Assembly (NCBI GenBank): GCA_019634975.1 | Contig: JAHCAI010000004.1 | Span: 45,979-109,978, forward strand | DNA length: 64,000 nt | DNA from: Burkholderiales bacterium | Lineage (GTDB): Bacteria; Pseudomonadota; Gammaproteobacteria; Burkholderiales; SG8-41 | Direction: 5' to 3' | Shown here: in pieces, positions 1 to 64,000 of the stretch | Numbering within the stretch: position 1 is the first letter of the stretch | Layout: each line of letters begins with the position of its first letter | Made by a program: the position numbers and the translations under genes | Notes under the pieces: model-generated | What the model saw: the letters and a program-made list of their open reading frames with translations, nothing else | Told to the model about the DNA's origin: nothing | Database searches by the model: none

Positions 1-1
1 T

Positions 2-1180
2 CGCGCCACCGGCTATCCGCTGCGGCTGTACAGCGGCAGGGACGTGCTGGAGAACCTGCCGGCTGAACTGAAACGCCACCGCTCGCAACGTGCCTACGTG
101 ATCTGCGGCCGCAGCGTGTCGCGCAGGACCGGCCTGGTCGACCGCATCGCGGCGATCCTCGGTCCGGCCTATGCCGGCCGCTATGATGAAATCGAGAAGG
201 ACACCACGCTGGCGTCGGTGCAGGCGGCGACGGCTGCGGCGCGCGCGGCAGATGCCGACCTGCTGATCGGTGTCGGTGCCGGCAGCGTGATCCAGGGCAC
301 GCGCGTGGTGGCGATCCTGCTTGCCGAAAAAGCGCCCGTTGACCAGTTGATCACCCAATATCCGGACAATGCGCCGGCGATCAGTCCCAGGCTGCTGGCG
401 CCCAAGTTGCCGGTCATCAATGTACTGACCGCGGCAACCACCGCGCAGAACCGTGCAGGCTCTGCGGTGAAGGATCCGGCACGTCCGAACCGCATGGAGT
501 TTTTTGATCCCAAGACCCGGCCCGTCGCGCTGTTCTGGGACGAGGAAGCACTGCTGACTGCGCCGGTGTCGCTGGCCCGCACCACCGGTACCTCGGTATT
601 CTGGCGCGCGATCATGAACCTCGGTGCGCCGCGCATGGCGCCGCTGTCGGAAGGCGACCGGCTGCAGGCCTTTCGCCTCGCGCGCGGCGCCTATCCGCGC
701 ATGGCGGATCCCTCGGATGCCGCGGCGCGGCTCGAAATGTGTGCCGCCGCTTTCCTGCAGAATCGCGATGCCGATGACGGCGGCGCGCTGACCGAAAAAC
801 ACTGGCCGGCACGGGTGACTTATGCGCTGGCCACCGCGCTGTTCAACCGCCATGCCCATGTCGGACAGGGCGAGGCCAACTCGGCGCTGACCGCGACCGT
901 GATCCGCCATTTCGGCATGCGCGATCCGGAAGCCATGGCATTGATTGCCGCGGCATTCGAGGCGAACGACAGCCGTCCGCCGCATGAACGGGCCGCGGAG
1001 GCCGTGGAGCGCGCCTTTGCCCAGGCCGGCATGCCGGTGCGGCTGGGCGAGCTGGATATCCCGCGCGACAGCCTGGCCGATGTGCTGGAAGCATCGCTCA
1101 AAAATTTCAATGCCGATCCGAAGCGCGAGTTCCTGCGTGAGCGCGATGCGCTGATGAGCGCGCTGGAAGCGGCCTGGTAA
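2..1180 (+). CDS. iron-containing (group III) alcohol dehydrogenase / maleylacetate-reductase-like oxidoreductase, 5' end outside window
   Basis: The frame stays open from the window edge through the GTG at 44 (upstream codons read RATGYPLRLYSGRD). The DLLIGVGAGSVIQGTRVV glycine-rich segment and His-rich C-terminal half (NRHAHVGQGE) fit the Fe-ADH fold. Assignment is from motif recall only. Confidence 0.6.
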   Translation, partial: RATGYPLRLYSGRDVLENLPAELKRHRSQRAYVICGRSVSRRTGLVDRIAAILGPAYAGRYDEIEKDTTLASVQAATAAARAADADLLIGVGAGSVIQGTRVVAILLAEKAPVDQLITQYPDNAPAISPRLLAPKLPVINVLTAATTAQNRAGSAVKDPARPNRMEFFDPKTRPVALFWDEEALLTAPVSLARTTGTSVFWRAIMNLGAPRMAPLSEGDRLQAFRLARGAYPRMADPSDAAARLEMCAAAFLQNRDADDGGALTEKHWPARVTYALATALFNRHAHVGQGEANSALTATVIRHFGMRDPEAMALIAAAFEANDSRPPHERAAEAVERAFAQAGMPVRLGELDIPRDSLADVLEASLKNFNADPKREFLRERDALMSALEAAW

Positions 1181-1306
1181 TGCCGGCTCCATAGTGCGGT
1201 CATCAGCTTGACGCCGAATGCGGCGCGGCAAAGAATCAACGTCCAACCAGAATAACAGCGGCATCAGCCGCGCTGCTGCAATACCTGTCCAAACGAGGAG
1301 GTATTT

Positions 1307-2302
1307 ATGACTGTACCGCATTCAGCCGGCCTGTCCGGTCTGGCATCGCTGACCTGTGTTGCCTGTGCATTGTTTGCTGCGATGCCGGAGGCCTCGGCAC
1401 AGCAGTTTCCGCAGCGCCCGATCCGTTTCATCATTCCGCTGGCACCCGGCGGCGGCGTGGACATCACCGCGCGCACCGTGGCGCCCCGGCTCGGCGCGCT
1501 GCTGGGGCAGACCGTGGTCGTCGACAACAGGCCCGGCGCGACCGGGGCGATCGGACTGGAAACGGCGGCCCGTGCCCATCCGGACGGGCACACCATGGTG
1601 ATGATCACCGGAACCCATACCGCGCGCCGCGCTACGCACCACGGGCGCCTGACGTACGACCTGCTGAAGGATTTCAGGGCGGTCACCCAGATGACCCAGC
1701 AGTCCTATGTGCTGGTCCTGCATCCGGGCGTAGCGGCAAAATCGATTCCGGAGCTGCTGGCGCTGGCCAAGGCCAAACCCGGCGGCCTGACCTACGGTTC
1801 CGCAGGTCAAGGCAGCCTGCAGCACCTCTCCGGGGCGCTGCTCGGCGCGCTGACGAACACGAACCTGCTGCATGTGGCGTACAAGGGCGGCGGCCCCGCG
1901 CTTGCCGACGTGCTGGCAGGACAGATCAGCATGGTGTTTGCCACGCCGCTGGAATCGGTTCCGCATATCAAGACCGGGCGCCTTCGCGCCCTCGCGGTCA
2001 CGAGTCCCAAGCGTTCGCCCGCCATGCCGGATTTGCCGTCGATTGCGGAGACCGGCGTCGCGGGATACGAAGTGACCAACTGGTACGGCGTGCTGGTCCC
2101 CGCGGCCACTCCGGTGACAGTCGTCAACATCCTCAACCGGGGGATCGTGGATGTCCTGCGCACGCCGGAAATGCAGGAGCGCTTCAAGGCTGACGGCGTG
2201 GAGCTGGTGGGATCGACGCCGGCGGAGTACCAGAAACACATTTCCGCCGAAATCGTGAAATGGGAAGGCGTCGTCAAGAAGGCCGGGATCAAGGTCGACT
2301 AG
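1307..2302 (+). CDS. Bug family (TctC-like) tripartite tricarboxylate transporter periplasmic substrate-binding protein
   Basis: Signal peptide ending EASAQQ. Bug hallmarks RPIRFIIPLAPGGGVDITAR and VVDNRPGATG. 331 aa. GAGGAG lies 6 nt upstream of the ATG. Confidence 0.85.
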   Translation: MTVPHSAGLSGLASLTCVACALFAAMPEASAQQFPQRPIRFIIPLAPGGGVDITARTVAPRLGALLGQTVVVDNRPGATGAIGLETAARAHPDGHTMVMITGTHTARRATHHGRLTYDLLKDFRAVTQMTQQSYVLVLHPGVAAKSIPELLALAKAKPGGLTYGSAGQGSLQHLSGALLGALTNTNLLHVAYKGGGPALADVLAGQISMVFATPLESVPHIKTGRLRALAVTSPKRSPAMPDLPSIAETGVAGYEVTNWYGVLVPAATPVTVVNILNRGIVDVLRTPEMQERFKADGVELVGSTPAEYQKHISAEIVKWEGVVKKAGIKVD

Positions 2303-2333
2303 GACATTCGGGATTCAAACAAAGGAGCTGAAG

Positions 2334-3254
2334 ATGCGAGTGGGATTCATAGGACTGGGCACCATGGGAGCCTCGATTGCGCTGAACGCCATGAAGGGCG
2401 GATTTGCGCTGACCGTGCATGACGTGCGCAAGGAGGCCTCGGCACCCCATGTCGCCGGCGGCGCGCGCTGGGCGGACACGGTGGAGGATCTGGGGCGCGA
2501 TGCGGACGTGGTCCTGACCTCGCTGCCGGGGCCGAAGGAAGTGAAGGCAGTGGCCGAGGGCCTGCTCAAGGTCATGCGACCCGGCACGGTGTGGTTCGAC
2601 CTGTCGACCAACTCGCCTACGGTGATCCGCGATTTGCATGCGCGGTTCGCCGAAAAGAAAATTTCCCTGCTCGACGCGCCGGTGAGCGGCGGCCCCTCCG
2701 GCGCAAAGTCCGGGAAAATGGCGCTGTGGGTGGGCGGTGACAAGGCCGAGTTCGAGCGTTGCCGCAAGGTGCTTGATGCGGTGGGCGACCAGGTGATCCA
2801 CATCGGACCGGTCGGCGCCGGGTCAGTGGCGAAGCTGGTGCACAACTGCGCCGGTTACGCGATGCAGCTCGCCTTGGTCGAACTGTTCACGATGGGCGTC
2901 AAGGCGGGCGTCGACCCGTTGCCGCTGTGGGCCGCGATCCGCCAGGGCGCGCTCGGCCGCAAGCGTTCCTTCGACCGCATCGGTGACCAGTTCCTGCAGG
3001 GCAAGTTCGATCCGCCGAACTTCGCACTGGCGTTGGCACACAAGGACGTCACCCTGGCCACCGAGCTGGCACGCGAGATCGGGGTGCCGATGCGGCTCGC
3101 AAACCTGACCTACGCCGAAATGACCGAAGCGCTCAACCGCGGCTGGGCGCATCGGGACTCCCGCTCCTATCTGATCCTGCAGCAGGAGCGCGCCGGACTG
3201 AACATCAAGGTGCCCGTCGAGGACATCGAGGCCGTGCTCAAGCGCGATGGCTGA
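2334..3254 (+). CDS. NAD(P)-dependent 3-hydroxyisobutyrate / 6-phosphogluconate dehydrogenase-family oxidoreductase
   Basis: N-terminal Rossmann motif MRVGFIGLGTMG, central GPVGAGSVAKLVHN. 306 aa. AAGGAG RBS. Confidence 0.8.
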   Translation: MRVGFIGLGTMGASIALNAMKGGFALTVHDVRKEASAPHVAGGARWADTVEDLGRDADVVLTSLPGPKEVKAVAEGLLKVMRPGTVWFDLSTNSPTVIRDLHARFAEKKISLLDAPVSGGPSGAKSGKMALWVGGDKAEFERCRKVLDAVGDQVIHIGPVGAGSVAKLVHNCAGYAMQLALVELFTMGVKAGVDPLPLWAAIRQGALGRKRSFDRIGDQFLQGKFDPPNFALALAHKDVTLATELAREIGVPMRLANLTYAEMTEALNRGWAHRDSRSYLILQQERAGLNIKVPVEDIEAVLKRDG

Positions 3255-3409
3255 TTTGCCGTGACGGGCCGCGCGGCTGAGGTTGCCGCGCTCCGGAGAA
3301 TCTCTTCAGCCGGCGCCGGAGGGGCGGGTGCCGGCATGGCTGTCCATGCTGCCCGTTCTGTGATTACAATCCCGAAAACGGGTTCGTATCATTTGTGCAG
3401 GGGGCGGAC

Positions 3410-3649
3410 ATGTTCGCGATCGTCAGCAAATCCGACGGGTTCCCGGTCAGCCGCAGTGTCGGCGACGGCCAGCCCGACCTCGTGGTGACCTGGACTTCCG
3501 GCGACAGGGCCAAGGCGTTTCTTGCGGCGAAGGGCATTGAAGCGGAGTATTCGGTAGTGGCGCTCACCGAGGATGCGCTCGCCGGCATGGCGAAAGCTTT
3601 GGGCTGTGACGCCGACGCGATCGCCTTTGACGCCTATCCCGAGAAGTAA
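3410..3649 (+). CDS. hypothetical small soluble protein (79 aa)
   Basis: ORF with AGGGGG about 7 nt before ATG 3410 (the track ORF starts at GTG 3395). GC-rich third positions. No domain recognised. Confidence 0.4.
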   Translation: MFAIVSKSDGFPVSRSVGDGQPDLVVTWTSGDRAKAFLAAKGIEAEYSVVALTEDALAGMAKALGCDADAIAFDAYPEK

Positions 3650-3675
3650 CTCCCCGTGCCTCAGCCGCAGTCCTG

Positions 3676-3954
3676 TTGAAATATCTCGCCTGCCTCGGCA
3701 TCCCGCTGCTGCTGCAGGCCGTGCTGACCCTGATTTTCAGCCAGGCCGCATCCGGCGGCTCCTTCGTCGGGCTTGGCGCCCTGCTGATGGCGCTGTTCGG
3801 CATGCCCCTGACCCTGGTCATCAGCTTTGCGCTGATCCGCTCCCGGCCCGAGCAGACCCTGGTGGCGCATTTCAACCGCTCCTTCATGCTCGGGCTGATA
3901 CTGCCGGGGCTGCAGTTCAGCCTGCTGATCGCGGCCTCGATCGGGCGCTGGTGA
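3676..3954 (+). CDS. hypothetical small membrane protein (92 aa)
   Basis: TTG start. Three hydrophobic helices (LACLGIPLLLQAVLTLIF, GLGALLMALFGMPLTLVISFALI, MLGLILPGLQFSLLIAA). Ends 5 nt before the patatin-like gene. Confidence 0.4.
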   Translation: MKYLACLGIPLLLQAVLTLIFSQAASGGSFVGLGALLMALFGMPLTLVISFALIRSRPEQTLVAHFNRSFMLGLILPGLQFSLLIAASIGRW

Positions 3955-3959
3955 GTCCC

Positions 3960-5309
3960 ATGCGCAGCGTGCTCCGCGTTTGTGTGCTGTTGCTTCTGCT
4001 GCCGCTTGGCGGTTGCGGTGCCTGGCACTACACGGTCAATGCGCCGCTCGAGCGTTACTCGGAGTCCCACGGTTACCGCCTCGCCAACCTTGAGGACGAC
4101 GGCAACAGTGACAGCCTGCTGGTCCTGGCCGCGTTCTCCGGAGGCGGGATGCGCGCGGCGGCGCTGTCCTACGGCGTGCTGGAGCGGCTGGCCGCGGAGC
4201 GGATCACCTGGGAAGGCCGGTCCAAGCGCCTGCTCGACGAGATCGACATCATCAATGCGGTTTCCGGCGGCAGCATCACGGCCGCCTACTATGCGCTGCA
4301 CCGCGACCGCATTTTCGAGGATTTCGAGCGCCGGATTGTCCTGCCGAACCTTCAGGATCAGCTTGCCTCGCGCATCATTTCCCTGACCGCAATTCCGCGG
4401 CTGCTCTCGCCACGCTACGGGCGCGCCGACATGCTGCAGGAATTCCTCGACGAGTCGCTGTTCGAAGGGCGCACCTTTGCCGAGCTGACCTCGAGCCGGC
4501 GCCGCCCTTTCGTGGTGATCAGCGCCACCGACATGGCCCTTGGCGCCCGCCTCGAATTCACCCAGGACTACTTCAACCTGATCTGCTCCGATCTTGACCG
4601 TTTCCCCGTCGCGCGCGCGGTGGCGGCATCGGCAGCCGTGCCGCTGTTGCTGTCACCGGTGACGCTGTGGAACTATGCCGGCAAATGTGATGCGCCGACC
4701 GCTTTTCTGGAGGCGCCGGCCGCGGAAGGAGAGATCGCGCCGCGCCAGCAACAGCGCCGCCGGGAGCTTGCGTCCTATCTCGATGCGCAGCAGCGCCCCT
4801 TCCTGCACCTGCTCGACGGCGGGCTCTCCGACAACATCGGACTGGGCGCTTTCATGGAGGCCGCGGAAATCCATGGCAGCGTTGACGCGGCGATCGAGGC
4901 GCTGGGCTTCCGCGGCGTGCGCAAGCTGGTGTTCATCATCGTCAATGCCGAAACCGAATCCGACCGCGGTCCGGACCTGAGCGCCGATGTTCCGGGAATC
5001 CTGCAGGTCGGGCGCGCGCTGGGTGATATACCGATCAACCGCTATTCCTACGAGACGCAGCTGCGCCTGACCCAGTCGCTGCAGCGCTGGCACCGCAGCC
5101 AGCAGGTGCCGCCGGAATCCCGCGTCGATCTCTACATCATCAACGTCGGGCTGCAGGCGCTGGAGGATCCGGAGGAGCGCCTCACCCTGATGTCGCTGCC
5201 TACCGCGCTGCAGCTTCCGGCCGAATCCGTTGCAAGGATCCGCGCAGCCGCGGCGCGCCTGATGGAAAATTCGCCGGACTTCCGGCGGCTGCTGTCCGAC
5301 CTGCGCTGA
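3960..5309 (+). CDS. patatin-like phospholipase, predicted lipoprotein
   Basis: Internal ATG 3960 gives the signal/lipobox MRSVLRVCVLLLLLPLGGC. It carries the oxyanion motif SGGGMRAA, the nucleophile elbow AVSGGS and the catalytic Asp in LLDGGLSDN. The 129 codons upstream in the track ORF (3573..3959) overlap two other genes and are Arg/Pro-rich. Confidence 0.8.
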   Translation: MRSVLRVCVLLLLLPLGGCGAWHYTVNAPLERYSESHGYRLANLEDDGNSDSLLVLAAFSGGGMRAAALSYGVLERLAAERITWEGRSKRLLDEIDIINAVSGGSITAAYYALHRDRIFEDFERRIVLPNLQDQLASRIISLTAIPRLLSPRYGRADMLQEFLDESLFEGRTFAELTSSRRRPFVVISATDMALGARLEFTQDYFNLICSDLDRFPVARAVAASAAVPLLLSPVTLWNYAGKCDAPTAFLEAPAAEGEIAPRQQQRRRELASYLDAQQRPFLHLLDGGLSDNIGLGAFMEAAEIHGSVDAAIEALGFRGVRKLVFIIVNAETESDRGPDLSADVPGILQVGRALGDIPINRYSYETQLRLTQSLQRWHRSQQVPPESRVDLYIINVGLQALEDPEERLTLMSLPTALQLPAESVARIRAAAARLMENSPDFRRLLSDLR

Positions 5310-5404
5310 TCCGCGGCGCGAAGGCCGGTACTCGTGCGGGGCGGTGCCTGCCCTGCGGCCGCTCGGCTACAATGCCTGCAGCTTGATCACGCGAAAAGGA
5401 GCAC

Positions 5405-5791
5405 ATGGATACCCTGCATCCCGGCATGACACTCACCGTCGAACGTGAAGTCACGGAGGCGATGACCACGCAGCGCGGCGACTACCGCGTGTTTTCGACG
5501 CCGTCGATGGTGCAGTTCTGCGAAAGTTCGGCGGGACAGCTTGTGGCCCCGCACCTCAAGCCCGGCCAGGGCCAGGTCGGCACCGTGGTGACCATACGCC
5601 ACATGGGGCCGACGCCGCTGGGCAAGCGCGTGCGCGCGGAGGTGGAACTCGTCAGCATCGACCGGCGGCGCCTCAGCTTCAGGATCAAGGTCTTCGACGA
5701 TGTCGAACAGGTCGGCGAGTGCGAGCACGACCGCTTTGTCGTCGACCTCGACAAGTATCAGGCGAAGCTGAAACAGAAGATCGGAGCCTGA
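5405..5791 (+). CDS. hotdog-fold thioesterase (FlK-like family)
   Basis: 128 aa. Pattern MTLTVEREVTEAMT...FSTPSMVQFCE...VGTVVTIRHMGPTPLG...GECEHDRFVV resembles FlK-type thioesterases. AAGGAG RBS. Confidence 0.55.
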   Translation: MDTLHPGMTLTVEREVTEAMTTQRGDYRVFSTPSMVQFCESSAGQLVAPHLKPGQGQVGTVVTIRHMGPTPLGKRVRAEVELVSIDRRRLSFRIKVFDDVEQVGECEHDRFVVDLDKYQAKLKQKIGA

Positions 5792-5811
5792 GCCTATACC
5801 TGGTTATTTTA

Positions 5812-5838
5812 TAAGTAGTTGATTTTATTAAAATTTTT
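5812..5838 (+). repeat. AT-rich intergenic motif, copy A (TAAGTAGTTGATTTTATTAAAATTTTT)
   Basis: Read directly. Aligns with copies C-F. The opposite strand reads AATCAACTACTTA (WATCAANNNNTTR). Overlaps the last codons and stop of the DMT gene. Confidence 0.7.
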
Positions 5839-6589
5839 GTAAGGTGCTGCGCCGTGCAAGCGCGATGCCGGTGAGCACCAGGGCGGCACCGGCGAACTGC
5901 AGGGCACCGAGGGTTTCGCCCAGCAACAGCCACGCGAACAGCGTCGCCATCACCGGTTGCAGCAGCAGGCCCACCGATGAGAACACTGCGGGCAGATGGG
6001 CCATTGCCCAGGCAATCAGGCTCTGGCCGATGACCTGCGCGCACAGCGCGATGCCGATCAGTTTCATCCATCCTGCGCCGCTGTCCGGCAGCAGCTGATC
6101 GCCGGACAGCCAGGCCAGCGGCAGCAGCAGCAAGGCCATCACCGTGCTGCTCCAGGCCATCAGGCTCGCGGTCGGCATGTATGCGCGCAGCCGGGTCACC
6201 GCAATCTGGTAGGCCGCGTAGAACATCGCGGTGATCACGCCGAGGCCGTCGCCGAGCAGCGCCGCGCCGCCTTGGCCGAAGCTGGCGCCGATCAGCAGCA
6301 GCGTGCCGGCCATCGCTGCGGCGAGTCCGGCGACGAACAGTTTTCGCGGCAATTGACCCCAGAGCAGCCACGCCGCCATCGTGACGAAAATCGGCGCGAG
6401 GTTGGCCAGCAGCGTGGTATTGGCAATGGAGGTCAGCAGGATCGACCAGTGCCACACGGCAAGGTCGCCCGCAAAAAAGGCTCCCACGGCAAACAGCCTG
6501 CCGCGATGCGCGCGGAAATGGCTGCGCTGGCGGACCATGCCCTCGCTCGCCAGCGTCCACAGCCACAGCAGCGGCAATGCCAGGAACAC
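5828..6589 (-). CDS. DMT superfamily (EamA-like) transporter; start uncertain, conserved N-terminus extends to about 6715
   Basis: Multi-TM protein with two EamA-type halves. The first canonical start is GTG 6589, but the same frame upstream encodes LNKPPAAWLPLLALFAGATAIATAPLFVKVSETGPVATAFWR, an EamA-like TM1, with no ATG/GTG/TTG. Confidence 0.8.
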   Translation of the reverse strand: MFLALPLLWLWTLASEGMVRQRSHFRAHRGRLFAVGAFFAGDLAVWHWSILLTSIANTTLLANLAPIFVTMAAWLLWGQLPRKLFVAGLAAAMAGTLLLIGASFGQGGAALLGDGLGVITAMFYAAYQIAVTRLRAYMPTASLMAWSSTVMALLLLPLAWLSGDQLLPDSGAGWMKLIGIALCAQVIGQSLIAWAMAHLPAVFSSVGLLLQPVMATLFAWLLLGETLGALQFAGAALVLTGIALARRSTLQKF

Positions 6590-6711
6590 GCGCCAGAAGG
6601 CGGTTGCAACGGGCCCGGTCTCACTGACCTTGACGAACAGCGGCGCTGTCGCAATCGCTGTCGCGCCGGCGAACAGGGCGAGGAGCGGCAGCCATGCTGC
6701 CGGCGGCTTGT

Positions 6712-7173
6712 TCAGGGCGGTGGCCTTCCGTCAGGTGTGTGGCGGCGGCCGCGATGCCGCAGTGCATGGTAGACCCCGGCTATGATCATCAGATCAAGCA
6801 GCCCGGCTGCTATGCCGAAAACGAGCCGCCCTTCCAGCTCTGAAGCCGGCGCTTTTTTGGCGGAGGACACGGCGCCGCTTGTCGTACTGGTGGTACGGGT
6901 GAAATGGCGTTCGCCCGGGCCGAAGGCAATCCAGTTGAATATGGCGATGAAGGCGCACAGCGCGATCAGGGCGGACGCCGCCGCCAGCCGCGGCAGAAAG
7001 CGGAACATGAACATGCCGAAGCCGGCCGCAAAAAACACGGTGCCGGTCAACCACAGGATCGCTGCCGGCACTCTCGGTCCGGATGCGCTCACCGGGAATT
7101 GTCCCGATGCCGCCGCCATGACGACGAACCCCATGGCCATGAAAAAGGCGCCCCCGGCAAGCGCCAGGATCAA
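6712..7173 (-). CDS. hypothetical 4-TM membrane protein (153 aa)
   Basis: TTG 7173 lies 5 nt after GAGGAG. The longer track ORF (to 7296) would overlap the upstream enoyl-CoA hydratase gene. Four hydrophobic segments. No domain recognised. Confidence 0.45.
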   Translation of the reverse strand: MILALAGGAFFMAMGFVVMAAASGQFPVSASGPRVPAAILWLTGTVFFAAGFGMFMFRFLPRLAAASALIALCAFIAIFNWIAFGPGERHFTRTTSTTSGAVSSAKKAPASELEGRLVFGIAAGLLDLMIIAGVYHALRHRGRRHTPDGRPPP

Positions 7174-7222
7174 GGGAACTCCTCGCGCGGGCTGCCGGGT
7201 TCCGGCCGGGGATTCGTCCCGC

Positions 7223-7999
7223 CTAGCGCCCCTTGAACCCGGGTTTTCGTTTTTCAATGAAAGCCGCCATGCCTTCCTTCTGGTCCTCGGAGGCAAACAG
7301 CATCTGCAGCGTGCGCGTTTCCAGCGTCAGTCCCGTTTCCAGCGAAGCATCCATGCCGCGGATCACCGACTCCTTGGTTTGCTGGATGGCCAGCGGCGGC
7401 AGCTCGGCGATCTGCGCGGCCATGGCCACCGCGCGCTTCTCGACCTCGGCATCCGGCACGATCTCGCTGACCAGCCCCATTTCGCTGGCCTCGCGGGCGC
7501 CAAACAGGTCTCCGGTGAGCACATAGCGCATGGCCTTGTACTTGCCGACCGTGCGCGGGAAGCGCTGGGTGCCGCCGCCGCCGGGGATGATGCCGATTTT
7601 CACCTCGGGCTGTCCGAATTTGGCCGATTCCCCGGCAATGATGATGTCGCAGGTCATCGCCAGCTCGCAGCCGCCGCCCAGCGCGAAGCCGCTGACTGCG
7701 GCGATCACCGGCTTCGGGCAGGCGTAGATGGTGCGCCACATTTTCTGGGTGCCGCGCAGCAGCATGTCGATCGTCGATGCGTTCGCCATTTCCTTGATGT
7801 CGGCACCGGCGGCGAAGGACTTTTCATTGCCGGTGAGCACGATGCAGCGCACGGATTCGTCTTCGCCCATCTCGGTCAGGTACTGCCCGATCAGCCGCCG
7901 CACTTCCAGGTTCAGCGCATTGCGCGCCTCGGGCCGGTTGATGCGGATCAGGCCAACGCCCTCGGCGGGGCGCTCGGTGATGACGACGGGTGCATTCAT
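7223..7999 (-). CDS. enoyl-CoA hydratase/isomerase family protein
   Basis: Crotonase-fold motifs LTGNEKSFAAGADIKEM and AAVSGFALGGGCELAMTCD. 258 aa. Confidence 0.9.
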   Translation of the reverse strand: MNAPVVITERPAEGVGLIRINRPEARNALNLEVRRLIGQYLTEMGEDESVRCIVLTGNEKSFAAGADIKEMANASTIDMLLRGTQKMWRTIYACPKPVIAAVSGFALGGGCELAMTCDIIIAGESAKFGQPEVKIGIIPGGGGTQRFPRTVGKYKAMRYVLTGDLFGAREASEMGLVSEIVPDAEVEKRAVAMAAQIAELPPLAIQQTKESVIRGMDASLETGLTLETRTLQMLFASEDQKEGMAAFIEKRKPGFKGR

Positions 8000-8040
8000 G
8001 AACGGCTCCTGGTGGCTTGTTCGGTAACGGCGCGGGCGGA

Positions 8041-8076
8041 CAAAACGGAAACGGGCCCCGCGCGGAGCCCGTTCCG
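8041..8076 (-). terminator. putative rho-independent terminator downstream of the Bug gene 8089..9066
   Basis: The minus strand reads CGGAACGGGC-tccgcgcgg-GCCCGTtTCCG followed by TTTTG. One bulge in the stem. Confidence 0.55.
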
Positions 8077-8088
8077 GAGAACAGCGGC

Positions 8089-9066
8089 TTACTGCTTGGC
8101 GAGGCCGATATCGACCAGCACCGCCTTGATGTCGTTGTAATCCTTGGCGATGTCCTTGCTGAACTGGGCATGGCCGACGAAGTCGTCCGACCAGTAGTTT
8201 TTCTCGAGATCGGCCTTCCAGTCCGGGTTCGACGCCGCCTTGCGCAGCACGCCCTCCCAGTAGGCAATCTGCGCCGGCGTGATGTCCTTCGGCGCCATGA
8301 TTGCGCGCCAGCCGCCGTAGACCAGGTTGGCACCCTGCTCCTTCCAGGTCGGCACCTGGGCGAAGGCGCCGGGAAAGCGCTTGTCCGCCGATACTCCGAC
8401 CACGCGCAACCGCCCCTCGGCAACATGCCCGGCGACATTGCCGGCCGCCGTGGTGACCAGATCGATGTGACCGCCCAGCAGCTGGGTGATCGCCTCCGCC
8501 GAGCCCTTGAAGGCAATCGCCTTAAGGTTGCGCGCGTTGACTCCGATGCTTTTTGCCAGCAGCCCGGCGGCGATGTGGTTGTGGCTGCCCAGCGTGGTGG
8601 CGAAGCCGAGCGCCACCGACTGGGGGTTTTCCTTCAGCCTTGCGATCAGGTCCTTGCCGGTCTTGATCGGCGAGTTGGCGTTGACTGCGAACACCACGTA
8701 GTCATTGAACAGCGAGGCCACCGGCGTGAAGTCCATGTAGCTCAGCGGGCTGGTGCCGACGATGTGGTTGGTCAGCAGCGCCGTGGTGCCGATCAGCAGC
8801 GTGTGCGGATCGCCCTTCCTCTGGTTGACGTAATTGAAGGCGATCGAGCTGCCGCCGCCGGGACGGTTGACCACGGTCAGCGAGGTCGGGATCAGCTTGC
8901 CCTCGACAATGGCCCTTTCGACCGCGCGCGCGGTCTTGTCGTTGCTGCCCCCGGGGGCGGAGCCGACGACGATTTCGACGTTGCGGCTCGGTGACCAGCT
9001 TTGCTGGGCCTGGGCCGCGGGTACCGCCAGGGTGGCGGCGGCGAGAACTGCGATCAGCGATTTCAA
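8089..9066 (-). CDS. Bug family (TctC-like) periplasmic substrate-binding protein
   Basis: TTG 9066 lies 5 nt after GAGGAG. Signal peptide LIAVLAAATLAVPAAQAQ. VEIVVGSAPGGSNDKTAR and VVNRPGGGS motifs. The 764-aa track ORF is a run-through of this frame. Confidence 0.8.
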   Translation of the reverse strand: MKSLIAVLAAATLAVPAAQAQQSWSPSRNVEIVVGSAPGGSNDKTARAVERAIVEGKLIPTSLTVVNRPGGGSSIAFNYVNQRKGDPHTLLIGTTALLTNHIVGTSPLSYMDFTPVASLFNDYVVFAVNANSPIKTGKDLIARLKENPQSVALGFATTLGSHNHIAAGLLAKSIGVNARNLKAIAFKGSAEAITQLLGGHIDLVTTAAGNVAGHVAEGRLRVVGVSADKRFPGAFAQVPTWKEQGANLVYGGWRAIMAPKDITPAQIAYWEGVLRKAASNPDWKADLEKNYWSDDFVGHAQFSKDIAKDYNDIKAVLVDIGLAKQ

Positions 9067-9089
9067 GGGATTCTCCTCGGGACGGTGGA

Positions 9090-10055
9090 TTAAAGCTGCT
9101 TGATGCCGGCTTTCTTGATGACGTTGGCGTACTTCTCGGTCTCGGCGCGGATGAACTTGCCGAACTCCTCGATGGTGCCGCCCTTGGTGATCAGGCCGTC
9201 GCGGTCGAAACGCTCGCGGACGTCCTTCATCGCCAGCGCCTTGTTCACGTCGGCATTGACCTTGTTGACGATGTCCTTCGGGACCTTGCTCGGCGCCATC
9301 AGGCCGAACCAGTTGCTGGCCTCGTAACCCTTGACTCCGGATTCGTGGAAAGTGGGGATGTCGGGCACCGCGGGGAAACGCTCCAGGCTGCTGATGGCGA
9401 TCGGGCGCAGGCGGCCGGACTTGATATGCGGCACCAGCGCCGGCACGCCGCTGAACACCATCTCGACATTGCCGGCAATGGCATCGGTGATGGAGGGCGT
9501 GTTGCCCTTGTACGGGACATGAACGATGTTGATGCCGGCCATGTATTTCAGCAGTTCGCCGGCCATGTGGTTGGAGCTGCCGAGACCGGCGTGTCCGTAG
9601 TTGAGCTGGCCGGGCCGCGCCTTGGCCAGCGCGATCAGTTCCTTGACATTCTTCGCCGGCAGCGAGGGATGCGCGGCGAGCAGTGCGGCGCCCTGCACGC
9701 ACCACACCACCGGCTGGAAATCGCGGGCGGTGTTGTACGGGGGCTTGGCATACAGCGTCATGTTGATGGCATTGGAGGCGCCCCCCATGAACAGTGTGTA
9801 GCCGTCCGGCGCGGCGGTTGCGGCGAGCTCCGAGCCGATGTTGGTGCCGCCGCCGGGACGGTTGTCGACGACCACCTGCTGGCCCCACATCTCGGTGACC
9901 TTGGCGGCCACCGTGCGCGCCGTGTAATCGGTATTGCCTCCGGCCGCATAGGGCACGATGATGCGCACCGTGCGCGCCGGCCAGTTCTGCGCCAGTACCG
10001 GCGCCGCTGCCACCAGCAGCCCGAGTCCCGCAATGAAACCGTTGATTTTCCTCAT
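9090..10055 (-). CDS. Bug family (TctC-like) periplasmic substrate-binding protein
   Basis: ATG 10055 is preceded by AGGAGG. Signal peptide GLGLLVAAAPVLAQ. VRIIVPYAAGGNTDYTAR and VVDNRPGGG motifs. Its start overlaps the upstream stop (ATGA). Confidence 0.85.
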   Translation of the reverse strand: MRKINGFIAGLGLLVAAAPVLAQNWPARTVRIIVPYAAGGNTDYTARTVAAKVTEMWGQQVVVDNRPGGGTNIGSELAATAAPDGYTLFMGGASNAINMTLYAKPPYNTARDFQPVVWCVQGAALLAAHPSLPAKNVKELIALAKARPGQLNYGHAGLGSSNHMAGELLKYMAGINIVHVPYKGNTPSITDAIAGNVEMVFSGVPALVPHIKSGRLRPIAISSLERFPAVPDIPTFHESGVKGYEASNWFGLMAPSKVPKDIVNKVNADVNKALAMKDVRERFDRDGLITKGGTIEEFGKFIRAETEKYANVIKKAGIKQL

Positions 10056-11065
10056 TTTTCCTCCTTCGTTGAGGCGGTTGCCCGCACTTCGTTGTTGAGT
10101 GGATTGCCGCGGTGCCAGTGCCCGAGGTTGGCCAGGAACATCTCGCACACCCGGTCGTCGTTGCCCAGCGCCGCTGCCGAATTGTGCGGCGAAACCAGCA
10201 CATTGGGCAGCTCCCACAGCGCAGACTCCGCCGGCAGGGGTTCCTTTTCGAACACATCGAGATAGGCACCGCCGAGCCGGCCGTCGCGCAAGGCGGCGAC
10301 CAGCGCAGTTTCGTCGATGATCTCGCCGCGCGCAACATTGATGATGCGGGCCCCCGGAGCCAGGCGCCCGAGCATGTCCGCATTGATCAGGCCGCGGGTT
10401 TCGTCAGTCAGCGGCGCCGCGAGCACCAGCCAGTCGGCTCGCGGCAGCAGCGTCGCAAGTTGCGGGGGTGGATGCAGTTCGTCAACCGGATCGCCGGGCT
10501 GCAGCGGGCTGCGGCGGATGCCGATGACCTTGAGGCCCAGCACCCGCGCCAGCCGGGCGATTTCGCGGCCGATGCTGCCCAGGCCGTAGATCAGCATGGT
10601 CTGGCCGGCAAGATCGCGCGGAACGTCGGGCACCCGCATCGGATCCCAGCGATGTTCGCTCTGGGCACGGATCCAGCGCGGCATGTTGCGCGCGAGCATC
10701 AACAGGCCGGCGATCGCCGTCTGCGCGATCGGCACGGCGGTGGAACCCGCCGAGGTGCTCAGGCGCACCCCGCGTCCGAGCATTTCGCTGAAGATCGGAT
10801 GATCGACGCCGGCATTGAACACATGCATCCATTTCAGCGCCGGTGCCTTGCGCACGGCGGAAAAAAACTGGCGGCCGTGCAGCGGAATGACGTCCGAGGA
10901 GAAAAAGGCGAGATCGAGCCGTGCGCAATCGGCGGCCTCTATGCGTCCCTCGGGGTCGGCGGGGAGCACGACCAGCTCCAGGGCCACACCGAGCTGCCGT
11001 GCCCGCGCGACGAGATCGGCGCCGCGTTCGGCGTGCAGTCGGTGGGAGACGAGCAGGGTGGTCAT
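10052..11065 (-). CDS. D-isomer-specific 2-hydroxyacid dehydrogenase family protein
   Basis: NAD-binding GLGSIGREIARLARVLGLKVIGIRR, then NVARGEIIDE and the SPHNSA catalytic region. 337 aa. Confidence 0.85.
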   Translation of the reverse strand: MTTLLVSHRLHAERGADLVARARQLGVALELVVLPADPEGRIEAADCARLDLAFFSSDVIPLHGRQFFSAVRKAPALKWMHVFNAGVDHPIFSEMLGRGVRLSTSAGSTAVPIAQTAIAGLLMLARNMPRWIRAQSEHRWDPMRVPDVPRDLAGQTMLIYGLGSIGREIARLARVLGLKVIGIRRSPLQPGDPVDELHPPPQLATLLPRADWLVLAAPLTDETRGLINADMLGRLAPGARIINVARGEIIDETALVAALRDGRLGGAYLDVFEKEPLPAESALWELPNVLVSPHNSAAALGNDDRVCEMFLANLGHWHRGNPLNNEVRATASTKEEK

Positions 11066-11175
11066 TGCAAGGGGGCGCGGCAGGCAGTGAGCGGCGGAAG
11101 AGCGGAGATTTTAACCGCTCTTTGCTACCATGCACGACCTGGCGCAAGGCCTGACCTCTCCGGAAAGTCCATTCA

Positions 11176-12309
11176 ATGGAAATCGACACCCTGGAACTGA
11201 CAAAGCAGCTGATTGCGCGACCCTCGGTCTCTCCCGAGGATGCGGGATGCCTCGACCTCGTCATGGCGCAGCTGAAGCCGCTGGGTTTCGACTGCGAGAT
11301 CATCGCCATGAACGGCGTCACCAACCTCTGGGCGCGCCGCGGCCGCGCCGCGCCGCTGGTCTGCTTCGCGGGACATACCGATGTGGTGCCCACCGGCCCC
11401 CTCGAGAACTGGGACATCGATCCGTTCACGCCGACGGTCCGCGACGGCGTGCTGCATGGCCGCGGCGCCTGCGACATGAAGACCTCGCTGGCCGCTTTCG
11501 TCGTGGCGATCCGCGAATTCGTGCGAGCCAACCCCGACCACTCCGGTTCACTGGCGGTGATGTTCACCTCCGACGAGGAGGGTCCGGCCACCGACGGCAC
11601 GGTGCGCGTGGTCGAGGCGCTGGCGCGCCGCGGCGAGAAGCTCGATTACTGCATCGTCGGCGAGCCGACCTCGGTCAAGCGGCTTGGCGACATGATCAAG
11701 AACGGGCGCCGCGGCTCGCTGACCGGCATCCTCACCGTACAGGGCGTGCAGGGCCATGTTGCCTACCCGCAGATGGCGCGCAACCCGATCCACGAAGTCG
11801 CGCCGGCCATCGCCGAACTGGCCGCAGCCGAATGGGACCGCGGCAACGAATACTTTCCGCCGACCACCTGGCAGATTTCCAATTTCAGCGCCGGCACCGG
11901 CGCCAACAACGTCATCCCCGGCACCGCGCGCGTCCAGTTCAACTTCCGCTTTTCCACCGCGAGCACGGTCGAGTCGCTGCAGACCCGGGTGCACGGCATC
12001 CTCGACAAGCACGACCTCAAGTACGACCTCGAATGGCGCCTCGACGGCCGGCCCTTCCTGACGCCGAAGGGCGATCTCGTGGCAGCGGTGTCGCGCGCGA
12101 TCAGGGAAGTCACGGGCGTCGACACCGAACTGTCGACGACCGGCGGCACCTCCGACGGCCGTTTCATCGCCGACATCTGCCCGCAGGTCGTCGAGTTCGG
12201 ACCCACCAACGCCACCATTCACAAGGTCAACGAGCGCCTGCCCGTGGCGGAGATCGAGCCGCTGCAGAACATCTACCGGCGCATCCTGGAGATCCTGCTG
12301 CGGCAATGA
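11176..12309 (+). CDS. dapE: succinyl-diaminopimelate desuccinylase
   Basis: M20 peptidase with [30 protein letters not shown] and SDEEG motifs. 377 aa. Confidence 0.9.
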
Positions 12310-12357
12310 GAGTCACGCAGGGGGTGTGAAAATGCGCCCGATCCTTGATAGAGTGGA

Positions 12358-13473
12358 ATGCATGAATCTCGTCCGGGAAATCCTGCAGTGAAAGCCGAAC
12401 TGCCGGCAAACGAGCCCGAGCGTCTCGCTGCGTTGATGCGATATGACATTCTCGACAGCGGCGCCGAGCAGGCCTACGACGACCTGACCCGCCTGGCCGC
12501 GTATATCGCGGGCACTCCAATTGCGCTGATCAGCCTGATTGACCGGGACCGCCAGTGGTTCAAATCGAAGGTGGGTCTCGAGGCAACCGAAACCCCGAGA
12601 GACGCCGCCTTCTGTGCCCATGCCATCCTGCGTCCCGGCGACACCCTGGTCGTGCCCGACGCCACACGGGATCGGCGCTTTGCCGACAATCCGCTGGTGA
12701 CCGGAGCCCCCGCCATACGTTTCTATGCAGGCGCTCCGCTGGTGACGCCCGAGGGCCAGGCCCTGGGCACCCTGTGCGTGATTGATTCGCAGCCCCGGCA
12801 ACTGAGTGAGGAAGGGCTCGCTGCACTCGAAGCGCTGTCACGGCAGGTTGTCGCCCAGTTTGAACTGCGCCGCACCGCGCGCGAGCTGCACGAACAGCTG
12901 GCTAACCGCGAGGTTTATCTCGCGCAGCTGGAGGATTACCAGAAGCAGCTGTCAGAGGAGAACCGCGAACTGCAGCGGGCGAGCCTGACCGATGCCCTGA
13001 CCCGGATCGGCAACCGCGCCGCACTGGACATGCGCCTCGATGAAGAGATCGCCCGTGCGCAGCGCCATGGCACGGCCCTGTCGCTGCTGCTGGCCGATGC
13101 GGATCATTTCAAGCATTACAACGACACCTGGGGACATCCTGCGGGTGATGTCGTGCTGCAGATGCTGGCCCAAGTGCTGCGCCGCCGGACCCGCGCCAGT
13201 GATTTTGTCGCGCGTTACGGCGGCGAGGAGTTCGCCGTGCTGCTGCCCACCACGGACCGTGACAGCGCGCGCAGGGTGGCCGAACAGATCCGCGCCGCAG
13301 TCGAGGCCACCGGGTTTCCGGAGCGCAAGGTCACCATCAGCGCGGGAGTCGCCACTTTTGGCGGCAGCATCCGGGACCGGGAGTCGCTGCTGCGCGCGGC
13401 GGACGAGGCGCTTTATGCCGCCAAACGCGGCGGGCGCAACCGGGTGATGCATGCCGCCGATGCGGCCCCCTGA
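12358..13473 (+). CDS. GAF domain-containing diguanylate cyclase (GGDEF)
   Basis: N-terminal GAF ([15 protein letters not shown]...). C-terminal GGDEF domain with the active site GGEEF, and an RxxD I-site (RASD) five residues upstream. Confidence 0.9.
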
Positions 13474-13482
13474 TTGACAGGC

Positions 13483-14712
13483 TCAGCGGCTGCGCAACCA
13501 GCCCAACGCGCCGAGCCCCGCCGCCCGCCCCGTCGCAAAACAGGCGGTCAGCAGATAACCCCCGGTCGGCGCTTCCCAGTCGAGCATCTCCCCGGCACAG
13601 AACACGCCGGGCAGCGCTTTCAGCATCAGTTGCTCGTCGAGCGCTTCGAAGGGCACGCCGCCGGCGCTGCTGATCGCCTCGTCGATGGGGCGCGGCGCCG
13701 TGAGCTTCAGCGGCAGCGCCTTGATCGTGTCCGCGAGCTTGCGCGGGTCCTTCATGTCTTCTGACGACAGCACTTCGCGCAGCAGCGCGGCTTTTACGCC
13801 CCTCAATCCCAGCCGGCCCTGCAGCTGACTGGCCAGCGAGCGCGAACCGCGCGGGTGGGAGACCTCGCGCAGAACACGCGCGGGATCGTGGTCCGGCAGC
13901 AGATCGAGAGTCAGCGTTGCCGAGCCCTGCACCGCGATGGCATCGCGCAGCGGCGCCGAAAGGGCATAGACCAGGCTGCCCTCGACGCCATAGTTGCTGA
14001 CCAGCAGTTCGCCGCGGTGGCGATGCGTAGTGCCTGCGCCATCGCCGAGGGAGACTGCAACGGCTTTCACGGGTTGTCCGGCGAAGCGCTCGCGGAAATG
14101 CGCGCTCCAGGCGACCTCGAAGCCGCAGTTCGCCGGTTGCAGCCGCGCCACTGTGATGCCGCGCGCTGCCAGCAGCGGCACCCAGGCGCCGTCGGAACCC
14201 AGCCGCGCCCAGCTGCCGCCGCCGAGGGCGAGCACCGTGCAGCGCGGACGCACCAGGGTTTCGCCCTGCGGCGTCGTGAAGCGCAGCGCGCCATCGTCCG
14301 TCCAGCCGGTCCAGCGGTGGCGCGCGTGGATGCGCAGGCCCGCCGCGCGCAGCCGGTGCAGCCAGGCGCGCAGCAGCGGCGCCGCGTTCATCTCCTTCGG
14401 GAATACCCGCTGCGAACTGCCGGTGAAGGTTTCAATGCCGAGGGCGTGCACCCAGTCGCGCAGTTGCGCGGCACCGAAGCTTTTCAGCAGTGCCTCGAGT
14501 TGCGGCCGGCGGGCGCCGTAACGCGAGAGGAAACGATCCTGAACTTCGGCGTGGGTAATGTTGAGGCCGCCCTTGCCGGCCAGCAGGAACTTGCGGCCGA
14601 CCGAGGGCATTGCGTCATAGAGGTCGACGGTGATCCCGCCCGCGAGCAGCGTCTCCGCGGCCATCAGCCCGGCCGGGCCGCCGCCAATGACGGCCGCGGA
14701 GGCTACAGCCAC
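13483..14712 (-). CDS. NAD(P)/FAD-dependent oxidoreductase, HI0933/BaiN-like flavoprotein
   Basis: GTG 14712 gives VAVASAAVIGGGPAGLMAAE (a GxGxxG FAD motif) and about 409 aa. The longer track ORF runs antisense-out-of-frame over corA. Overlaps the corA 3' end by 10 nt. Confidence 0.7.
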   Translation of the reverse strand: MAVASAAVIGGGPAGLMAAETLLAGGITVDLYDAMPSVGRKFLLAGKGGLNITHAEVQDRFLSRYGARRPQLEALLKSFGAAQLRDWVHALGIETFTGSSQRVFPKEMNAAPLLRAWLHRLRAAGLRIHARHRWTGWTDDGALRFTTPQGETLVRPRCTVLALGGGSWARLGSDGAWVPLLAARGITVARLQPANCGFEVAWSAHFRERFAGQPVKAVAVSLGDGAGTTHRHRGELLVSNYGVEGSLVYALSAPLRDAIAVQGSATLTLDLLPDHDPARVLREVSHPRGSRSLASQLQGRLGLRGVKAALLREVLSSEDMKDPRKLADTIKALPLKLTAPRPIDEAISSAGGVPFEALDEQLMLKALPGVFCAGEMLDWEAPTGGYLLTACFATGRAAGLGALGWLRSR

Positions 14713-15668
14713 TTCGCCTTGCGGAAGCGCCAGAACAGGTAAGCGTCGATGCCGACCATCGCCGCAATCGCCAGCGGATAACCCCAGTTCCAGGCGAGTT
14801 CGGGCATGTGCTGGAAGTTCATGCCGTAGATCCCGGCGATCAGGGTCGGCACCGCGACCAGCGCCGCGTAACCGGCGAGACGCTTGGTGACCTCGTTTTC
14901 CTGCAGCGTGATCAGCGACAGGTTGACCGAAATCGCGGTGGTGATCATTTCGCGCGCGGCATCGATGCTCTGGTTGATGCGGCCGAGGTGGTCGGCGACG
15001 TCGCGGAAATATTCGCCGAGCCCGGCGCACAGCTGCGGCACCCGCCCGCCGTGCAGCTTGCTGACGGCCTCGTGCAGCGGGGCGGTCGCGTGTTTCAGCG
15101 TCACCAGTTTCTGCTTCAGGTCGTAGAGCGCCTCGATGTTGGCGCGCGGCGACTTGCCGGCGAAGATCTGGTCCTCGATGGTTTCCAGCCGGGTTTCGAT
15201 GTCATCGAGGATCGGAAAATAGCGGTCGACCACGGCATCCATCAGCGCGTAGAGGATGTAGCCGGTGCCGTGCCGCATCAGCTCGGGTTCGCGCTCGCAG
15301 CGCGCGCGCACGTCCTGGAAGTTGCGGTTGCTGCGGCTGCGCACCGACAGCACGTAGTTGCGGGCGACAAAAATGTCGACTTCGCCCACGCGCAGCTCGT
15401 CGCCATCGCGCTCCAGCATGTGCAGCACGAAAAACAGCGAGTCGCCGTACTCCTCGAATTTCGGCCGCTGGTGGCCGTGGCGCGCATCCTCGATCGCCAG
15501 CGGATGCAGATCGAACTGCTGTTCCAGCTTCTCGAGCTCGTGAGCTTCGGGGTCGCGCACGGCCACCCACAGGATGCCGTCGTTGCGCGCGAGCCAGGTG
15601 TGGATCTCCTCCTGCGCGACATCCGCGACTTTTTTGCCGTCCCTGTAGGCTACGCTGTTGACCAGCAT
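14703..15668 (-). CDS. corA: magnesium/cobalt transporter CorA
   Basis: 321 aa. The YGMNF (GMN) signature lies between two C-terminal TM helices. Confidence 0.9.
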   Translation of the reverse strand: MLVNSVAYRDGKKVADVAQEEIHTWLARNDGILWVAVRDPEAHELEKLEQQFDLHPLAIEDARHGHQRPKFEEYGDSLFFVLHMLERDGDELRVGEVDIFVARNYVLSVRSRSNRNFQDVRARCEREPELMRHGTGYILYALMDAVVDRYFPILDDIETRLETIEDQIFAGKSPRANIEALYDLKQKLVTLKHATAPLHEAVSKLHGGRVPQLCAGLGEYFRDVADHLGRINQSIDAAREMITTAISVNLSLITLQENEVTKRLAGYAALVAVPTLIAGIYGMNFQHMPELAWNWGYPLAIAAMVGIDAYLFWRFRKAKWL

Positions 15669-15693
15669 GGCAGTGACTCCGGTTGCGCGGCCG

Positions 15694-16308
15694 TCAGGCG
15701 AGCCAGGGCCGTTCGGCCTGGTGGCGGGACTCGAAGGCCTCGATGGCCGGCGCGTTCTCGAGTACGAGGCCGATATCGTCCAGCCCTTTCAGCAGCCGCT
15801 CCTTGTACACCGGGTCGATCATGAAAGGATGCGCGGTGCCCTCGGTATCGGTCACCGTCTGCGCCGGCAGGTCGATCGCCAGCGTCGCGCCCGGCTGTGC
15901 ATGCAGCTGGCTGCGCAGGCCGCGGCAGATTTCCTCGGGCAGGGTCACCGGCAGCATGCCGTTCTGCAGCTCGTTGGCATAGTGGATATCGCCGAAGGAG
16001 GGCGCGATCACCGCCCGGATGCCGTAATCGAGCAGCGCGTAGACCGCGCCCTCGCGCGAGGAGCCGCAGCCGAAGTTGGCGCCGGCGACGAGAATGCCGG
16101 CCTTGCGGTAGGCCGGCTTGTTCAGCACGAAATCGGGTATCTCGCGGCCGTCGTTGTCGAAGCGCATGTCGTGGAACAGCCAGGGGTCGTAGCCGGCCTT
16201 GTCGTTGCGCAGCTTGCGCAGGAAGCGCACCGGGATGATGCGATCGGTGTCGATGTTCGCCATGTCGATGGGGGCGGCGACGGCGGTCAGCGTGGTGAAG
16301 GGTTTCAT
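15694..16308 (-). CDS. leuD: 3-isopropylmalate dehydratase small subunit-type protein (LeuD family)
   Basis: Aconitase swivel-domain motif GANFGCGSSREGAVYAL. 204 aa. Starts 1 nt after the leuC-type gene. Confidence 0.8.
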   Translation of the reverse strand: MKPFTTLTAVAAPIDMANIDTDRIIPVRFLRKLRNDKAGYDPWLFHDMRFDNDGREIPDFVLNKPAYRKAGILVAGANFGCGSSREGAVYALLDYGIRAVIAPSFGDIHYANELQNGMLPVTLPEEICRGLRSQLHAQPGATLAIDLPAQTVTDTEGTAHPFMIDPVYKERLLKGLDDIGLVLENAPAIEAFESRHQAERPWLA

Positions 16309-16309
16309 T

Positions 16310-17716
16310 TCAGGCTCCCGTCAGTGTGCGGACGTCGGTGACGCGGCCGGTGACCATGGCCGCGGCGGCCATCGCCGGGCTCATCAGGTGGGTGCGCGCG
16401 CCCTTGCCCTGGCGGCCCTCGAAGTTGCGGTTCGAGGTCGAGGCGCAGCGCAGCCCCGGGGGCACCTTGTCGCCGTTCATCGCCGCGCAGCTCGAGCAGC
16501 CCGAGGCGCGCCACTCGACGCCGGCGTCCAGGAATATGCGGTGCAGGCCCTCGGCCTCGGCCTGCGCCTTGAGCGCGGTCGAACCCGGCGAAATCCAGGC
16601 CGGGATCATCGATTTGCGGCCCTTCAGCACCGCGGCGGCGGCACGCAGATCCTCGATGCGGCCGTTGGTGCAGCTGCCGATGAAGGCGCGGTCGATGCGG
16701 ATGTCGGTCAGCGCCATGCCGGGCTTCAGGTCCATGTAGGCCAGCGCCTGCAGCGCGTGCGCCCGCTTGTCGGCATCACCCAGCGATTGCGGATCGGGAA
16801 TGCGCCCGGATACCGGCAGGGCTTCTTCCGGGCTGGTGCCCCAGGTCAGCATCGGTTCCAGCGCCGAGCCGTCGAGCGTCACTTCGCGGTCGAAACGCGC
16901 GCCGTCGTCGCTGGGCAGCTCGCGCCACTGGGCCAGCGCGCGGTCCCAGTCGGCGCCTTTCGGCGCGTACTCGCGGCCGTGCAGGTACTGGTAGACGGCG
17001 TCGTCGGGCGCGATCATGCCGGCGCGGCCGCCGGCCTCGATCGCCATGTTGCACACGGTCAGCCGGCCTTCGAGGCTCAGGCTGCGGATCGCCGGCCCGG
17101 CGAATTCGATGACATGGCCGGTGGCGCCGGCGGTGCCGATTTTGGCGATGATCGCCAGCACCACGTCCTTGCCGGTGATGCCGGGGCCGAGGCGGCCGTT
17201 GACCGTCACGCGCAGCGTTTTCGGTTTTTTCAGCCACAGGCATTGCGTGGCGAGGATCTGCTTGAGCTGGGAGGCGCCGGTGCCGAAGGCGTAGGCGCCG
17301 AGCGCGCCGTGCGTCGAGGTATGGGAATCGCCGCAGGTGATGGTCAGCCCCGGCTGGGTGATGCCGAGTTCGGGGCCGATCACGTGGACGATGCCCTGGC
17401 GCGCATCGTCCATGCCGAAATGGGCGAGGCCGTTGACGCGGCAGTTCTCCTCCAGCAACTGGATCATGTGCCGTGCGTCGGCATCTTCAGTGGCGTCGAG
17501 GCCGCGCTCGCGGCCGACGGTCGGCACGTAGTGGTCAGCAACCGCAAAGTTCTGCCGCGGCTTTCGCACCCTGCGGCCCTCCTTGGCCAGCGCGCCGAAG
17601 GCATGGAAGGAGCCCTCGTGCACGAAGTTGCGGTCGATGTGCAGCAGGGTGTCGCCGCCCGGCTTTTCCAGTATCACGTGGCTGTTCCAGATTTTTTCGA
17701 ACATCGTCAATGCCAT
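16310..17716 (-). CDS. leuC: 3-isopropylmalate dehydratase large subunit-type protein (LeuC family)
   Basis: MFEKIWNSHV N-terminus, CGDSHTSTHGA, Fe-S ligand regions GSCTNGRIEDL and SGCSSCAAMN. ATG 17716 is chosen because the track start 17734 would overlap ggt. Confidence 0.8.
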   Translation of the reverse strand: MALTMFEKIWNSHVILEKPGGDTLLHIDRNFVHEGSFHAFGALAKEGRRVRKPRQNFAVADHYVPTVGRERGLDATEDADARHMIQLLEENCRVNGLAHFGMDDARQGIVHVIGPELGITQPGLTITCGDSHTSTHGALGAYAFGTGASQLKQILATQCLWLKKPKTLRVTVNGRLGPGITGKDVVLAIIAKIGTAGATGHVIEFAGPAIRSLSLEGRLTVCNMAIEAGGRAGMIAPDDAVYQYLHGREYAPKGADWDRALAQWRELPSDDGARFDREVTLDGSALEPMLTWGTSPEEALPVSGRIPDPQSLGDADKRAHALQALAYMDLKPGMALTDIRIDRAFIGSCTNGRIEDLRAAAAVLKGRKSMIPAWISPGSTALKAQAEAEGLHRIFLDAGVEWRASGCSSCAAMNGDKVPPGLRCASTSNRNFEGRQGKGARTHLMSPAMAAAAMVTGRVTDVRTLTGA

Positions 17717-17717
17717 T

Positions 17718-19475
17718 TCAGCGTCCTTTCGCAATGCCTTCGCGGCGCGGATCCGCGCCGCCCTGCCAACCCTTGCCTGCCCGCATGATGCCGTGCAGGC
17801 CGCTCGTCATGTCCACCAGCTGCACCTCATGTCCCATTGCCCTCAAGGGCTCTGCCAGCCCCGCATACGCGGTGCCGCGCTCGATTTCGGTCGGGCCGTT
17901 GCGGCTGCCGGCATTGGGCAGGGCGATCGCGGACTGGATGTCCATGTTCCAGTCCAGTGTCGCGATCAGCGTTTTCGCGACGTAATTGATGATGCGGCTG
18001 CCGCCCGGCGAGCCTACCACCAGGTGCAGGTCGCCATTGTTGCCGAATACCAGGGTCGGCGCCATGGAGCTGCGCGGGCGCTTGCCCGGTGCGACGGCAT
18101 TGGCCGCCGGGCGGCCGTCCTGTCGCGGATTGAAACTGAAATCGGTGAGCTGGTTGTTGAGCAGGAACCCCCGCACCATCAGGCGGCTGCCGAAAAAATT
18201 CTCGATCGTGGTCGTCAGCGACACGGCATTCCCCGCTGCGTCGACAATGGCGACATGGCTGGTGCCGGCTATTTCCTCGTGTTCGTCGCCGGCATGCGCA
18301 ACATGCGCCCCCGGCGGAGTCCCGGCTTCCGCCCTGCCCAGCGAGCGCTCGTCCGAAATCATCCGGGCGCGGCCGGCGAGATAAGCCGGGTCGAGCAGGC
18401 CTGCGACCGGCACGTCGACGAAACGGTCATCCGCAACCCAGCGGTCGCGGTCGGCATAAGCGAGCCGCCCGGCCTCGGCGAGCAGGTGTATGGCCTGTGC
18501 CGATCCCGGAGTCACCGCCGACAGGTCGCGATGCGACAGCATGCCGAGCATCTGCAGCACGGCGATGCCGCCTGACGAGGAAGGCGGCATGCCGCAGACG
18601 CGGTACGAACGGTACGGCGCGCAGAGAGGGTCGACTTCGCGCACTTCGTAGCGGGCGAGGTCCTCCGGTGCGAGCATCCCGGGGTTTGTCGGATGGCTGC
18701 GCACCGCTGCGACGATGTCGCGGGCGATGCCGCCGCGATAGAACTCGTCGGCGCCGCCCCTTTGCAGGGTGCGCAGCGTTTCCGCGAATTCCGGGTTGTG
18801 CATCGTCGAGCCCGCCGCCTTGGGCGTGCCGTCGGCATCGAGGAAATGCTTGCGTGCCGCGGCCTCTCCGGCAATGGCCTGATCGCGCAGCAGCAGCTGA
18901 TGCACCCGCGGCGACATCGGATAGCCTTTTTCAGCCAGCGCGATCGCCGGTTCGAACAGCGCGGCCCAGGGCAGTTTCCCGTGCCTGCGGTGGGCCCGCT
19001 CCAGCAGGCGGGCCACGCCCGGGGTGCCGACGGCGCGGCCGCCGGTGACGACGTCGCGGAACTGCATCGGCTTGCCCTCGCGCATGAACAGCGTGGCCGT
19101 GGCCGCGGCGGGCGCGGTTTCCCGGCCGTCGTAACCCCGGATCTCGCGGCGGGCCGCGTCGTAATGCAACAGGAAGGCGCCGCCGCCGAGTCCGGAGGCC
19201 TGGGGTTCGACCAGGTTCAGGACCAGCTGCACCGCGATCATGGCGTCGACCGCGCTGCCGCCGGCGTCGAGCATTTTCAGGCCCGCTTCCACCGCGAGCG
19301 GATGCGCTGCGGCGACCATGTGCCGCTGCGCAAGGGCAAGGACCTTGTCCGAGCGCCCGGTGGACGGCTCGGGCTCGGCGGGCCTGTCGGTCTGCGCCTG
19401 CAGCGGCTGGCACAGCGCGGTCCACAGCAGGGCGGCGAAGCCGAGCCGGGCGAGGCGATGCGCGGTATGGCTCAT
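17718..19475 (-). CDS. ggt: gamma-glutamyltransferase family protein
   Basis: Signal peptide. GGGAFLLHYD. Autoprocessing/nucleophile Thr in AGTSHVAIVD. About 585 aa from ATG 19475. Confidence 0.85.
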   Translation of the reverse strand: MSHTAHRLARLGFAALLWTALCQPLQAQTDRPAEPEPSTGRSDKVLALAQRHMVAAAHPLAVEAGLKMLDAGGSAVDAMIAVQLVLNLVEPQASGLGGGAFLLHYDAARREIRGYDGRETAPAAATATLFMREGKPMQFRDVVTGGRAVGTPGVARLLERAHRRHGKLPWAALFEPAIALAEKGYPMSPRVHQLLLRDQAIAGEAAARKHFLDADGTPKAAGSTMHNPEFAETLRTLQRGGADEFYRGGIARDIVAAVRSHPTNPGMLAPEDLARYEVREVDPLCAPYRSYRVCGMPPSSSGGIAVLQMLGMLSHRDLSAVTPGSAQAIHLLAEAGRLAYADRDRWVADDRFVDVPVAGLLDPAYLAGRARMISDERSLGRAEAGTPPGAHVAHAGDEHEEIAGTSHVAIVDAAGNAVSLTTTIENFFGSRLMVRGFLLNNQLTDFSFNPRQDGRPAANAVAPGKRPRSSMAPTLVFGNNGDLHLVVGSPGGSRIINYVAKTLIATLDWNMDIQSAIALPNAGSRNGPTEIERGTAYAGLAEPLRAMGHEVQLVDMTSGLHGIMRAGKGWQGGADPRREGIAKGR

Positions 19476-19485
19476 CCGGGCGGCT

Positions 19486-20412
19486 TCAGAGCCCGGCACG
19501 CTGGTCTTCGGGCAGGCCGTAGAGGTTTTCCAGTTCCTGGATTTCGGGCAGGCCGGCGATGTCGGTGAACTGCTTGAAGTTCGCCACCTTGTCGCGCATG
19601 TGGGCGATCGATCCGGTCTTTTTCAGTTCGCGCAGCAGGTTCTGCATGGCAGGGATTGCCGCCAGCATCACCCAGTTCGGATAAATCGCGATCTTGAAGC
19701 CGAGCCGGCCCAGTTCGTCGGCGGGAAGGTCCGGCGTCTTGCCGCTGGACGCCATGTTGTAGAGCAGGGGCACGCCCTGGAAGCGCCTTGAGACAATCTC
19801 CACCTGCTCGCGGCCGACCGGCGCCTCGATGAACAGCACGTCGGCACCGGCTTCGCGGTAGCGCTCGCCGCGTTCCAGAGCGGCATCCATGCCTTCCACG
19901 GCAATGGCGTCGGTGCGGGTGATGATGACGAAGTCATCGTCCCGCCGCGCATCGCAGGCAGCCTTGATCTTGGCCACCATTTCCGCGGTCGGGATCACGC
20001 GCTTGCCGGCGAGATGGCCGCAACGCTTGGGCCAGGCCTGGTCCTCGAGGTGCACGCCGGCGACGCCGGCCTTCTCGTAGTCGCGGATCGTGCGCCGGGT
20101 GTTGATCGGGTTGCCGTAGCCGGTGTCGGCGTCGGCGATCAGCGGCAGGCCCGAGGCATCGGCGATGCGGCCGGCGTTGTCGATCATCTCGGTCGCGGTG
20201 AGCAGGCCGACATCCGGCATGCCCAGCCGGGTCAGGCTGGTGCCGAAGCCGGTCATGTAGATGGCTTCGAAACCTTCCATTTTCACCATCCGCGCGGCGA
20301 AGGCGTCGGCGACGCCGGGGACAACAAGGCAGCCGGGGCGCGCCAGCAGCGCGCGCATGCGGGTGGTCGGACGTTCGGTGTTCTTGGCCATCAGGATCTT
20401 CCTGTCATTCAA
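19486..20412 (-). CDS. isocitrate lyase / PEP mutase superfamily C-C lyase (methylisocitrate / dimethylmalate lyase-like)
   Basis: Motifs IADADTGYGN and HLEDQAWPKRCGHLAGK (the lyase-type KRCGH gating loop). About 300 aa. The start could instead be ATG 20391. Confidence 0.8.
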   Translation of the reverse strand: MNDRKILMAKNTERPTTRMRALLARPGCLVVPGVADAFAARMVKMEGFEAIYMTGFGTSLTRLGMPDVGLLTATEMIDNAGRIADASGLPLIADADTGYGNPINTRRTIRDYEKAGVAGVHLEDQAWPKRCGHLAGKRVIPTAEMVAKIKAACDARRDDDFVIITRTDAIAVEGMDAALERGERYREAGADVLFIEAPVGREQVEIVSRRFQGVPLLYNMASSGKTPDLPADELGRLGFKIAIYPNWVMLAAIPAMQNLLRELKKTGSIAHMRDKVANFKQFTDIAGLPEIQELENLYGLPEDQRAGL

Positions 20413-21367
20413 ATTTGAGGTTGAGTTTTTTCACCAGCGCCTGCCATTGCTGCAGCTCGTCGCTGATGCGCCTGCTGAATTCCTCGGGGGAACTGGCGCC
20501 GGGGTTGGCGCCCAGGCCGCGGAAACGCTCGGCGACGGCGGGATTGTCCATCACCCTGCGCACCGCGGCATTGAGTTTTGCGACCACCGGCCTCGGCGTT
20601 CCTGCTGGCGCGAGCAGCCCGAGCAGGGTCGAGGCCCGGTAGCCCTTGTAGCCGAGTTCGTCCAGCGTCGGAACCGCGGGCAGCGCTGCGGCGCGTCGCC
20701 CGGTGGTCACGGCGAGCACCCTGAGCCGGCCGTCCTTGACGTAGCCGATGGAGGCCGCGAGCTGGTCGATCATGGTTTCGACCTGCCCGCCCAGCAGTTC
20801 CGACAGGGCCGGGCCGCTGCCCTTGTAGGGCACGTGCAACAGCCTGACGCCGGCCATGCTTGCAAACAGCTCTATTGCAAAGTGGTTGGTGGTGCCGGCG
20901 CCGGCAGAGGCGATGGTCAGCTTGCCGGGACGGGATTTTGCCGCGGCGACCAGATCGGCGATCGACTGGATGCCGGACCGGGGGCTGGCCAGCACCACCA
21001 GCGGCACGGCCTGCACCGTGGAGACCGGCGCAAAATCCTTCAGCGAGTCGTAGGGGAGCTTCTTGAAAATCACCGGATTCACCGACAGCGGGCCGCTGGA
21101 GCCGACGAGCAGGGTGTGGCCGTCAGCCGTGGATTTGGCGACCAGCGCGGCGCCGAGGTTGCCGCCGCCGCCAGGCCGGTTGTCGACGACCACCGTCTGT
21201 CCCAGCGCCTCGGCCAGCGGCGTGGCGATGATGCGCGCCGATATGTCGACGTTGCCTCCCGGCGCGTAGGGGACAACCATGCGGATCGGGCGCGACGGAA
21301 AGATTTCTGCGGCGAACGAAGGCGATGTCAGCGCCGCTAGTGCCAGCAGGGCAATGAACTTGTTCAT
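20405..21367 (-). CDS. Bug family (TctC-like) periplasmic substrate-binding protein
   Basis: Signal peptide ALLALAALTSPSFA. IRMVVPYAPGGNVDISAR and VVDNRPGGGG motifs. Confidence 0.85.
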   Translation of the reverse strand: MNKFIALLALAALTSPSFAAEIFPSRPIRMVVPYAPGGNVDISARIIATPLAEALGQTVVVDNRPGGGGNLGAALVAKSTADGHTLLVGSSGPLSVNPVIFKKLPYDSLKDFAPVSTVQAVPLVVLASPRSGIQSIADLVAAAKSRPGKLTIASAGAGTTNHFAIELFASMAGVRLLHVPYKGSGPALSELLGGQVETMIDQLAASIGYVKDGRLRVLAVTTGRRAAALPAVPTLDELGYKGYRASTLLGLLAPAGTPRPVVAKLNAAVRRVMDNPAVAERFRGLGANPGASSPEEFSRRISDELQQWQALVKKLNLKFE

Positions 21368-21485
21368 CTGCTGAGGTCCTCTCGAAGGCGGCGCTGGTGA
21401 CTGCTGCGCCTGTTGTTCTGGCCGGAGTGGAACCGGTGCCGTGAAGCCGGATCCATTTTATCGCGGTTCCCCTTGCCGCGGGACC

Positions 21486-22037
21486 TCAGAAGGCGCTGCT
21501 GTGCCAGCGGCCGTCAGCTGTACGGTTCAGCAACAGGGGCAGGCTGTTCGGCACCGGCGCTTCCTGCGGCGGCAGATCGAGCCAGGCGCTGAGCACGCGG
21601 AAAGTGCCGGAGTGCGCGACGATCAGCGGCATGCGGCTTGCGCCGATCTTCTGCAGCCCTTTCAGGGTGCGTGCGCGGAATTCTTCCGGGCTTTCGCCGC
21701 CGGGCGGAGTGGCCTCGCGCACGCGCAGTGCCCGCGGTTGCCCTTCGAGTTCGCCCCAGTTGCGTTCCGCGAGTTCCGCCACGATCACCGGTTCGATGCC
21801 CAGCACCCCGGCGACGCAGCGCGCCGTGTCGCGCGCCCGCTGCAGGGGACTGCACCAGATGGCATCGATGCCGCTGGCGGCCAGGCGCCCTGCCGCGGCC
21901 TGTGCCTGCGCCAGTCCCTTCGCATTGAGAGGGACATCCGTGGCCCCCGCGACCAGGGCGAGCCGGTTGTGCTCGGTTTCACCGTGCCGCAGGAAGCAGA
22001 ATGGTCCGCCGAGCAGCGGCGCCGCGCCGGTTCTCAC
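21486..22037 (-). CDS. histidine phosphatase (phosphoglycerate mutase-like) family protein
   Basis: GTG 22037 overlaps the upstream stop (GTGA). Catalytic FLRHGETEHN and second His in IVAHSGT. 183 aa. The longer track ORF overlaps the MBL gene out of frame. Confidence 0.75.
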   Translation of the reverse strand: MRTGAAPLLGGPFCFLRHGETEHNRLALVAGATDVPLNAKGLAQAQAAAGRLAASGIDAIWCSPLQRARDTARCVAGVLGIEPVIVAELAERNWGELEGQPRALRVREATPPGGESPEEFRARTLKGLQKIGASRMPLIVAHSGTFRVLSAWLDLPPQEAPVPNSLPLLLNRTADGRWHSSAF

Positions 22038-23122
22038 AGTTCTACAGGTCCCGTGGTGACCACCCGTGCCGGCGCAAACGCGCGCTGCCAGGCGGCAAGG
22101 TATTTCGCGTCGCCGAAAGCCGGCAATACGCAACGGGCACCGACCGCTTTTGCCAGCGCGGCGTTGTCCGACAGCCGTGGATGCACATTCCAGCGCAGAT
22201 AGCGGGCACGGCCGCTGAGGGTCAGCCGCTCGGCGGGCGTACCGGGCGGCAGGTAGCCGGTGAAAACGATGGCCGGTGTCTCGCAATTCTCCCAGCGTGC
22301 AAGCAGCTCCGCGGCATCGCCCGCGGTGCCGTCGGCGCGGCTCGCCAGGGTGATGCCTCCGGGTTCGCCGGACGCCGGGGCGGCTTCCGCGATCTGCGAC
22401 AGCTCCGGCGCCACGCCGGGACGGAGGCAGGCGGCATCGCTGGTTGCCAGCCGCTGCAGGGCGCTGCGGATGCGCCCGTCGATGCGCGGCAGCGGGTGGC
22501 CGCTGCGCAGCAGGTGGAGGGCGATCTCGGGACCGCGACCGTTCTCGGGCACCGGCAGCAGCAGGCCCTGCGGGGCTGAGAAAGATTCCGCAAGAGCTTG
22601 CTGACACTGCGCCAGCGGCACATCGTAGTCGCCGTACGAGGCATCGAGGATCAGCGTCCCGGCGGGCGGCGGCAGGTCGTGGGCATAGAGCGCGGACTCA
22701 ACCGAGTTGTCGCCCATGTAGAGCAGGCCATCGCCCAGCGCGAGGTGCAGCCAGACGCCGCCCGGTGCATGGCCCGAGCGCCCGGTGGTGACACGCAGGC
22801 CCATAACCCCGGTGCTGCCGCTGAGCGGCAGGGGTCGCGCAGTGACAGGGGACGGCAGGCCGCGGGCAACAATGTCGGTCGCGTACAGCGGCGGGTTGCC
22901 GATCGCGGGCAGGAGCTTCAGCCCGCCGGCGTGGTCGGCGTGGCCGTGCGACAACAACAGGGCGTCGACAGGACCGACGCCGCCGACGTCGGGCCACAGG
23001 CCGGGTTGCGGCCCGTAGCCGAGGTCGAGCATCAGCCGCAGGACGCCGGCTTCGACGATGAAACAGGCGGGCCCCTTGCGCCCGCAGCCGGACACGGGCA
23101 GCAGTCGGGCTTTCGCGGACAT
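22034..23122 (-). CDS. MBL-fold metallo-hydrolase, beta-CASP-like
   Basis: HxHxDH motif LLSHGHADHAGG, then GRSGHAPGG and LYMGDNS. The C-terminal half has LILDASYG, IVFTGYLPPGTP and NVHPRLSD, resembling beta-CASP motifs A-C. Confidence 0.65.
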   Translation of the reverse strand: MSAKARLLPVSGCGRKGPACFIVEAGVLRLMLDLGYGPQPGLWPDVGGVGPVDALLLSHGHADHAGGLKLLPAIGNPPLYATDIVARGLPSPVTARPLPLSGSTGVMGLRVTTGRSGHAPGGVWLHLALGDGLLYMGDNSVESALYAHDLPPPAGTLILDASYGDYDVPLAQCQQALAESFSAPQGLLLPVPENGRGPEIALHLLRSGHPLPRIDGRIRSALQRLATSDAACLRPGVAPELSQIAEAAPASGEPGGITLASRADGTAGDAAELLARWENCETPAIVFTGYLPPGTPAERLTLSGRARYLRWNVHPRLSDNAALAKAVGARCVLPAFGDAKYLAAWQRAFAPARVVTTGPVEL

Positions 23123-23127
23123 CGCTG

Positions 23128-23820
23128 TCAGTCGCTGGTCGGGGTGATCTGGAAGCCCTTGACCGCCTCCATGCTCGACAGCGTCGCCGCCAGCGCGCGC
23201 AGGTTGCGGGTGTCGAGCGTGCGCAGCACCATGCGGTATTCGAAATTCTCACCCTGGTCGCGCAGACGGTAAGTCACGTGGGCGACGCTGAAGTCGTGCT
23301 TGGCGACCAGCTTGCGCAATTCGTCCTCGCCCATGTCGTGGCTGCGCTGCACGCGCACGCTGAAGATCGCGTACTGCTCGGTGCGCATCCGGCCCTCGAT
23401 CCAGCGGAAGCCGGACAGCGTGCCCAGCGTCAGCACGGTGGCCAGCGCCGCCGGCAGGTAGAAGCCGATGCCGACGAGGATGCCGATGGCCGAGGTGATC
23501 CAGATCGAGGCGGCGGTGGTGAGCCCGCGCACCGAAGTGCCTTCCTTCATGATCACGCCCGCGCCGAGGAAGCCGATGCCGGTCATGATGCCCTGGGCCA
23601 TGCGTGTCGGATCGACCACCACCCGCGAGTTGCCGTCAGGCTGGAACCACTGGCTTTCGTAGACGGTGACCAGCATCAGCAGGCTTGAGGCGACGCAGAC
23701 CAGCGCATGGGTGCGGAAGCCGGCGGGGCGGCCGCGGTAGCTGCGCTCGAGGCCGATCAGGGCGCCCACGCCCAGTGCGCCGGTCAGGCGGATGCAGATT
23801 TCGATGAAGTCGCCGCTCAT
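23128..23820 (-). CDS. MgtC/SapB family membrane protein
   Basis: Signature GVGALIGLERSYRGRPAGFRTH, several TM helices and a soluble C-terminal domain. ATG 23820 chosen (MSGDFIE...). Confidence 0.8.
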   Translation of the reverse strand: MSGDFIEICIRLTGALGVGALIGLERSYRGRPAGFRTHALVCVASSLLMLVTVYESQWFQPDGNSRVVVDPTRMAQGIMTGIGFLGAGVIMKEGTSVRGLTTAASIWITSAIGILVGIGFYLPAALATVLTLGTLSGFRWIEGRMRTEQYAIFSVRVQRSHDMGEDELRKLVAKHDFSVAHVTYRLRDQGENFEYRMVLRTLDTRNLRALAATLSSMEAVKGFQITPTSD

Positions 23821-23893
23821 GGTGGGTTGTTCCCGTGGTTTGTGCCGCTGTTGCCGCAATTCTGCAACAAATATTGCATAACTTCAGGCTTGT

Positions 23894-23909
23894 TGCAATG
23901 AACATTGCA
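23894..23909. promoter_or_regulatory. palindrome TGCAATG-AA-CATTGCA in the mgtC / rpiR divergent region
   Basis: Perfect 7-bp inverted repeat. A second TGCAA-N6-TTGCA lies at 23863-23878. Confidence 0.3.
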
Positions 23910-23972
23910 GCAAGCGGATGCCCGTGCTCTAATCACCCGCACCTTAACCCGTGGCAGAACGCGCAACAACCC

Positions 23973-24815
23973 ATGCCCCTGCATGAACTCCTGGCCCGCT
24001 TCGACGGCAAGCTGACGGCGGCGGACCGCCGGCTGGCGGAGGTGCTGCTCGCGGCGCCCCGCGAAACCGCCTTCCTGTCCGCGGGTGAAGTCGCGCAGCG
24101 CGCCGGCGTCAATGCCGCGACCGCGGTGCGTTTCGCGCGCAAGCTGGGCTACGCCGGTTATCCCGAACTGCGCGGGCTGCTGCGTCAGGAACTGTTCGGC
24201 GTTTCCGATGCCGCCGGTCGCATGCGGGAACGCATGCGCAAGCTGGCCGGCCGTTCAGTGCTGGGGGCTTTCGTCGAGAACGAAATTGCCAATCTTGCCC
24301 GGCTGCCCGAACAGATCAGCGATGCCGACCTGCGCGCCGCCGCGCGCGCGGTGGCGCGCGCCGGGCAGGTCTGCCTGTACGCTGTCGGTCATGCCGCCGC
24401 GCTCGCCAGCCTGCTCGATTCCAGGCTGGGGCGGGCCGGTTTCCGCACCCGCATCCTGTCTCCGGTGGCCCGTGACATGGCGGCTGACCTCGCGCAACTG
24501 CGCCGGCATGATGTGCTGGTCCTGTTCGCGCTGAACACGCTGCCGCCGCTGATGCCGAAGATCGTCGCCGAGGTCCGTGCCGCCGGGGCCGTCTGCGTGC
24601 TGATCACCGACATTCCCGCGCCTCCGCTCAAGCCCGCGCCGCAGATCGTGCTGTCCGCAGGCCGCGGCCCTGCCGGGGAGCCGCGCTCGCTGGCGGTGCC
24701 GATGACATTGTGCAATGCGCTGGTGCTGCATCTGTCGCGGCTTGATCCGCGGCGCACCCTGTCCAGCCTGGAGAAGCTGGACCGTGTGCGCCGCAGGCTC
24801 GGAGAAACATCCTGA
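23973..24815 (+). CDS. MurR/RpiR family transcriptional regulator
   Basis: HTH_6 segment SAGEVAQRAGVNAATAVRFARKLGYAGYPELR followed by a SIS-type domain. ATG 23973 chosen over the upstream track start 23835. Confidence 0.8.
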   Translation: MPLHELLARFDGKLTAADRRLAEVLLAAPRETAFLSAGEVAQRAGVNAATAVRFARKLGYAGYPELRGLLRQELFGVSDAAGRMRERMRKLAGRSVLGAFVENEIANLARLPEQISDADLRAAARAVARAGQVCLYAVGHAAALASLLDSRLGRAGFRTRILSPVARDMAADLAQLRRHDVLVLFALNTLPPLMPKIVAEVRAAGAVCVLITDIPAPPLKPAPQIVLSAGRGPAGEPRSLAVPMTLCNALVLHLSRLDPRRTLSSLEKLDRVRRRLGETS

Positions 24816-24841
24816 TCACCACTGTACAGGGAGAAACCACC

Positions 24842-25816
24842 ATGATCTGCATCCGGAAACTCGTTCTCGCCGCTTGCGGCCTCGCGCTTGCCGCGCCAGT
24901 GGCCACCGTGCTTGCGCAGGCTTATCCCGATCGTCCGATCCGCTTCATAGTGCCTTTCCCGCCGGGCGGCGGCAACGACATCGTCGGCCGCATCGTCGCC
25001 CAGAAGCTTGCCGAAGGACTGAAGCAGACGGTGGTCGTCGACAACCGCGGCGGCGCCGGCGGCACCATCGGCACCGACATGACCGCCAAGGCGCCCGCAG
25101 ACGGGCATACCATGCTGGTCAACAACATCAGCCTGGCGGTCAACGCGACGCTGATCCCGAAGCTGCCCTACGACACGCTGCGCCAGTTGGTCCCGGTGTC
25201 GATCATCGGCCGCCAGCCCAACATCCTCGTCGTCCATCCCGGCGTGAAGGCGAAAAACGTGAAGGAACTGCTAGACCTGGCGCGGGCGAAGCCGGGCGGC
25301 GTCAACTACGGCTCCGGCGGCGTCGGCACCGCTTCGCATCTGGCCACCGAGCTGCTGCAGCTCTCGACCGGCACCAAAATGACCCACGTCCCGTACAAGG
25401 GGCTGGGCCCGGCGCTGATCGACCTGATGGGCGGGCGCACCGAATTCATCATCTCGACGATGGCCTCGGCCCTGCCGCAGCTGAAGTCCGGCAAGCTGCG
25501 GCCGCTGGCGGCGACCACCGTCAAGCGTTCGGCGTTTTTCCCGGAAGTGCCGACGATGATCGAGTCCGGCGTGGCCGGTTATGACTTCACCACCTGGTAT
25601 GCGCTGGTCGTGCCCGCCGGAGTGCCGAAGCCGGTGATGGCGCGGCTCAATGGCGAGCTGAAAACGATTGCCGGCATGCCGGCCGTGAAGGAACAGTTTT
25701 CGGCACAGGGCCTTGAGACGGCGCATACCGGCAGCGACGAGGCGCAGAAATACCTGGCCGCCGAAGTGGCAAAGTGGGGCAAGGTGATCAAGGCTTCAGG
25801 CGCGACGCCCGATTGA
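24842..25816 (+). CDS. Bug family (TctC-like) periplasmic substrate-binding protein
   Basis: Signal peptide. IRFIVPFPPGGGNDIVGR and VVDNRGGAGG motifs. 324 aa. Confidence 0.85.
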   Translation: MICIRKLVLAACGLALAAPVATVLAQAYPDRPIRFIVPFPPGGGNDIVGRIVAQKLAEGLKQTVVVDNRGGAGGTIGTDMTAKAPADGHTMLVNNISLAVNATLIPKLPYDTLRQLVPVSIIGRQPNILVVHPGVKAKNVKELLDLARAKPGGVNYGSGGVGTASHLATELLQLSTGTKMTHVPYKGLGPALIDLMGGRTEFIISTMASALPQLKSGKLRPLAATTVKRSAFFPEVPTMIESGVAGYDFTTWYALVVPAGVPKPVMARLNGELKTIAGMPAVKEQFSAQGLETAHTGSDEAQKYLAAEVAKWGKVIKASGATPD

Positions 25817-25819
25817 GGC

Positions 25820-25845
25820 ACCCGCCCGGCATCCGCCGGGCGGGT
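25820..25845. terminator. GC-rich hairpin between convergent genes (possible bidirectional terminator)
   Basis: Perfect 11-bp stem ACCCGCCCGGC / GCCGGGCGGGT with loop ATCC. No U-tract on either side. Confidence 0.4.
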
Positions 25846-25856
25846 CGTGCAGCGGT

Positions 25857-27215
25857 TCAGCCCGCCGCGCGTTTGGCGCCAGCGCCGGTGTCGTAATCGA
25901 CGTTGCCCAGCTTCTCGGTATCCCACAACTGTTTCAGCAGCGCTGCGGCGGCGGCCTTGCCCAGCACCGGCTCGGCGAGTTCCGTGAACTTGTCGTTCAG
26001 TTCCTCGTCGGTCAGCGGCAACTCGGGGTCACCCTTGCGGTACGGCTGGAAGTGTTCCAGCTTGCGGCCGTCGTTGAGTTCGATCTCGACGCGCGACTCG
26101 CGGCGGTTGGGATATCCCGCTGAAATCTCCGGATCGGCGATCGGCTCGATTTTCTTCAGCAGCGCGCGCACGTCCGGATCGTTCAGGTGATCCGGGTCGA
26201 AGGCGTTCAGGCGCACGCTGCCGCGCACCAGCGCGTGGGCGACGGTGTACTGGATGCTGAACTTGGCCTGGTATTCGCCTTCGGGGTTGTTGTTGTCGAT
26301 GATGTTGAGGCCGGCCTTGTAGGTGTACAGGCGGATGTGTTTCACATCCTTGTGCGTGAAGCCGTGCTGCTTCTGCAGGTGCAGCGCGCCGTCGATCGAC
26401 GGGAAGGTGTGGCCGCAGCAGCCGTGGTTTTTGAAGGTCATCTGGATGATGTGGTAATCCGTGCCGAGGCCCTTCGTCGCCTTGCTCCAGTCCGGGTTCA
26501 CGCTCATCGCATTGCCGAAACCGACTTCGCCCTCGATCATGTCGAGCGCGCCGGTGAGGCCCTTCATCGCCGCCATCGCCGCCCAGCAGCCGGCATCCGC
26601 CGCGTGGCCGCCGTGCAGCGGTTTGGTCATCGCCTGCGAACGGAAGGCCTGTTGCAGGCCCGAGGCGAAGCTGCCGACCGTCGCGAGCGCGTGCATGAAC
26701 TGTTCCTTGTTGGCACCGAGGATCGTGGCTGCCGCCGCAGCAGCGCCGAAGGAGCCGACGGTGCCGGTGGTGTGCCAGTACTTGTAATGCGAGGGCATGA
26801 TCGCCTCGCCGATGCGGGTCGAGATTTCATAACCGACGATCACGCCGCGCAGGAATTTGTCGCCGCTGGCGCCGCTGGCCTGGGCCGCGGCCAGTGCCGC
26901 GGAGATCACCGGGCTGCCGGGGTGGTAACCGGCGTCGCGGTAGATGTCGTCGAACTCGACCGAGTGCGAGGCGGCGCCGTTGATCAGCGCGGCCGCGCGC
27001 AGCGTCGCGCGGCGGCCGGTGGCGAGCCTTGCGCGGCCGCGGTCGAGGTCCTCGGCGAAGGCTTCTTCCATCAGTTTTGCCGGATTGACGATACTGCCGG
27101 GCAGCAGTGCCGCGTACCAGTCGATCACCGCGCGCTTGGCGTGGTGGATCACCTGCGGCGGCAGTTTCGAAGTCTGTTCGCGGATGGCGTAATCGGCCAG
27201 TTGTTGCAGCAGCAT
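25857..27215 (-). CDS. MmgE/PrpD family protein
   Basis: 452 aa. N-terminal VIHHAKRAVIDWYAA and the NGAASHSVEFDD motif typical of the 2-methylcitrate dehydratase fold. Confidence 0.8.
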   Translation of the reverse strand: MLLQQLADYAIREQTSKLPPQVIHHAKRAVIDWYAALLPGSIVNPAKLMEEAFAEDLDRGRARLATGRRATLRAAALINGAASHSVEFDDIYRDAGYHPGSPVISAALAAAQASGASGDKFLRGVIVGYEISTRIGEAIMPSHYKYWHTTGTVGSFGAAAAAATILGANKEQFMHALATVGSFASGLQQAFRSQAMTKPLHGGHAADAGCWAAMAAMKGLTGALDMIEGEVGFGNAMSVNPDWSKATKGLGTDYHIIQMTFKNHGCCGHTFPSIDGALHLQKQHGFTHKDVKHIRLYTYKAGLNIIDNNNPEGEYQAKFSIQYTVAHALVRGSVRLNAFDPDHLNDPDVRALLKKIEPIADPEISAGYPNRRESRVEIELNDGRKLEHFQPYRKGDPELPLTDEELNDKFTELAEPVLGKAAAAALLKQLWDTEKLGNVDYDTGAGAKRAAG

Positions 27216-27276
27216 GATGGTTCTCCTCCGTTCGGCTCGGTATGTCGTGACTGTGCCAGTACTGCGGTTTTCCTGC

Positions 27277-29349
27277 TCAGCAGCGGACGATCAGACCGTC
27301 CACCGCGACCACGCCTTCGCCGTCCTTGCGGACGATCAGCGGGTTGATCTCGGCTTCGGTGATGTCCTCGAAGGCGGCCAGTTGCGAGAACGCGGCCACT
27401 GCAGCGGCCAGCGCCTTGCAGTCGCCCTTGGTCATCCCGCGGTAACCGCGGATCACCGCGAGGCCCTTGACCTCCTCGATCATCTGCAGCGCGGTGTCCG
27501 GTGTCACCGGCGCCAGGCGCATCGCGAAGTCCTTGTAGATCTCGGCCAGCACGCCGCCGACGCCGATCACCACCAGCGGGCCGACCTGCGGATCGCGCTT
27601 GAAGCCGACGATGACTTCCGCCAGGCCGCGCTCCATGCGCTGCACCAGGATGCCGTTGAGCTTTGCCTGCGGATGCTTGGTTTTCACGCTCGCGAAGATC
27701 TTCTCCGCCGCCTGCTTCAGCTGTGCCGCGTCGCCGATGTTCAGCACCACGCCGCCGGCGTCGGTTTTGTGCGCGATGTCGGGCGACAGGATTTTCGCGA
27801 CGACGGGATAAGTCATGTCGACTTTCGCATTGGCATCGGCCATCACCGCGGTCTGCGCCTGCGGCACGCCCAGCGCGCCGAAAACGGCACAGGCCTGCTG
27901 TTCGTTGAGCTGCTTGCCGGAGGCGGCCTTCAGCAGCGCGCCGGCCGCGGCGGTCTTCTGCGCGTCGGGTTGCGGAATCGCGACCGGCGGCGTCCATGCC
28001 TTCCAGGCACGGATCGCATCGGCACAGGCTTCCGGCGTGCGGAAGCCGGCGACGCCGGCGCTGGCCAGCAGTTTCAGCGAGGCTTCGGCGTGCGGGGCGA
28101 GAAATACCGCCAGCGCCTTGTTGCCGCGGTCGGCCTCGACCAGCGGCTCCACCGCGATCTGCGGCTGGAACTGCGCCGAGCTGCCGGCGACCGCCAGCAC
28201 CAGGTCGCAGTGGTCGGAGGCGAGCAGGGCGTTCAGCACGCCGCCGTAGATCTCCTTTTTCGCGCCGGCCAGTGTCAGGTCGGTGATGCGCGACTTGCTG
28301 ATGCTGATGTTTTTCTGCGCCAGTGCCGCGACCAGTGCATCCGTCGGCCCGACGACATCGACGCCATAGGTACCGATGCGATCGACCACGCAGGCGGCAC
28401 CACCGCCGGTGGTGGTCATCGCCGCAACCCGGTGCTGCTTGTTCGGCTTGCGGCCCTGCACCAGCGCCGGCAGCTCGAATAGCGCCTCAAGCGTATCGAC
28501 GCGCAGCATGCCGTGGGCCTTGAAGAAGGCATCCACCGCCTCGTCGGTGCCGGCCATCGCGCCGGTATGTGATGCGGCGAGGTCCTGGCCCACTTCGGAA
28601 CGGCCCAGCTTGTAGACGATCACCGGCTTGTTGACCGCATAGGCGCGGCGCGCGGCTTCGGCCAGGTGCGGGGCGTCGCGTATCGTTTCCATGAACAGCA
28701 GGATGGCTTGGGTGTGCGGGTCATCGACCAGCAGGCCCGCGAGTTCGCCGACACCGAGGTCGGCCTCGTTGCCGACGGAGATCAGTTTCGAGAAGCCGAC
28801 ACCGCGGCCGAGCCCGCGCGACATCAGGCCGCCCATCATGCTGCCCGACTGCGACACGATCGCGAGCCCGCCGGGGGTGATCTCGAGTTTTTCCAGCACC
28901 GCGTTGACCGACAGCGCGAGGTGGGTCTGGGTGCTCAGCAGCCCGATGCAGTTGGGGCCGATCAGCCGCGTGTTGCTGCCGCGGATGATGTCGTTTAGTT
29001 CCTGCTGCTTCGCGCGGCCCGCTTCACCGGTCTCGGCGAAACCGTCGCTGTAGACGGTGACCACCGGGATTTTCTTGTCGACGCACTGCTTCAGCGCCGC
29101 CGGCACGGCCTTGGCCGGCACCATCACGAAGGCGTGGTCGACTTCGCCCGGAATCGAGGCGACGTCGGGGTAGGCCTTCTCGCCGAAAACCTCGTCACGG
29201 CCCGGATTCACCGGAATCAGCTTGCCCCGGTAACCGTGGCGCTTCAGGTAACGCTGCGGACGCGAAGTGTTTTTCTTCTCGTCGCTCGAGGCGCCGATCA
29301 GCGCGATGGAGCGGGGGTCAAATACGGCTTGATATAGATTGGTCGACAT
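27277..29349 (-). CDS. acetate--CoA ligase family protein (NDP-forming acyl-CoA synthetase)
   Basis: 690 aa. N-terminal CoA-binding domain (SIALIGASSD...PVNP), a central CoA-ligase domain and a C-terminal ATP-grasp. Confidence 0.85.
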   Translation of the reverse strand: MSTNLYQAVFDPRSIALIGASSDEKKNTSRPQRYLKRHGYRGKLIPVNPGRDEVFGEKAYPDVASIPGEVDHAFVMVPAKAVPAALKQCVDKKIPVVTVYSDGFAETGEAGRAKQQELNDIIRGSNTRLIGPNCIGLLSTQTHLALSVNAVLEKLEITPGGLAIVSQSGSMMGGLMSRGLGRGVGFSKLISVGNEADLGVGELAGLLVDDPHTQAILLFMETIRDAPHLAEAARRAYAVNKPVIVYKLGRSEVGQDLAASHTGAMAGTDEAVDAFFKAHGMLRVDTLEALFELPALVQGRKPNKQHRVAAMTTTGGGAACVVDRIGTYGVDVVGPTDALVAALAQKNISISKSRITDLTLAGAKKEIYGGVLNALLASDHCDLVLAVAGSSAQFQPQIAVEPLVEADRGNKALAVFLAPHAEASLKLLASAGVAGFRTPEACADAIRAWKAWTPPVAIPQPDAQKTAAAGALLKAASGKQLNEQQACAVFGALGVPQAQTAVMADANAKVDMTYPVVAKILSPDIAHKTDAGGVVLNIGDAAQLKQAAEKIFASVKTKHPQAKLNGILVQRMERGLAEVIVGFKRDPQVGPLVVIGVGGVLAEIYKDFAMRLAPVTPDTALQMIEEVKGLAVIRGYRGMTKGDCKALAAAVAAFSQLAAFEDITEAEINPLIVRKDGEGVVAVDGLIVRC

Positions 29350-29366
29350 AAACTCAAATAAACATG

Positions 29367-29474
29367 AGCCACAAATGGCACAGAGAAAATCAGATTAACA
29401 GGATGAACAGGATTTGCAGGACAAAACGGGTCAGAAGCCCGGGGTTTTTATCCTGTGAATCCTGTCTATCCTGT
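29367..29474. repeat. composite palindromic element E1 (CACAGAG-type half module plus ACAGGAT-word hairpin)
   Basis: Left arm 29398-29427 and right arm 29444-29474 pair at about 25/31 positions around a CGGG-N7-CCCG mini-hairpin. 29367-29391 resembles the left end of element E2. Confidence 0.7.
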
Positions 29475-29491
29475 AAGTCAGGTTTTAAAGC

Positions 29492-30646
29492 TCAGGCCTT
29501 CGGCGGACGCTGCGAGAAGCTGCGTTCGAAAATGCCCTCGGCGATGCGGTTCTTCAGGATCTCGATCGAGCCGCCAGCGATCATCCAGCCGCGGCACTTG
29601 CGGAAGCAGTATTCGACCAGCGATTCGTCGGTGTAGCCCATGCCGCCCATGATCTGCATCGCCTCGTTGCAGACGTCAAAGCCGGCCTGGTTGCAGAAGG
29701 CCTTGGCGATCGCGGTGTCTTCGGCCGAGGGAATGCCGTTGTCGGCATTGACCGCCGCCTTGTAGAGCAGCAGCTGGCCGGCGTCGAGCTTCATTTTCAT
29801 GTCGGCGAACTTCCACTGGATGCCCTGGAACTCGCAGAGCAGGCGCCCGAACTGCTTGCGCTGCATCGCCCATTCGCGGGCCACGTTGTAGGCATAGCGG
29901 CCGAAGGCCAGCGAGCGCGCGGTGTTGCCGATGCGCTCGACATTGAAGCCGGCGATCTGTTTCTTGAAGCCGCCTTCCTTGAGCATCACGTTCTCGGGGC
30001 CGACGTAGACATTGTCGAGGTAGGTCTGCACCCAGTCTTCGCCATTCATGAACTTGGCCGGCGCACCCTGCTTGAAGCCGGGGGCGTCACGCGGAATCAG
30101 CACCGAGCCGATGCCGCCCACGCCGGGGCCAAAGCGCACATAGGTCAGCATGACCTCGGCGTAGGAGGCGTGAGTCTGGAACACCTTCACGCCGTTGATG
30201 CGGTAGCCCTCGCCGTCGGGCGTGGCGGTGGTTTTCAGGTCGGTGACCGCCGAGCCGGCTTCCGGCTCGGTCATGCCGACGGTGATCACCGATTCCCCGG
30301 CGAGAATTTTCCTGAGGTAGCGTTCCTTCTGGTCCGGGGTGCCGTACTCGGCGAGCACGCGCACCGGACCGAAGTTGCCGGCCTGGATCACGTCCGCGCT
30401 GCGCGGGCAGACCGAGGAAATGGTCTCGATGGCGATGATGGCGTCCATCAGCGAGCCGCCCTGGCCGCCGTCTTCTTCCTTCATCGTGATGCCCATCAGG
30501 CCCTGCTCGGCCATCAGCTTGGCGACGTCCCAGGGATGCTCTTCCTGGTGCGCGCGCTTCAGCGCGCCGTCACGCAGGTGGCGCTCGGCAAAACCGCGCA
30601 CGGCGTCGCGGAACTGTTCCTGCTCGGGGGTGAACTTGAAATCCAT
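29492..30646 (-). CDS. acyl-CoA dehydrogenase family protein
   Basis: 384 aa. Typical ACAD N-, middle and C-domains, with the C-terminal QIMGGMGYTDESLVEY...GGSIEI. Confidence 0.9.
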   Translation of the reverse strand: MDFKFTPEQEQFRDAVRGFAERHLRDGALKRAHQEEHPWDVAKLMAEQGLMGITMKEEDGGQGGSLMDAIIAIETISSVCPRSADVIQAGNFGPVRVLAEYGTPDQKERYLRKILAGESVITVGMTEPEAGSAVTDLKTTATPDGEGYRINGVKVFQTHASYAEVMLTYVRFGPGVGGIGSVLIPRDAPGFKQGAPAKFMNGEDWVQTYLDNVYVGPENVMLKEGGFKKQIAGFNVERIGNTARSLAFGRYAYNVAREWAMQRKQFGRLLCEFQGIQWKFADMKMKLDAGQLLLYKAAVNADNGIPSAEDTAIAKAFCNQAGFDVCNEAMQIMGGMGYTDESLVEYCFRKCRGWMIAGGSIEILKNRIAEGIFERSFSQRPPKA

Positions 30647-30775
30647 GATTTGAACCTGCAGATTGATGAGGTTTCGATTTTACCGTCCGTTGTCCTCTGA
30701 GTCAGTACGCCGCAACGAACCCACATCATGGAAAACTGCAAGCGGTTTCAAACCGCCCGCAGTGCTGTGATGCGC

Positions 30776-31678
30776 TCAGGGATACATCGCCCAGCCCGTG
30801 CGATCCGTTTCCGCGCGGAAGAAGTGGCCCTGGGTGCTGGTGACGAACAGCGTGCGCATGTCCGGTCCGCCGAAGCAGCAGTTGGTCGGCCGGTTGCAGG
30901 GCACGGGATGGGTTTCGAGCACGCGGCCGGTCGGCGAGAACACGTAGATCATCGGGCCCGGCCCCGCCACTTCCCAGCCGGCAGTGGCGACGATGTTGCC
31001 GTCCGCATCCAGCGTCATGCCGTCGATGCCGCGATGCACTCCCCTGTAATCCTCGCCCCAGGTGAACAGCGTTCTGTACGGGCCGAGGCTGCCGTCATCG
31101 CGGATCGGGTAGGCGCGCAGTTCGCGCGCGATGCCGGCGGTGAAGCTGCTTTCGGCGACATACAGCGTGCCCTGGTCCTGCGACACCAGGATGCCGTTGG
31201 GCTGGGTGGTGTCGAAGACGACGCGGGTGATCGAATAGCTGCCGTCCTGCTGCGGATCGAGGCGGTAGACCGAGCGGTTGTCGAGTTCTTCCTTTTCCGT
31301 GTGATCGACGTTGCCGTCATTCCAGGGATTGGTGAACCAGATGCGGCCCTTGCGGTCGATGGCGAGGTCGTTGGGCGTGTTGAGCCGCTTGCCTTCGAAG
31401 CTGTCGGCGATCACCACGTTCTTGCCGTCGGGGTCGAAGCGCATCAAGCTGCGTCCGCCCTGGCAGCAGCCGAACAGGCGCCCCTCGGCGTCGTAGGCGA
31501 GGCCGTTGACGCGGTCGAGCCCGGTGCGCCAGGGCGTGATCGCGTTGGTCTTCGGGTCGCAGCGGAAGATGGTGTTGGCGTGGATGTGGGTGAAGTACAG
31601 GAATTCGCCGTCCCACACCGGGCCTTCGGTGATCGGCAGGCCGATCGGTTTTTTCAGGAGTTCGAATTTCCAGGACAC
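30776..31678 (-). CDS. SMP-30/gluconolactonase/LRE family protein
   Basis: 300 aa beta-propeller type. EGPVWDGE and repeated NG(L/I)xxD blades. Confidence 0.8.
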   Translation of the reverse strand: MSWKFELLKKPIGLPITEGPVWDGEFLYFTHIHANTIFRCDPKTNAITPWRTGLDRVNGLAYDAEGRLFGCCQGGRSLMRFDPDGKNVVIADSFEGKRLNTPNDLAIDRKGRIWFTNPWNDGNVDHTEKEELDNRSVYRLDPQQDGSYSITRVVFDTTQPNGILVSQDQGTLYVAESSFTAGIARELRAYPIRDDGSLGPYRTLFTWGEDYRGVHRGIDGMTLDADGNIVATAGWEVAGPGPMIYVFSPTGRVLETHPVPCNRPTNCCFGGPDMRTLFVTSTQGHFFRAETDRTGWAMYP

Positions 31679-31806
31679 GGGGACTCTCCTTGATGCCGTG
31701 GACGTTCGTGCTTCGATGCTTCGACAAGCCCGGCATCAGCACGAACGGATTATCCGGGAACCGTCCGCCCCGGTCTTGTCGAGGGGCGGACGGCGCATGC
31801 CGGTGA

Positions 31807-33210
31807 TCAGGCCTTGAGCAAAGGACGCAGCTTGGTGACGCTGCCGACTTTCTCGAGGCCCCACACCGCGTCGCAGAGCTTGCGCGCGCGCGCCTTGCCG
31901 AGGATGGGCGCCATCAGGTGATAGCACTTCTCGTCGACCTCGGCGCGGGTCATCGGGTTCTGCGCGGTGCCGCGCACGGCCTTGACGTGGTTGCGCAGCC
32001 TGCGGCCGCCCTTCAGCGTCAGTTCGACGATGCCCTGGCGCGAGGGCATCGCGCGGGTCAGCGCGTCGTCGCCGAGCAGAGTGATGCGCTTGCGCAGGTC
32101 GAGCACCTGCCTGTCGAACATGCGCTTCTCGTCGTGCGAGGACTCGAAGGTGACGATGCCGTCGATCAGCATCACCGCGCACATGTGCTGCATGCAGATG
32201 TCGGGCATGTTGCGGTTGTCGGTGGTGTTGGCGCCCTGGTGAGCGACGCGGATCACCAGCTTCTCGACGTCGGCAGCCTTGATGCCGTGCTTGCGGATCA
32301 GTTCCAGCAGGCCGTCGAGCGGCGCCTGGATCGGCGAGCCGACCGACCAGCGCTTGATGTTGGTGTTCATGATCTCGTAGGTCTTGCCGAGATCCTTGAT
32401 CAGCCGCTTCGGATCCGGCTTGCGGCCGATGCGGCGGGTCTCGTCGTAGGCGATGTAGAAATTGCGTTCGCCCGAGAACACGTCCTCCACCGCGGTAAAG
32501 CCGCGCGACACCATCGAGGCGGCCGCCGTGCCGTTGCGCGCCGGCATGCCGCCGAAGTCGAAAGCTTTCTCGATATGCTCCTCGTCGCGCATCCAGCAGG
32601 AGATGCCCGAGCACTGCTGCGCGGTGTAGGAGAGGGCGTGGCGCATGCCCTTGTAATCCAGTCCGGCCAGCAGCGAAGCTGCCGCCGCGGCGCCGAAGCT
32701 GGGGCCGAAGCTGTGCGTCGAGTGGCCGACCTGGCGGAAATCATAGGGGTGCAGCGACAGGTTGATGCGCGCGCAAAGGTCGTAGCCGAGTGCGACCGCG
32801 CGCAGCAGGCGGGTGCCGTTCGATTTCTCGCGCTCGCCCATCGCCAGTGCGGCGGGCACCACCGCGCAACCGGGATGCGACAGCGAGGGCGCGTGGGAGT
32901 CGTCGGTTTCGTCGGCGTGCGCCAGCATGCCGTTGATATGCGCGGCCTGCTCGGCATTGGTGACGATGTCCGAGCCGATCACCAGCGCCTGCGGCGCGCC
33001 GCCCAGGGTTTTCGCGTAGGCGATGGCTTTCTCGCCGGGCAGCAGGCGCGAACCCGAGACCATCGCGGCGATGGTGTCGAGCAGGTGGTGCTTGGTCTTC
33101 TCCGCGACTTCCCGGGGCAGCGGTTTTTTCGCGGCGGCGGCCATATAGGTCGCCAGGGTTTTCATCAGCGGGGACACCGCGGTCTTGGACGCTTTCGATT
33201 TGCTGCTCAT
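31807..33210 (-). CDS. MmgE/PrpD family protein
   Basis: 467 aa. HHLLDTIAAMVSG and NGMLAHADETDDSH motifs. Its start overlaps the SDR stop (ATGA). Confidence 0.8.
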   Translation of the reverse strand: MSSKSKASKTAVSPLMKTLATYMAAAAKKPLPREVAEKTKHHLLDTIAAMVSGSRLLPGEKAIAYAKTLGGAPQALVIGSDIVTNAEQAAHINGMLAHADETDDSHAPSLSHPGCAVVPAALAMGEREKSNGTRLLRAVALGYDLCARINLSLHPYDFRQVGHSTHSFGPSFGAAAAASLLAGLDYKGMRHALSYTAQQCSGISCWMRDEEHIEKAFDFGGMPARNGTAAASMVSRGFTAVEDVFSGERNFYIAYDETRRIGRKPDPKRLIKDLGKTYEIMNTNIKRWSVGSPIQAPLDGLLELIRKHGIKAADVEKLVIRVAHQGANTTDNRNMPDICMQHMCAVMLIDGIVTFESSHDEKRMFDRQVLDLRKRITLLGDDALTRAMPSRQGIVELTLKGGRRLRNHVKAVRGTAQNPMTRAEVDEKCYHLMAPILGKARARKLCDAVWGLEKVGSVTKLRPLLKA

Positions 33211-33983
33211 GGCATGATCACTCCGCCGTTGATGTGGATGGATTGTCCGGTGATGTAGCGCGCGTCGGGTCCGCAGAGCATGCGCACCATCGCCGCGATT
33301 TCCTGGGGCTGACCGCGCCGGCCGACCAGCGGCAGCGTCCTGCGGTGATCCGGGCGTTCGGGCGCGCCGGGCAGGCCGCGCACGGTATCGATGGGACCCG
33401 GCACCACGCAGTTCACCGTGATGTTGTGTTCGGCGAGATCGTGGGCGACGGCCTTGGCCATTGCCGCGAGGCCGCCCTTGGCCGTCACCACATGCGAGCG
33501 GTGCAGGGCGCCCTTGTGGCCGGTCAGGCCGCCGATGTAGACCAGCGAGCCGCCGCCGGCTTTGATCAGGTGGGGCAGCGCAGCCTGCGAAACCAGGAAG
33601 GCGCCGTCAAGCACCGTCGAAATCACGCGGTGCCATTCCTCGAGGGAAATCTTGTCGAAGGGCGTCTCCGCGCGGATCGCGGCATTGCTGACCGCCATGT
33701 CGAGCCGGCCGAACTGCTTTACGGTTTCGTCGACGAGGTGTTTCACTGCGGCAGGATCGGTGATGTCGCCCATGCACAGCGCGGCCTTGCCGCCCGCCTT
33801 CTCGATCATGGCGACGGTTTCCTCGCCGGCCTCGCGCGAGGTGTTGGCATTGATCATCACCTTGGCACCGCCTGCGGCAAGCGCGCGCGAGATGGCGCGG
33901 CCGATGTTGCGCGCGCCACCGGTGACCAGCGCGACCTTGCCGGCGAACTCGTCGCCGCGCCGCATTGCAATCTCATAGGCCAT
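33207..33983 (-). CDS. SDR family oxidoreductase (FabG-like fold, atypical active-site positions)
   Basis: TGGARNIGRAIS cofactor motif, SNAA, PGPIDT. 258 aa. The expected S...YxxxK positions read IGG...HVVTAK. Confidence 0.85.
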   Translation of the reverse strand: MAYEIAMRRGDEFAGKVALVTGGARNIGRAISRALAAGGAKVMINANTSREAGEETVAMIEKAGGKAALCMGDITDPAAVKHLVDETVKQFGRLDMAVSNAAIRAETPFDKISLEEWHRVISTVLDGAFLVSQAALPHLIKAGGGSLVYIGGLTGHKGALHRSHVVTAKGGLAAMAKAVAHDLAEHNITVNCVVPGPIDTVRGLPGAPERPDHRRTLPLVGRRGQPQEIAAMVRMLCGPDARYITGQSIHINGGVIMP

Positions 33984-33990
33984 AAATTCC

Positions 33991-34009
33991 CTTTATAATC
34001 AATAACTTA
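33991..34009 (-). repeat. AT-rich intergenic motif, copy B (short: TAAGTTATTGATTATAAAG)
   Basis: Read directly. Truncated relative to the other copies. The plus strand reads AATCAATAACTTA. Lies immediately upstream of the SDR start codon. Confidence 0.55.
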
Positions 34010-34252
34010 CAATACATATCCGGAGCGCCTCAGCGGGAGCCGCGACACTTCGGGATGGTCGGCGATGCGGGGCACTGGATGGCGCGCGGAACACTGCGCC
34101 ACTGCGCGGACGCAACGCGCAACATTGAACATCGGGGTCTCCTCCGGCAGCCGCGATGCAAGGCCCTGCGCGGCGACGGGATGCAATTCAAGCAGGCAAA
34201 TTGATTCTAGCAGCCCGCAGGCGCGCCCGTCGGCTGATGTCCGTACTGTAAA

Positions 34253-34774
34253 ATGCCGCTTTGCGCAAAGGGGCATGCAGTGAAAAAACCGAAGGTCGGC
34301 ATCGTCATGGGCAGCCAGAGCGACTGGGACGTGATGCGACATGCCGTCGACATGATGCGCGCCTTCGGTGTGCCCTTCGAAGCCCAGGTCGTGTCTGCCC
34401 ACCGCACGCCGGACCTGCTCTACCGCTATGCCGAGGCCGCGGCCCCGCGCGGCCTGCAGTGCATCATCGCCGGCGCCGGCGGCTCGGCGCATCTGCCGGG
34501 CATGCTCGCCGCGAAGACCATCGTGCCTGTGCTCGGCGTGCCGGTGACCTCGCGCGCGCTGAAAGGGCTTGATTCGCTGCTGTCCATCGTGCAGATGCCC
34601 AAGGGCGTGCCGGTGGCCACCTTCGCTGTCGGCGAGGCCGGCGCCGCCAACGCCGGGCTGTTCGCCGTGGCAATGCTCGCGCGCGAGGATGCCAAGCTGG
34701 CGAAAAAGCTCGCGACCTTCCGCAAGAAGCAGGTCGCCGCCGTGCGTGCGATGAAACTGCCGGTGAAAAAATGA
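34253..34774 (+). CDS. purE: 5-(carboxyamino)imidazole ribonucleotide mutase
   Basis: [11 protein letters not shown] and [11 protein letters not shown] motifs. The start could instead be GTG 34280. Confidence 0.9.
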
Positions 34775-34798
34775 ACGTCAAAGGCGAAAACCTTTTTA

Positions 34799-34921
34799 GC
34801 CACAGAGGACACAGAGAAAACCGGGTTTGTCTTGTTCCCGAATTATCGGCACGCGGCAACTCAGTGCAGATATCGTCAAATAACCCAAAGAACTCTCTGT
34901 GAACTCTGTGTCCTCTGTGGC
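34799..34921. repeat. palindromic element E2 (CACAGAG-word arms) between purE and purK
   Basis: Perfect 18-bp inverted repeat: GCCACAGAGGACACAGAG (34799-34816) and CTCTGTGTCCTCTGTGGC (34904-34921). They are separated by an 87-nt lower-GC spacer. Confidence 0.8.
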
Positions 34922-34939
34922 TGATTTGGTTTTATACCC

Positions 34940-36076
34940 ATGATTTTTCCCGACGCCATGCTCGGCATGCTCGGCGGCGGTCAGCTGGGGCGCATGTTCA
35001 CGCTCGCCGCGCACAGCATGGGTTACCGCGTGACGGTGCTTGATCCGGATCCGCTGAGCCCGGCCGGCGCAATCGCCGACGTGCACCTGAAGGCGGCCTA
35101 CCAGGATGTCGAGGCACTGCAGCAGCTCGCCGACAGCTGCGCCGCGGTGACCACCGAATTCGAGAACGTGCCTGCCGAGAGTCTGCGCTGGCTGGCAAAT
35201 CACTGCACGGTGCGCCCCGGCGGCGACGCGGTGGCCGTGGCCCAGGACCGCATCCGCGAGAAAGCCTTCTTTCGCGCTGCCGGCCTCGGCGTTGCGCCGT
35301 ACGCGGTGATCGAATCCGATGACGACCTTGTCCATGCCCCGAAGACCCTTTTTCCGGGGATCCTGAAGCGCGCGCGTTTCGGCTACGACGGCAAGGGCCA
35401 GGCCCGGGTCGCGGACGTGGAGGAGGCGCGCAAGGCTTTCAAGGCCATGGGCGCGGAATCCTGCGTGCTGGAGCAGCGCATCGAATTGCAGTGCGAGATT
35501 TCCGCGGTGGTCGCGCGCGGCGCCGACGGCCTCGGCCGCAGTTTTCCGGTGGCGGAGAACCGCCACCGCGACGGCATCCTCGATGTCAGCATCGTGCCGG
35601 CGCGCGTGCCGGGCGATCTGGCGAAGCTTGCCGAGGAGTGGGCGCTGCGCGTCGCTGCCAGGCTGGAATACTGCGGCGTGCTGGCGGTGGAGTTTTTCGT
35701 GACCCGGGACGGACAGCTGCTGGCCAACGAAATGGCGCCGCGCCCGCACAACAGCGGCCATTACACGATCGACGCCTGCGCCACCTCGCAGTTCGAGCAG
35801 CAGGTGCGCACGCTCTGCGGCCTGCCGCTGGGCGACACCCGGCTGCTCTCTCCGGTGGTGATGGTCAACCTGCTCGGCGAGGCCTGGCAGCATGGCCAGC
35901 CGCAGTGGGAACGCGTTTTTCTTGCGCCGGAAGCCAAGCTGCATCTCTACGGCAAGCACGAGGCCCGTGCCGGCCGCAAGATGGGGCATTTCACGATGCT
36001 CGGCGCCGGCGCGGATGCCGCTTTGCAGAAGGCGCTGATCGCGCGCAGCGCGCTGTATCCCGACTGGAACGACTGA
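34940..36076 (+). CDS. purK: 5-(carboxyamino)imidazole ribonucleotide synthase
   Basis: ATP-grasp protein with [11 protein letters not shown] near the N-terminus. 378 aa. The start could be one of the in-frame ATGs at 34958/34967. Confidence 0.9.
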
Positions 36077-36099
36077 CCCGAGAGCCGAAGCGAATCCCG

Positions 36100-36987
36100 A
36101 TGAGCGACGCCCCGCTGTACCAGACCAACCTCAAGAGCCTGCCTTTCCTGCACCGTGGCAAGGTGCGCGACATCTACGCCGTCGGCGACGACAAGCTGCT
36201 GGTGGTGCAGAGCGACCGTCTCTCCGCCTTCGACGTGATCCTCGACGATCCGATTCCCGGCAAGGGCCGCGTGCTGACCGAGGTGTCGAACTTCTGGTTC
36301 GACAAACTGAAACACATCGTTCCCAACCACCTGACCGGCATCGACCCGGCGACCGTGGTGGCGCCGGAAGAACGCGCGCAAATCGCCGGCCGCGCGATGG
36401 TGGTGCACAAGTACAAACCGCTGATGGTCGAGGCCGTGGTGCGCGGTTACCTCATCGGTTCGGGCTGGAGCGATTACCAGAAAACCGGCGCGATCTGCGG
36501 CATCCAGTTGCCCGCGGGCCTCAAGCAGGCGGAAAAACTGGCCGAGCCGATTTTCACGCCGGCCTCGAAGGCGCCCGCCGGCCATCACGATGAAAACATC
36601 ACCTACGACGACGTGGTGGCCACCATAGGCGCCGACCACACGGCGAAGGTGAAAGAGGTATCAATCAAACTCTACAAGGCCGCCGCCGAGTTTGCGGCGA
36701 CGCGCGGCATCATCATTGCCGACACCAAGTTCGAGTTCGGCACCGATGCCGCCGGCAACATGTTCCTGATCGACGAGGCGCTGACGCCGGATTCCTCGCG
36801 CTTCTGGCCGGCCGCCGAGTACCGCACCGGGATCAGCCCGCCCAGTTTCGACAAGCAGTTCGTGCGCGACTGGCTGGAAACCCAGCCCTGGAACAAGAAG
36901 GCGCCGGCGCCGCGGCTGCCCGCCGACGTGCTGGCGAAGACCGCGGCGAAATACCGCGAAGCGCAGCGCATGCTGACCGGCCGCTGA
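36100..36987 (+). CDS. purC: phosphoribosylaminoimidazolesuccinocarboxamide (SAICAR) synthase
   Basis: GKVRDIY and SDRLSAFD motifs. 295 aa from ATG 36100. The longer track ORF overlaps purK out of frame. Confidence 0.9.
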
Positions 36988-36988
36988 G

Positions 36989-38164
36989 ATGTCGACCACG
37001 CCCGGCAAGCTGTTTCCCGAAGGCGGCAAGGCCGATGCCGCTGCTGCGGTGACCACCGGCATCCTGCCCGACCGCGACATCGCGCGCCTGATCGACGGCG
37101 GACGCATCAGCGCCGAAGGCGGCGTCGATCCCTCGCAGATCCAGCCGGCGAGCCTCGACCTGCGCCTGGGTGCAACAGCCTGGCGCGTGCGCGCGAGTTT
37201 CCTGCCGGGCAAGACCTCGACGGTGCAGGCCAAGATCGACCGCCTGCAGATGCACAAGATTGATCTCTCCAAACCCACCGTGCTGGAGAAGGGCTGCGTC
37301 TACATCGCCGAGCTGATGGAAGAACTGAAGCTGCCCGCCGACATCGCCGGCAGCGCCAACCCCAAAAGCTCCACCGGCCGCCTCGACATTTTCACGCGGC
37401 TGATCACCGATGCCGGCGCCGAGTTCGAAGGTGTGGCCGCCGGTTACAAGGGCAAGCTCTATGTCGAGATCATGCCGCATACCTTCAGCGTGCTGGCGCA
37501 GCAGGGCACGCGGCTGAACCAGATCCGCTTCATCCGCGGCAACCCGCCGCCCTCGGATACCAAGCTCACCGAGCTCGACCAGACGCTGAAGCTGGTCTAC
37601 AACGACAGCGACGGCCCGCTGCCGGCGATGATCAAGAACGGCCTCTGGGTGTCAGTCGACCTCGAAGGTGACTCGAGTCACGGCATCATCGGTTACCGCG
37701 CCAAACACCACGCGCCTTTGATCGATTTGTCGAAGCTCAACCACTACGATCCGCTCGATTTCTGGGAACCGATCCGGCGCAACGCCGACCGCTCGCTGGT
37801 GCTGAATCCCGACGACTTCTACATCCTGGTGTCGCGCGAACGCGTGCGCATCCCCAACAACTACGCCGCGTCGATGGTGCCCTACGATCCCTCGGTCGGC
37901 GAATTCCGCATCCACTACGCCGGCTTCTTCGATCCCGGTTTCGGTTACGGTGCCAACAACCTGAAGGGCGCGCGCGCGGTGCTCGAAGTGCGCTCGCATG
38001 ACGTGCCCTTCATGATCGAACACGGCCAGGACGTCGGCCGCCTGATCTACGAACGCCTGCTCGGCGAACCGCAAAGCATCTACGGCGTGACCATCGGGTC
38101 GAACTATCAGTCGCAGGGGCTGAAGCTCTCCAAACAGTTCAAGCCGCTGGCGATGCCGGTCTAG
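36989..38164 (+). CDS. 2'-deoxycytidine 5'-triphosphate deaminase (long DCD-family form)
   Basis: 391 aa. N-terminal GILPDRDIARLIDGGRI and a duplicated dUTPase-like fold, as I recall for the long DCD family. Starts 1 nt after the purC stop. Confidence 0.65.
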   Translation: MSTTPGKLFPEGGKADAAAAVTTGILPDRDIARLIDGGRISAEGGVDPSQIQPASLDLRLGATAWRVRASFLPGKTSTVQAKIDRLQMHKIDLSKPTVLEKGCVYIAELMEELKLPADIAGSANPKSSTGRLDIFTRLITDAGAEFEGVAAGYKGKLYVEIMPHTFSVLAQQGTRLNQIRFIRGNPPPSDTKLTELDQTLKLVYNDSDGPLPAMIKNGLWVSVDLEGDSSHGIIGYRAKHHAPLIDLSKLNHYDPLDFWEPIRRNADRSLVLNPDDFYILVSRERVRIPNNYAASMVPYDPSVGEFRIHYAGFFDPGFGYGANNLKGARAVLEVRSHDVPFMIEHGQDVGRLIYERLLGEPQSIYGVTIGSNYQSQGLKLSKQFKPLAMPV

Positions 38165-38196
38165 TCAGGCGTGTATTGCAGGCGGCGGCCTGACGG

Positions 38197-38922
38197 ATGA
38201 ACTGGAAGCTTTTTGCGCTGCTGTGGAGTGCCGGGCTGCCGGGCATCGTCGCGTTGGTCTGGGTGATCGTTCCAGCCCTGCCGTCCGCGCAGCCATTGCC
38301 CGCACCACCGTGGGTGATCATGGTGGTCAGCGCCTTGCAAAGTGCCCTGCTGCTGGCCATAGCGGTATTCGCCGGCTGCCGGCTTGCCCCACGCATCGGA
38401 TTGCAGGCGCCGCTGTTGTCCGCCTGGCTTGCCGGTGCACCGCTGCGGCACATCCTGCGCGCACAACTGCCCGCTGCTGGCGCCGGCGGCCTGCTGGGCA
38501 TCGCAATCCTGTGGGCATACACATGGTTCATGCCTGCAGCGCCGGAGGAATCGGCACCGTTGCCGCTGATCGTTCGTGTGCTTTATGGCGGCATCAACGA
38601 GGAATTGCTGTTGCGCTGGGGACTGATGAGCGTGCTGGCCTGGCTGCTGTGGCGCGTGTGTCAACGCGGTGAGGGCGCGCTGTCGCCGGCGATGGCGTGG
38701 ACGGCGATCATTGCCAGCGCAGTGGTGTTTGGCATTGGACACCTGCCGGCTGCCAGCGCACTGCTCGGAGGATTGAACGTGCCGCTGATGCTGTACATCA
38801 TTGCCGCGAATGCCGCGTTCGGACTGGTCGCCGGCTATTTGTTCTGGAAGCGAGGGCTGGAGGCCGCCATCCTCGCCCATGGGTTTGCCCACGTCGGGTT
38901 TTTCATGATCTCGGGCAGATGA
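38197..38922 (+). CDS. CPBP family intramembrane glutamic endopeptidase
   Basis: Multi-TM protein with INEELLLRWG (EExxxR) and FGIGHLP (FxxxH) motifs. Confidence 0.75.
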   Translation: MNWKLFALLWSAGLPGIVALVWVIVPALPSAQPLPAPPWVIMVVSALQSALLLAIAVFAGCRLAPRIGLQAPLLSAWLAGAPLRHILRAQLPAAGAGGLLGIAILWAYTWFMPAAPEESAPLPLIVRVLYGGINEELLLRWGLMSVLAWLLWRVCQRGEGALSPAMAWTAIIASAVVFGIGHLPAASALLGGLNVPLMLYIIAANAAFGLVAGYLFWKRGLEAAILAHGFAHVGFFMISGR

Positions 38923-38935
38923 TGAAGAAAGCAGA

Positions 38936-38964
38936 AAGGCGCTGACCGCAATCAGCGCCTTTTG
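38936..38964 (+). terminator. rho-independent terminator after the CPBP gene (A-run on the other side, so possibly bidirectional)
   Basis: GGCGCTGA-ccgcaa-TCAGCGCC followed by TTTT. AAA precedes the stem. Confidence 0.7.
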
Positions 38965-38981
38965 TCATTGCGGCGGCGGAA

Positions 38982-39218
38982 TCAGCGCAGCGCGTCGATC
39001 GAAGCGCCGAAGTTGATGTGGAAGGGCGCGCCATCGAGCACCAGCGCCGGCACCGATTTGACGCCGGCATCGTCGGCCTCCTTCAGCCGCGCCTTGTCCT
39101 GGCCCAGATGCACGATCTCGACCTCGTATTTCGCCGGATCGATGGCCATCGCGACATTGCGTTCGGCATCGATGCACACGGGGCATCCGGCGTGATAAAA
39201 CACGGCTTTGCTTTTCAT
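38982..39218 (-). CDS. glutaredoxin/thioredoxin-fold small protein
   Basis: 78 aa from ATG 39218 (AAGGAG RBS). CPVC redox motif in FYHAGCPVCIDAE. Confidence 0.6.
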   Translation of the reverse strand: MKSKAVFYHAGCPVCIDAERNVAMAIDPAKYEVEIVHLGQDKARLKEADDAGVKSVPALVLDGAPFHINFGASIDALR

Positions 39219-39340
39219 GCGGGTCTCCTTGTAAGGTGGGTTTGTGCAACAGGCACGCCGCCATCCTGGACCGCCGCGACGCGCCGCAACAGCAGGCACT
39301 TTCCGGAAACCCGGGCACTTTTTGGTGTAAATCGGCGAAT

Positions 39341-39673
39341 ATGAACGCGAAAAAAAATCTGCCCGCAGCCTCCGAATACCGCCAGCTCGAGGATGTGGTC
39401 GGCTGCAAATGGTCGGTGTCGGTGCTGCAGGCGGTGGGCTCCGGCATTTCGCGGCCCGGCGCGCTGGAGCGCCATATCGCCGGAATCTCGACCAAGGTGC
39501 TGTCGGAACGCCTGCGCAAACTCACGCGTTACGGCCTGCTCGACAAGCAGGTGTATGCCGAAGTGCCGCCGCGCACCGAGTACGCGCTGACGGCCTACGG
39601 GCAGAAGTTGCTGCGCATCATCAGCCAGATCCGATCCCTCGACGAGGCTATCCGGAATACCGGCGAGCGTTGA
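39341..39673 (+). CDS. HxlR family transcriptional regulator
   Basis: 110 aa. CKWSVSVLQAV...ISTKVLSERLRKLTRYGLL...PPRTEYALT winged-helix pattern. Divergent from the redox-fold gene. Confidence 0.8.
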   Translation: MNAKKNLPAASEYRQLEDVVGCKWSVSVLQAVGSGISRPGALERHIAGISTKVLSERLRKLTRYGLLDKQVYAEVPPRTEYALTAYGQKLLRIISQIRSLDEAIRNTGER

Positions 39674-39684
39674 TGCCGATTATG

Positions 39685-39711
39685 TAAGTATTTGTTTTTA
39701 TTGATATTTTT
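39685..39711 (+). repeat. AT-rich intergenic motif, copy C (TAAGTATTTGTTTTTATTGATATTTTT)
   Basis: Read directly. Lies between the hxlR-like stop and the tsaC start. Confidence 0.7.
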
Positions 39712-39735
39712 ATTACACTGCGAGATACTCGGGAG

Positions 39736-40725
39736 ATGACGCATCCCGCATCAAAAACCGACATCAACTACGCCGCCGCGCAACTCAAGGCCGGCGAACT
39801 CGTTGCATTCCCCACCGAAACCGTCTACGGCCTCGGCGCCGATGCCTCAAACGCAGAAGCCGTGCAGAAGATCTACGCCGCCAAGGGCCGGCCCTCGAAC
39901 CATCCGCTGATCGTGCACATTGCCGACGCCGTGCAGCTCGCCAACTGGGCGCGCGACATTCCGCCGGCCGCGCATGTGCTCGCCAAAACATTCTGGCCCG
40001 GCCCGCTGACACTGGTGCTGAAACGCCATCCGGAAGTCCCCGATGCCGTCACCGGCGGCCAGGACACCGTCGCGATCCGCGTGCCCTCGCACCCGGTCGC
40101 GCAGGCGCTGCTGCGTGAATTCGGCGGCGGCGTGGCCGCGCCCTCGGCCAATCGTTTCGGCCGCGTGTCGGCCACCACCGCCGCGCATGTGCGCGAGGAA
40201 TTCGGTGACACGGTTGCCTGCGTGCTCGACGGCGGCGCGGCCGATGTCGGCATCGAATCCACCATTGTCGACTGCTCGCGCGCGACACCCAGCCTGCTGC
40301 GCCCCGGCTGGATCACGCCGCAGCAGCTCGAAGCCGCACTCGGTGCGCCGCTGGCCGCGCCCGATGCCGATGCGCCGCGCGTCTCCGGCACGCTGGAAAA
40401 ACACTACTCGCCGCAGACCCCGGTGATGCTGATGGAAGGCGATCTGATCATTGAACTCGCGCACAGCCTGACGCGCCAGGGCAAACGCGTGGCGGTGCTG
40501 GCGCGGACGGCGTTGCAGCCCCTGATCGAAAAAATCGTGTGGCGGGCGGCGCCGGCGGATGCGGCGGGTTACGCGCATGAGCTGTATGCCAATCTGCGCG
40601 AGCTGGATCAGGCGGGCTGCGACGCGATCCTCGTCGAGCAGCCGCCGGAGGACGCCGATTGGCTGGCGATCCGCGACCGGCTCAACCGCGCGGCGGCGGG
40701 GTCGGGTGAGACCTCGCCGGACTGA
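39736..40725 (+). CDS. tsaC: L-threonylcarbamoyladenylate synthase (YrdC domain plus Sua5 C-terminal domain)
   Basis: FPTETVYGLGADA, KGRPSNHPLIVH and SANRFG motifs. 329 aa. Confidence 0.9.
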   Translation: MTHPASKTDINYAAAQLKAGELVAFPTETVYGLGADASNAEAVQKIYAAKGRPSNHPLIVHIADAVQLANWARDIPPAAHVLAKTFWPGPLTLVLKRHPEVPDAVTGGQDTVAIRVPSHPVAQALLREFGGGVAAPSANRFGRVSATTAAHVREEFGDTVACVLDGGAADVGIESTIVDCSRATPSLLRPGWITPQQLEAALGAPLAAPDADAPRVSGTLEKHYSPQTPVMLMEGDLIIELAHSLTRQGKRVAVLARTALQPLIEKIVWRAAPADAAGYAHELYANLRELDQAGCDAILVEQPPEDADWLAIRDRLNRAAAGSGETSPD

Positions 40726-40795
40726 GTCCGGATTTGCCCGCTTGCCAGCGGGCGCCGAATGCTGAAGCATGACGGCACTTCAACACGGAGCCCCC

Positions 40796-41734
40796 ATGAA
40801 ACACGACGTCATCCTCACCGCCAAAGGCCATGCCGGCACCCAGAAACGCATGGAGCAGGAGTTCAACCTGGTCAAGCTGTGGGAGCAGCCCGACCGCGCC
40901 GCGGCACTGAAGGCCGCCGCGCCGAAGGTTCGCGCGCTGGCGCATACCGGCCACTCGAAGGTCGATGCCGCGCTGATGGATGCGCTGCCCAGGCTCGAGA
41001 TCATCGCCAACTTCGGCGTCGGCGTGGACCAGATCGATCTTGATGCCGCCAAGGCGCGCGGCATCACCGTCACCAACACTGCGAATGCACTGAACGACTG
41101 CGTCGCCGACTGCGCGATCGCGCTGGTGCTGAACACGCTGCGCAAGTTTCCGCAGGCCGACAAGTACGTCCGCGCCGGCCGCTGGAAGACCGACGGCACC
41201 TATCCCTTCACCACCTCGCTCGGCGGCAAGACGCTGGGCATCCTCGGCCTCGGCCGCATCGGTGAGGAAATCGCCAACCGCGCGAAGGCTTTCAAGATGG
41301 AGATCCGTTACCACAACCGCAACAAAAAGGACGTGCCCTGGGCCTACGATCCCGACCCGGTGACGCTGGCGAAAAATTCCGATGTGCTGGTGGCGATCAC
41401 CCCCGGCGGCCCGGAGACCGACAAGCTGGTCAATGCCGCGGTGCTCGATGCGCTGGGCCCGCAGGGTTATGTGGTCAACGTCGCCCGCGGCTCGGTGGTC
41501 GACCAGCCGGTGCTGCTGAAGTATCTGCAGGACGGCAAAATCGCCGGCGCGGGGCTGGATGTCTATTACGACGAGCCGAATGTCGATCCGGCCTTTTTCG
41601 GGCTCGACAACGTGGTGCTGCTGCCGCACATGGCCAGCGCAACGAACGAGACACGCACGGCCATGGGCCTGCTGCAGATCGAGAACATCCAGCTTCACCT
41701 CTCCGGCAAGCCGGTGAAGACCCGGGTCGCCTGA
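40796..41734 (+). CDS. 2-hydroxyacid dehydrogenase (glyoxylate/hydroxypyruvate reductase-like)
   Basis: GILGLGRIGEEIANRA NAD motif, then NVARGSVVD and PHMASAT. ATG 40796 (GGAG 5 nt upstream) is preferred over track start 40769. Confidence 0.8.
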   Translation: MKHDVILTAKGHAGTQKRMEQEFNLVKLWEQPDRAAALKAAAPKVRALAHTGHSKVDAALMDALPRLEIIANFGVGVDQIDLDAAKARGITVTNTANALNDCVADCAIALVLNTLRKFPQADKYVRAGRWKTDGTYPFTTSLGGKTLGILGLGRIGEEIANRAKAFKMEIRYHNRNKKDVPWAYDPDPVTLAKNSDVLVAITPGGPETDKLVNAAVLDALGPQGYVVNVARGSVVDQPVLLKYLQDGKIAGAGLDVYYDEPNVDPAFFGLDNVVLLPHMASATNETRTAMGLLQIENIQLHLSGKPVKTRVA

Positions 41735-41770
41735 CCTCCCGCCTGCGGTCGGCCGGCGTATGCCCGGCGC

Positions 41771-42187
41771 TTAGCGGTTCAGCGCGGCCAGCCCCACCCG
41801 GGCCAGCTCCTCGTCGCGCTTGCCGCTGGGGTAGCCGCCGACGCCGATGCCGCCGAGGATCACGCCGTCCCGGACAATGACCACGCCGCCCTGGCCGAAG
41901 GTCAGCTGGGGATCGCCCATTTCGCTGACGCTCCTGCCCTGGGCATGCAGCTTCTCCGCATGCGCGCCAGTGTCCATGCCGAGTATCGCCGCGGTGTAGG
42001 CCTTGCGCACTGCGTGGCGACGCCCGAACAGGCGCATATGCCCGGTTTTTGCGAAGGCCAGCAGGTTGCCGGCGTCATCGACGATGGCAATGGCCACATG
42101 CTCGCCGGGGCTTTGCAAGGCCTGGTCGACCATCGCATCCATCGCGGCGCGCACCTGGGTGAAGGGCAGGGGGGATTTGTCGGTCAT
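41771..42187 (-). CDS. GlcG/HbpS-like (DUF336) heme-binding family protein
   Basis: 138 aa. GGIGVGGYPSGKRDEELA motif. Confidence 0.7.
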   Translation of the reverse strand: MTDKSPLPFTQVRAAMDAMVDQALQSPGEHVAIAIVDDAGNLLAFAKTGHMRLFGRRHAVRKAYTAAILGMDTGAHAEKLHAQGRSVSEMGDPQLTFGQGGVVIVRDGVILGGIGVGGYPSGKRDEELARVGLAALNR

Positions 42188-42359
42188 GGGTAGCGCTCCT
42201 CGGCAGAGTCCGGCCGAACGGGCCGGTGTCCCCCCATTCTAGCCGGACCGTTCGTCGGGCGGCGGGACACGCCAGTCAGGCGCCGCAACGGGCAGGCATT
42301 AGTGCATGGTGCGAAGGGCCGCAGATTGCTAGACTGCCCGGAAAACAGGAAAAACCGTC

Positions 42360-43319
42360 ATGCGCCGCAGCGATTTCGACATCACCGACAGGATCCGCAC
42401 CACCGACACCATCGAAGTGTCGGATGCCGTGCTCGGCCTGTTCCGCGCCCTCTATCCGCAGGGCAACCCGCGGCCGATGGAGAAGGCCTTCGAGGAACTG
42501 TCGCGGATGTACCACGGCAAGCATCCGGACTATCATCCCTGTGACACCGAGTACCACGACATCCAGCACGTGCTGGACGTGACGCTGGCGATGGCGCGGC
42601 TGCTCGACGGCTACCAGCGCGATCCGCGCGAGCAGGCGCCGCTGTCGCCCGAGCTGTTCAATGTCGGCATCGTCACCGCGCTGTTTCACGACGTCGGCTA
42701 CCTGCGCCGGCGCAACGACCGCAAGCACCGCTACGGCGCCGAGTACACGCTGACCCACGTATCGCGCGGCGCCAGATTCCTGCTCGGTTACCTGCCGAAA
42801 ATTGGTTTGAAAAAATACGCCCGTGACGCTTCGGTGATCATTCATTTCACCGGCTATGAGCGCAACCCGGACAGCATCCGCATGGGCGATCCGGTGATGC
42901 GCCGCATCGGCGAGATTCTCGGCACCGCGGACATCATCGCGCAGATGTCGGACCGCTGCTACCTCGAGAAATGCCACGACCGGCTGTACCCCGAGTTCCT
43001 GCTCGGCGGTATCGCCGAGCGCCGGCAGCCCGACGGCAGTGTCGTCGTGGTCTACAAATCGGGCAAGGACCTGCTCAGCAAGACGCCGGCGTTTTATGTC
43101 AATGCGATGAAGCGGCTGGAACTCAAGCTGCGTCGCGCCTACCAGTATGCCGAGGTCCATTTCGGGGGCCGCAACCTCTACATCAAGGAGATGGAGAAGA
43201 ACGCGGCCCATGCCGAGGAGGCGACCGGCGCGAGCGGGCGCAGCCGCCTGCGACGCGCGGCCCCCAGGACGCTGCCCGCGGGCGTGCGCTCCGCACCGGA
43301 GTCGCTGGTGATCCGCTGA
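42360..43319 (+). CDS. HD-domain-like metal-dependent phosphohydrolase (uncharacterised)
   Basis: YHDIQHVLDV ... TALFHDVGY His/His-Asp pattern. 319 aa. No closer family recognised. Confidence 0.5.
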   Translation: MRRSDFDITDRIRTTDTIEVSDAVLGLFRALYPQGNPRPMEKAFEELSRMYHGKHPDYHPCDTEYHDIQHVLDVTLAMARLLDGYQRDPREQAPLSPELFNVGIVTALFHDVGYLRRRNDRKHRYGAEYTLTHVSRGARFLLGYLPKIGLKKYARDASVIIHFTGYERNPDSIRMGDPVMRRIGEILGTADIIAQMSDRCYLEKCHDRLYPEFLLGGIAERRQPDGSVVVVYKSGKDLLSKTPAFYVNAMKRLELKLRRAYQYAEVHFGGRNLYIKEMEKNAAHAEEATGASGRSRLRRAAPRTLPAGVRSAPESLVIR

Positions 43320-43331
43320 GCTTCGGCTGTC

Positions 43332-43880
43332 ATGCGCTTCATGGTCCGCACCGGCATCCTGATTGCACAGCTTGCGGCTTTTTTCGTGCTGATGGCGCTG
43401 ATCTCGCTGGGCACGACCTACCTCACCGCAGAGCGATATGCGGAGGGCTCGACGCCGGTACGCCTGTTTCCGGTCATTTCGCTGCCGCCCGGGGCGGCGA
43501 ATCCACCGCGCTACGAGCTGTTGCGCTGGCCGGATGTCACGCGCAAGGATCCGCCGCCGCCGCCGCGCGAGCTGCGCCTGCCCGAGCCGGCGGGCGAATT
43601 CGATGTGCCGGCCCGCGGCGGCTTTGCGCCGATGGTGCGCTTTGCCGCGCATGACGCGGGCGACGGGCGCCAGCGCGTTGAACTCAGGGTTACCGAGGAT
43701 GACTACGTGATTTACGCCGCCTATGTCACGGACGGCGGCACGGTGGCGCCGGAGTATTTCCGTGTCTGGGGCCCGTCCTCGGCGCTGCTCGCGGTTTTTC
43801 CGGCCTTCGTGCTGGCGCTGGTGCTGGGGCGCCTGCTGCGCCGGCGCTTCATGCCCCCGGCCAAGGCGGACGCCGCCTGA
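43332..43880 (+). CDS. hypothetical membrane-anchored protein
   Basis: 182 aa. N-terminal and C-terminal hydrophobic helices. Coding-like codon usage. No domain recognised. Confidence 0.4.
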   Translation: MRFMVRTGILIAQLAAFFVLMALISLGTTYLTAERYAEGSTPVRLFPVISLPPGAANPPRYELLRWPDVTRKDPPPPPRELRLPEPAGEFDVPARGGFAPMVRFAAHDAGDGRQRVELRVTEDDYVIYAAYVTDGGTVAPEYFRVWGPSSALLAVFPAFVLALVLGRLLRRRFMPPAKADAA

Positions 43881-43938
43881 GATTTTTCAGGCGGCAGGAC
43901 GCCGGACCGCCCTGCGCCGCCGACTGCCGCGGCCCGAA

Positions 43939-44409
43939 TCAGCCGTCGCGGCTTTGCAGCTCGTGGAGCTTCATGCCGTGCCAGTTGGGCAGCGCGGCGA
44001 GAAAATCCGGGTGCGCCCTCGCGATCCACACATACTGCTCGTCCTCGCGCGCGGTACGGAATCCCGCGGCCGCCTGCCGCAGCCACCAGGCCACGCCGAC
44101 GTCGGTGGCACCGATCAGCAGCATCACCACTGCGGGAACGGCGCCGAGCAGGAAGAAAACAGCTGGTGCCGCGATGATCAGGGCAAGGCCTGCGATGGCG
44201 ATGATCTTGGCCGCGCGCCCGCGCCGCGAGCGACAGGACGGGCATAGCGGCGGCCGCACCCTGGGACGGGTGCCGGGGGCGGCGGGCGCCGCATCCGGCA
44301 CCGCGCAGGCGCTGCCGCAGGACAGGCACAGCGAGGGAAACTGGTGACGATGACGCTCGACGACGACCATGTCGTCGCTGCGGTGAACCCCGGAGGTACC
44401 CTTCAGCAT
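43939..44409 (-). CDS. hypothetical zinc-ribbon membrane protein
   Basis: 156 aa. CxxC...CxxC (CLSCGSAC...CPSC) followed by two TM helices. Lies 16 nt downstream of gcdH. Confidence 0.4.
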   Translation of the reverse strand: MLKGTSGVHRSDDMVVVERHRHQFPSLCLSCGSACAVPDAAPAAPGTRPRVRPPLCPSCRSRRGRAAKIIAIAGLALIIAAPAVFFLLGAVPAVVMLLIGATDVGVAWWLRQAAAGFRTAREDEQYVWIARAHPDFLAALPNWHGMKLHELQSRDG

Positions 44410-44425
44410 GCCCGGCTCCGCCTGT

Positions 44426-45628
44426 TCAGTTGAACGCCGAAAGGCCGGTCTGCGCGCGGCCGAGCACCAGCGCGTGGATGTCGTGAGTCCCTTCCAGCGT
44501 GTTGACGGTTTCCAGGTTGAGCATGTGCCGGATCACCGGGTACTCGTCCGAAATGCCGTTGCCGCCGAGCATGTCGCGTGCGGCGCGCGCGATTTCCAGC
44601 GCCTTGCCGGTTGAATTGCGCTTGAGCAGCGACACCATTTCCGGCGTTGCACGGCCATCGTCACGCAGCCGGCTGACATGCAGGCAGGCGAGCAGGCCCA
44701 GCGCGATCTCGGACTGCATGTCGGCGAGTTTCTTCTGCACCAGCTGGTTCGCCGCCAGCGGTTTGCCGAACTGTTTGCGGTCCATCGTGTACTGGCGCGC
44801 GGCATGCCAGCAGGCTTCCGCCGCGCCCAGCGCGCCCCAGCAAATCACGAAGCGCGCGTTGTTGAGGCAGCCGAAGGGTCCCTTGAGGCCGCTCACGTTG
44901 GGCAGCAGGTTGGCTTCCGGCACGAAGACCTTGTCCATCACGATTTCGCCGGTCGGCGAGGCGCGCACCGAGAACTTGCCCTCGATCTTGCGCGTGGACA
45001 GGCCCTCCATGCCGCGCTCGAGGATGAAGCCGCGGATCACGCCGCCGTCGTCCTTGGCCCAGACGATCATGATGTCGGCGATGGGCGCGTGCGTGATCCA
45101 CAGTTTTGTGCCCGTCAGCAGGTAGCCGCCGTCGACGCTGCGCGCGCGGGTTCGCATGCTGCCGGGGTCGGAGCCGTGGTCGGGCTCCGTGAGACCGAAG
45201 CAGCCGAGCAGTTCTCCGGCCGCCATTTTCGGCAGATATTTCTGTCGCTGTTCCTCGGTGCCGTAGGCGTAGATCGGCGTCATCGCCAGCCCGCCCTGCA
45301 CGCCGACCGCCGAGCGGAAGGCGGTGTCGACGCGTTCCAGCTCGCGCATGATCAAACCGTAGGCAACGTAACCGATGCCGGCGCAGCCGTAGCCCTCGAG
45401 CGGTGCGCCGAGGAAGCCCAGTTCACCCATTTCGCGCATCACTGCGCGGTCAAAATTCTCGTTGCGGTTCCAGTCGCGGATGCGCGGCGCGAGCTTTTCC
45501 TGCGCGTACTGGCGCGCGGTGTCGCGGATCATCCGCTCTTCGTCGGTCAGCTGTGATTCGATCAGCAGCGGGTCGTCCCACTGGAAATGGCCGCCGGTAA
45601 GGGTGACGGCGGTGTGGTCAAGGGTCAT
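44426..45628 (-). CDS. gcdH: glutaryl-CoA dehydrogenase-type acyl-CoA dehydrogenase
   Basis: 400 aa ACAD fold. The N-terminal [22 protein letters not shown] segment is typical of glutaryl-CoA dehydrogenases. Confidence 0.75.
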
Positions 45629-45676
45629 GCAGTGCTCCGGCTTGCTCAGACCTTCAATTGTACCGGCGATACGGCC

Positions 45677-46231
45677 TCAGCCGGTGTTGCGGGCCACGAT
45701 GTGGGTCGGCAGGCCGTCGATGCTCGACTGGTTTTTCAGTGCCCAGTACTCCTGCAGGCCGGCTTCGCCCTTTTTTTCGGCCCAGGCTTCGAGCGCACCG
45801 CGCTCGCCTTGGTAGTCCATCAAGGGGACGCCCATGCCGCAGGAAGTCTGCACGCTGTCGATTGCGAGGTCGAAAATCTGCCGCGCGCCGGGCAGCGGCG
45901 TGAACTGCGCGTACAGCGCCGCCCATTCCGGATCGCCGCGATGAACGACGCGCGCTCTGCCGTACAGCCGCAGGATCAGCGGCGCGCCCTCGAAGGCGCA
46001 GAACATCAGCGTCATCCGCGCATCGGCCTGCACATGGGCCGCGGTTTCGTTGCCGCTGCCGGTGACGCTCAACCAGGCCACGCGCTTCGGGCCGAGCACG
46101 CGCAGCGAATCCATGCCCTTGGGCGAGACATTGATGCGGCTGTCCGCGGTCGCGGTGCCGGTGAAATAGATCTTCTGCGCGCGGATGAACTCGACATGGC
46201 GCTCCGACAGCGCCGCGAACATCATCGCCAT
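45677..46231 (-). CDS. pyridoxamine 5'-phosphate oxidase family protein
   Basis: 184 aa. FIRAQKIYFTGTA...INVSPKG...LSVTGSGNET pattern of the PNPOx-like split-barrel. Confidence 0.7.
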   Translation of the reverse strand: MAMMFAALSERHVEFIRAQKIYFTGTATADSRINVSPKGMDSLRVLGPKRVAWLSVTGSGNETAAHVQADARMTLMFCAFEGAPLILRLYGRARVVHRGDPEWAALYAQFTPLPGARQIFDLAIDSVQTSCGMGVPLMDYQGERGALEAWAEKKGEAGLQEYWALKNQSSIDGLPTHIVARNTG

Positions 46232-46243
46232 GAGGATGCCTTA

Positions 46244-46268
46244 TAAGTATTTGATTATATTTATTTTT
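46244..46268 (+). repeat. AT-rich intergenic motif, copy D (TAAGTATTTGATTATATTTATTTTT)
   Basis: Read directly. It fills essentially the whole 37-nt spacer between two minus-strand genes. Confidence 0.7.
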
Positions 46269-47006
46269 CTAGCGGGTGCTGCGGTCAAGGAACAGCTTCA
46301 CCTGCTGCACGAGCTCCCGTTCCCGGCCGTTGAAGAAGTGATCCGCGCCGGCGACGCTGATCTGGCCCGAGCCGCGGATGTTGCGGATCGCCGCCGCCCG
46401 TTTTGCGGCGTTGTCGAGCACCGCGGGCAGATCCTTGTCGCCCATCAGGTCGAGCACCGGCGCCTTGAAGGTTTCGGGTTTGCTGAACTCGCCCGAGATG
46501 CCGATGGCGACGAAGGCGTCGATCGCCGGCGCGCCGGGCGTGTTGAGGAACACATTGCTCATGCGCGCGCCGAGGCTGTGCGCGACGATGGCCACCTTCT
46601 TGTGGCCCTGCTTGCGCAGGAATTCAACCGCTACCGCGATGCGTTCCGCGGCTTCCGGGAACAGCGGCGGGTACTGGTCTCCGCGCGCCTCGGAGGCGAG
46701 CACCGGCATCTGCACCGACAGCGTCGCGTACCCCTGCTCCGAGAGATTGCTGCGCAGCGGGTTGATCAGGCCCCAGTCCGGGTGCACGCCGAGACCGTGG
46801 ATGACAATGACCCCGGCTTGCGCCTTGGCATTGGGCGCATGGATGGCGAGAAACTTGCGGCCCGAGGGCAGTGCAAGCCGGATCGGGTCGCCGACGAGAA
46901 TGGCGGGCGTGATTTCGTCAGCCCAGCGCTGTTCGCGGGCGTAGTCGGCCGCGGCCCAGGCATTGAGGCTCAGCACCGCGAGAAACAGGATGATCAGTTT
47001 GCGCAT
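46269..47006 (-). CDS. secreted alpha/beta hydrolase
   Basis: Signal peptide MRKLIILFLAVLSLNAWA. Nucleophile elbow AHSLGA. 245 aa. Its start overlaps the upstream stop (TGATG). Confidence 0.65.
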   Translation of the reverse strand: MRKLIILFLAVLSLNAWAAADYAREQRWADEITPAILVGDPIRLALPSGRKFLAIHAPNAKAQAGVIVIHGLGVHPDWGLINPLRSNLSEQGYATLSVQMPVLASEARGDQYPPLFPEAAERIAVAVEFLRKQGHKKVAIVAHSLGARMSNVFLNTPGAPAIDAFVAIGISGEFSKPETFKAPVLDLMGDKDLPAVLDNAAKRAAAIRNIRGSGQISVAGADHFFNGRERELVQQVKLFLDRSTR

Positions 47007-47785
47007 CAGAATCCCTTGAAGTCCGGCTTGGTCTTGGCGAGGAAAGCGCGCACGCCCTCGCGGTAATCTTCAGTGTCGAAGCAGGCAAAACCCTCATCCC
47101 ATTCCGCCGCCAGGATATCGGCTTTCACCGACAGGCGTTCAATGAACTGCTTGTGCCAGCGCGCAACCAGCGGCGCGCCGTCGGCGATGCGCCGCGCCAG
47201 GGCATAGGCTTCCCGCTCCACCTCGCCGTCGGGCACGACGCGGTTGACCAGGCCCTTGCGGTACGCTTCCTCTGCGCTGAATACGCGGCCTTCGAGCAGG
47301 ATTTCCAGCGTCACCGCACGACCGACCAGCGCGAGCAGGCCGGCAAGTTCGCCATAGCCCATGGTCAGGCCGAGCTTGCTGATCGGCACCCCGAAACGGC
47401 TGGAGCTGCCGCAGATCCGCATGTCGCACATCGCCGCGATCTCGAGCCCGCCGCCGACGCAGGCCCCTTCGATCAGCGCGACCGTGGGGTGCCTGCATTG
47501 CGCGACGGCCTGCATCGTCGCATGGATCAACTCGCCATAACCCTTGGCCTGCCGCGCGTCGGCACGTTCGCTGGCGAACTCGGCGATGTCGGCGCCGGCG
47601 GCAAAGGCCTTGCCGCCGGCGCCGCGCAAGACGATGCAGCGCAGGCTGTCATCGGCCGCGAGCCGGCGCATGGTCTTGCCGAGCACCTCCCACATTTCCC
47701 GGTTCAGCGCGTTGAGCCGTTCCGGGCGGTTGAGGGTGATGGTCGCAATGTCGCCGTCACGTGCGGCAAGGATGCTGTCGGTCAT
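47006..47785 (-). CDS. enoyl-CoA hydratase/isomerase family protein
   Basis: ATG 47785 gives MTDSILAARDGDIATITLNRPERLNAL. FAAGADIAEF and GACVGGGLEIAAMCD motifs. Confidence 0.85.
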   Translation of the reverse strand: MTDSILAARDGDIATITLNRPERLNALNREMWEVLGKTMRRLAADDSLRCIVLRGAGGKAFAAGADIAEFASERADARQAKGYGELIHATMQAVAQCRHPTVALIEGACVGGGLEIAAMCDMRICGSSSRFGVPISKLGLTMGYGELAGLLALVGRAVTLEILLEGRVFSAEEAYRKGLVNRVVPDGEVEREAYALARRIADGAPLVARWHKQFIERLSVKADILAAEWDEGFACFDTEDYREGVRAFLAKTKPDFKGF

Positions 47786-47810
47786 GGCGTGACGGCGTCC
47801 ATGGCGTGCC

Positions 47811-48776
47811 TTACTGCTGCGGGATTTTCGCGTCGCGCACGACTTTCGCCCACTTGTCCGTTTCGGCGCGGAGATGCTTGACGAAGTCAGCCGAGGAACT
47901 CGGTGTGGCATCCATGCCCTGGCGCTCGTAGCGCTCCTTCATTTCCGGCGTGCTCATCACGGCGACGATGGTCTTGTTCAGTTTTTCGACGATCGGCTTG
48001 GCCACGGCGGCCTGCGTCAGTATGCCGTACCAGGTGGCGTATTCGAATCCCGGCACACCGGACTCCTGCACCGTGGGCACCTCCGGCAGTGCGTTCGAAC
48101 GGGACCTGGTCGTCACCGCTATGCCGCGCAAGCGCCCGCTTTTGACATGGGGCAGCGCCGAAGCGAAGGTCGACATGAACGCGTTGGTTTCGTTGCCGAG
48201 CAGGGCCGTGACGGCCGGACCGGTGCCTTTGTACGGCACGTGTATCAGCTGGATGTCCTGCGACATCATCAGCATTTCCATCGCCAGGTGGGTGCCCGAG
48301 CCGAGTCCAGCGGAACCGTAGGTCAGCTTGCCGGGCTGTTTCTTCGCCAGCGCAATGAATTCCTGGAAATTCCTGGCCGGCAGCGAAGGATGGGTGACGA
48401 TGATGTTGGGTTGCTCGGTCACCAGCGAAATCGGCGCGAAATCGCGGATCGCGTTGAAAGGCAGTTTCTTGTAGAGCGCGGCGTTGAAGGCGAGGCTGAT
48501 GTTGCCGAGGAACAGCGTATAGCCATCGGGTGAGGCCTTGCTGGCGATATCCGCGCCCAGGGTGCTGCCGGCGCCGGGGCGGTTGTCGACGACGATGGTG
48601 GTGCCCAGCGCGGCGCCGAAGGCATCGGTCATGGTGCGGGCACTGATGTCGCTGCCGCCTCCCGGAGCGAAGGGCACGATCATGCGGATCGGGCGTTCCG
48701 GATAGGACGACTGGGCGTGGGCTGCGGGGGCGGCTGCGAACAGCGCTGCGACGACGATTGCTGAGTGTTTGATCAT
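47811..48776 (-). CDS. Bug family (TctC-like) periplasmic substrate-binding protein
   Basis: Signal peptide. IRMIVPFAPGGGSDISAR and VVDNRPGAGS motifs. 321 aa. Confidence 0.85.
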   Translation of the reverse strand: MIKHSAIVVAALFAAAPAAHAQSSYPERPIRMIVPFAPGGGSDISARTMTDAFGAALGTTIVVDNRPGAGSTLGADIASKASPDGYTLFLGNISLAFNAALYKKLPFNAIRDFAPISLVTEQPNIIVTHPSLPARNFQEFIALAKKQPGKLTYGSAGLGSGTHLAMEMLMMSQDIQLIHVPYKGTGPAVTALLGNETNAFMSTFASALPHVKSGRLRGIAVTTRSRSNALPEVPTVQESGVPGFEYATWYGILTQAAVAKPIVEKLNKTIVAVMSTPEMKERYERQGMDATPSSSADFVKHLRAETDKWAKVVRDAKIPQQ

Positions 48777-48931
48777 GACGCTCCTCCGTTATGGACAAAA
48801 CCCCGGAACTCGTCTGCTGTGTTCAGACAGATCGGTTCCGGTCGGGAGACGAGCATACCACCGCATCGGCACGATGTGGACTTCGATTCGTGGCGGACTT
48901 TGTGCCCGGCTTCCTGTTCTGACTTCGTCAG

Positions 48932-48960
48932 GCATCGCGCCACATGCGGCGGCGCGATGC
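48932..48960 (-). terminator. hairpin downstream of the aminotransferase gene
   Basis: Perfect 10-bp stem GCATCGCGCC / GGCGCGATGC with a 9-nt loop. No clear U-tract. Confidence 0.35.
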
Positions 48961-48968
48961 ACAGCAGC

Positions 48969-50165
48969 TCAGGCAGCCCTGACGGTGCGTGCCGCGGCTT
49001 TTCCGCCGGTCAGGTAGTCCATTGCAGCGGCGACACCGCCCTTCTTGTGCGGCACGCCGGCTAGCTCAAGGCCCATTTCGACGCCGGCAAGCGTGGCCAT
49101 CAGCGTCAGGTCGTTGAAGTCGCCGAGATGGCCGATGCGGAACACCTTGTCGGCGATCTTGCCCAGCCCGCTGCCCAGCGACATGTTGAAGCGCTCGAGC
49201 ACGACCTTGCGGAAGGCCACTTCGCTGTGGCCGGCGGGCATCAGCACCGCGGTCAGCACGGGTGAGTATTCGGCGGGGTTCTGGCAGAGGATCTCCAGAC
49301 CCCAGGCATTCACCGCGCGCCGTGTCGCCTCGGCATGGCGCTGGTGGCGCGCAAACACAGTGTCGAGGCCTTCTTCTTCGAGCATGCGCAGCGCCTCGCG
49401 CAGGCCGTAGAGCAGGTTGGTGGCGGGGGTGTACGGGAAAAAGCCGTTCTTGTTGGGCGCGAGCATCTCGTCCCAGGACCAGTAGGAACGCGGCAGCTTC
49501 GCATCCTTGCTGGCGGCGAGCGCCTTCGCCGAAATCGCGTTGAAGGACAGGCCCGGCGGCAGCATCAGGCCCTTCTGCGAGCCGGCGACGGTGACGTCGA
49601 CCCCCCACTCATCGTGGCGGTAATCGATCGAGCCCAGTCCGGAAATGGTGTCGACCAGGAACAGCGCGGGATGCTTGGCGCGGTCGATGGCCTTGCGCAC
49701 TTCGGCGATGCGCGAAGTGGTGCCGGTGGAGGTTTCGTTGTGGACCACGCACACCGCCTTGATCGCATGCGCCTTGTCTTCAAGCAGGCGCGCCTCGATC
49801 GCGGCGGGATCGGCACCGTGGCGCCAGTCGCCGCTGATGAACTCCGGCTTGAGGTCGAGGCGCAGCGCGAGGTTCTTCCACAGCGTCGCGAACTGGCCGG
49901 TTTCGACCATCAGCACGGTGTCGCCGGGCGACAGCGTGTTGACCAGCGCGGCCTCCCAGGCGCCGGTGCCTGAGGCCGGGTAGATCACCACGTCGCCGGC
50001 GGTCTTGAACACGCGTTTCATGCCGGCGAGCACGTCCTTGCCGAGCTGCGCGAATTCGGGGCCGCGGTGGTCGATGACCGGCATGTCGATGGCGCGCATC
50101 ACGCGCTCGGGGACGGTGCTCGGTCCGGGGATCTGCAGGAAGTGGCGGCCGGCGGTGTGGCTCAT
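48969..50165 (-). CDS. class V aminotransferase (serine-glyoxylate / serine-pyruvate aminotransferase-like)
   Basis: MSHTAGRHFLQIPGPSTVPERV N-terminus. PLP-lysine context GSQKGLMLPPG. About 398 aa from ATG 50165. Confidence 0.85.
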   Translation of the reverse strand: MSHTAGRHFLQIPGPSTVPERVMRAIDMPVIDHRGPEFAQLGKDVLAGMKRVFKTAGDVVIYPASGTGAWEAALVNTLSPGDTVLMVETGQFATLWKNLALRLDLKPEFISGDWRHGADPAAIEARLLEDKAHAIKAVCVVHNETSTGTTSRIAEVRKAIDRAKHPALFLVDTISGLGSIDYRHDEWGVDVTVAGSQKGLMLPPGLSFNAISAKALAASKDAKLPRSYWSWDEMLAPNKNGFFPYTPATNLLYGLREALRMLEEEGLDTVFARHQRHAEATRRAVNAWGLEILCQNPAEYSPVLTAVLMPAGHSEVAFRKVVLERFNMSLGSGLGKIADKVFRIGHLGDFNDLTLMATLAGVEMGLELAGVPHKKGGVAAAMDYLTGGKAAARTVRAA

Positions 50166-50233
50166 GATCGGGCTCCAGAAAGGGAGTGAGTGAGCGGGCA
50201 TGTTAACCCCCGGCGCTGCCCGGAGCAATCATT

Positions 50234-50350
50234 TTTGTATGCAAAAATGGAATGCGATGGATTGCCAGAGATATATTTATATTAAATACTTGTTTTTATT
50301 GATAATTATAAATTGCCCAGAATCTTAAACAGGCGTATTATGCATACAAA
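50234..50350. promoter_or_regulatory. pair of inverted 10-mers (TTTGTATGCA / TGCATACAAA), candidate GntR operators
   Basis: Perfect reverse complements at 50234-50243 and 50341-50350. The second contains the palindrome TATGCATA and ends 11 nt before the gntR ATG. Confidence 0.35.
50283..50309 (+). repeat. AT-rich intergenic motif, copy E (TAAATACTTGTTTTTATTGATAATTAT)
   Basis: Read directly. Lies at the centre of the aminotransferase/gntR divergent region. Confidence 0.65.
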
Positions 50351-50361
50351 TAGAGATTGTC

Positions 50362-51057
50362 ATGCCCGATACCCCGATACCGCAAGCATCCAATGTGACT
50401 TCCCTGGCCGAGCGCCGGCTGTTGCACGAAACCGTGGTCGACCAGCTGCGCGACCTGATCGTGCAGGGCGAGCTGGCGCCGGAAACCAAGCTCAACGAGC
50501 GCGTGCTGGCCGAGCGGCTGGGCACCTCGCGCACGCCCCTGCGCGAGGCGATCAAGTTCCTCGCCTCCGAAGGCCTGGTCGAGCTGCTGCCCAACCGCGG
50601 CGCGGTGGTGGCGCCGCTGAAGCCGGAAAAGATGCAGGAAGTCTTCGTCGTGCTCGGCGCGCTGGAAGCGCTGGCCGGCGAGCTGGCCTGCCGCAATGCG
50701 TCCGAAGCCGACATCGCCGACATCCGCGCGCTGCACTATCACATGCTGGCCCACCATGCCCGCGGCGAACTGGCGCCGTACTTCCGCTATAACCAGCAGA
50801 TCCACCAGCGCATCATCGACTGCGCCGGCAATGCCACGCTGGCCCAGTCCTGGCGCGCGATGAACGCCCATGTCAAACGCGCGCGCTACCTCGCCAACCT
50901 GTCGGGCGAGCGCTGGGACAAGGCGGTGAAGGAGCATGAAGACATGATCGACGCGCTGACCCGTCGCGACGGCGCGAAGCTGCAGGCGCTGCTGCGCGAC
51001 CACCTGGCCAACAAGCTGGTGATGGTGATGGAGGCCTTGGGCGGCAGGCCGAAGTGA
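50362..51057 (+). CDS. GntR family transcriptional regulator (FCD ligand domain)
   Basis: Winged-helix RVLAERLGTSRTPLREAIKFLASEGLVEL followed by an all-helical FCD-type C-terminal domain. 231 aa. Confidence 0.85.
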   Translation: MPDTPIPQASNVTSLAERRLLHETVVDQLRDLIVQGELAPETKLNERVLAERLGTSRTPLREAIKFLASEGLVELLPNRGAVVAPLKPEKMQEVFVVLGALEALAGELACRNASEADIADIRALHYHMLAHHARGELAPYFRYNQQIHQRIIDCAGNATLAQSWRAMNAHVKRARYLANLSGERWDKAVKEHEDMIDALTRRDGAKLQALLRDHLANKLVMVMEALGGRPK

Positions 51058-51207
51058 CGGGCGGGCGCGTGGTGAGCGAAGCAGGCAGGCGCAGACACCT
51101 TCCGGTCTTCGCCTTTGGGAATTCCGGGAAACCATGAAGATGAAAAATTCACGAACAAGCGGCAAATGCCGGGGATTCACGGGCTCGAAACCCACGGAGG
51201 CCGTGCG

Positions 51208-54108
51208 ATGAACGCCCCGGCACAAACGGCGCATGTCGCCCGGTCGTCGCCGGACCGCAGCACTCTTGCGCGCAGGCTGCGCCGCGAGATCCGCGGCGAG
51301 GTGCTGTTCGATGCCGCTTCCCGCGGCCGTTATTCCACCGATGCCTCGATCTACCAGATCGAACCCGTCGGCGTGGTGGTGCCGCGCGACGACAACGATG
51401 CGCTGGCGGCATTGCAGATCGGCATCGAGGCCGGCGTGCCGGTGCTGCCGCGCGGCGGCGGCACCTCGCAATGCGGCCAGACCGTCGGCGCCGCGCTGGT
51501 GCTCGACGTGTCGAAGCACCTCAATGAAATCACCGCCTTTGACCGCGATGCGCGCACGGTGACCGTGCAGCCCGGCATCGTGCTCGACCACCTCAATGCC
51601 TGGCTGAAGCCGCACGGGCTGTGGTTCCCGGTCGATGTCTCGACCAGCGCGCAGGCGACCATCGGCGGCATGACCGGCAACAATTCCTGCGGTTCGCGCT
51701 CCATCGAATACGGCAACATGGTGCACAACGTGCTGGGCATCGATGCCTGGCTCGCCGACGGCGAGGTCTGCCGCTTCGGCCTGCTGCCGCAGGACCTGTC
51801 GCGGCTCGACGGCAGCGAGCGTTACCGCGAGATCGTCCGCCGCATCGCCGCGATCGCGGCGCGCGAGGCCGAGGAAATCGAGCACCGCTATCCCAAGGTG
51901 CTGCGTCGCGTCGGCGGCTACAACCTCGACATGATGCTGCCGCCGGGCGCGAACATGGCGCACCTTCTGGTCGGTTCCGAGGGCACGCTGGCCTTCTCGC
52001 GGCGCATCGAGCTGAAGCTGTCGCCGCTGCCGAAGCACAAGACGCTGGGCATCTGCCATTTCCCGACTTTCTACCAGTCGATGGAGGCGCCGCAGCACAT
52101 CGTCGGGCTGAAGCCGGCGGCGGTCGAGCTGGTGGACGACACGATGATCGCGCTGGCGCGCAGCAACCCGGCCTTCCTGCCGGTCGTCAACCAGTGCGTG
52201 AAGGGCGAGCCCGCGGCAATCCTGCTGGTGGAATTCGCCGGCGAGGACCGCGAAGAGCAGATCCGCCGGCTGAGGCAGCTCTCCGAACTGATGGCCGACC
52301 GCGGCCTGCCCGGCAGCGTGGTCGAGGTCATCGACCCGGCGCTGCAGCGCGAATTCTGGGAGGTGCGCAAGGCGGGCCTCAACATCATGATGTCGATGAA
52401 GGGCGACGGCAAGCCGGTGTCCTTCATCGAGGACTGCGCGGTGCCGCTGGAGCACCTCGCCGAATACACCGACAAACTCACGCAGGTCTTCCACAAGCAC
52501 GGCACCAAGGGCACCTGGTACGCGCATGCCTCGGTCGGCTGCCTGCACGTGCGGCCGATCCTCGACATGCGCCGCGACGGCGCGCAGAAAATGCGCGCGA
52601 TCGCTGAGGAGGCCGCGGCGCTGGTGAAACAGTACAAGGGTTCATATTCCGGCGAGCACGGCGACGGCCTGGTGCGCTCGGAATGGATCGCGCCCTTCTT
52701 CGGGCCCAAGCTGACCGCTGCCTTCGGGGAAATCAAGGACCTGTTCGATCCGAAGGGCCTGATGAATCCGGGCAAGATCGTGCGCCCGTCGAAACAGGAT
52801 GACCGCAGCCTGTTCCGCTTCAAGCCGGGCTACGAGGCGAAACCCCCGGCGACGGCGCTCGACTGGAGCGAGTGGGGCGGTTTCGACAAGGCCGTCGAGA
52901 TGTGCAACAACAACGGCCATTGCCGCAAGTTCGACGCCGGCACGATGTGCCCCTCGTACCGGGTGACCCGCGAGGAACAGCACCTGACCCGCGGCCGGGC
53001 CAACACGCTGCGGCTGGCGCTGTCCGGGCAGCTGGGCCCGAACGCGCTGACCTCGACCGCGGTGCGCGACGCGATGGATCTTTGCGTGTCCTGCAAGGGC
53101 TGCAAGCGCGAATGCCCGACCGGCGTCGACATGGCGAAAATGAAAATCGAGTGGCTGCACCACTGGCGCCGCCATCACGGGCTGCCGCTTAAAGAGCGCC
53201 TGATTGCCTTCCTGCCGCGTTATGCGCCTTGGGCAAAGCGGGCAGCGCCGCTGCTCAATCTGCTGCAGCCGCTGGCAAAGCCCTTCCTCGGTTTTGCCTC
53301 GAAGCGCTCGCTGCCGGCCTGGCGCAGCGATGCCTTCGCCGCGTCCGCAAGCACGGATACGGCTGGCGGTCGTGAAGTCGTGCTGTTCGTCGACACTTTC
53401 AATACGTACTTCGAGCCGGAGAACGCGCGCGCCGCGCTGCAGGTGCTGCAGGCCGCCGGCTACACGGTGCATCTGCCGCAGCCGGAGGGCGACAAACGGC
53501 CGCTGTGCTGCGGCCGTACTTTCCTTGCCGGCGGGCTGGTCGAGGAGGCTCGCGCCGAGGCGCAGCGCATGCTTGCCGTGCTGAAACCGTACATCGAACG
53601 CGGCCTGCCGGTGGTCGGACTCGAACCGTCCTGCCTGTTCTCGCTGCGCGACGAATTCCTGTCGCTGCTGCCGGGCGCCGACGCCCCGGCGCTGGCGCGG
53701 CAGGCGCTGCTGTTCGAGGAATTCCTCGCCCGCGAGCACGACGCCGGGCGGCTGCAGCTGAAGCTGAAGGCGCTGCACCAGGGCAAGGCCCTGCTGCACG
53801 GCCATTGCCACCAGAAGGCTTTCGCCGCGATGCCGGCAGTGCAGAAAGTGCTGAGCCTGGTGCCGGGCCTGAAGGTGGAGACCATCGAATCGAGCTGCTG
53901 CGGCATGGCCGGCAGCTTCGGTTACGAAGCGCGCCATTACGAGACCTCGATGCGCATGGCGGAGCTGTCGCTGCTGCCGAAAGTGCGCGAAGCCGGCGAA
54001 CAGACACTGATCGTCGCCGACGGCACCAGTTGCCGCCACCAGATCCACGACGGCGCCCGGCGCGAGGCGCTGCACGTCGCGCGCGTGCTGGCGGCGGCGC
54101 TCGCCTGA
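51208..54108 (+). CDS. FAD-binding and (Fe-S)-binding domain-containing oxidoreductase (YdiJ/GlcD-GlcF fusion type)
   Basis: FAD/PCMH domain (VVPRDDNDALAALQIGIEAGVPVLPRGGGTS), ferredoxin-type cluster motif CVSCKGCKRECPTG, and C-terminal CCG repeats (PLCCGRT, SSCCGMAGSFG). ATG 51208 lies after GGAGG. Confidence 0.85.
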   Translation: MNAPAQTAHVARSSPDRSTLARRLRREIRGEVLFDAASRGRYSTDASIYQIEPVGVVVPRDDNDALAALQIGIEAGVPVLPRGGGTSQCGQTVGAALVLDVSKHLNEITAFDRDARTVTVQPGIVLDHLNAWLKPHGLWFPVDVSTSAQATIGGMTGNNSCGSRSIEYGNMVHNVLGIDAWLADGEVCRFGLLPQDLSRLDGSERYREIVRRIAAIAAREAEEIEHRYPKVLRRVGGYNLDMMLPPGANMAHLLVGSEGTLAFSRRIELKLSPLPKHKTLGICHFPTFYQSMEAPQHIVGLKPAAVELVDDTMIALARSNPAFLPVVNQCVKGEPAAILLVEFAGEDREEQIRRLRQLSELMADRGLPGSVVEVIDPALQREFWEVRKAGLNIMMSMKGDGKPVSFIEDCAVPLEHLAEYTDKLTQVFHKHGTKGTWYAHASVGCLHVRPILDMRRDGAQKMRAIAEEAAALVKQYKGSYSGEHGDGLVRSEWIAPFFGPKLTAAFGEIKDLFDPKGLMNPGKIVRPSKQDDRSLFRFKPGYEAKPPATALDWSEWGGFDKAVEMCNNNGHCRKFDAGTMCPSYRVTREEQHLTRGRANTLRLALSGQLGPNALTSTAVRDAMDLCVSCKGCKRECPTGVDMAKMKIEWLHHWRRHHGLPLKERLIAFLPRYAPWAKRAAPLLNLLQPLAKPFLGFASKRSLPAWRSDAFAASASTDTAGGREVVLFVDTFNTYFEPENARAALQVLQAAGYTVHLPQPEGDKRPLCCGRTFLAGGLVEEARAEAQRMLAVLKPYIERGLPVVGLEPSCLFSLRDEFLSLLPGADAPALARQALLFEEFLAREHDAGRLQLKLKALHQGKALLHGHCHQKAFAAMPAVQKVLSLVPGLKVETIESSCCGMAGSFGYEARHYETSMRMAELSLLPKVREAGEQTLIVADGTSCRHQIHDGARREALHVARVLAAALA

Positions 54109-54112
54109 GCGG

Positions 54113-56137
<2,025 letters not shown>

Positions 56138-56164
56138 GTTTCCAGGGATGCGCCATTAAAGGGC

Positions 56165-56226
56165 CGTCATTCCGGCGCGATCCGGAATCCAGGACATCCT
56201 GGGTCCCGGCTTGCGCCGGGACGACG
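56165..56226. repeat. REP-like nested palindrome
   Basis: Two about 30-nt arms match at 24/30 positions in inverted orientation around CCAGGA-CA-TCCTGG. Each arm holds its own hairpin (TTCCGG-cgcga-CCGGAA; GTCCCGGC-ttgc-GCCGGGAC). Lies between convergent genes. Confidence 0.7.
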
Positions 56227-56269
56227 ATACTGTTCAGGTCGGGTGTTACAGAATTCAGAGCCCGATGGC

Positions 56270-57376
56270 TTAGAACTCGCGCGTGTATTGCCGGACCTTC
56301 GTTTCGTCGACGCGGATGCCCAGGCCCGGACCGGTCGGCACATCCAGATAGCCGCCGGAGAGCCGGATCGGATCGGTGACGATGTCGTCGGCGAGATAAG
56401 GGCTCGACAGGCTGACGCCCCAGTCCACCGCGGGAATGGCCGCGGCGAGATGCATCAGTCCGGCGCTGGCGATGCCGGCCTCGGCGATCTTGCAGGCGAG
56501 GTTGACCTTCATGTCCAGCGCTTCACACAGCAGCGCGGCATCCTGCACAGCCTGCAGTCCGCCCAGCTTGATGGTTTTTAGGCTGCAGCCCTGCGCGGCC
56601 TTCAGTTCGTGGTGGCGGCGCAGGTCGTCGAGGCTGTGCAGGCCTTCATCGACGCCGATTTTCACGCGGCTGGCTGCGGCGACGCGGGCCATGCCGGCGA
56701 CGTCATGCGCGGCGACCGGCTGTTCGAAGAATTCGATGCGGGTGTCGGCGATGCCGCGCACGAAGCGGATGGCTTCGTCCGGTGTCCAGGCCTGGTTGGC
56801 GTCGGCGCAGATCAGCACCTTGTCATCCTTGACCGAGCCAGCCACCGCGCGCGCCCGTTCGGCATCGGCTTCCGGGGTGTCGACGCCGACCTTGATCTTG
56901 ATCGCGACATAGCCCTCGGCCAGCCGCTTCCGCGTTTCGGCGATATCGCTTTCGGTGCTGCCGGTGCCGATCAGGCGCAGCGCCGGCACGCGCATGCGCT
57001 TCGCGCCGCCGAGCAGTTCATGCACCGGCTTGCCGCGTGCCTGGCCCAGCGCATCGAACAGCGCCATCTCGATCGCCGCCTTGGCGCTGTTGTTGCCGTA
57101 AAGGTACTGGCCGGCGCGGTGCATCACCCCCGGGATGTCATCCGCGGGCAGTCCTTCGAGCTTGTCGGCAAGGTGGCGGATCGCCGCAACCATGCTGCCC
57201 TGGGTTTCGCCGGTCATCGTCGGCGCCGATGCGGCCTCGCCCCAGCCGACGATGCCGTCGCTGGTTTCGATGCGCGCGAGCACGTTCTCCGCGTTGCGCA
57301 CTTCCTCGAAGGACATTTTCACCGGCTTGATCATCGGCAGGCTGATGGCGATGGCCTGTATTTGCTGGATGCGCAT
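56270..57376 (-). CDS. mandelate racemase / muconate lactonizing enzyme family protein (enolase superfamily)
   Basis: 368 aa. KIKVG, metal-ligand contexts CADANQAW, FFEQPV and GVDEGL. Confidence 0.8.
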   Translation of the reverse strand: MRIQQIQAIAISLPMIKPVKMSFEEVRNAENVLARIETSDGIVGWGEAASAPTMTGETQGSMVAAIRHLADKLEGLPADDIPGVMHRAGQYLYGNNSAKAAIEMALFDALGQARGKPVHELLGGAKRMRVPALRLIGTGSTESDIAETRKRLAEGYVAIKIKVGVDTPEADAERARAVAGSVKDDKVLICADANQAWTPDEAIRFVRGIADTRIEFFEQPVAAHDVAGMARVAAASRVKIGVDEGLHSLDDLRRHHELKAAQGCSLKTIKLGGLQAVQDAALLCEALDMKVNLACKIAEAGIASAGLMHLAAAIPAVDWGVSLSSPYLADDIVTDPIRLSGGYLDVPTGPGLGIRVDETKVRQYTREF

Positions 57377-57390
57377 GGTCGGATTCCGAG

Positions 57391-57415
57391 TAAAAAGCGG
57401 CGCCGCAGCGCCGCT
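57391..57415 (-). terminator. rho-independent terminator-like hairpin 15 nt upstream of the enolase-family start codon
   Basis: The minus strand reads AGCGGCGC-tgcg-GCGCCGCT then TTTTA: an 8-bp GC stem, a 4-nt loop and a T-run. Confidence 0.7.
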
Positions 57416-57417
57416 AT

Positions 57418-57444
57418 AAAAACATCAATAAAATCAAATACTTA
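57418..57444 (-). repeat. AT-rich intergenic motif, copy F (TAAGTATTTGATTTTATTGATGTTTTT)
   Basis: Read directly. Closest to the consensus. Lies between the Bug gene stop and a GC hairpin terminator. Confidence 0.75.
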
Positions 57445-57449
57445 TAATA

Positions 57450-58406
57450 TCACAGCTTGCCGATACGCTGCACCGCCTTCGCCATCCGCGCATAGTCGGC
57501 ATCGAAGAAGGTCTTGAATTCCGGCAGGTCGCGGTAATCCGGCACCACCTGCACCTTCTTCAGCGCCTCGATGAATTGCGGATCGTTGGCGGCCTTGCGC
57601 ACCAGCTCGCGCAGCTGGGTCAGCGTGGCATCGGGAATGCCGGCGGCGGTGAACAGGCCGACCCAGAGATAGGCTTCGATGTCGATGCCCTGCTCCTTGA
57701 AAGTCGGCACGTTCGGCAGCGACGGGTGACGCTTCGCGCCCCAGCTCGCCAGTGCGCGCATCTTGCCCGACTGGACATGCGGGTACACCGCGGCTACGCC
57801 GCCGTCGGTGGCGTCGACGTGGCCGCCCAGCAGCTGCGTGATCGCGGGACCGCCGCCGGTGGTCGGCACATGGCGCATTTTGAGCCCGGCGGCATCGAGA
57901 AACATTTCCATCGGCACGTGGGTGATCCCATAGGGGCCGGAGGACGAGAAGGTGCTGGTGCCCTTGGCCGCCTTGGCGAGCGCGATGAACTCCTTCACGG
58001 TCTTCGCCGGCACCGTCGGGTGCACGGTCAGGATCAGCGGGTCGGCGCTCATCAGCGCGACCGGCTGGATTTGCGCCAGCGTGTACGGCGACTTGATGCC
58101 GTAGAGCTTGTCCTTCTCGATGACGAGATAGAGGTTCGGCGTGGTCACCAGCAGCGTATGGCCGTCAGGCGGCTGGTTGGCGACAAAGGCCGTGCCCACC
58201 GCGGCAGTGCCGCCGGGGCGGTTGACCACCGGCGCCGGCTGCTTGGTCAGGCGCTCGATGATCGCTGACAGCGGCTGGGCGTGGATCTGGTTCATGCCGC
58301 CGGGCGGGTTGGGCACGACCAGGGTCATGGCCTTGCTCGGGAAGGTCTGCGCCTGGGCGGCCAGCGATACGGACGCGCAGGCCGCGGCAATCAGCAGTCG
58401 TTTCAT
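57450..58406 (-). CDS. Bug family (TctC-like) periplasmic substrate-binding protein
   Basis: Signal peptide LLIAAACASVSLAAQA. MTLVVPNPPGG and VVNRPGGTAA motifs. 318 aa. Confidence 0.8.
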   Translation of the reverse strand: MKRLLIAAACASVSLAAQAQTFPSKAMTLVVPNPPGGMNQIHAQPLSAIIERLTKQPAPVVNRPGGTAAVGTAFVANQPPDGHTLLVTTPNLYLVIEKDKLYGIKSPYTLAQIQPVALMSADPLILTVHPTVPAKTVKEFIALAKAAKGTSTFSSSGPYGITHVPMEMFLDAAGLKMRHVPTTGGGPAITQLLGGHVDATDGGVAAVYPHVQSGKMRALASWGAKRHPSLPNVPTFKEQGIDIEAYLWVGLFTAAGIPDATLTQLRELVRKAANDPQFIEALKKVQVVPDYRDLPEFKTFFDADYARMAKAVQRIGKL

Positions 58407-58640
58407 TCGGTTTCCTCCGGTGGATTGCGCTGGCCGCGGTGCAGCCTGCGCCTTATTGGAAAATGCTGGTAAAAACGTTAATCCCTAATATCCGCGAAGT
58501 CAATTGGCGGATCTGCCGGCCGCAGTTGGCAACGCAGCGCAACTTGGTTAGCCTAAGCGTCCGCGACCGCTTGCCGCAGTCGTTTCGCGCAGCCGCATTC
58601 CGCAGCATCATTCCGCAACTATCCGATTCCACGACAAGAG

Positions 58641-59558
58641 ATGACCAAGAAAATCCAGTCCGTCCTGATCTACGGTTACGGCGTCATGGGTGCAGGCGTT
58701 GCCCGCACCTTCGCCAAGGCCGGCTTCGACACCATCATCCGCAGCAGCCGTGCCGCGGAGCTGAAGGATCTGCCGCCGGGCGCCCGCGCGGTGACCGCGC
58801 TGCCGGACATGCCGCCCGATCTGGTGCTCGAGCTGGTGCCGGAGGAGGTGAAGACCAAGCAGGCGGTGTATCTCGAAGTGGAAGCGAAGTATCCGGGCGC
58901 GGACGTGATCATTGCCACCGGCACCTCGGGGCTCGACCTGGTCGAGCTGGCGAAACCGCTGAAACATCCGGAACGCTTCGTCGGCCTGCACTACTTCATG
59001 CCCGCCGACCAGGCGCTGGTGGTGGAAGTGATGGCGGGACCGCAAACCCCGCGCGAGCTGGTCGACCTCTGCGCCGACGTGCTGCGCCGCACCGGCAAGG
59101 AGCCGGTGGTGCTCTACAAGCCCATCGTCGGTTTTCTGGTGAACCGGCTGCAGCACGCGATCCTGCACGAGGCCTATTACCTGATCGAGAACGGCGTGGC
59201 CAGCGCCGCCGACATCGACCATGCCGCGCGGCGCATGCTGGCGCCGCGGATGTGCGTCAACGGCCTGATCGCGCAGAAGGACTTGAGCGGCCTGGTGATC
59301 CACGCCGGCGCGCAGGCCTCGATTGTTCCCGAGCTGTTCCACAACGGCATCCCCAATCCCATGCTGCAGGCGATGGTGAAGAACGGCGAGACCGGCACCG
59401 CCGCCGGCAAGGGTTTCTATGACTGGGACGGCTGCGATACCGCGGCCGTGCGCAAGCAGGCTTCGGTACAGCTCGCGAAACTGACCGAGTTTCTTGACTC
59501 GGAAGCGATGCAGCCTGCGCCCAAAACCCAGCCCAAGCCGCGCGATCCACGACGTTGA
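58641..59558 (+). CDS. 3-hydroxyacyl-CoA dehydrogenase family protein
   Basis: Rossmann N-terminus VLIYGYGVMGAGVARTFAKAG and the GFLVNRLQHAI motif of the HBD/HADH C-terminal domain. Confidence 0.8.
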   Translation: MTKKIQSVLIYGYGVMGAGVARTFAKAGFDTIIRSSRAAELKDLPPGARAVTALPDMPPDLVLELVPEEVKTKQAVYLEVEAKYPGADVIIATGTSGLDLVELAKPLKHPERFVGLHYFMPADQALVVEVMAGPQTPRELVDLCADVLRRTGKEPVVLYKPIVGFLVNRLQHAILHEAYYLIENGVASAADIDHAARRMLAPRMCVNGLIAQKDLSGLVIHAGAQASIVPELFHNGIPNPMLQAMVKNGETGTAAGKGFYDWDGCDTAAVRKQASVQLAKLTEFLDSEAMQPAPKTQPKPRDPRR

Positions 59559-60280
59559 TTGCCGACCCGCGTCGCGCCCTTGTGCTCGGCGCGCGTGAAG
59601 CGCTGGGCGTCCCTGCGGCCGTGCTCGGCGCGGGTTTCCTCGGCTATGGCTCGCTGGCCGCGGATGCGGGATATCCCGTTTACCTGACACTGCTCGCAAC
59701 CTTCGCCATCTGGGCACTGCCCGGCCAGCTGGTGCTGATGGAAATGCAGGCGGCCGGCGCTGCGCTGGCGGCAACGCTGCTCGCGGTGTGGCTCAGTGCC
59801 GCGCGCTTTTTCCCGATGACCCTGACGCTGATGCCGCTGCTGCGCCGCGGCGGCCGCGCGCGTTCATGGTGGCGGTTCCTGCTGGTGGCCCAGCTGGTGT
59901 CGATGACCACCTGGGCGGTCGCTATCCGCCGCTTCGAGGACAGCGACCTGCAGGACCCCGGGTCGCGCTGGCAGTACTTCATCGGCTTTTCCGCGGTGTG
60001 CATCGGCTCGGCCGCAGTCTGCGCGGTGATCGGCCAGCTGCTGATCGGCGCGTTGCCGCCGCTGGCGAAATACGGGCTGGCCCTGCTGACACCGCTTTAT
60101 TTCTTCGTGACCCTCGTGGGCGAGGCGCGTTCGAAATCCGCCATCGCCGCGCTGATTTGCGGCGCCGCGGTGGCACTGGCGCTGCACGAGGCGGCACCCG
60201 GCTGGAGCCTGCTCGGCGCCGGCCTGATCGGCGGCAGCGCCGCCTTCCTGCTGCAGAGAAGCCATGCCCGGCACGGCTGA
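59555..60280 (+). CDS. AzlC family branched-chain amino acid exporter subunit
   Basis: TTG start overlapping the upstream stop (TTGA). Multi-TM. N-terminal REALGVPAAVLGAGFLGYGSLA...PGQLVLMEM pattern. Confidence 0.75.
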   Translation: MIADPRRALVLGAREALGVPAAVLGAGFLGYGSLAADAGYPVYLTLLATFAIWALPGQLVLMEMQAAGAALAATLLAVWLSAARFFPMTLTLMPLLRRGGRARSWWRFLLVAQLVSMTTWAVAIRRFEDSDLQDPGSRWQYFIGFSAVCIGSAAVCAVIGQLLIGALPPLAKYGLALLTPLYFFVTLVGEARSKSAIAALICGAAVALALHEAAPGWSLLGAGLIGGSAAFLLQRSHARHG

Positions 60281-60605
60281 GATCGGCGTCGCGATACTGG
60301 CTTGCGGTTTCGTCACCTGGCTGTGGCGCGGACTCGGCGTGCTGCTGTCGGGACGCCTGGATCCGAAAAGCGCGATGTTCGAATGGGTGTCCTGCGTGGC
60401 CTACGCGCTGGTCGCAGGGCTGATCGCGCGCATCATCGTTGCACCCTCCGGCCTGCTGGCGCAGACCGCGCTGGCCGATCGCCTGCTGGCCTGCCTGGTC
60501 GCACTGCTCGCCTACCATCTCGCCCGGCGCAACATGTTCGCCGGGATGGTCTGCGGCATCGCGGTGTTCGTCGGCGCCGGATACGTCCGCGGGCTCATCG
60601 CTTAA
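60264..60605 (+). CDS. AzlD family protein
   Basis: 113 aa. Four hydrophobic helices. Overlaps the azlC-like 3' end by 17 nt. Confidence 0.65.
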   Translation: MPGTAEIGVAILACGFVTWLWRGLGVLLSGRLDPKSAMFEWVSCVAYALVAGLIARIIVAPSGLLAQTALADRLLACLVALLAYHLARRNMFAGMVCGIAVFVGAGYVRGLIA

Positions 60606-60614
60606 AATCACGGC

Positions 60615-61400
60615 ATGAGCGGCGAAATCCTGGTGGCGCGCGAGGGCGCGGTCGCGACGGTCACCCTGTCCAATCCCCCGAAGCTGAATGCACTGACGGT
60701 TGCGATGTGGCGCGATCTGGCGCGGGCATTCAATGCGCTGTCGGCCGATGACGGCCTGCGCTGCGTCGTGCTGCGCGGCGCCGGCACGGAGGCTTTCGCG
60801 GCCGGCGCCGACATCGCCGAATTCGCGACAGAACGCAACACTGTCGAACAGGGCCGGATTTATCACCGCGAGCTGGTTTACGGTGCACTGCGCGCGGTCG
60901 GCGAATGCCGGCATCCGACGGTGGCGATGATCCACGGCGCCTGCGCCGGCGGCGGGCTGGAGCTGGCCTGCCAGTGCGACCTGCGGCTGGCCGGCCGCAG
61001 CGCGCGCTTCGGCGTGCCGATCAACCGGCTGGGCTTCGCCATCGCCTGGGACGAACTGGCTGCGCTGCTGCCGCTGATCGGGCGCGCGGCGGCGCTGGAG
61101 ATCCTGGTCGAAGGCCGCATGTGGGGCGCGCAGGAAGCGCATGACAAGGGCCTGCTGACGCGGCTGGTCGATGACAGCGCGCTGGCGGCCGAAACCGCCG
61201 CCACCGTGCAGCGCATCTGCGACGGGGCGCCGCTGGTCGCGCGCTGGCACAAGCAGTTCATACGTCGCCTCACACCGCAGCCGGCACCGCTGACGGACGC
61301 CGAGATCGACGCCAATTTCGACTATTTCAACACCGAGGATTACCGCATCGGCTACGATGCCTTCATCAACAAGCAGAAGCCGGAGTTCAAGGGACGCTGA
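60615..61400 (+). CDS. enoyl-CoA hydratase/isomerase family protein
   Basis: LSNPPKLNAL, FAAGADIAEF and GACAGGGLELACQCD motifs. 261 aa. Confidence 0.85.
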   Translation: MSGEILVAREGAVATVTLSNPPKLNALTVAMWRDLARAFNALSADDGLRCVVLRGAGTEAFAAGADIAEFATERNTVEQGRIYHRELVYGALRAVGECRHPTVAMIHGACAGGGLELACQCDLRLAGRSARFGVPINRLGFAIAWDELAALLPLIGRAAALEILVEGRMWGAQEAHDKGLLTRLVDDSALAAETAATVQRICDGAPLVARWHKQFIRRLTPQPAPLTDAEIDANFDYFNTEDYRIGYDAFINKQKPEFKGR

Positions 61401-61410
61401 TTTTTTTTAA

Positions 61411-61488
61411 CCGCCGATGAACGCCGATCCGTTTTTTCAAAAAAGGGGGGTTCGATTCTCATCTGCGTTTATCGGCGTTCATCGGCGG
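61411..61488. repeat. palindromic element E3 (CGCCGAT-word arms)
   Basis: Perfect 18-bp inverted repeat: CCGCCGATGAACGCCGAT (61411-61428) and ATCGGCGTTCATCGGCGG (61471-61488). The spacer contains T6-C-A6-G6 runs. T8 and T7 runs flank the element. Confidence 0.8.
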
Positions 61489-61538
61489 CAAATGTTTTTT
61501 TGATTGATCCACTCTCAAATAATTTTTCAGGAATTACC

Positions 61539-62762
61539 ATGGCCGGACCCTTATCGCATATCAAAGTACTGGACCTCTCGCGCGTGCTGGCGGGACCGTG
61601 GACTGCGCAGAACCTCGCCGACCTCGGCGCCGAGGTGATCAAGGTCGAGCGTCCCGGCAAGGGCGACGACTCGCGCGGCTATGCACCGCCCTTCCTGAAG
61701 GACGAACAGGGCAATGAAACGAAGGAGGGCGCCTATTTCTGCGCCGCCAACCGCGGCAAGAAATCGATCACCGTCAACCTGAGCAAGCCCGAAGGGCAGC
61801 AGCTGGTGCGCGAGCTGGCCAAGGGCGTCGACGTGCTGGTCGAGAACTACAAGGTCGGCGACCTTGCGCGCTATGGCCTGGGCTACGAGGATCTCGCCAA
61901 ACTCAATCCCGGCCTGATCTACTGTTCGGTCACCGGCTTCGGCCAGACCGGCCCCTACAAGGACCGTCCCGGCTACGACTTCATGGCCCAGGGCATGGGC
62001 GGGCTGATGAGCATCACCGGCGAGGCCGACGGCCTGCCCGGCGGCGGGCCGCAGCGCGTCGGCATCCCGATCATCGACATGACCACCGGCATGTACGCGA
62101 CCATCGCCATCTGCGCGGCGCTGGCCCACCGCGCGGTCACCGGCAAGGGGCAGTGGATCGACGTCGCGCTGCTCGACAGCTGCGTCGCCTTCCTCGCCAA
62201 CCAGGCGATGAATTATTTCGCAACCGGCGAGTCACCCTCGCGCATCGGCAACGCGCATCCCAACATCGTGCCCTACCAGACGTTCAAGACCAAGGACGGT
62301 GCGATCATCCTCGCCTGCGGCAACGACAACCTGTTCAACAAATTCTGCGAAGCCGCCGGCTGCGCCCATTTGCCGAAGGATCCGCGCTTCGCCACCAATG
62401 CCGAGCGCGTGAAGAACCGCGCCGAGATCACGCGGCTGCTGAACGAGGTGTTCGAGCAGCGCACGACGAAGGAGTGGGTCAAGCTGCTTGATGACGCCGG
62501 TGTGGCCAACGGGCCGATCAACAGCATCAAGGAAGTGTTCGAGGAACCGCAGGTGATCGCGCGCGGCATGAAAATCGAACTGCCGCATGCCGCGGCCGGC
62601 AAGGTGCCGCTGGTCGCGAGCCCGATGCGTTTCTCGGGCACGCCGCTGAAGCACGAGATTCCGCCGCCCACGGTGGGGCAGCATACCGACGAGATCCTGC
62701 GCGATGTGCTGAAGAAAAGCGACGCCGAGATCGCCGCGCTGAAGGCGGCCGGCGCCGTTTGA
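61539..62762 (+). CDS. CaiB/BaiF family (class III) CoA-transferase
   Basis: MAGPLSHIKVLDLSRVLAGPW N-terminus and GYDFMAQGMGGLMSITG motif. 407 aa from ATG 61539. Confidence 0.9.
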   Translation: MAGPLSHIKVLDLSRVLAGPWTAQNLADLGAEVIKVERPGKGDDSRGYAPPFLKDEQGNETKEGAYFCAANRGKKSITVNLSKPEGQQLVRELAKGVDVLVENYKVGDLARYGLGYEDLAKLNPGLIYCSVTGFGQTGPYKDRPGYDFMAQGMGGLMSITGEADGLPGGGPQRVGIPIIDMTTGMYATIAICAALAHRAVTGKGQWIDVALLDSCVAFLANQAMNYFATGESPSRIGNAHPNIVPYQTFKTKDGAIILACGNDNLFNKFCEAAGCAHLPKDPRFATNAERVKNRAEITRLLNEVFEQRTTKEWVKLLDDAGVANGPINSIKEVFEEPQVIARGMKIELPHAAAGKVPLVASPMRFSGTPLKHEIPPPTVGQHTDEILRDVLKKSDAEIAALKAAGAV

Positions 62763-63560
62763 TCAGAAAAAGCTGATCAGCATCTTCGTCGCCAGCGCGA
62801 ACAGCAGGACGGCGAAGATCTTTTTCAGCGTCGCGCCCGGCGTGCGGTGGGCGAGTTTCGCGCCGAGCGGCGCGAGCAGCATGCTGGCGATGACGATCCC
62901 GGCAAGGCCCGGCAGGTAGACGTAACCGATGCTCCACTCCGGCATTTCCTGCCGGCCGAGTCCCGCCAGCACATAGCCCGCGGTGCCGGCCGCTGCCAGC
63001 GGCCAGCCGATTGCCGCCGCCGTGCCGATGCCCTCGTGGATGCGGATGCCGCGCTTGACCAGGTAAGCCACCACCAGCGCCGCGCCGCCGGTGGCGGTGA
63101 GGCTGGAGATCACGCCGATCAGCGCCGAGGCCAGATGGGTGCGCCCGGGGGTCATCGGCAGCGCGTCCGCTTCGGGTTTTTTGCCGAAGAACATCTGCGA
63201 GGAGATGTAGTAGATCAGCAGCGTGAACACCACCGACAGCAGGCGCACGTCGAGCACGCTTGCCAGCAGCGCACCGCCGAAAGTGCCGGCGACGATGCCG
63301 GGCGCCATGCGCTTGACCGAAGTCCAGTTCACGGCGCCATGGGCATGGTGGGCGCGCACGCTGGATACCGAGGTGAACAGGATCGTCGCCATCGAGGTGC
63401 CCAGCGCGAGATGCACGACATTCGCCGCGTCGAAACCCTTGGCGGCGTAGATGAACGCGAGCACCGGCACCATCGCCGCGCCGCCGCCGATGCCGAGCAG
63501 GCCGGCAAAAAATCCGACGAAGGCGCCCAGCGCGAGATAGGCCCACCACCAGTCGAACAT
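62763..63560 (-). CDS. sulfite exporter TauE/SafE family protein
   Basis: 265 aa. 7-8 TM helices. GLLGIGGGAAMVPVL motif. Confidence 0.8.
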   Translation of the reverse strand: MFDWWWAYLALGAFVGFFAGLLGIGGGAAMVPVLAFIYAAKGFDAANVVHLALGTSMATILFTSVSSVRAHHAHGAVNWTSVKRMAPGIVAGTFGGALLASVLDVRLLSVVFTLLIYYISSQMFFGKKPEADALPMTPGRTHLASALIGVISSLTATGGAALVVAYLVKRGIRIHEGIGTAAAIGWPLAAAGTAGYVLAGLGRQEMPEWSIGYVYLPGLAGIVIASMLLAPLGAKLAHRTPGATLKKIFAVLLFALATKMLISFF

Positions 63561-63576
63561 CAGGGGCGGGTCCGCG

Positions 63577-63999
63577 TCACTTCATCAGCCCGAGGATGTA
63601 CTTCCACTCGTCCGGGTCGACCGGGGTGATCGACAGCCGGTTGCCGCGGGCCAGCACGCGCATGTTCGCCAGTGCCTTGTGCCTGCGCAGTTCGTCGAGC
63701 GACACCAGCGGCGTCTTATTGAGAAAGCGGAAGTCGACGTGCAGCCAGCGCGGGTTTTCCGGGGTCGACTTCTCGTCGTAGTACTTGCTCTTGCGGTCAA
63801 ATTGCGTCGCATCCGGATAGGCGGGCTTGCTGACTTCGGCAATGCCGACGATGCCCGGCGTCTCGCAGTTGGAGTGGTAGTAGAAGGCCTGGTCGCCGGG
63901 CTTCATCTGGTCGCGCATGAAATTGCGCGCCTGGTAGTTGCGCACGCCGGTCCAGGGGGTCGTCTTGTCCCGCGCGAGATCGTCGATGCCGTAGACATC
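63577..63999 (-). CDS. EVE (PUA-like) domain protein, 5' end outside window
   Basis: The frame stays open beyond the GTG at 63945 to the window edge (DVYGIDDLARDKTTPWTGVRNYQARNFMRDQMKPGD...FYYHSN), matching the EVE-domain pattern. Confidence 0.75.
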   Translation of the reverse strand, partial: DVYGIDDLARDKTTPWTGVRNYQARNFMRDQMKPGDQAFYYHSNCETPGIVGIAEVSKPAYPDATQFDRKSKYYDEKSTPENPRWLHVDFRFLNKTPLVSLDELRRHKALANMRVLARGNRLSITPVDPDEWKYILGLMK

Positions 64000-64000
64000 G

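Follow-up and report, generated by a model that had tools for sequence, protein, structure and literature searches.

In E. coli, the RIB/RIP elements (BIME-1), which Boccard and Prentki and Oppenheim et al. are said to have described in 1993, reportedly lie at the 3′ ends of transcription units and carry an IHF site enclosed by inverted REP palindromes. BIMEs have also been treated as protein-binding repeats (PMC2817692, PMC6907758), and the Correia or NEMIS elements of Neisseria are dispersed intergenic repeats with a functional IHF site, in this case within MITEs of 100–155 bp that have terminal inverted repeats and for which both filled and empty sites are known (PMC2229807). The IHF consensus comprises four elements (PMC1874591; also bioRxiv 10.1101/382655), and the IHF co-crystal structure used a 35-bp substrate derived from the H′ site of lambda attP (bioRxiv 10.1101/382655).

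Analysis of a 64,000-nucleotide stretch of DNA from a Burkholderiales bacterium (hereafter the window) uncovered six genuine copies, termed A to F, of an intergenic motif of approximately 30–35 bp, the sixth of which (copy B) is degenerate. All six were found where an earlier note, made from the sequence alone, had placed them. The consensus TAAGTATTTGATTTTATTGAT with at most three mismatches has five matches in the 64-kb window, at 5812 (+), 39685 (+), 46244 (+), 50283 (+) and 57444 (−), versus 0.00 expected from 100 shuffles. Exact WATCAANNNNTTR, the IHF core, occurs four times versus 0.26 expected (shuffle maximum 2), and these matches all fall in copies A, B, D, and F, while copies C and E contain AAACAA at the core, as had been claimed. 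Agreement of the long copies with an earlier 27-mer, estimated by eye at roughly 20–25 of 27 positions, is 21–26 of the 26 specified positions upon recounting (A 23/26, C 25/26, D 23/26, E 21/26, and F 26/26). The copies also proved to be the sole places in the window where A+T reaches 77% over 30 bp, against a background of 62–73% G+C in 2-kb bins, and the statement that none forms a hairpin is upheld by DNA minimum free energies of 0 to −1.1 kcal/mol (z-scores −0.6 to +0.8). No Rfam families were found within the window. The motif itself is real, but its unit is slightly longer than the ~27–35 bp first proposed: with sharp edges, it measures approximately 29–37 bp, and the conserved, A+T-rich block spans about −8 to +28, counted from the T of TAAGT, close in length to the 35-bp H′ substrate. 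On the reverse strand, the motif reads 5′-(T)ATAAAAATATCAATAAAAWCAAATACTTA-3′.

All four published IHF elements are present in the motif at the spacing of lambda H′, whose reference sequence was checked and is 100% identical in lambda-like phages. Counting from the first A of ATAAAAAT as index 1, the reverse strand contains an A-tract (3–7), two AA steps 9 bp apart (12–13 and 21–22), WATCAA (17–22), and a TTR element in the form TTA (27–29). The AAAAA at index 3–7 corresponds to H′ positions 4–8, and 36 of 58 degenerate copies have this tract. Of the window copies, A, C, and F have it in place, D has it displaced by 2 nt, E has a weak version, and B lacks it. In the consensus, the AA steps belong to the two TCAA of TTGAT-N4-TTGAT, a direct repeat that would otherwise be odd and that is accounted for by the register of the IHF elements with H′. 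The first AA step is present in 33 of the 58 degenerate copies. While WATCAA is exact in four of the window copies, the variant with A for T (AAACAA) is found in ~60% of the wider family, and this variable position holds A or T in 99% of seeded copies and G in the other 1%, with C never seen. IHF reads DNA via the minor groove and indirect readout, and a core position almost wholly restricted to A or T fits this mode of recognition. The remaining core bases (T8, G9, T11, and T12 on the forward strand) are invariant in 31 non-seeded copies, with two mismatches at T7. TTA is found in 6/6 window copies, four bases 3′ of WATCAA beyond the free NNNN, and its three positions show 0–1 mismatches among the 31 non-seeded copies. 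No ihfA or ihfB gene was found in the DNA examined; IHF is near-universal in Proteobacteria.

The genomic surroundings differ from copy to copy. Copy A (29-bp unit, 5812–5840, + strand; IHF-type core AATCAACTACTTA at 5812–5824 on the − strand) lies between convergent genes encoding a FlK-like thioesterase (end at 5791) and an EamA transporter on the − strand, whose stop codon (TTA, 5828–5830) falls within the unit. Its reverse strand, ACAAAAATTTTAATAAAATCAACTACTTA, contains the A-tract, both AA steps, WATCAA, and TTA. The degenerate copy B (33981–34009, − strand; exact core AATCAATAACTTA at 33997–34009 on the + strand) retains the first half, TAAGTTATTGATT, while the ribosome-binding region and ATG of a short-chain dehydrogenase gene take the place of the A-tract half; the spacer is divergent, between this gene (33207–33983, − strand) and a + strand gene at 34253. 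Copy C (29-bp unit, 39685–39713, + strand; core AAACAAATACTTA) separates the stop codon of an HxlR-family gene (39673) from the Sua5/TsaC start (39736). Two co-directional − strand genes, one for a DUF3530/alpha-beta hydrolase and one PNPOx-like (start at 46231), flank copy D (29-bp unit, 46244–46272, + strand; exact core AATCAAATACTTA at 46244–46256 on the − strand), and the hydrolase stop codon (CTA, 46269–46271) lies inside the end of the unit. Copy E (29-bp unit, 50283–50311, + strand; core AAACAAGTATTTA) occupies a divergent spacer between a class-V aminotransferase gene (− strand) and a GntR/FCD regulator gene (start at 50362), midway between two conserved palindromic boxes at 50232–50247 and 50335–50351. 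An orthologous spacer (that of L101, flanks ~82% identical) keeps this copy in a form nearer the consensus. Copy F (29-bp unit, 57416–57444, − strand), a perfect match to the consensus with core AATCAAATACTTA at 57432–57444 on the + strand, lies between the stop codon of a TctC-family gene (57450) and an intrinsic terminator hairpin (57415–57396), which is followed by the start of an MR/MLE enolase-superfamily gene (57376); the copy is identical in the orthologous spacer of L015.

The motif recurs in many uncultured Burkholderiales/Betaproteobacteria genomes, where many near-identical copies are found in unrelated spacers with unrelated flanking sequence. The family is restricted to one clade and belongs to a group of uncultured freshwater Burkholderiales. 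Among 91 independently detected AT-rich islands, 56 contain the relaxed core versus 2.1 expected (maximum 7), and 18 contain the strict core versus 1.1 expected. The pattern TAA....TTG[AT]TT has 164 matches in 785 kb, with ~1.7 expected from base composition. At ~0.3–0.9 copies per 10 kb, the earlier guess of hundreds per genome (about one per 10 kb) was roughly right in order of magnitude. Copies are essentially intergenic, the apparent intragenic cases being, with one exception, almost all over-called starts or short low-scoring ORFs, and stop codons of flanking genes often lie within the unit. The motif is found in 23% of spacers between convergent genes, 16% of those between co-directional genes, and 14% of those between divergent ones. 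The proposed check for orientation bias showed no dependence on the flanking genes (38:32), and no polarity relative to GC skew was detected (83:70, p = 0.34). One conserved copy lies within an operon, immediately adjacent to a start codon, and the motif is therefore no barrier to transcription. Nearby terminator-like hairpins are no commoner than in control spacers (24% of sites vs. 41%). As circumstantial support for IHF, the exact 21-mer occurs next to a Psychrobacter CRISPR array, at −39 to −11 relative to its first repeat; in the leaders of some CRISPR types, IHF acts at such a position.

Conservation is position-specific. Among the 31 non-seeded paralogues there are no mismatches at T0, A1, T8, G9, W10, T11, and T12, while NNNN positions 3–6 have 6, 2, 3, and 8, respectively, and NNNN takes 29 different values among 61 non-seeded TAA....TTG[AT]TT matches. 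The second half is the most variable part of the unit, with G18 and T20 each mismatched in 14 of 31 copies. Orthologues show a similar pattern: in 20 copies upstream of tsaC/sua5, NNNN varies while TAA and TTGWTT are constant. On the other hand, GTAT fills NNNN in most copies and the central ATTGAT is largely preserved; the copies are more alike than IHF recognition needs, which implies extra constraints or a copy-and-paste origin. At 10 of 10 independent orthologous loci with flanks 75–93% identical, the motif is present in the partner, and this retention in every comparison argues for selection rather than insertion polymorphism. These patterns argue that purifying selection maintains the sites at all types of gene boundary, whichever way they point.

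Copy C offers a closer view of one such boundary. Its TTGATA (39701–39706) doubles as the predicted −35 hexamer of a tsaC/sua5 promoter, with the −10 hexamer GATACT downstream at 39724–39729 (+), separated from TTGATA by 17 bp and from the ATG at 39736 by 6 nt. A promoter scan at this copy found one promoter versus 0.1 expected. The hexamer (nATAcT) and its spacings are kept in tsaC/sua5 orthologues, and 20 distinct relatives (protein identity ≥77%) have the copy at an unchanging distance from the ATG, whatever the upstream gene. Paired −35 and −10 hexamers 16–18 bp apart, as for sigma-70, are present at copy C and its orthologues, not family-wide. Because the −10 hexamer is only 6 nt before the ATG, the tsaC/sua5 mRNA is predicted to be leaderless, probably beginning at the start site suggested by the promoter position. 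The predicted IHF footprint spans the −35 hexamer, so that IHF and RNA polymerase would compete here, or the site would have two alternative uses.

With the four elements at H′ spacing, variation falling on NNNN while TAA and TTGWTT stay constant, and the excess of relaxed cores in AT-rich islands, the suggestion of an IHF site made in the earlier note gains support that goes well past agreement at the 13-bp core, and we consider it somewhat probable that the family consists of complete, high-affinity sites for IHF or a very similar protein of the IHF/HU fold. One side of the protein would clamp the narrow minor groove of the A-tract, two proline-tipped arms would intercalate at the AA steps 9 bp apart and kink the DNA, and WATCAA followed four bases on by TTR would complete recognition. 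Binding would thereby fold ~35 bp of spacer into a sharp U-turn. Selection at all boundary types and in both orientations points to a function at the DNA level, likely architectural. In some places the bend may be part of local regulation: copy C would also provide the tsaC/sua5 promoter with its −35 and upstream half, and the position of copy E midway between operator-like palindromes of a divergent control region suggests a local regulatory use, while other copies probably contribute to general nucleoid organisation. The sequence anatomy, statistical excess, position-specific conservation, orthologous retention, and lack of orientation bias were observed directly, and from them we infer IHF as the protein, DNA bending at these sites, and the effect of the bend.

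Counting against IHF are the failure to find ihfA or ihfB in the DNA examined, the AAACAA core in ~60% of copies, the similarity between copies beyond what recognition needs, the H-NS-like second half, the −35 overlap at copy C, and the operon copy next to a start codon. Another sequence-specific protein, either a global regulator reading the TTGAT direct repeat with its 9-bp period or an H-NS-like silencer nucleating on TTGATAWTTT, is conceivable although doubtful: the positions that never vary coincide exactly with the IHF elements, whose register with lambda H′ would then be a coincidence, and 30 bp is a short island on which to form an H-NS filament. Such a protein could account for conservation beyond the needs of IHF (GTAT at NNNN, ATTGAT), as well as for the limitation of the family to one clade. 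The second half also fits 7–8 of 10 positions of the H-NS nucleation motif TCGATAAATT (listed in PMC6907758, in a table whose IHF and H-NS rows are apparently swapped), but this half, with 14/31 mismatches at both G18 and T20, is the least conserved of the unit. The arrangement at copy C (TTGATA-17 bp-GATACT-6 nt-ATG, kept in 20 orthologous spacers) raises the prospect that the whole family represents promoter modules, in which a −35 TTGAYA and an upstream A+T-rich UP-like element form the upstream halves of sigma-70 promoters. We find this improbable, as −10-like hexamers 16–18 bp downstream are at background frequency (~3% of ~124 sites), the conserved operon copy abuts a start codon, and, of 105 sites that could be classified with crude gene calls, 24 separate the ends of convergent genes and 38 face into an opposing gene from its 3′ end.

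The earlier note had also raised a relic of a mobile element. A REP-like or MITE-like miniature element, or its relics, with a transposase encoded elsewhere would explain near-identical, sharply bounded copies across unrelated spacers of many genomes and the frequent inclusion of flanking stop codons within the unit, and the de novo origin of 30-bp A+T blocks at hundreds of sites in 60–68% G+C DNA is hard to imagine without copying. Yet there is no hairpin, flank base frequencies show neither terminal inverted repeats nor target duplications as in Correia-like MITEs, decay is position-specific rather than uniform, and the 10 independent orthologous loci, with flanks down to 75% identity, are filled on both sides with no presence/absence polymorphism and no clean empty site among them; the relic suggestion is thus unsupported, and a mobile origin of this kind appears quite unlikely. 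Least credible is a DNA-uptake sequence for natural transformation. The Haemophilus USS has a core plus phased A+T tracts, and the motif is likewise orientation-neutral, clade-specific, over-represented, and kept at orthologous sites. Known uptake sequences, however, occur about once per kb, genes included, while the motif is essentially intergenic at just ~0.3–0.9 per 10 kb, its intragenic cases being nearly all spurious, and an invariant pattern in two parts around a free NNNN fits IHF specifically.

Compared with known systems, the predicted IHF sites share with lambda attP H′ the A-tract, the AA/TT steps 9 bp apart, WATCAA, and TTR in the same register, and with canonical IHF sites a conserved block of ~35 bp and the lack of dyad symmetry. 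Canonical sites have diverged individually, whereas this family comprises tens to hundreds of nearly identical copies on the chromosome, most with A in place of the T of WATCAA and all with TTA as the TTR element. The predicted sites resemble REP/REPIN in size (~35 bp), copy number, extragenic position, and lineage specificity, whereas REPs are G+C-rich imperfect palindromes with hairpins processed by RAYT transposases; the motif is A+T-rich and unstructured, with minimum free energies of 0 to −1.1 kcal/mol and no stem-loop. As in Correia/NEMIS, a dispersed intergenic repeat carries an IHF site, here predicted, and copies can supply promoter elements, but the unit consists of the IHF-type site alone and shows no insertion polymorphism. 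RIB/RIP shares with the motif a repeated extragenic IHF-type site, often just past stop codons, between convergent or co-directional genes. The flanks here, however, are unrelated, the units unfolded, and nearby hairpins not enriched; flanking REP palindromes are lacking, and copies also lie in the control regions of divergent genes and, in one case, within an operon.

More speculatively, and with a chance that we rate as low, the motif may be a REP-less counterpart of E. coli RIB/RIP whose unit is a complete IHF site alone, copied round the chromosome by an unspecified mechanism and then fixed by selection as boundary punctuation that locally doubles as a promoter or operator scaffold. If this is true, the sites would be anchors of bends, loops, or topological domains across the whole freshwater Burkholderiales clade.

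All six copies of the A+T-rich intergenic repeat described in the earlier note were recovered in the window, namely copy A at 5812–5840 (+), B at 33981–34009 (−), C at 39685–39713 (+), D at 46244–46272 (+), E at 50283–50311 (+), and F at 57416–57444 (−). Copies A, C, D, E, and F are the sole matches to TAAGTATTTGATTTTATTGAT in the 64 kb at up to 3 mismatches, where none is expected in shuffled sequence, and copy B is a degenerate, shorter member that retains the first half of the unit. Their reported A+T richness was borne out: the G+C content of the window is 62–73% in 2-kb bins, and a 30-bp stretch of 77% A+T or more occurs nowhere but at the six copies. The IHF core attributed to them also held, as exact WATCAANNNNTTR occurs four times in the window (0.26 expected), always within copies A, B, D, and F, and copies C and E miss it by the one base noted before (AAACAA). 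Folding each window copy gave no structure, in agreement with the proposed absence of hairpins, an Rfam scan of the window identified no family, and a literature search for the motif sequence itself returned nothing relevant.

The window is gene-dense (90% coding with a crude GC3-based gene finder) and encodes several TctC/Bug-family receptors, which are typical of Burkholderiales. Copy A lies between convergent genes and contains the stop codon of an EamA gene, while copy B, in a divergent spacer, overlaps the translation start region of a dehydrogenase gene. Copy C has same-strand neighbours, an HxlR-family gene and tsaC/sua5, and copy D is flanked by co-directional minus-strand genes, with one stop codon inside the copy. 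Copy E occupies a spacer from which an aminotransferase gene and a GntR/FCD regulator gene diverge. Copy F has a TctC gene on one side and, on the other, an intrinsic terminator located ahead of an enolase-superfamily gene.

IHF recognizes WATCAA near the site centre and TTR four bases 3′ of it, its prolines intercalate at two base steps 9 bp apart that are usually AA, and strong sites carry an A-tract in the other half (PMC1874591; bioRxiv 10.1101/382655). The motif consensus, which reads 5′-ATAAAAATATCAATAAAAWCAAATACTTA-3′ on the reverse strand, was aligned with the H′ site of lambda attP, whose sequence was 100% identical to phage records. Counting from the first A of ATAAAAAT as index 1, the A-tract falls at motif positions 3–7 (H′ 4–9), the first AA step at 12–13 (TT at H′ 13–14), WATCAA, holding the second AA step (21–22), at 17–22 (H′ 18–23), and TTA, corresponding to TTR, at 27–29 (TTG at H′ 28–30). 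All four IHF elements are present in the same register as in H′, and the TTGAT-N4-TTGAT direct repeat is, on this alignment, the two predicted kink steps and no separate feature. The conserved block is also close in length to the 35-bp H′ substrate used for the IHF co-crystal structure (bioRxiv 10.1101/382655).

Scanning one genome per species for TAAGTATTTGNTTTTATTGAT matched at least 116 stretches. Among the matches listed, nearly all belong to uncultured freshwater or soil Burkholderiales/Betaproteobacteria MAGs with 57–68% G+C, many of them with 6–10 matches each, and a few belong to other taxa (Coxiellaceae, Thermodesulfobacteriota, Psychrobacter, and some viral contigs). Matches in other taxa were given little weight, since base composition is estimated to yield a few chance exact matches in A+T-rich genomes. 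The neighbouring genes of the exact 21-mer in other phyla and viral contigs were not interpretable, and several of these matches may be of the chance kind. Flanking sequences are unrelated from copy to copy, and the unit has sharp edges, with a conserved, A+T-rich span from about −8 to +28 (0 being the T of TAAGT). Profile and regex searches uncovered many further diverged copies in the same loci; the pattern TAA....TTG[AT]TT has 164 matches in 785 kb, compared with ~1.7 expected from composition, and 61 of the 164 are not the copies by which the loci were fetched. In a separate sample of loci fetched via the tsaC/sua5 gene instead of the motif, relatives at ≥80% protein identity carry other copies at ~0.4 per 10 kb and those at ≤75% carry no genuine-looking copies, which indicates that the family is clade-specific. 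Copies occur at between a few tenths and about one per 10 kb, which corresponds, as an order of magnitude, to ~100–400 per genome.

Variation among copies is position-specific. The 31 paralogous copies found other than by exact seed match have 0 mismatches at T0, A1, T8, G9, W10, T11, and T12, compared with 6, 2, 3, and 8 at the NNNN positions and up to 14 of 31 at single positions in the second half of the unit, the most variable part. Across the 61 non-seeded regex matches, 29 distinct NNNN sequences occur. One core position varies; seeded copies have A or T there in 99% of cases, G in 1%, and never C, which is what minor-groove or indirect readout would tolerate. An unbiased sample of all AT-rich islands in G+C-rich loci included 91 without the seed; the relaxed core WAWCAR-N4-TTR occurs in 56 of these (2.1 expected after shuffling, maximum 7) and the strict core in 18 (1.1 expected), indicating that most A+T-rich spacer spots in the clade are this one site type. 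Where the core was matched, an A-tract (36/58) or a second AA step (33/58) often lies at the H′ position. Together, the four-element match in H′ register and the position-specific variation favour the suggestion that this is an IHF-site family, and its best-supported interpretation is as a set of complete, predicted high-affinity IHF-type sites.

Several related arrangements were observed in other loci. A Coxiellaceae MAG (L019 and L117; 36–38% G+C) contains several copies of a related unit, TAAGTATTTGATT(T/A)TA...TTTTTTATTACATG, in two 8-kb loci, pointing to a separate family of this site type, of independent standing, in a gammaproteobacterium. In three Thermodesulfobacteriota/Syntrophaceae MAGs (L042, L067, and L108), the exact 21-mer is central in a ~100-bp conserved segment whose ends are inverted repeats (GAGTCTGTAGAAAAAG ... 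CTTTTCCTACAGACTC); the segment is possibly a small element, or else a regulatory cassette built around a bend site. The exact 21-mer of Psychrobacter sp. JCM 18903 (L094, 5851–5879) precedes by 10 nt the first repeat of a CRISPR array (5890–6124; 36-nt repeats, 69–70 bp period) with an adjoining Cas_VVA1548-family gene, and is therefore in the leader. Viral contigs L198, L199, L203, L205, L207, L208, L212, and L215 form one family (~45% G+C) in which the exact 21-mer has an identical, non-coding context, with a terminator-like hairpin ~40 nt after it and nearby ORFs that gave DUF matches only. Locus L129 contains a palindromic double core at 4729–4772, TAATCAATTGATTA, consisting of two overlapping IHF-type cores on opposite strands.

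The motif had alternatively been proposed as a possible relic of a very small mobile element, to be checked by presence or absence in orthologous spacers. The comparison took in all motif sites for which another locus or the window could be aligned, and at all 10 independent orthologous loci, with coding flanks 75–93% identical, the partner has the motif in the same place, contrary to that view; two cases flagged as motif-absent are diverged copies. Copy E is kept in L101 although the surrounding spacer has diverged, and copy F is kept in L015. Synteny between L075 and the window ends directly after the motif, and the comparisons of L005 and L015 with the window are interrupted by kilobase insertions; a filled and empty orthologous pair with a clean empty site was not found among the loci compared. 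Such orthologous retention points to selection and not to insertion polymorphism. Copies are, however, more alike than IHF recognition requires, which counts against IHF, and this excess likeness, along with the difficulty of repeatedly evolving a 30-bp A+T block in G+C-rich DNA, suggests that a past copying mechanism multiplied the motif.

Also counting against IHF, A replaces the T of WATCAA in most copies, and the predicted footprint overlaps the −35 hexamer at copy C. A tblastn search with E. coli IhfA and IhfB against the DNA sequences examined (window and loci) gave no match. Table 2 of PMC6907758 places WATCAANNNNTTR under H-NS and TCGATAAATT under IHF. The H-NS motif is resembled by the second half of the unit, its least conserved part. 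Relative to established knowledge, the IHF and H-NS rows of that table appear to be swapped. On the best-supported reading, the sites would be kept by selection as DNA-level architectural elements and be locally integrated into regulation.

A general promoter was rejected, as −10-like hexamers are not over-represented at promoter spacing across ~124 sites, and no −35-like hexamer could be read in the reverse-strand consensus. The orientation bias relative to flanking genes that had been proposed for checking did not appear (38:32 with crude gene calls). The same type of calls placed 24 sites between convergent ends and 11 between divergent starts, giving an early impression of depletion in divergent spacers that disappeared after normalization by spacer counts, with motif-bearing spacers at 16% (co-directional), 23% (convergent), and 14% (divergent) in these motif-selected loci. 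Strand polarity like that of KOPS or Chi was dismissed for lack of GC-skew polarity, and a terminator association because a hairpin-plus-T-run is rarer beside the motif (39/164) than in control spacers (100/245). A conserved copy inside a macA-macB-like operon of three MAGs (L066 7262–7291, L047, and L055) is placed between the stop codon of the ABC ATPase gene and the start of the MacB-type permease gene, whose ATG overlaps the unit end; transcription must therefore pass through the motif there, ruling out a transcription barrier at this one conserved site. The permease start lacks a Shine-Dalgarno sequence, and its translation initiation region consists of the U-rich motif end. Intragenic location was likewise discarded: nearly all of the 19 apparent cases from the crude gene finder are artefacts, located less than ~200 nt from an over-called start or in ORFs that are short and low-scoring, with the possible exception of L049.

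Copy C is associated with a conserved promoter. In 20 distinct relatives (77–95% protein identity), the motif lies upstream of tsaC/sua5 at a fixed distance from the ATG, and the upstream gene varies. Their alignment shows the TAA-nnnn-TTGtTT conservation seen in paralogues and a conserved TTGAYW-17 bp-nATAcT-6 nt-ATG promoter, which in the window (39701–39736) reads TTGATA-17 bp-GATACT, followed by 6 nt to the ATG. A promoter scan of the window also gives this promoter (1 found, 0.1 expected). Judged from these alignments, copy C appears to double as the upstream half of the tsaC/sua5 promoter, and with 6 bases between the end of the −10 hexamer and the start codon, a leaderless mRNA is probable. 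In distant relatives (≤75% protein identity; L146, L147, L150, L153, L155, L156, L158, L161, L163, L169, L178, L179, L182, and L183), the spacer ~130 nt upstream of the tsaC/sua5 homologue lacks the motif and contains instead short repeats of other kinds, tandem or dispersed (TTCTTGGCGTCTTGGCGG-like, CATCACCTCCTCC-like, and GTGACGAGTGACGAG-like); the spacer repeat family at this gene seems to vary with the lineage.

Copy E lies almost exactly midway between two palindromic boxes at 50232–50247 (TTTTTGTATGCAAAAA) and 50335–50351 (GTATTATGCATACAAAT), both conserved in the orthologous spacer of L101, which are probably operators of the GntR-family regulator. From this geometry, a sharp bend at copy E would bring the two operators together.

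The motif is most similar in kind to individual IHF sites (for example lambda H′), to the RIB/RIP (BIME-1) elements of E. coli, and to the IHF-site-bearing Correia elements of Neisseria (PMC2229807). Unlike RIB/RIP and Correia elements, the motif has no palindrome, inverted repeat, or larger scaffold; the repeat is the predicted binding site itself. If IHF binds, this clade marks a sizeable share of its spacers (14–23% in motif-selected loci) with one near-optimal four-element IHF site. It would then offer a clean natural system for asking what purpose chromosomal IHF sites at gene ends serve, a question not yet settled, to our knowledge, for the RIB/RIP elements of E. coli, and it raises the question of how a protein-binding site multiplies without any transposon scaffold. 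In addition, metagenomic contigs could be binned with the motif as a strong lineage marker, and it flags a conserved, probably leaderless, predicted promoter of the essential gene tsaC/sua5.

Follow-up and report, generated by a model that had tools for sequence, protein, structure and literature searches.

Three short intergenic elements, referred to here as E1, E2, and E3, were found in a 64,000-nucleotide stretch of a Burkholderiales bacterium contig (hereafter the window), and they represent three subfamilies of a single superfamily of small repeats that is widespread and little studied. Members of this superfamily are ~70–150 bp in length, noncoding, and located in intergenic spacers. Their outer flanks are A/T-rich and palindromic (typically ..TTTAAC or TTTAGC on one side and GTTAAA or GCTAAA.. 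on the other) and enclose two arms, each with 2–4 copies of a 7-nt word that is usually purine rich and is followed by 1–4 free nucleotides before the next word; between the first array and its inverted counterpart lies an unconstrained, lower-GC loop of 5–125 nt. We tentatively read E1–E3 as nonautonomous, foldback-type mobile repeats the words of which are read as DNA by a trans-acting protein, and we give this reading a probability of about 0.45.

An earlier note on this DNA had described three inverted arrays of 7-nt words, and all three were recovered at the positions it gave (table 1), with the qualification that the third left word of E1 is degenerate. The left and right arms contain 3 + 3 words in E1 and 2 + 3 words in both E2 and E3. 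Distances between arms range from 19 to 87 nt, the low-GC spacer of E2 having a length of 76–87 nt (87 nt between the best arms), and the E3 arms at 61411-61428 and 61471-61488 are 100% complementary. As the note had observed, each element occupies a spacer between codirectional genes: acyl-CoA dehydrogenase and CoA ligase for E1, purE and purK for E2, and enoyl-CoA hydratase and CoA-transferase for E3. The note considered the elements unrelated, which does not hold because the outer flank of all three is rich in T and ends with TAAC or TAGC and their words belong to a network of one-step mutations; moreover, the skeleton C-R-C-N-R-A-K accommodates both the E2 word and the E3 word. Its period of 9–10 bp is correct for E1–E3, whereas its description of this period as helical is not sustained across the superfamily, in which families have periods of 8, 9, 10, or 11 with 9 the commonest across copies; "one helical turn" is only approximate given that 9 bp is ~1.5 bp short of the ~10.5 bp of B-DNA.

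Table 1. Positions and sequence features of E1–E3 and of related copies close to the window.
Feature	Position	Strand	Details
CACAGAG-type left arm, solo and degenerate, abutting E1	29367-29391	+	AGCCACAAATGGCACAGAGAAAATC
E1, ACAGGAT family, complete foldback element	29386-29486	no strand	arms 41 nt, 78% complementary
E1 left array	29398-29422		ACAGGAT exact at 29398 and 29407; GCAGGAC (2 mismatches) at 29416
Small GC hairpin and T5 within E1 loop	29427..29441	+	CGGGTCAGAAGCCCG GGGTTTTT
E1 right array	29450-29474		ATCCTGT exact at 29450, 29459, and 29468; period 9
E1 outer palindrome			AAAATCAGATTAAC / GTAAGTCAGGTTTT
E2, CACAGAG family, complete foldback element	34787-34933	no strand	fills purE-purK junction
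E2 left array	34801-34816		CACAGAG exact at 34801 and 34810; period 9
E2 right array	34895-34919		CTCTGTG exact at 34895, 34904, and 34913; period 9
E2 outer palindrome			AAAACCTTTTTAGC / GCTGATTTGGTTTT
E3, CGCCGAT/CGCAGAT family, complete foldback element	61402-61503 (arrays and loop 61411-61488)	no strand	
E3 left array	61412-61428		CGCCGAT at 61412 and 61422; period 10
E3 right array	61461-61487		ATCTGCG at 61461, ATCGGCG at 61471 and 61481; period 10
E3 T-run flanks			TTTTTTTTAAC ... GCAAATGTTTTTTT
E3-type copy, host lineage, just outside window	L358 3791-3855		
E2-type copy, host lineage, just outside window	L363 3406-3506		

The design is not expected by chance. Searches of the window with a 16/17-mer from an arm of each element, allowing at most three mismatches, returned four, four, and seven matches for E1, E2, and E3, respectively, against expectations of 0.07, 0.27, and 0.96. 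A generic scan for the design (any 7-mer present twice at a period of 8–11 bp together with at least two inverted copies so spaced, all within 160 nt) identified exactly three loci in the window, namely E1, E2, and E3, and no locus of this kind appeared in any of 200 simulations of the window under a third-order Markov model. The single strands of E1–E3 are also predicted to fold into structures far more stable than those of shuffled sequences on either strand (z scores of −5.0 to −8.7, with −8.7 and −6.8 for the two strands of E1).

Such stable folds on both strands, together with the location of all three window copies in intercistronic spacers, would suit REP-like hairpins of the kind found in Escherichia coli, that is, stems transcribed with the operon that terminate, attenuate, stabilize, or direct processing of the mRNA and in which the words are incidental. 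Pairing outside the words is in part in agreement with this explanation: in CACAGAG-type elements 64% of the positions in the outer 4-nt flanks are complementary compared with 34% under the null, and E2 and its ortholog in the sister Burkholderiales metagenome-assembled genome (MAG) L189 are separated by a single compensatory change in a spacer, from GA/TC to GT/AC. Within the arms, however, deviations from the word were one-sided in 77 cases and compensated in 2 of the 79 (10 and 1, respectively, in the E1 family), and pairing of the inter-word spacers between arms is at chance level (42% vs. a null of 34%, and 28% vs. 33% in the E1 family). Because deviations are overwhelmingly one-sided and spacer pairing is at chance level, the words appear to be individually recognized units rather than stem halves, in line with the suggestion of the earlier note that the arrays resemble multisite protein-binding ends. 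Some arms in fact pair poorly; those of L320 contain words of one family without being pairwise complementary. Terminator prediction made no call for E2 or E3, and its only call for E1 was a 5-bp stem in the small loop hairpin, which is terminator-like on the + strand only and thus antisense to both flanking genes, so the view that these are not simple terminators stands. Searches against Rfam gave no gathering-level match in the window, a permissive threshold adding only spurious microRNA matches. Divergent spacers hold 9% of the elements, close to the background of 12%, and a hairpin by itself would leave unexplained both the 5′ placement of the word array and the recurrence of words across phyla. 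That placement is fixed, with the purine-rich array 5′ and its complement 3′ (27 vs. 0 for ACAGGAT and 75 vs. 12 stretches for CACAGAG). All in all, we regard the explanation by RNA hairpins as quite unlikely.

Comparison of orthologous spacers revealed gain, loss, and replacement of elements, and the presence/absence polymorphism that the earlier note proposed to look for was observed for E2 and E3. The window, L269, and L357–L359 all carry E3, whereas in L270–L279, in which the flanking gene is 95–98% identical, the spacers are short and empty; these relatives have no element across about 124 kb. At the purE-purK junction, the genes overlap (ATGA) in L190, whereas E2 sits between them in the window and in L189, the PurK proteins of which are 84% identical; the words of the two E2 orthologs are kept and the loop is fully diverged. 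Likewise, the word sequences are retained and the loops are wholly different between the window and L269. At the junction between hydratase and CoA-transferase, elements with CGCCGAT, CACAGAG, CGCGAAG/CGCAAAG, GTGAATG, or GTGATTG words (at least five word types) are found depending on the lineage, and in other lineages the junction is tight and has no element (TGAAAAATG). In the spacer between 6S RNA and the EVE gene, the host contig has an E3-type element where L269, a 99% relative, has one of CACAGAG type. In the spacer between acyl-CoA dehydrogenase and ligase, L189 has a full CACAGAG element (3470-3575), and the window has E1 next to the solo arm at 29367-29391, which is the remnant of such an element; a spacer identical to that of E1 is present in Logan contigs L001–L003. 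More generally, elements nest inside or adjoin one another. Family swaps between near-identical strains could also reflect homologous recombination of old alleles instead of new insertion. Three filled sites have candidate target-site duplications at both ends (ATGA for E2, TGATTTTT for E3 in L269, and GTTAA in L288), which are unclear in that they are unequal in length and not flush with the arms, and no target-site duplication was found in the two Gemmatirosa families inspected.

The elements are multicopy, and both the period and the word structure persist when more copies are compared. Approximately 85 kb from the host or a 99.7% identical strain contain two complete E2-type elements and one solo arm, two E3-type elements, and E1 at a single site, and the 21 kb of L189 contain three elements. 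Scans of viral contigs matched 98 stretches with the E1 arm, 75 with the full E2 design, and 12 with the E3 design. Many of the scanned contigs carry multiple copies, and metagenome contigs often share words as well as the design. One design with several word types, as the earlier note had suggested, is often seen on a single contig and reaches at least eight word families in L034; CACGGAG variants are present inside E2-type arrays. CACAGAG-type elements were identified in replicons of Bacteroides ovatus/finegoldii and Gemmatirosa kalamazoonensis.

Array size varies among these copies. The near-identical contigs L034 and L074 differ by one unit, the right arm of an element in L189 (13226-13380) is a perfect CTCTGTGCT ×4 tandem, one arm in L291 has seven units, and the two arms of an element often have unequal numbers of words. 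These observations and the one-step word network would also fit a neutral sequence that propagates itself with no dedicated protein, in which slippage expands the units, template switching or intra-element conversion creates and homogenizes the palindromes, and like words in separate taxa arose by mutational or compositional convergence. We consider this origin, convergence included, very unlikely, as it leaves unexplained the complete elements at formerly tight junctions, the near-identical elements including flanks in three phyla at 43–72% GC, and the strict orientation and conservation of words while spacers drift. Nor does it account for the copying of whole composite units in Gemmatirosa, in which the nonpalindromic loop and linkers are duplicated as well.

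A closer precedent is found in Geobacter metallireducens, for which supplementary alignments of the genome paper list "predicted global regulator binding sites" of classes 1–3 (Aklujkar et al. 2009, PMC2700814). The sites come in pairs that lie on opposite strands, a variable distance apart, and each has 3–5 tandem repeats of 7–9 nt; every class comprises 8–24 pairs, which are intergenic and include operon junctions such as proB-proA, and several classes are found in that one genome. Class 1, with a period of 8, is a target of the IS110-family elements ISGme8/9, and class 2 consists of TCTCCGTS[Y] ×3. E1, E2, and E3 likewise are paired arrays on opposite strands, and the host, over the ~85 kb that include the 99.7% strain, has multicopy, intergenic elements of several classes. 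The complement of the class 2 repeat, CACGGAGA, corresponds to a variant form of the E2 word that many E2-type copies contain, a comparison made with the published consensus only. The statement of the earlier note that no named system explains the elements therefore needs qualification: paired tandem arrays were catalogued in 2009, and no mechanism or name for them is known. The paper does not take up mobility, spread across phyla, constraint on single words, or swaps between families.

Binding of IHF/HU was proposed for the Geobacter sites without a test (PMC2700814), and this offers a precedent for regarding the arrays as cis-regulatory or architectural sites of the host that are bound cooperatively by IHF/HU-like proteins or global regulators, which bend or insulate intergenic DNA, and that are kept for the benefit of the host. 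Conservation of single words without base-pair covariation, the multisite, mirror-symmetric layout in one orientation, and the maintenance of E2 at purE-purK despite its diverged loop are all compatible with such a role. We nevertheless think it unlikely. The same sites are empty in close relatives with no sign of compensation, word families substitute for each other at a single site, and many families are present per genome. The words are common to Bacteroidota, Gemmatimonadota, and Burkholderiales and would require a regulator shared by all three. Finally, the comparison of spacer types, the distribution of which matches the background, revealed no positional link to promoters.

Among mobile systems, the elements resemble REP/BIME/REPIN sequences in being short, abundant intergenic palindromes that often form inverted pairs on either side of a spacer and are tolerated at operon junctions. 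REPINs are mobilized in trans by RAYT, a single-copy domesticated transposase of the Y1 HUH type. However, REP is a GC-rich imperfect palindrome of 20–40 bp that carries a GTAG or CGTC tag at one end, whereas the arms of E1–E3 are direct word arrays without covariation. No GTAG/CTAC or CGTC/GACG is present at their ends (a lone CGTC lies in the E2 loop), and the window encodes no RAYT or IS200/IS605-like gene, so the link to these that the earlier note considered finds no support. The elements also resemble bacterial MITEs such as Correia/NEMIS, Nezha, and Chunjie, which are nonautonomous, ~100–200 bp, intergenic, dispersed, multicopy, and polymorphic among strains, and with which they share terminal inverted repeats, small noncoding size, and presence/absence polymorphism. 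MITEs, in contrast, have defined terminal inverted repeats matching a parent insertion sequence (IS), and the target duplication that flanks them is of fixed length. The termini of our elements are tandem arrays of variable number, no consistent duplication was seen at the filled sites compared, and ~4.8 Mb of loci contain no parent IS with the same termini. The same loci contain no autonomous version in the form of a word-array pair around a transposase-sized ORF.

Inverted ends built from variable tandem arrays are a feature that E1–E3 share with eukaryotic Foldback (FB-type) transposons, in which the long inverted termini consist of tandem short subrepeats in variable number and most copies are noncoding. 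FB-type transposons are kilobase-scale and tied to known transposase superfamilies; no bacterial counterpart was found in the literature searched. Arrays of short words at a fixed short period are also known from MetJ metboxes (8 bp), omega heptads (7 bp), and ParR-parC iterons (10–11 bp), which occur in direct and inverted arrangements at specific promoters or plasmid loci beside the gene for the oligomerizing DNA-binding protein that reads them; unlike E1–E3, they are not dispersed, polymorphic, or multifamily. Plasmid and phage iterons are direct repeats of typically 17–22 bp beside the gene for their binding protein, whereas the words described here are 7 nt and lie scattered among operon junctions of the chromosome, away from any rep or par gene. 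Integron attC sites have R″/R′ core sites (RYYYAAC ... GTTRRRY) and paired inner sites and are found beside mobile cassettes and the IntI integrase. The ends of our elements vary (TTTAAC ... GTTAAA in some, TAGC/GCTA or CAC/GTG in others), their inner parts are direct word arrays, their flanks are housekeeping genes (purEK, gmd-fcl), and the window encodes no integrase. Heptamer repeats of TAACTGA, for which no mechanism of spread is known, are present in intergenic regions of Beggiatoaceae, Cyanobacteria, and Bacteroidetes, and they differ from E1–E3 in being contiguous with period 7, direct (169 direct sets vs. 1 indirect), and located just upstream of start codons (PMC4679880).

On the reading as mobile repeats, the words would be DNA recognition units, arranged mirror-symmetrically with several to each arm, for a putative trans-acting protein encoded elsewhere. 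The 56 ORFs of the window include no transposase, recombinase, or other candidate, in agreement with the earlier note. The likeliest reader would be an enzyme that copies or moves the element, namely a transposase or recombinase, with a nucleoid protein as the alternative. Distinct word families may have arisen from diverged specificities within a family of reader proteins or from element lineages spread by horizontal transfer. If each word family needed a protein of its own, many proteins would be required, given the families seen together in L034, which counts against this reading. Replication slippage would change the size of the arrays, and the strong hairpin potential would arise as a side effect of the mirror design. 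The elements would survive where they are tolerated, from the stop codon of one gene to the ribosome-binding site of the next.

Direct reading of the sequence confirmed the positions of the window's three palindromic elements, E1, E2, and E3 (table), and a repeat finder recovered the same word arrays together with the inverted repeats that enclose them. The window contains 4, 4, and 7 matches to the E1, E2, and E3 arms, respectively, against 0.07, 0.27, and 0.96 expected. A word-agnostic scan for any 7-mer repeated at a period of 8–11 bp, with at least two inverted copies downstream at such a period, returned only the E1, E2, and E3 loci; of 200 sequences simulated from the window with a third-order Markov model, not one gave a hit. 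A relaxed detector allowing one mismatch per word, which is noisy and gives about six chance matches per 64 kb, found no extra copies in the window. The earlier note had called the three elements unrelated, which is not borne out: they have in common an A/T-rich outer flank whose last bases ahead of the first word are TAAC or TAGC. Its statement that no cognate protein is encoded here holds for the 56 window ORFs, among which there is no transposase, recombinase, HUH nuclease, or IHF/HU; the regulators are three ordinary ones (RpiR, HxlR, and GntR), and three ORFs lack a Pfam match.

Palindromic elements of the window and word families at one orthologous junction in distant lineages (L handles denote loci fetched for comparison; numbers after words are window positions)
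Feature	Extent or locus	Left words	Right words	Outer flank	Setting
E1	29386–29486	ACAGGAT 29398, 29407; degenerate third GCAGGAC 29416	ATCCTGT 29450, 29459, 29468	AAAATCAGATTAAC	acyl-CoA dehydrogenase and ADP-forming CoA ligase, both minus strand
E2	34787–34933	CACAGAG 34801, 34810	CTCTGTG 34895, 34904, 34913	AAAACCTTTTTAGC	purE and purK, co-directional
E3	61402–61503	CGCCGAT 61412, 61422	ATCTGCG 61461; ATCGGCG 61471, 61481	TTTTTTTTAAC	enoyl-CoA hydratase and family III CoA-transferase, co-directional
Degenerate solo E2-type (CACAGAG) left arm	29367–29391				adjoins E1, directly upstream
CACAGAG	L288				hydratase–CoA-transferase junction, distant lineage
CGCGAAG/CGCAAAG	L287, L309, L335				hydratase–CoA-transferase junction, distant lineages
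CACAAAG/CGCCAAG/CACGAAG	L320				hydratase–CoA-transferase junction, distant lineage
GTGAATR	L291				hydratase–CoA-transferase junction, distant lineage
GTGATTG	L314, L322				hydratase–CoA-transferase junction, distant lineages

Several copies are present at different sites, within the host lineage and far beyond it. ENA contig ERZ2606016 NODE_137 carries the last 11.2 kb of the window at 100% identity, JGI contig Ga0484001_0000138 (L357, L363) matches both window ends at 99.7% identity, and at the species level the nearest genomes are MAGs of two uncultured Burkholderiales, whose PurK identities are 84% (the sister MAG, L189) and 78% (L190). An E3-type element lies ~100 nt past the right end of the window (host contig L358, 3791–3855), with a probable 6S RNA gene terminator on one side and an EVE-domain gene on the other. 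On this contig zapA and the EVE-domain gene are 434 nt apart, and, judging from position after zapA, L358 3500–3760 (~170–430 nt past the right end) is probably a 6S RNA (ssrS) gene with its terminator, aaaatgcggccaggccgcattttttttg. In the 99.7% strain, an E2-type element (L363 3406–3506) lies ~5 kb past the left end. L189 has three CACAGAG elements within 21 kb; a rough figure for density in the host lineage is ~1 per 15 kb.

The gene content of the 99.7% strain differs from that of the window near 9–10 kb: in place of the one TctC of the window, L363 carries two TctC genes plus a 2-hydroxyacid dehydrogenase gene, and it is ~0.8 kb longer overall between the two anchor genes. Expansion of TctC/Bug receptors is typical of Burkholderiales; the window has six genes of this periplasmic receptor family in 64 kb (1307–2302, 9090–10217, 20405–21367, 24842–25816, 47811–48776, and 57450–58406), interspersed with genes of CoA-ester metabolism (two MmgE/PrpD, acyl-CoA dehydrogenases, CoA ligase, CoA-transferase, and hydratases). 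For three adjacent ORFs, 42360–43319 (319 aa), 43332–43880 (182 aa), and 43939–44409 (156 aa), no match to Pfam was obtained at E ≤ 1e-5. A simple caller placed no confident gene in 13474–14703, where ORFs 13855–14742 (plus strand) and 13483–15030 (minus strand) compete, or in 36076–36989, which probably holds the gene downstream of purK, whose L189 counterpart is a 295-aa ORF.

Scans of the viral-contig collection found the E1 arm in 98 stretches, the full E2 design in 75, and the E3 design in 12, and many of these matches share this architecture, with a short A/T-rich loop typically enclosed by 3+3 words. All three designs are multicopy, and the earlier note's refuting condition of single-copy elements does not apply. 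Among annotated replicons, CACAGAG-type elements are present in Bacteroides ovatus, where one element lies between gmd and the GDP-fucose synthase gene, in B. finegoldii, and at 13 and 12 places on the two megaplasmids of Gemmatirosa kalamazoonensis, where CACAGAG arrays are nested within CCGCAGAGGG arrays; thus the same words span three phyla and 43% to 72% GC. E1- and E3-type queries of the plasmid collection gave nothing useful, possibly through low-complexity masking. A single contig can hold several words in one design (CACAGAT, CGCAGAT, CACGGAT, CGCAAAG, GAAGCCA, and AAACCGGAT), with at least eight word types within 8 kb in L034. Most words belong to a one-step mutational network, C-R-C-N-R-A-K, that includes CACAGAG, CGCAGAG, CACAGAT, CGCAGAT, CGCCGAT, CGCAAAG, CGCGAAG, and CACGAAG, with ACAGGAT and GTGAWTG as types apart. 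Elements also adjoin or nest in one another, and in L118 and L127 a unit [CGCAAAG x3][CACAGAG x3] loop [CTCTGTG x3][CTTTGCG x3] is repeated head to tail every 149–153 bp; these composites (L127 3596–3990 and 6359–6752; L118 586–800 and 5155–5386) form a higher-order tandem of foldback units.

Some arrangements depart from the common layout. The element at L356 11448–11560 (Gemmatirosa plasmid 1) has unequal arms, GCTGCGTG x9 and CACGCAGC x3 at period 8, and illustrates independent expansion of one arm. Convergent CACAGAG arrays surround a conserved 76-aa ORF (GGGLMDTGEGRFEEFEYKPSEEY...) at L110 2584–2920, L119 2330–2666, and L141 6771–7107, an arrangement that may be cargo-like or may have trapped a small gene between two arrays. 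Palindromic TGCGCCGATC arrays of period 10 on viral contigs (L180 4373–4506 and L185 5940–6099), each with a second related array close by, are nearer in appearance to phage operator or iteron clusters than to the intergenic elements.

Comparison of orthologous spacers revealed that elements arrived in formerly tight junctions and are absent from close relatives. In L190 the stop codon of purE and the start codon of purK overlap (ATGA), whereas in the window and L189 the two genes are separated by 165–188 nt containing an E2 element whose outer flanks are the same in both; between these two copies the word number differs and the loop has completely diverged. For the hydratase–CoA-transferase junction, a metagenome scan with the gene that adjoins E3 gave a graded series of relatives. 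L269 (99%) carries an E3-type element of 3+3 words with a loop unrelated to that of E3, whereas in ten relatives (L270–L279; 95–98%) the spacers are short and empty, and ~124 kb of sequence from these ten yielded no element. The presence/absence polymorphism that the earlier note proposed to test is seen for both E2 and E3. More distant lineages carry elements of other word families at this junction (table), and others have a tight TGAAAAATG there. The same sites were hit repeatedly and families were swapped: the acyl-CoA dehydrogenase–ligase spacer of L189 holds a complete CACAGAG element (3470–3575), whereas in the window the left arm survives alone and is followed by E1, which argues that E1 replaced the center and right arm of an older element. 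Likewise, the spacer between 6S and the EVE-domain gene has an E3-type element in the host contig versus a CACAGAG-type in L269. Synteny between L189 and the window breaks at the element at L189 13226–13380.

Constraint was analyzed in 78 CACAGAG-type and 20 ACAGGAT-type elements. The commonest layout is 3+3 words, with 3+2 and 2+3 also frequent, and the loop has a median length of 27 nt (range 5–125). The 9–10 bp periodicity persists as copies are added, mostly as 9, but periods of 8 and 11 also occur: CACAGAG-family intervals are 9 (183), 8 (63), 10 (16), and 11 (11), and those of the ACAGGAT family are 9 in 59 of 60. Orientation is fixed. In close pairs collected regardless of arrangement, the ACAGGAT array precedes its complement in 27 and follows it in none; for CACAGAG, 75 stretches are convergent versus 12 divergent, several of the latter on contigs that also hold convergent elements.

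It is quite unlikely that the elements are RNA hairpins. Single-strand folds of E1–E3 beat shuffled sequences on both strands (z of −5.0 to −8.7), and the outermost 4-nt flanks are complementary in 64% of CACAGAG-family positions versus 34% by chance (51% versus 43% for ACAGGAT, with a null maximum of 52.5%, not clearly above chance). However, conservation lies at the level of the word without base-pair covariation: departures from the word consensus are one-sided in 77 cases and compensated in 2 (10 and 1 for ACAGGAT), inter-word nucleotides of the two arms are Watson–Crick complementary at 42% versus 34% for shuffled partners (maximum 47%; 28% versus 33% for ACAGGAT), and the arms of L320 consist of words from one family that are pairwise non-complementary. 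Arrays also change unit-wise, as their size differs by whole units between the near-identical contigs L034 and L074, and perfect tandem runs occur (L189 13226–13380). Protein-free slippage and palindrome dynamics could account for such changes, and we consider them very unlikely as an explanation of elements whose orientation is fixed and whose words recur across phyla.

Known classes of repeat or signal did not fit. Rfam gave no real family match at gathering or permissive thresholds. A terminator scan made no calls at E2 and E3, and its only call at E1 was a 5-bp stem antisense to both flanking genes. The setting in co-directional spacers is true of E1–E3 but reflects no preference, as 90 elements were in co-directional, convergent, and divergent spacers at 78/13/9% versus a background of 77/11/12% by a simple home-made gene caller of limited accuracy, which also placed six elements inside predicted genes; co-directional spacers are simply the commonest kind, and on the same calls a REP-like bias toward gene 3′ ends was rejected. 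By our own reading the ends of E1–E3 have no GTAG or CGTC tag, hence they are not REPs, and with no HUH nuclease among the window ORFs a link to RAYT/IS200-605-like nucleases is not supported. A CsrA sponge, suggested by CAGGA motifs in E1, was dropped by inference, as GGA is absent from other families and the stem is where the motifs would fall. Shine–Dalgarno or anti-Shine–Dalgarno motifs (GAGG/AAGG) occur in many 5′ arms and are absent from E3-type words, and the AAC/GTT ends of an attC analogy are found on some copies only. We judged as unrelated the TAACTGA heptamers, which have period 7 and occur only as direct repeats, as well as intrastrand triplex motifs and the FopS sRNAs of Bacteroides.

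A literature search by exact sequence and keyword found no named family and no exact arm sequence, and for such sites we found no function or mobility tests. The sole description that we found comes from the genome paper of Geobacter metallireducens (PMC2700814), which reports sites that are paired across opposite strands, at distances that vary, in three classes, GTTGCTYN x4, TCTCCGTS[Y] x3, and MTYCTGA x5, with 24, 21, and 8 pairs, respectively, one of them between proB and proA, and with IS110-family ISGme8/9 at fixed distance from class 1 sites. The class 2 word is the complement of the CACGGAGA variant in many E2-type copies. In G. bemidjiensis, multicopy sequences are reported from 12% of intergenic regions (PMC2996986). 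The design is therefore not wholly new, having been catalogued once without a mechanism, and the claim that no named system explains it stands as to the name. The elements are dispersed intergenic palindromic repeats, more general than could be seen from the window alone. Combinations of IHF/HU were suggested as binders of the Geobacter sites (PMC2700814); host architectural or regulatory sites, which word-level constraint would also suit, are an unlikely explanation of elements that are absent from close relatives.

We favor, with a probability of about 0.45, the reading that these are non-autonomous foldback-type repeats forming one superfamily, with arms built of putative recognition words in arrays of variable number; a hypothetical trans-acting protein would read the words on DNA and move or copy the element. 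Our confidence is no higher because neither a parent element nor an enzyme was found, no target duplication is clean, and there are many word families per genome. A search of the fetched loci for an autonomous copy, as convergent arrays 150–6000 nt apart around a long ORF, returned only small or unrelated ORFs, and no array pair there encloses a transposase-sized gene. Three filled sites have candidate target duplications (ATGA, TGATTTTT, and GTTAA) that recur at their two ends; these differ in length and do not directly abut the arms, and TTTTTAACC is already at the site in L279, an empty relative. Two Gemmatirosa families of two copies each have no duplication around them, and their copies have non-palindromic loop and linker segments in common, which indicates that whole units were copied.

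A bolder and doubtful extension of the foldback-repeat reading is a previously unrecognized class of bacterial mobile DNA, foldback-type miniature elements with arrays of 7-nt "address words" at their ends, moved or copied by a putative enzyme family. Such enzymes would read tandem words in mirror symmetry, would diversify in specificity (C-R-C-N-R-A-K, ACAGGAT, GTGAWTG, and others), and would prefer existing elements or A/T-rich operon junctions as targets. If true, this would explain both the cross-phylum spread (Bacteroidota, Gemmatimonadota, Burkholderiales, and Geobacter) and the rapid swaps of family at single sites.

Small dispersed repeats influence the structure of operons, recombination, and variation among strains, and to our knowledge their spread is mostly unexplained beyond REP/RAYT and a few MITE–IS pairs. 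The superfamily described here combines a fixed architecture with an interchangeable 7-nt word. Constraint that acts on words, with no covariation of base pairs, leads us to predict a DNA-binding factor that can be sought by pull-down and phyletic profiling, and the finding is of moderate to good interest because its carriers include, besides many uncultured lineages, cultivable organisms (human-gut Bacteroides and Gemmatirosa) that put this missing cognate factor within experimental reach. The elements also give rise to spurious short ORF calls. They turn over between strains whose flanking genes are 95–99% identical, are hypervariable markers for strain typing, and disrupt translationally coupled junctions such as purE–purK.
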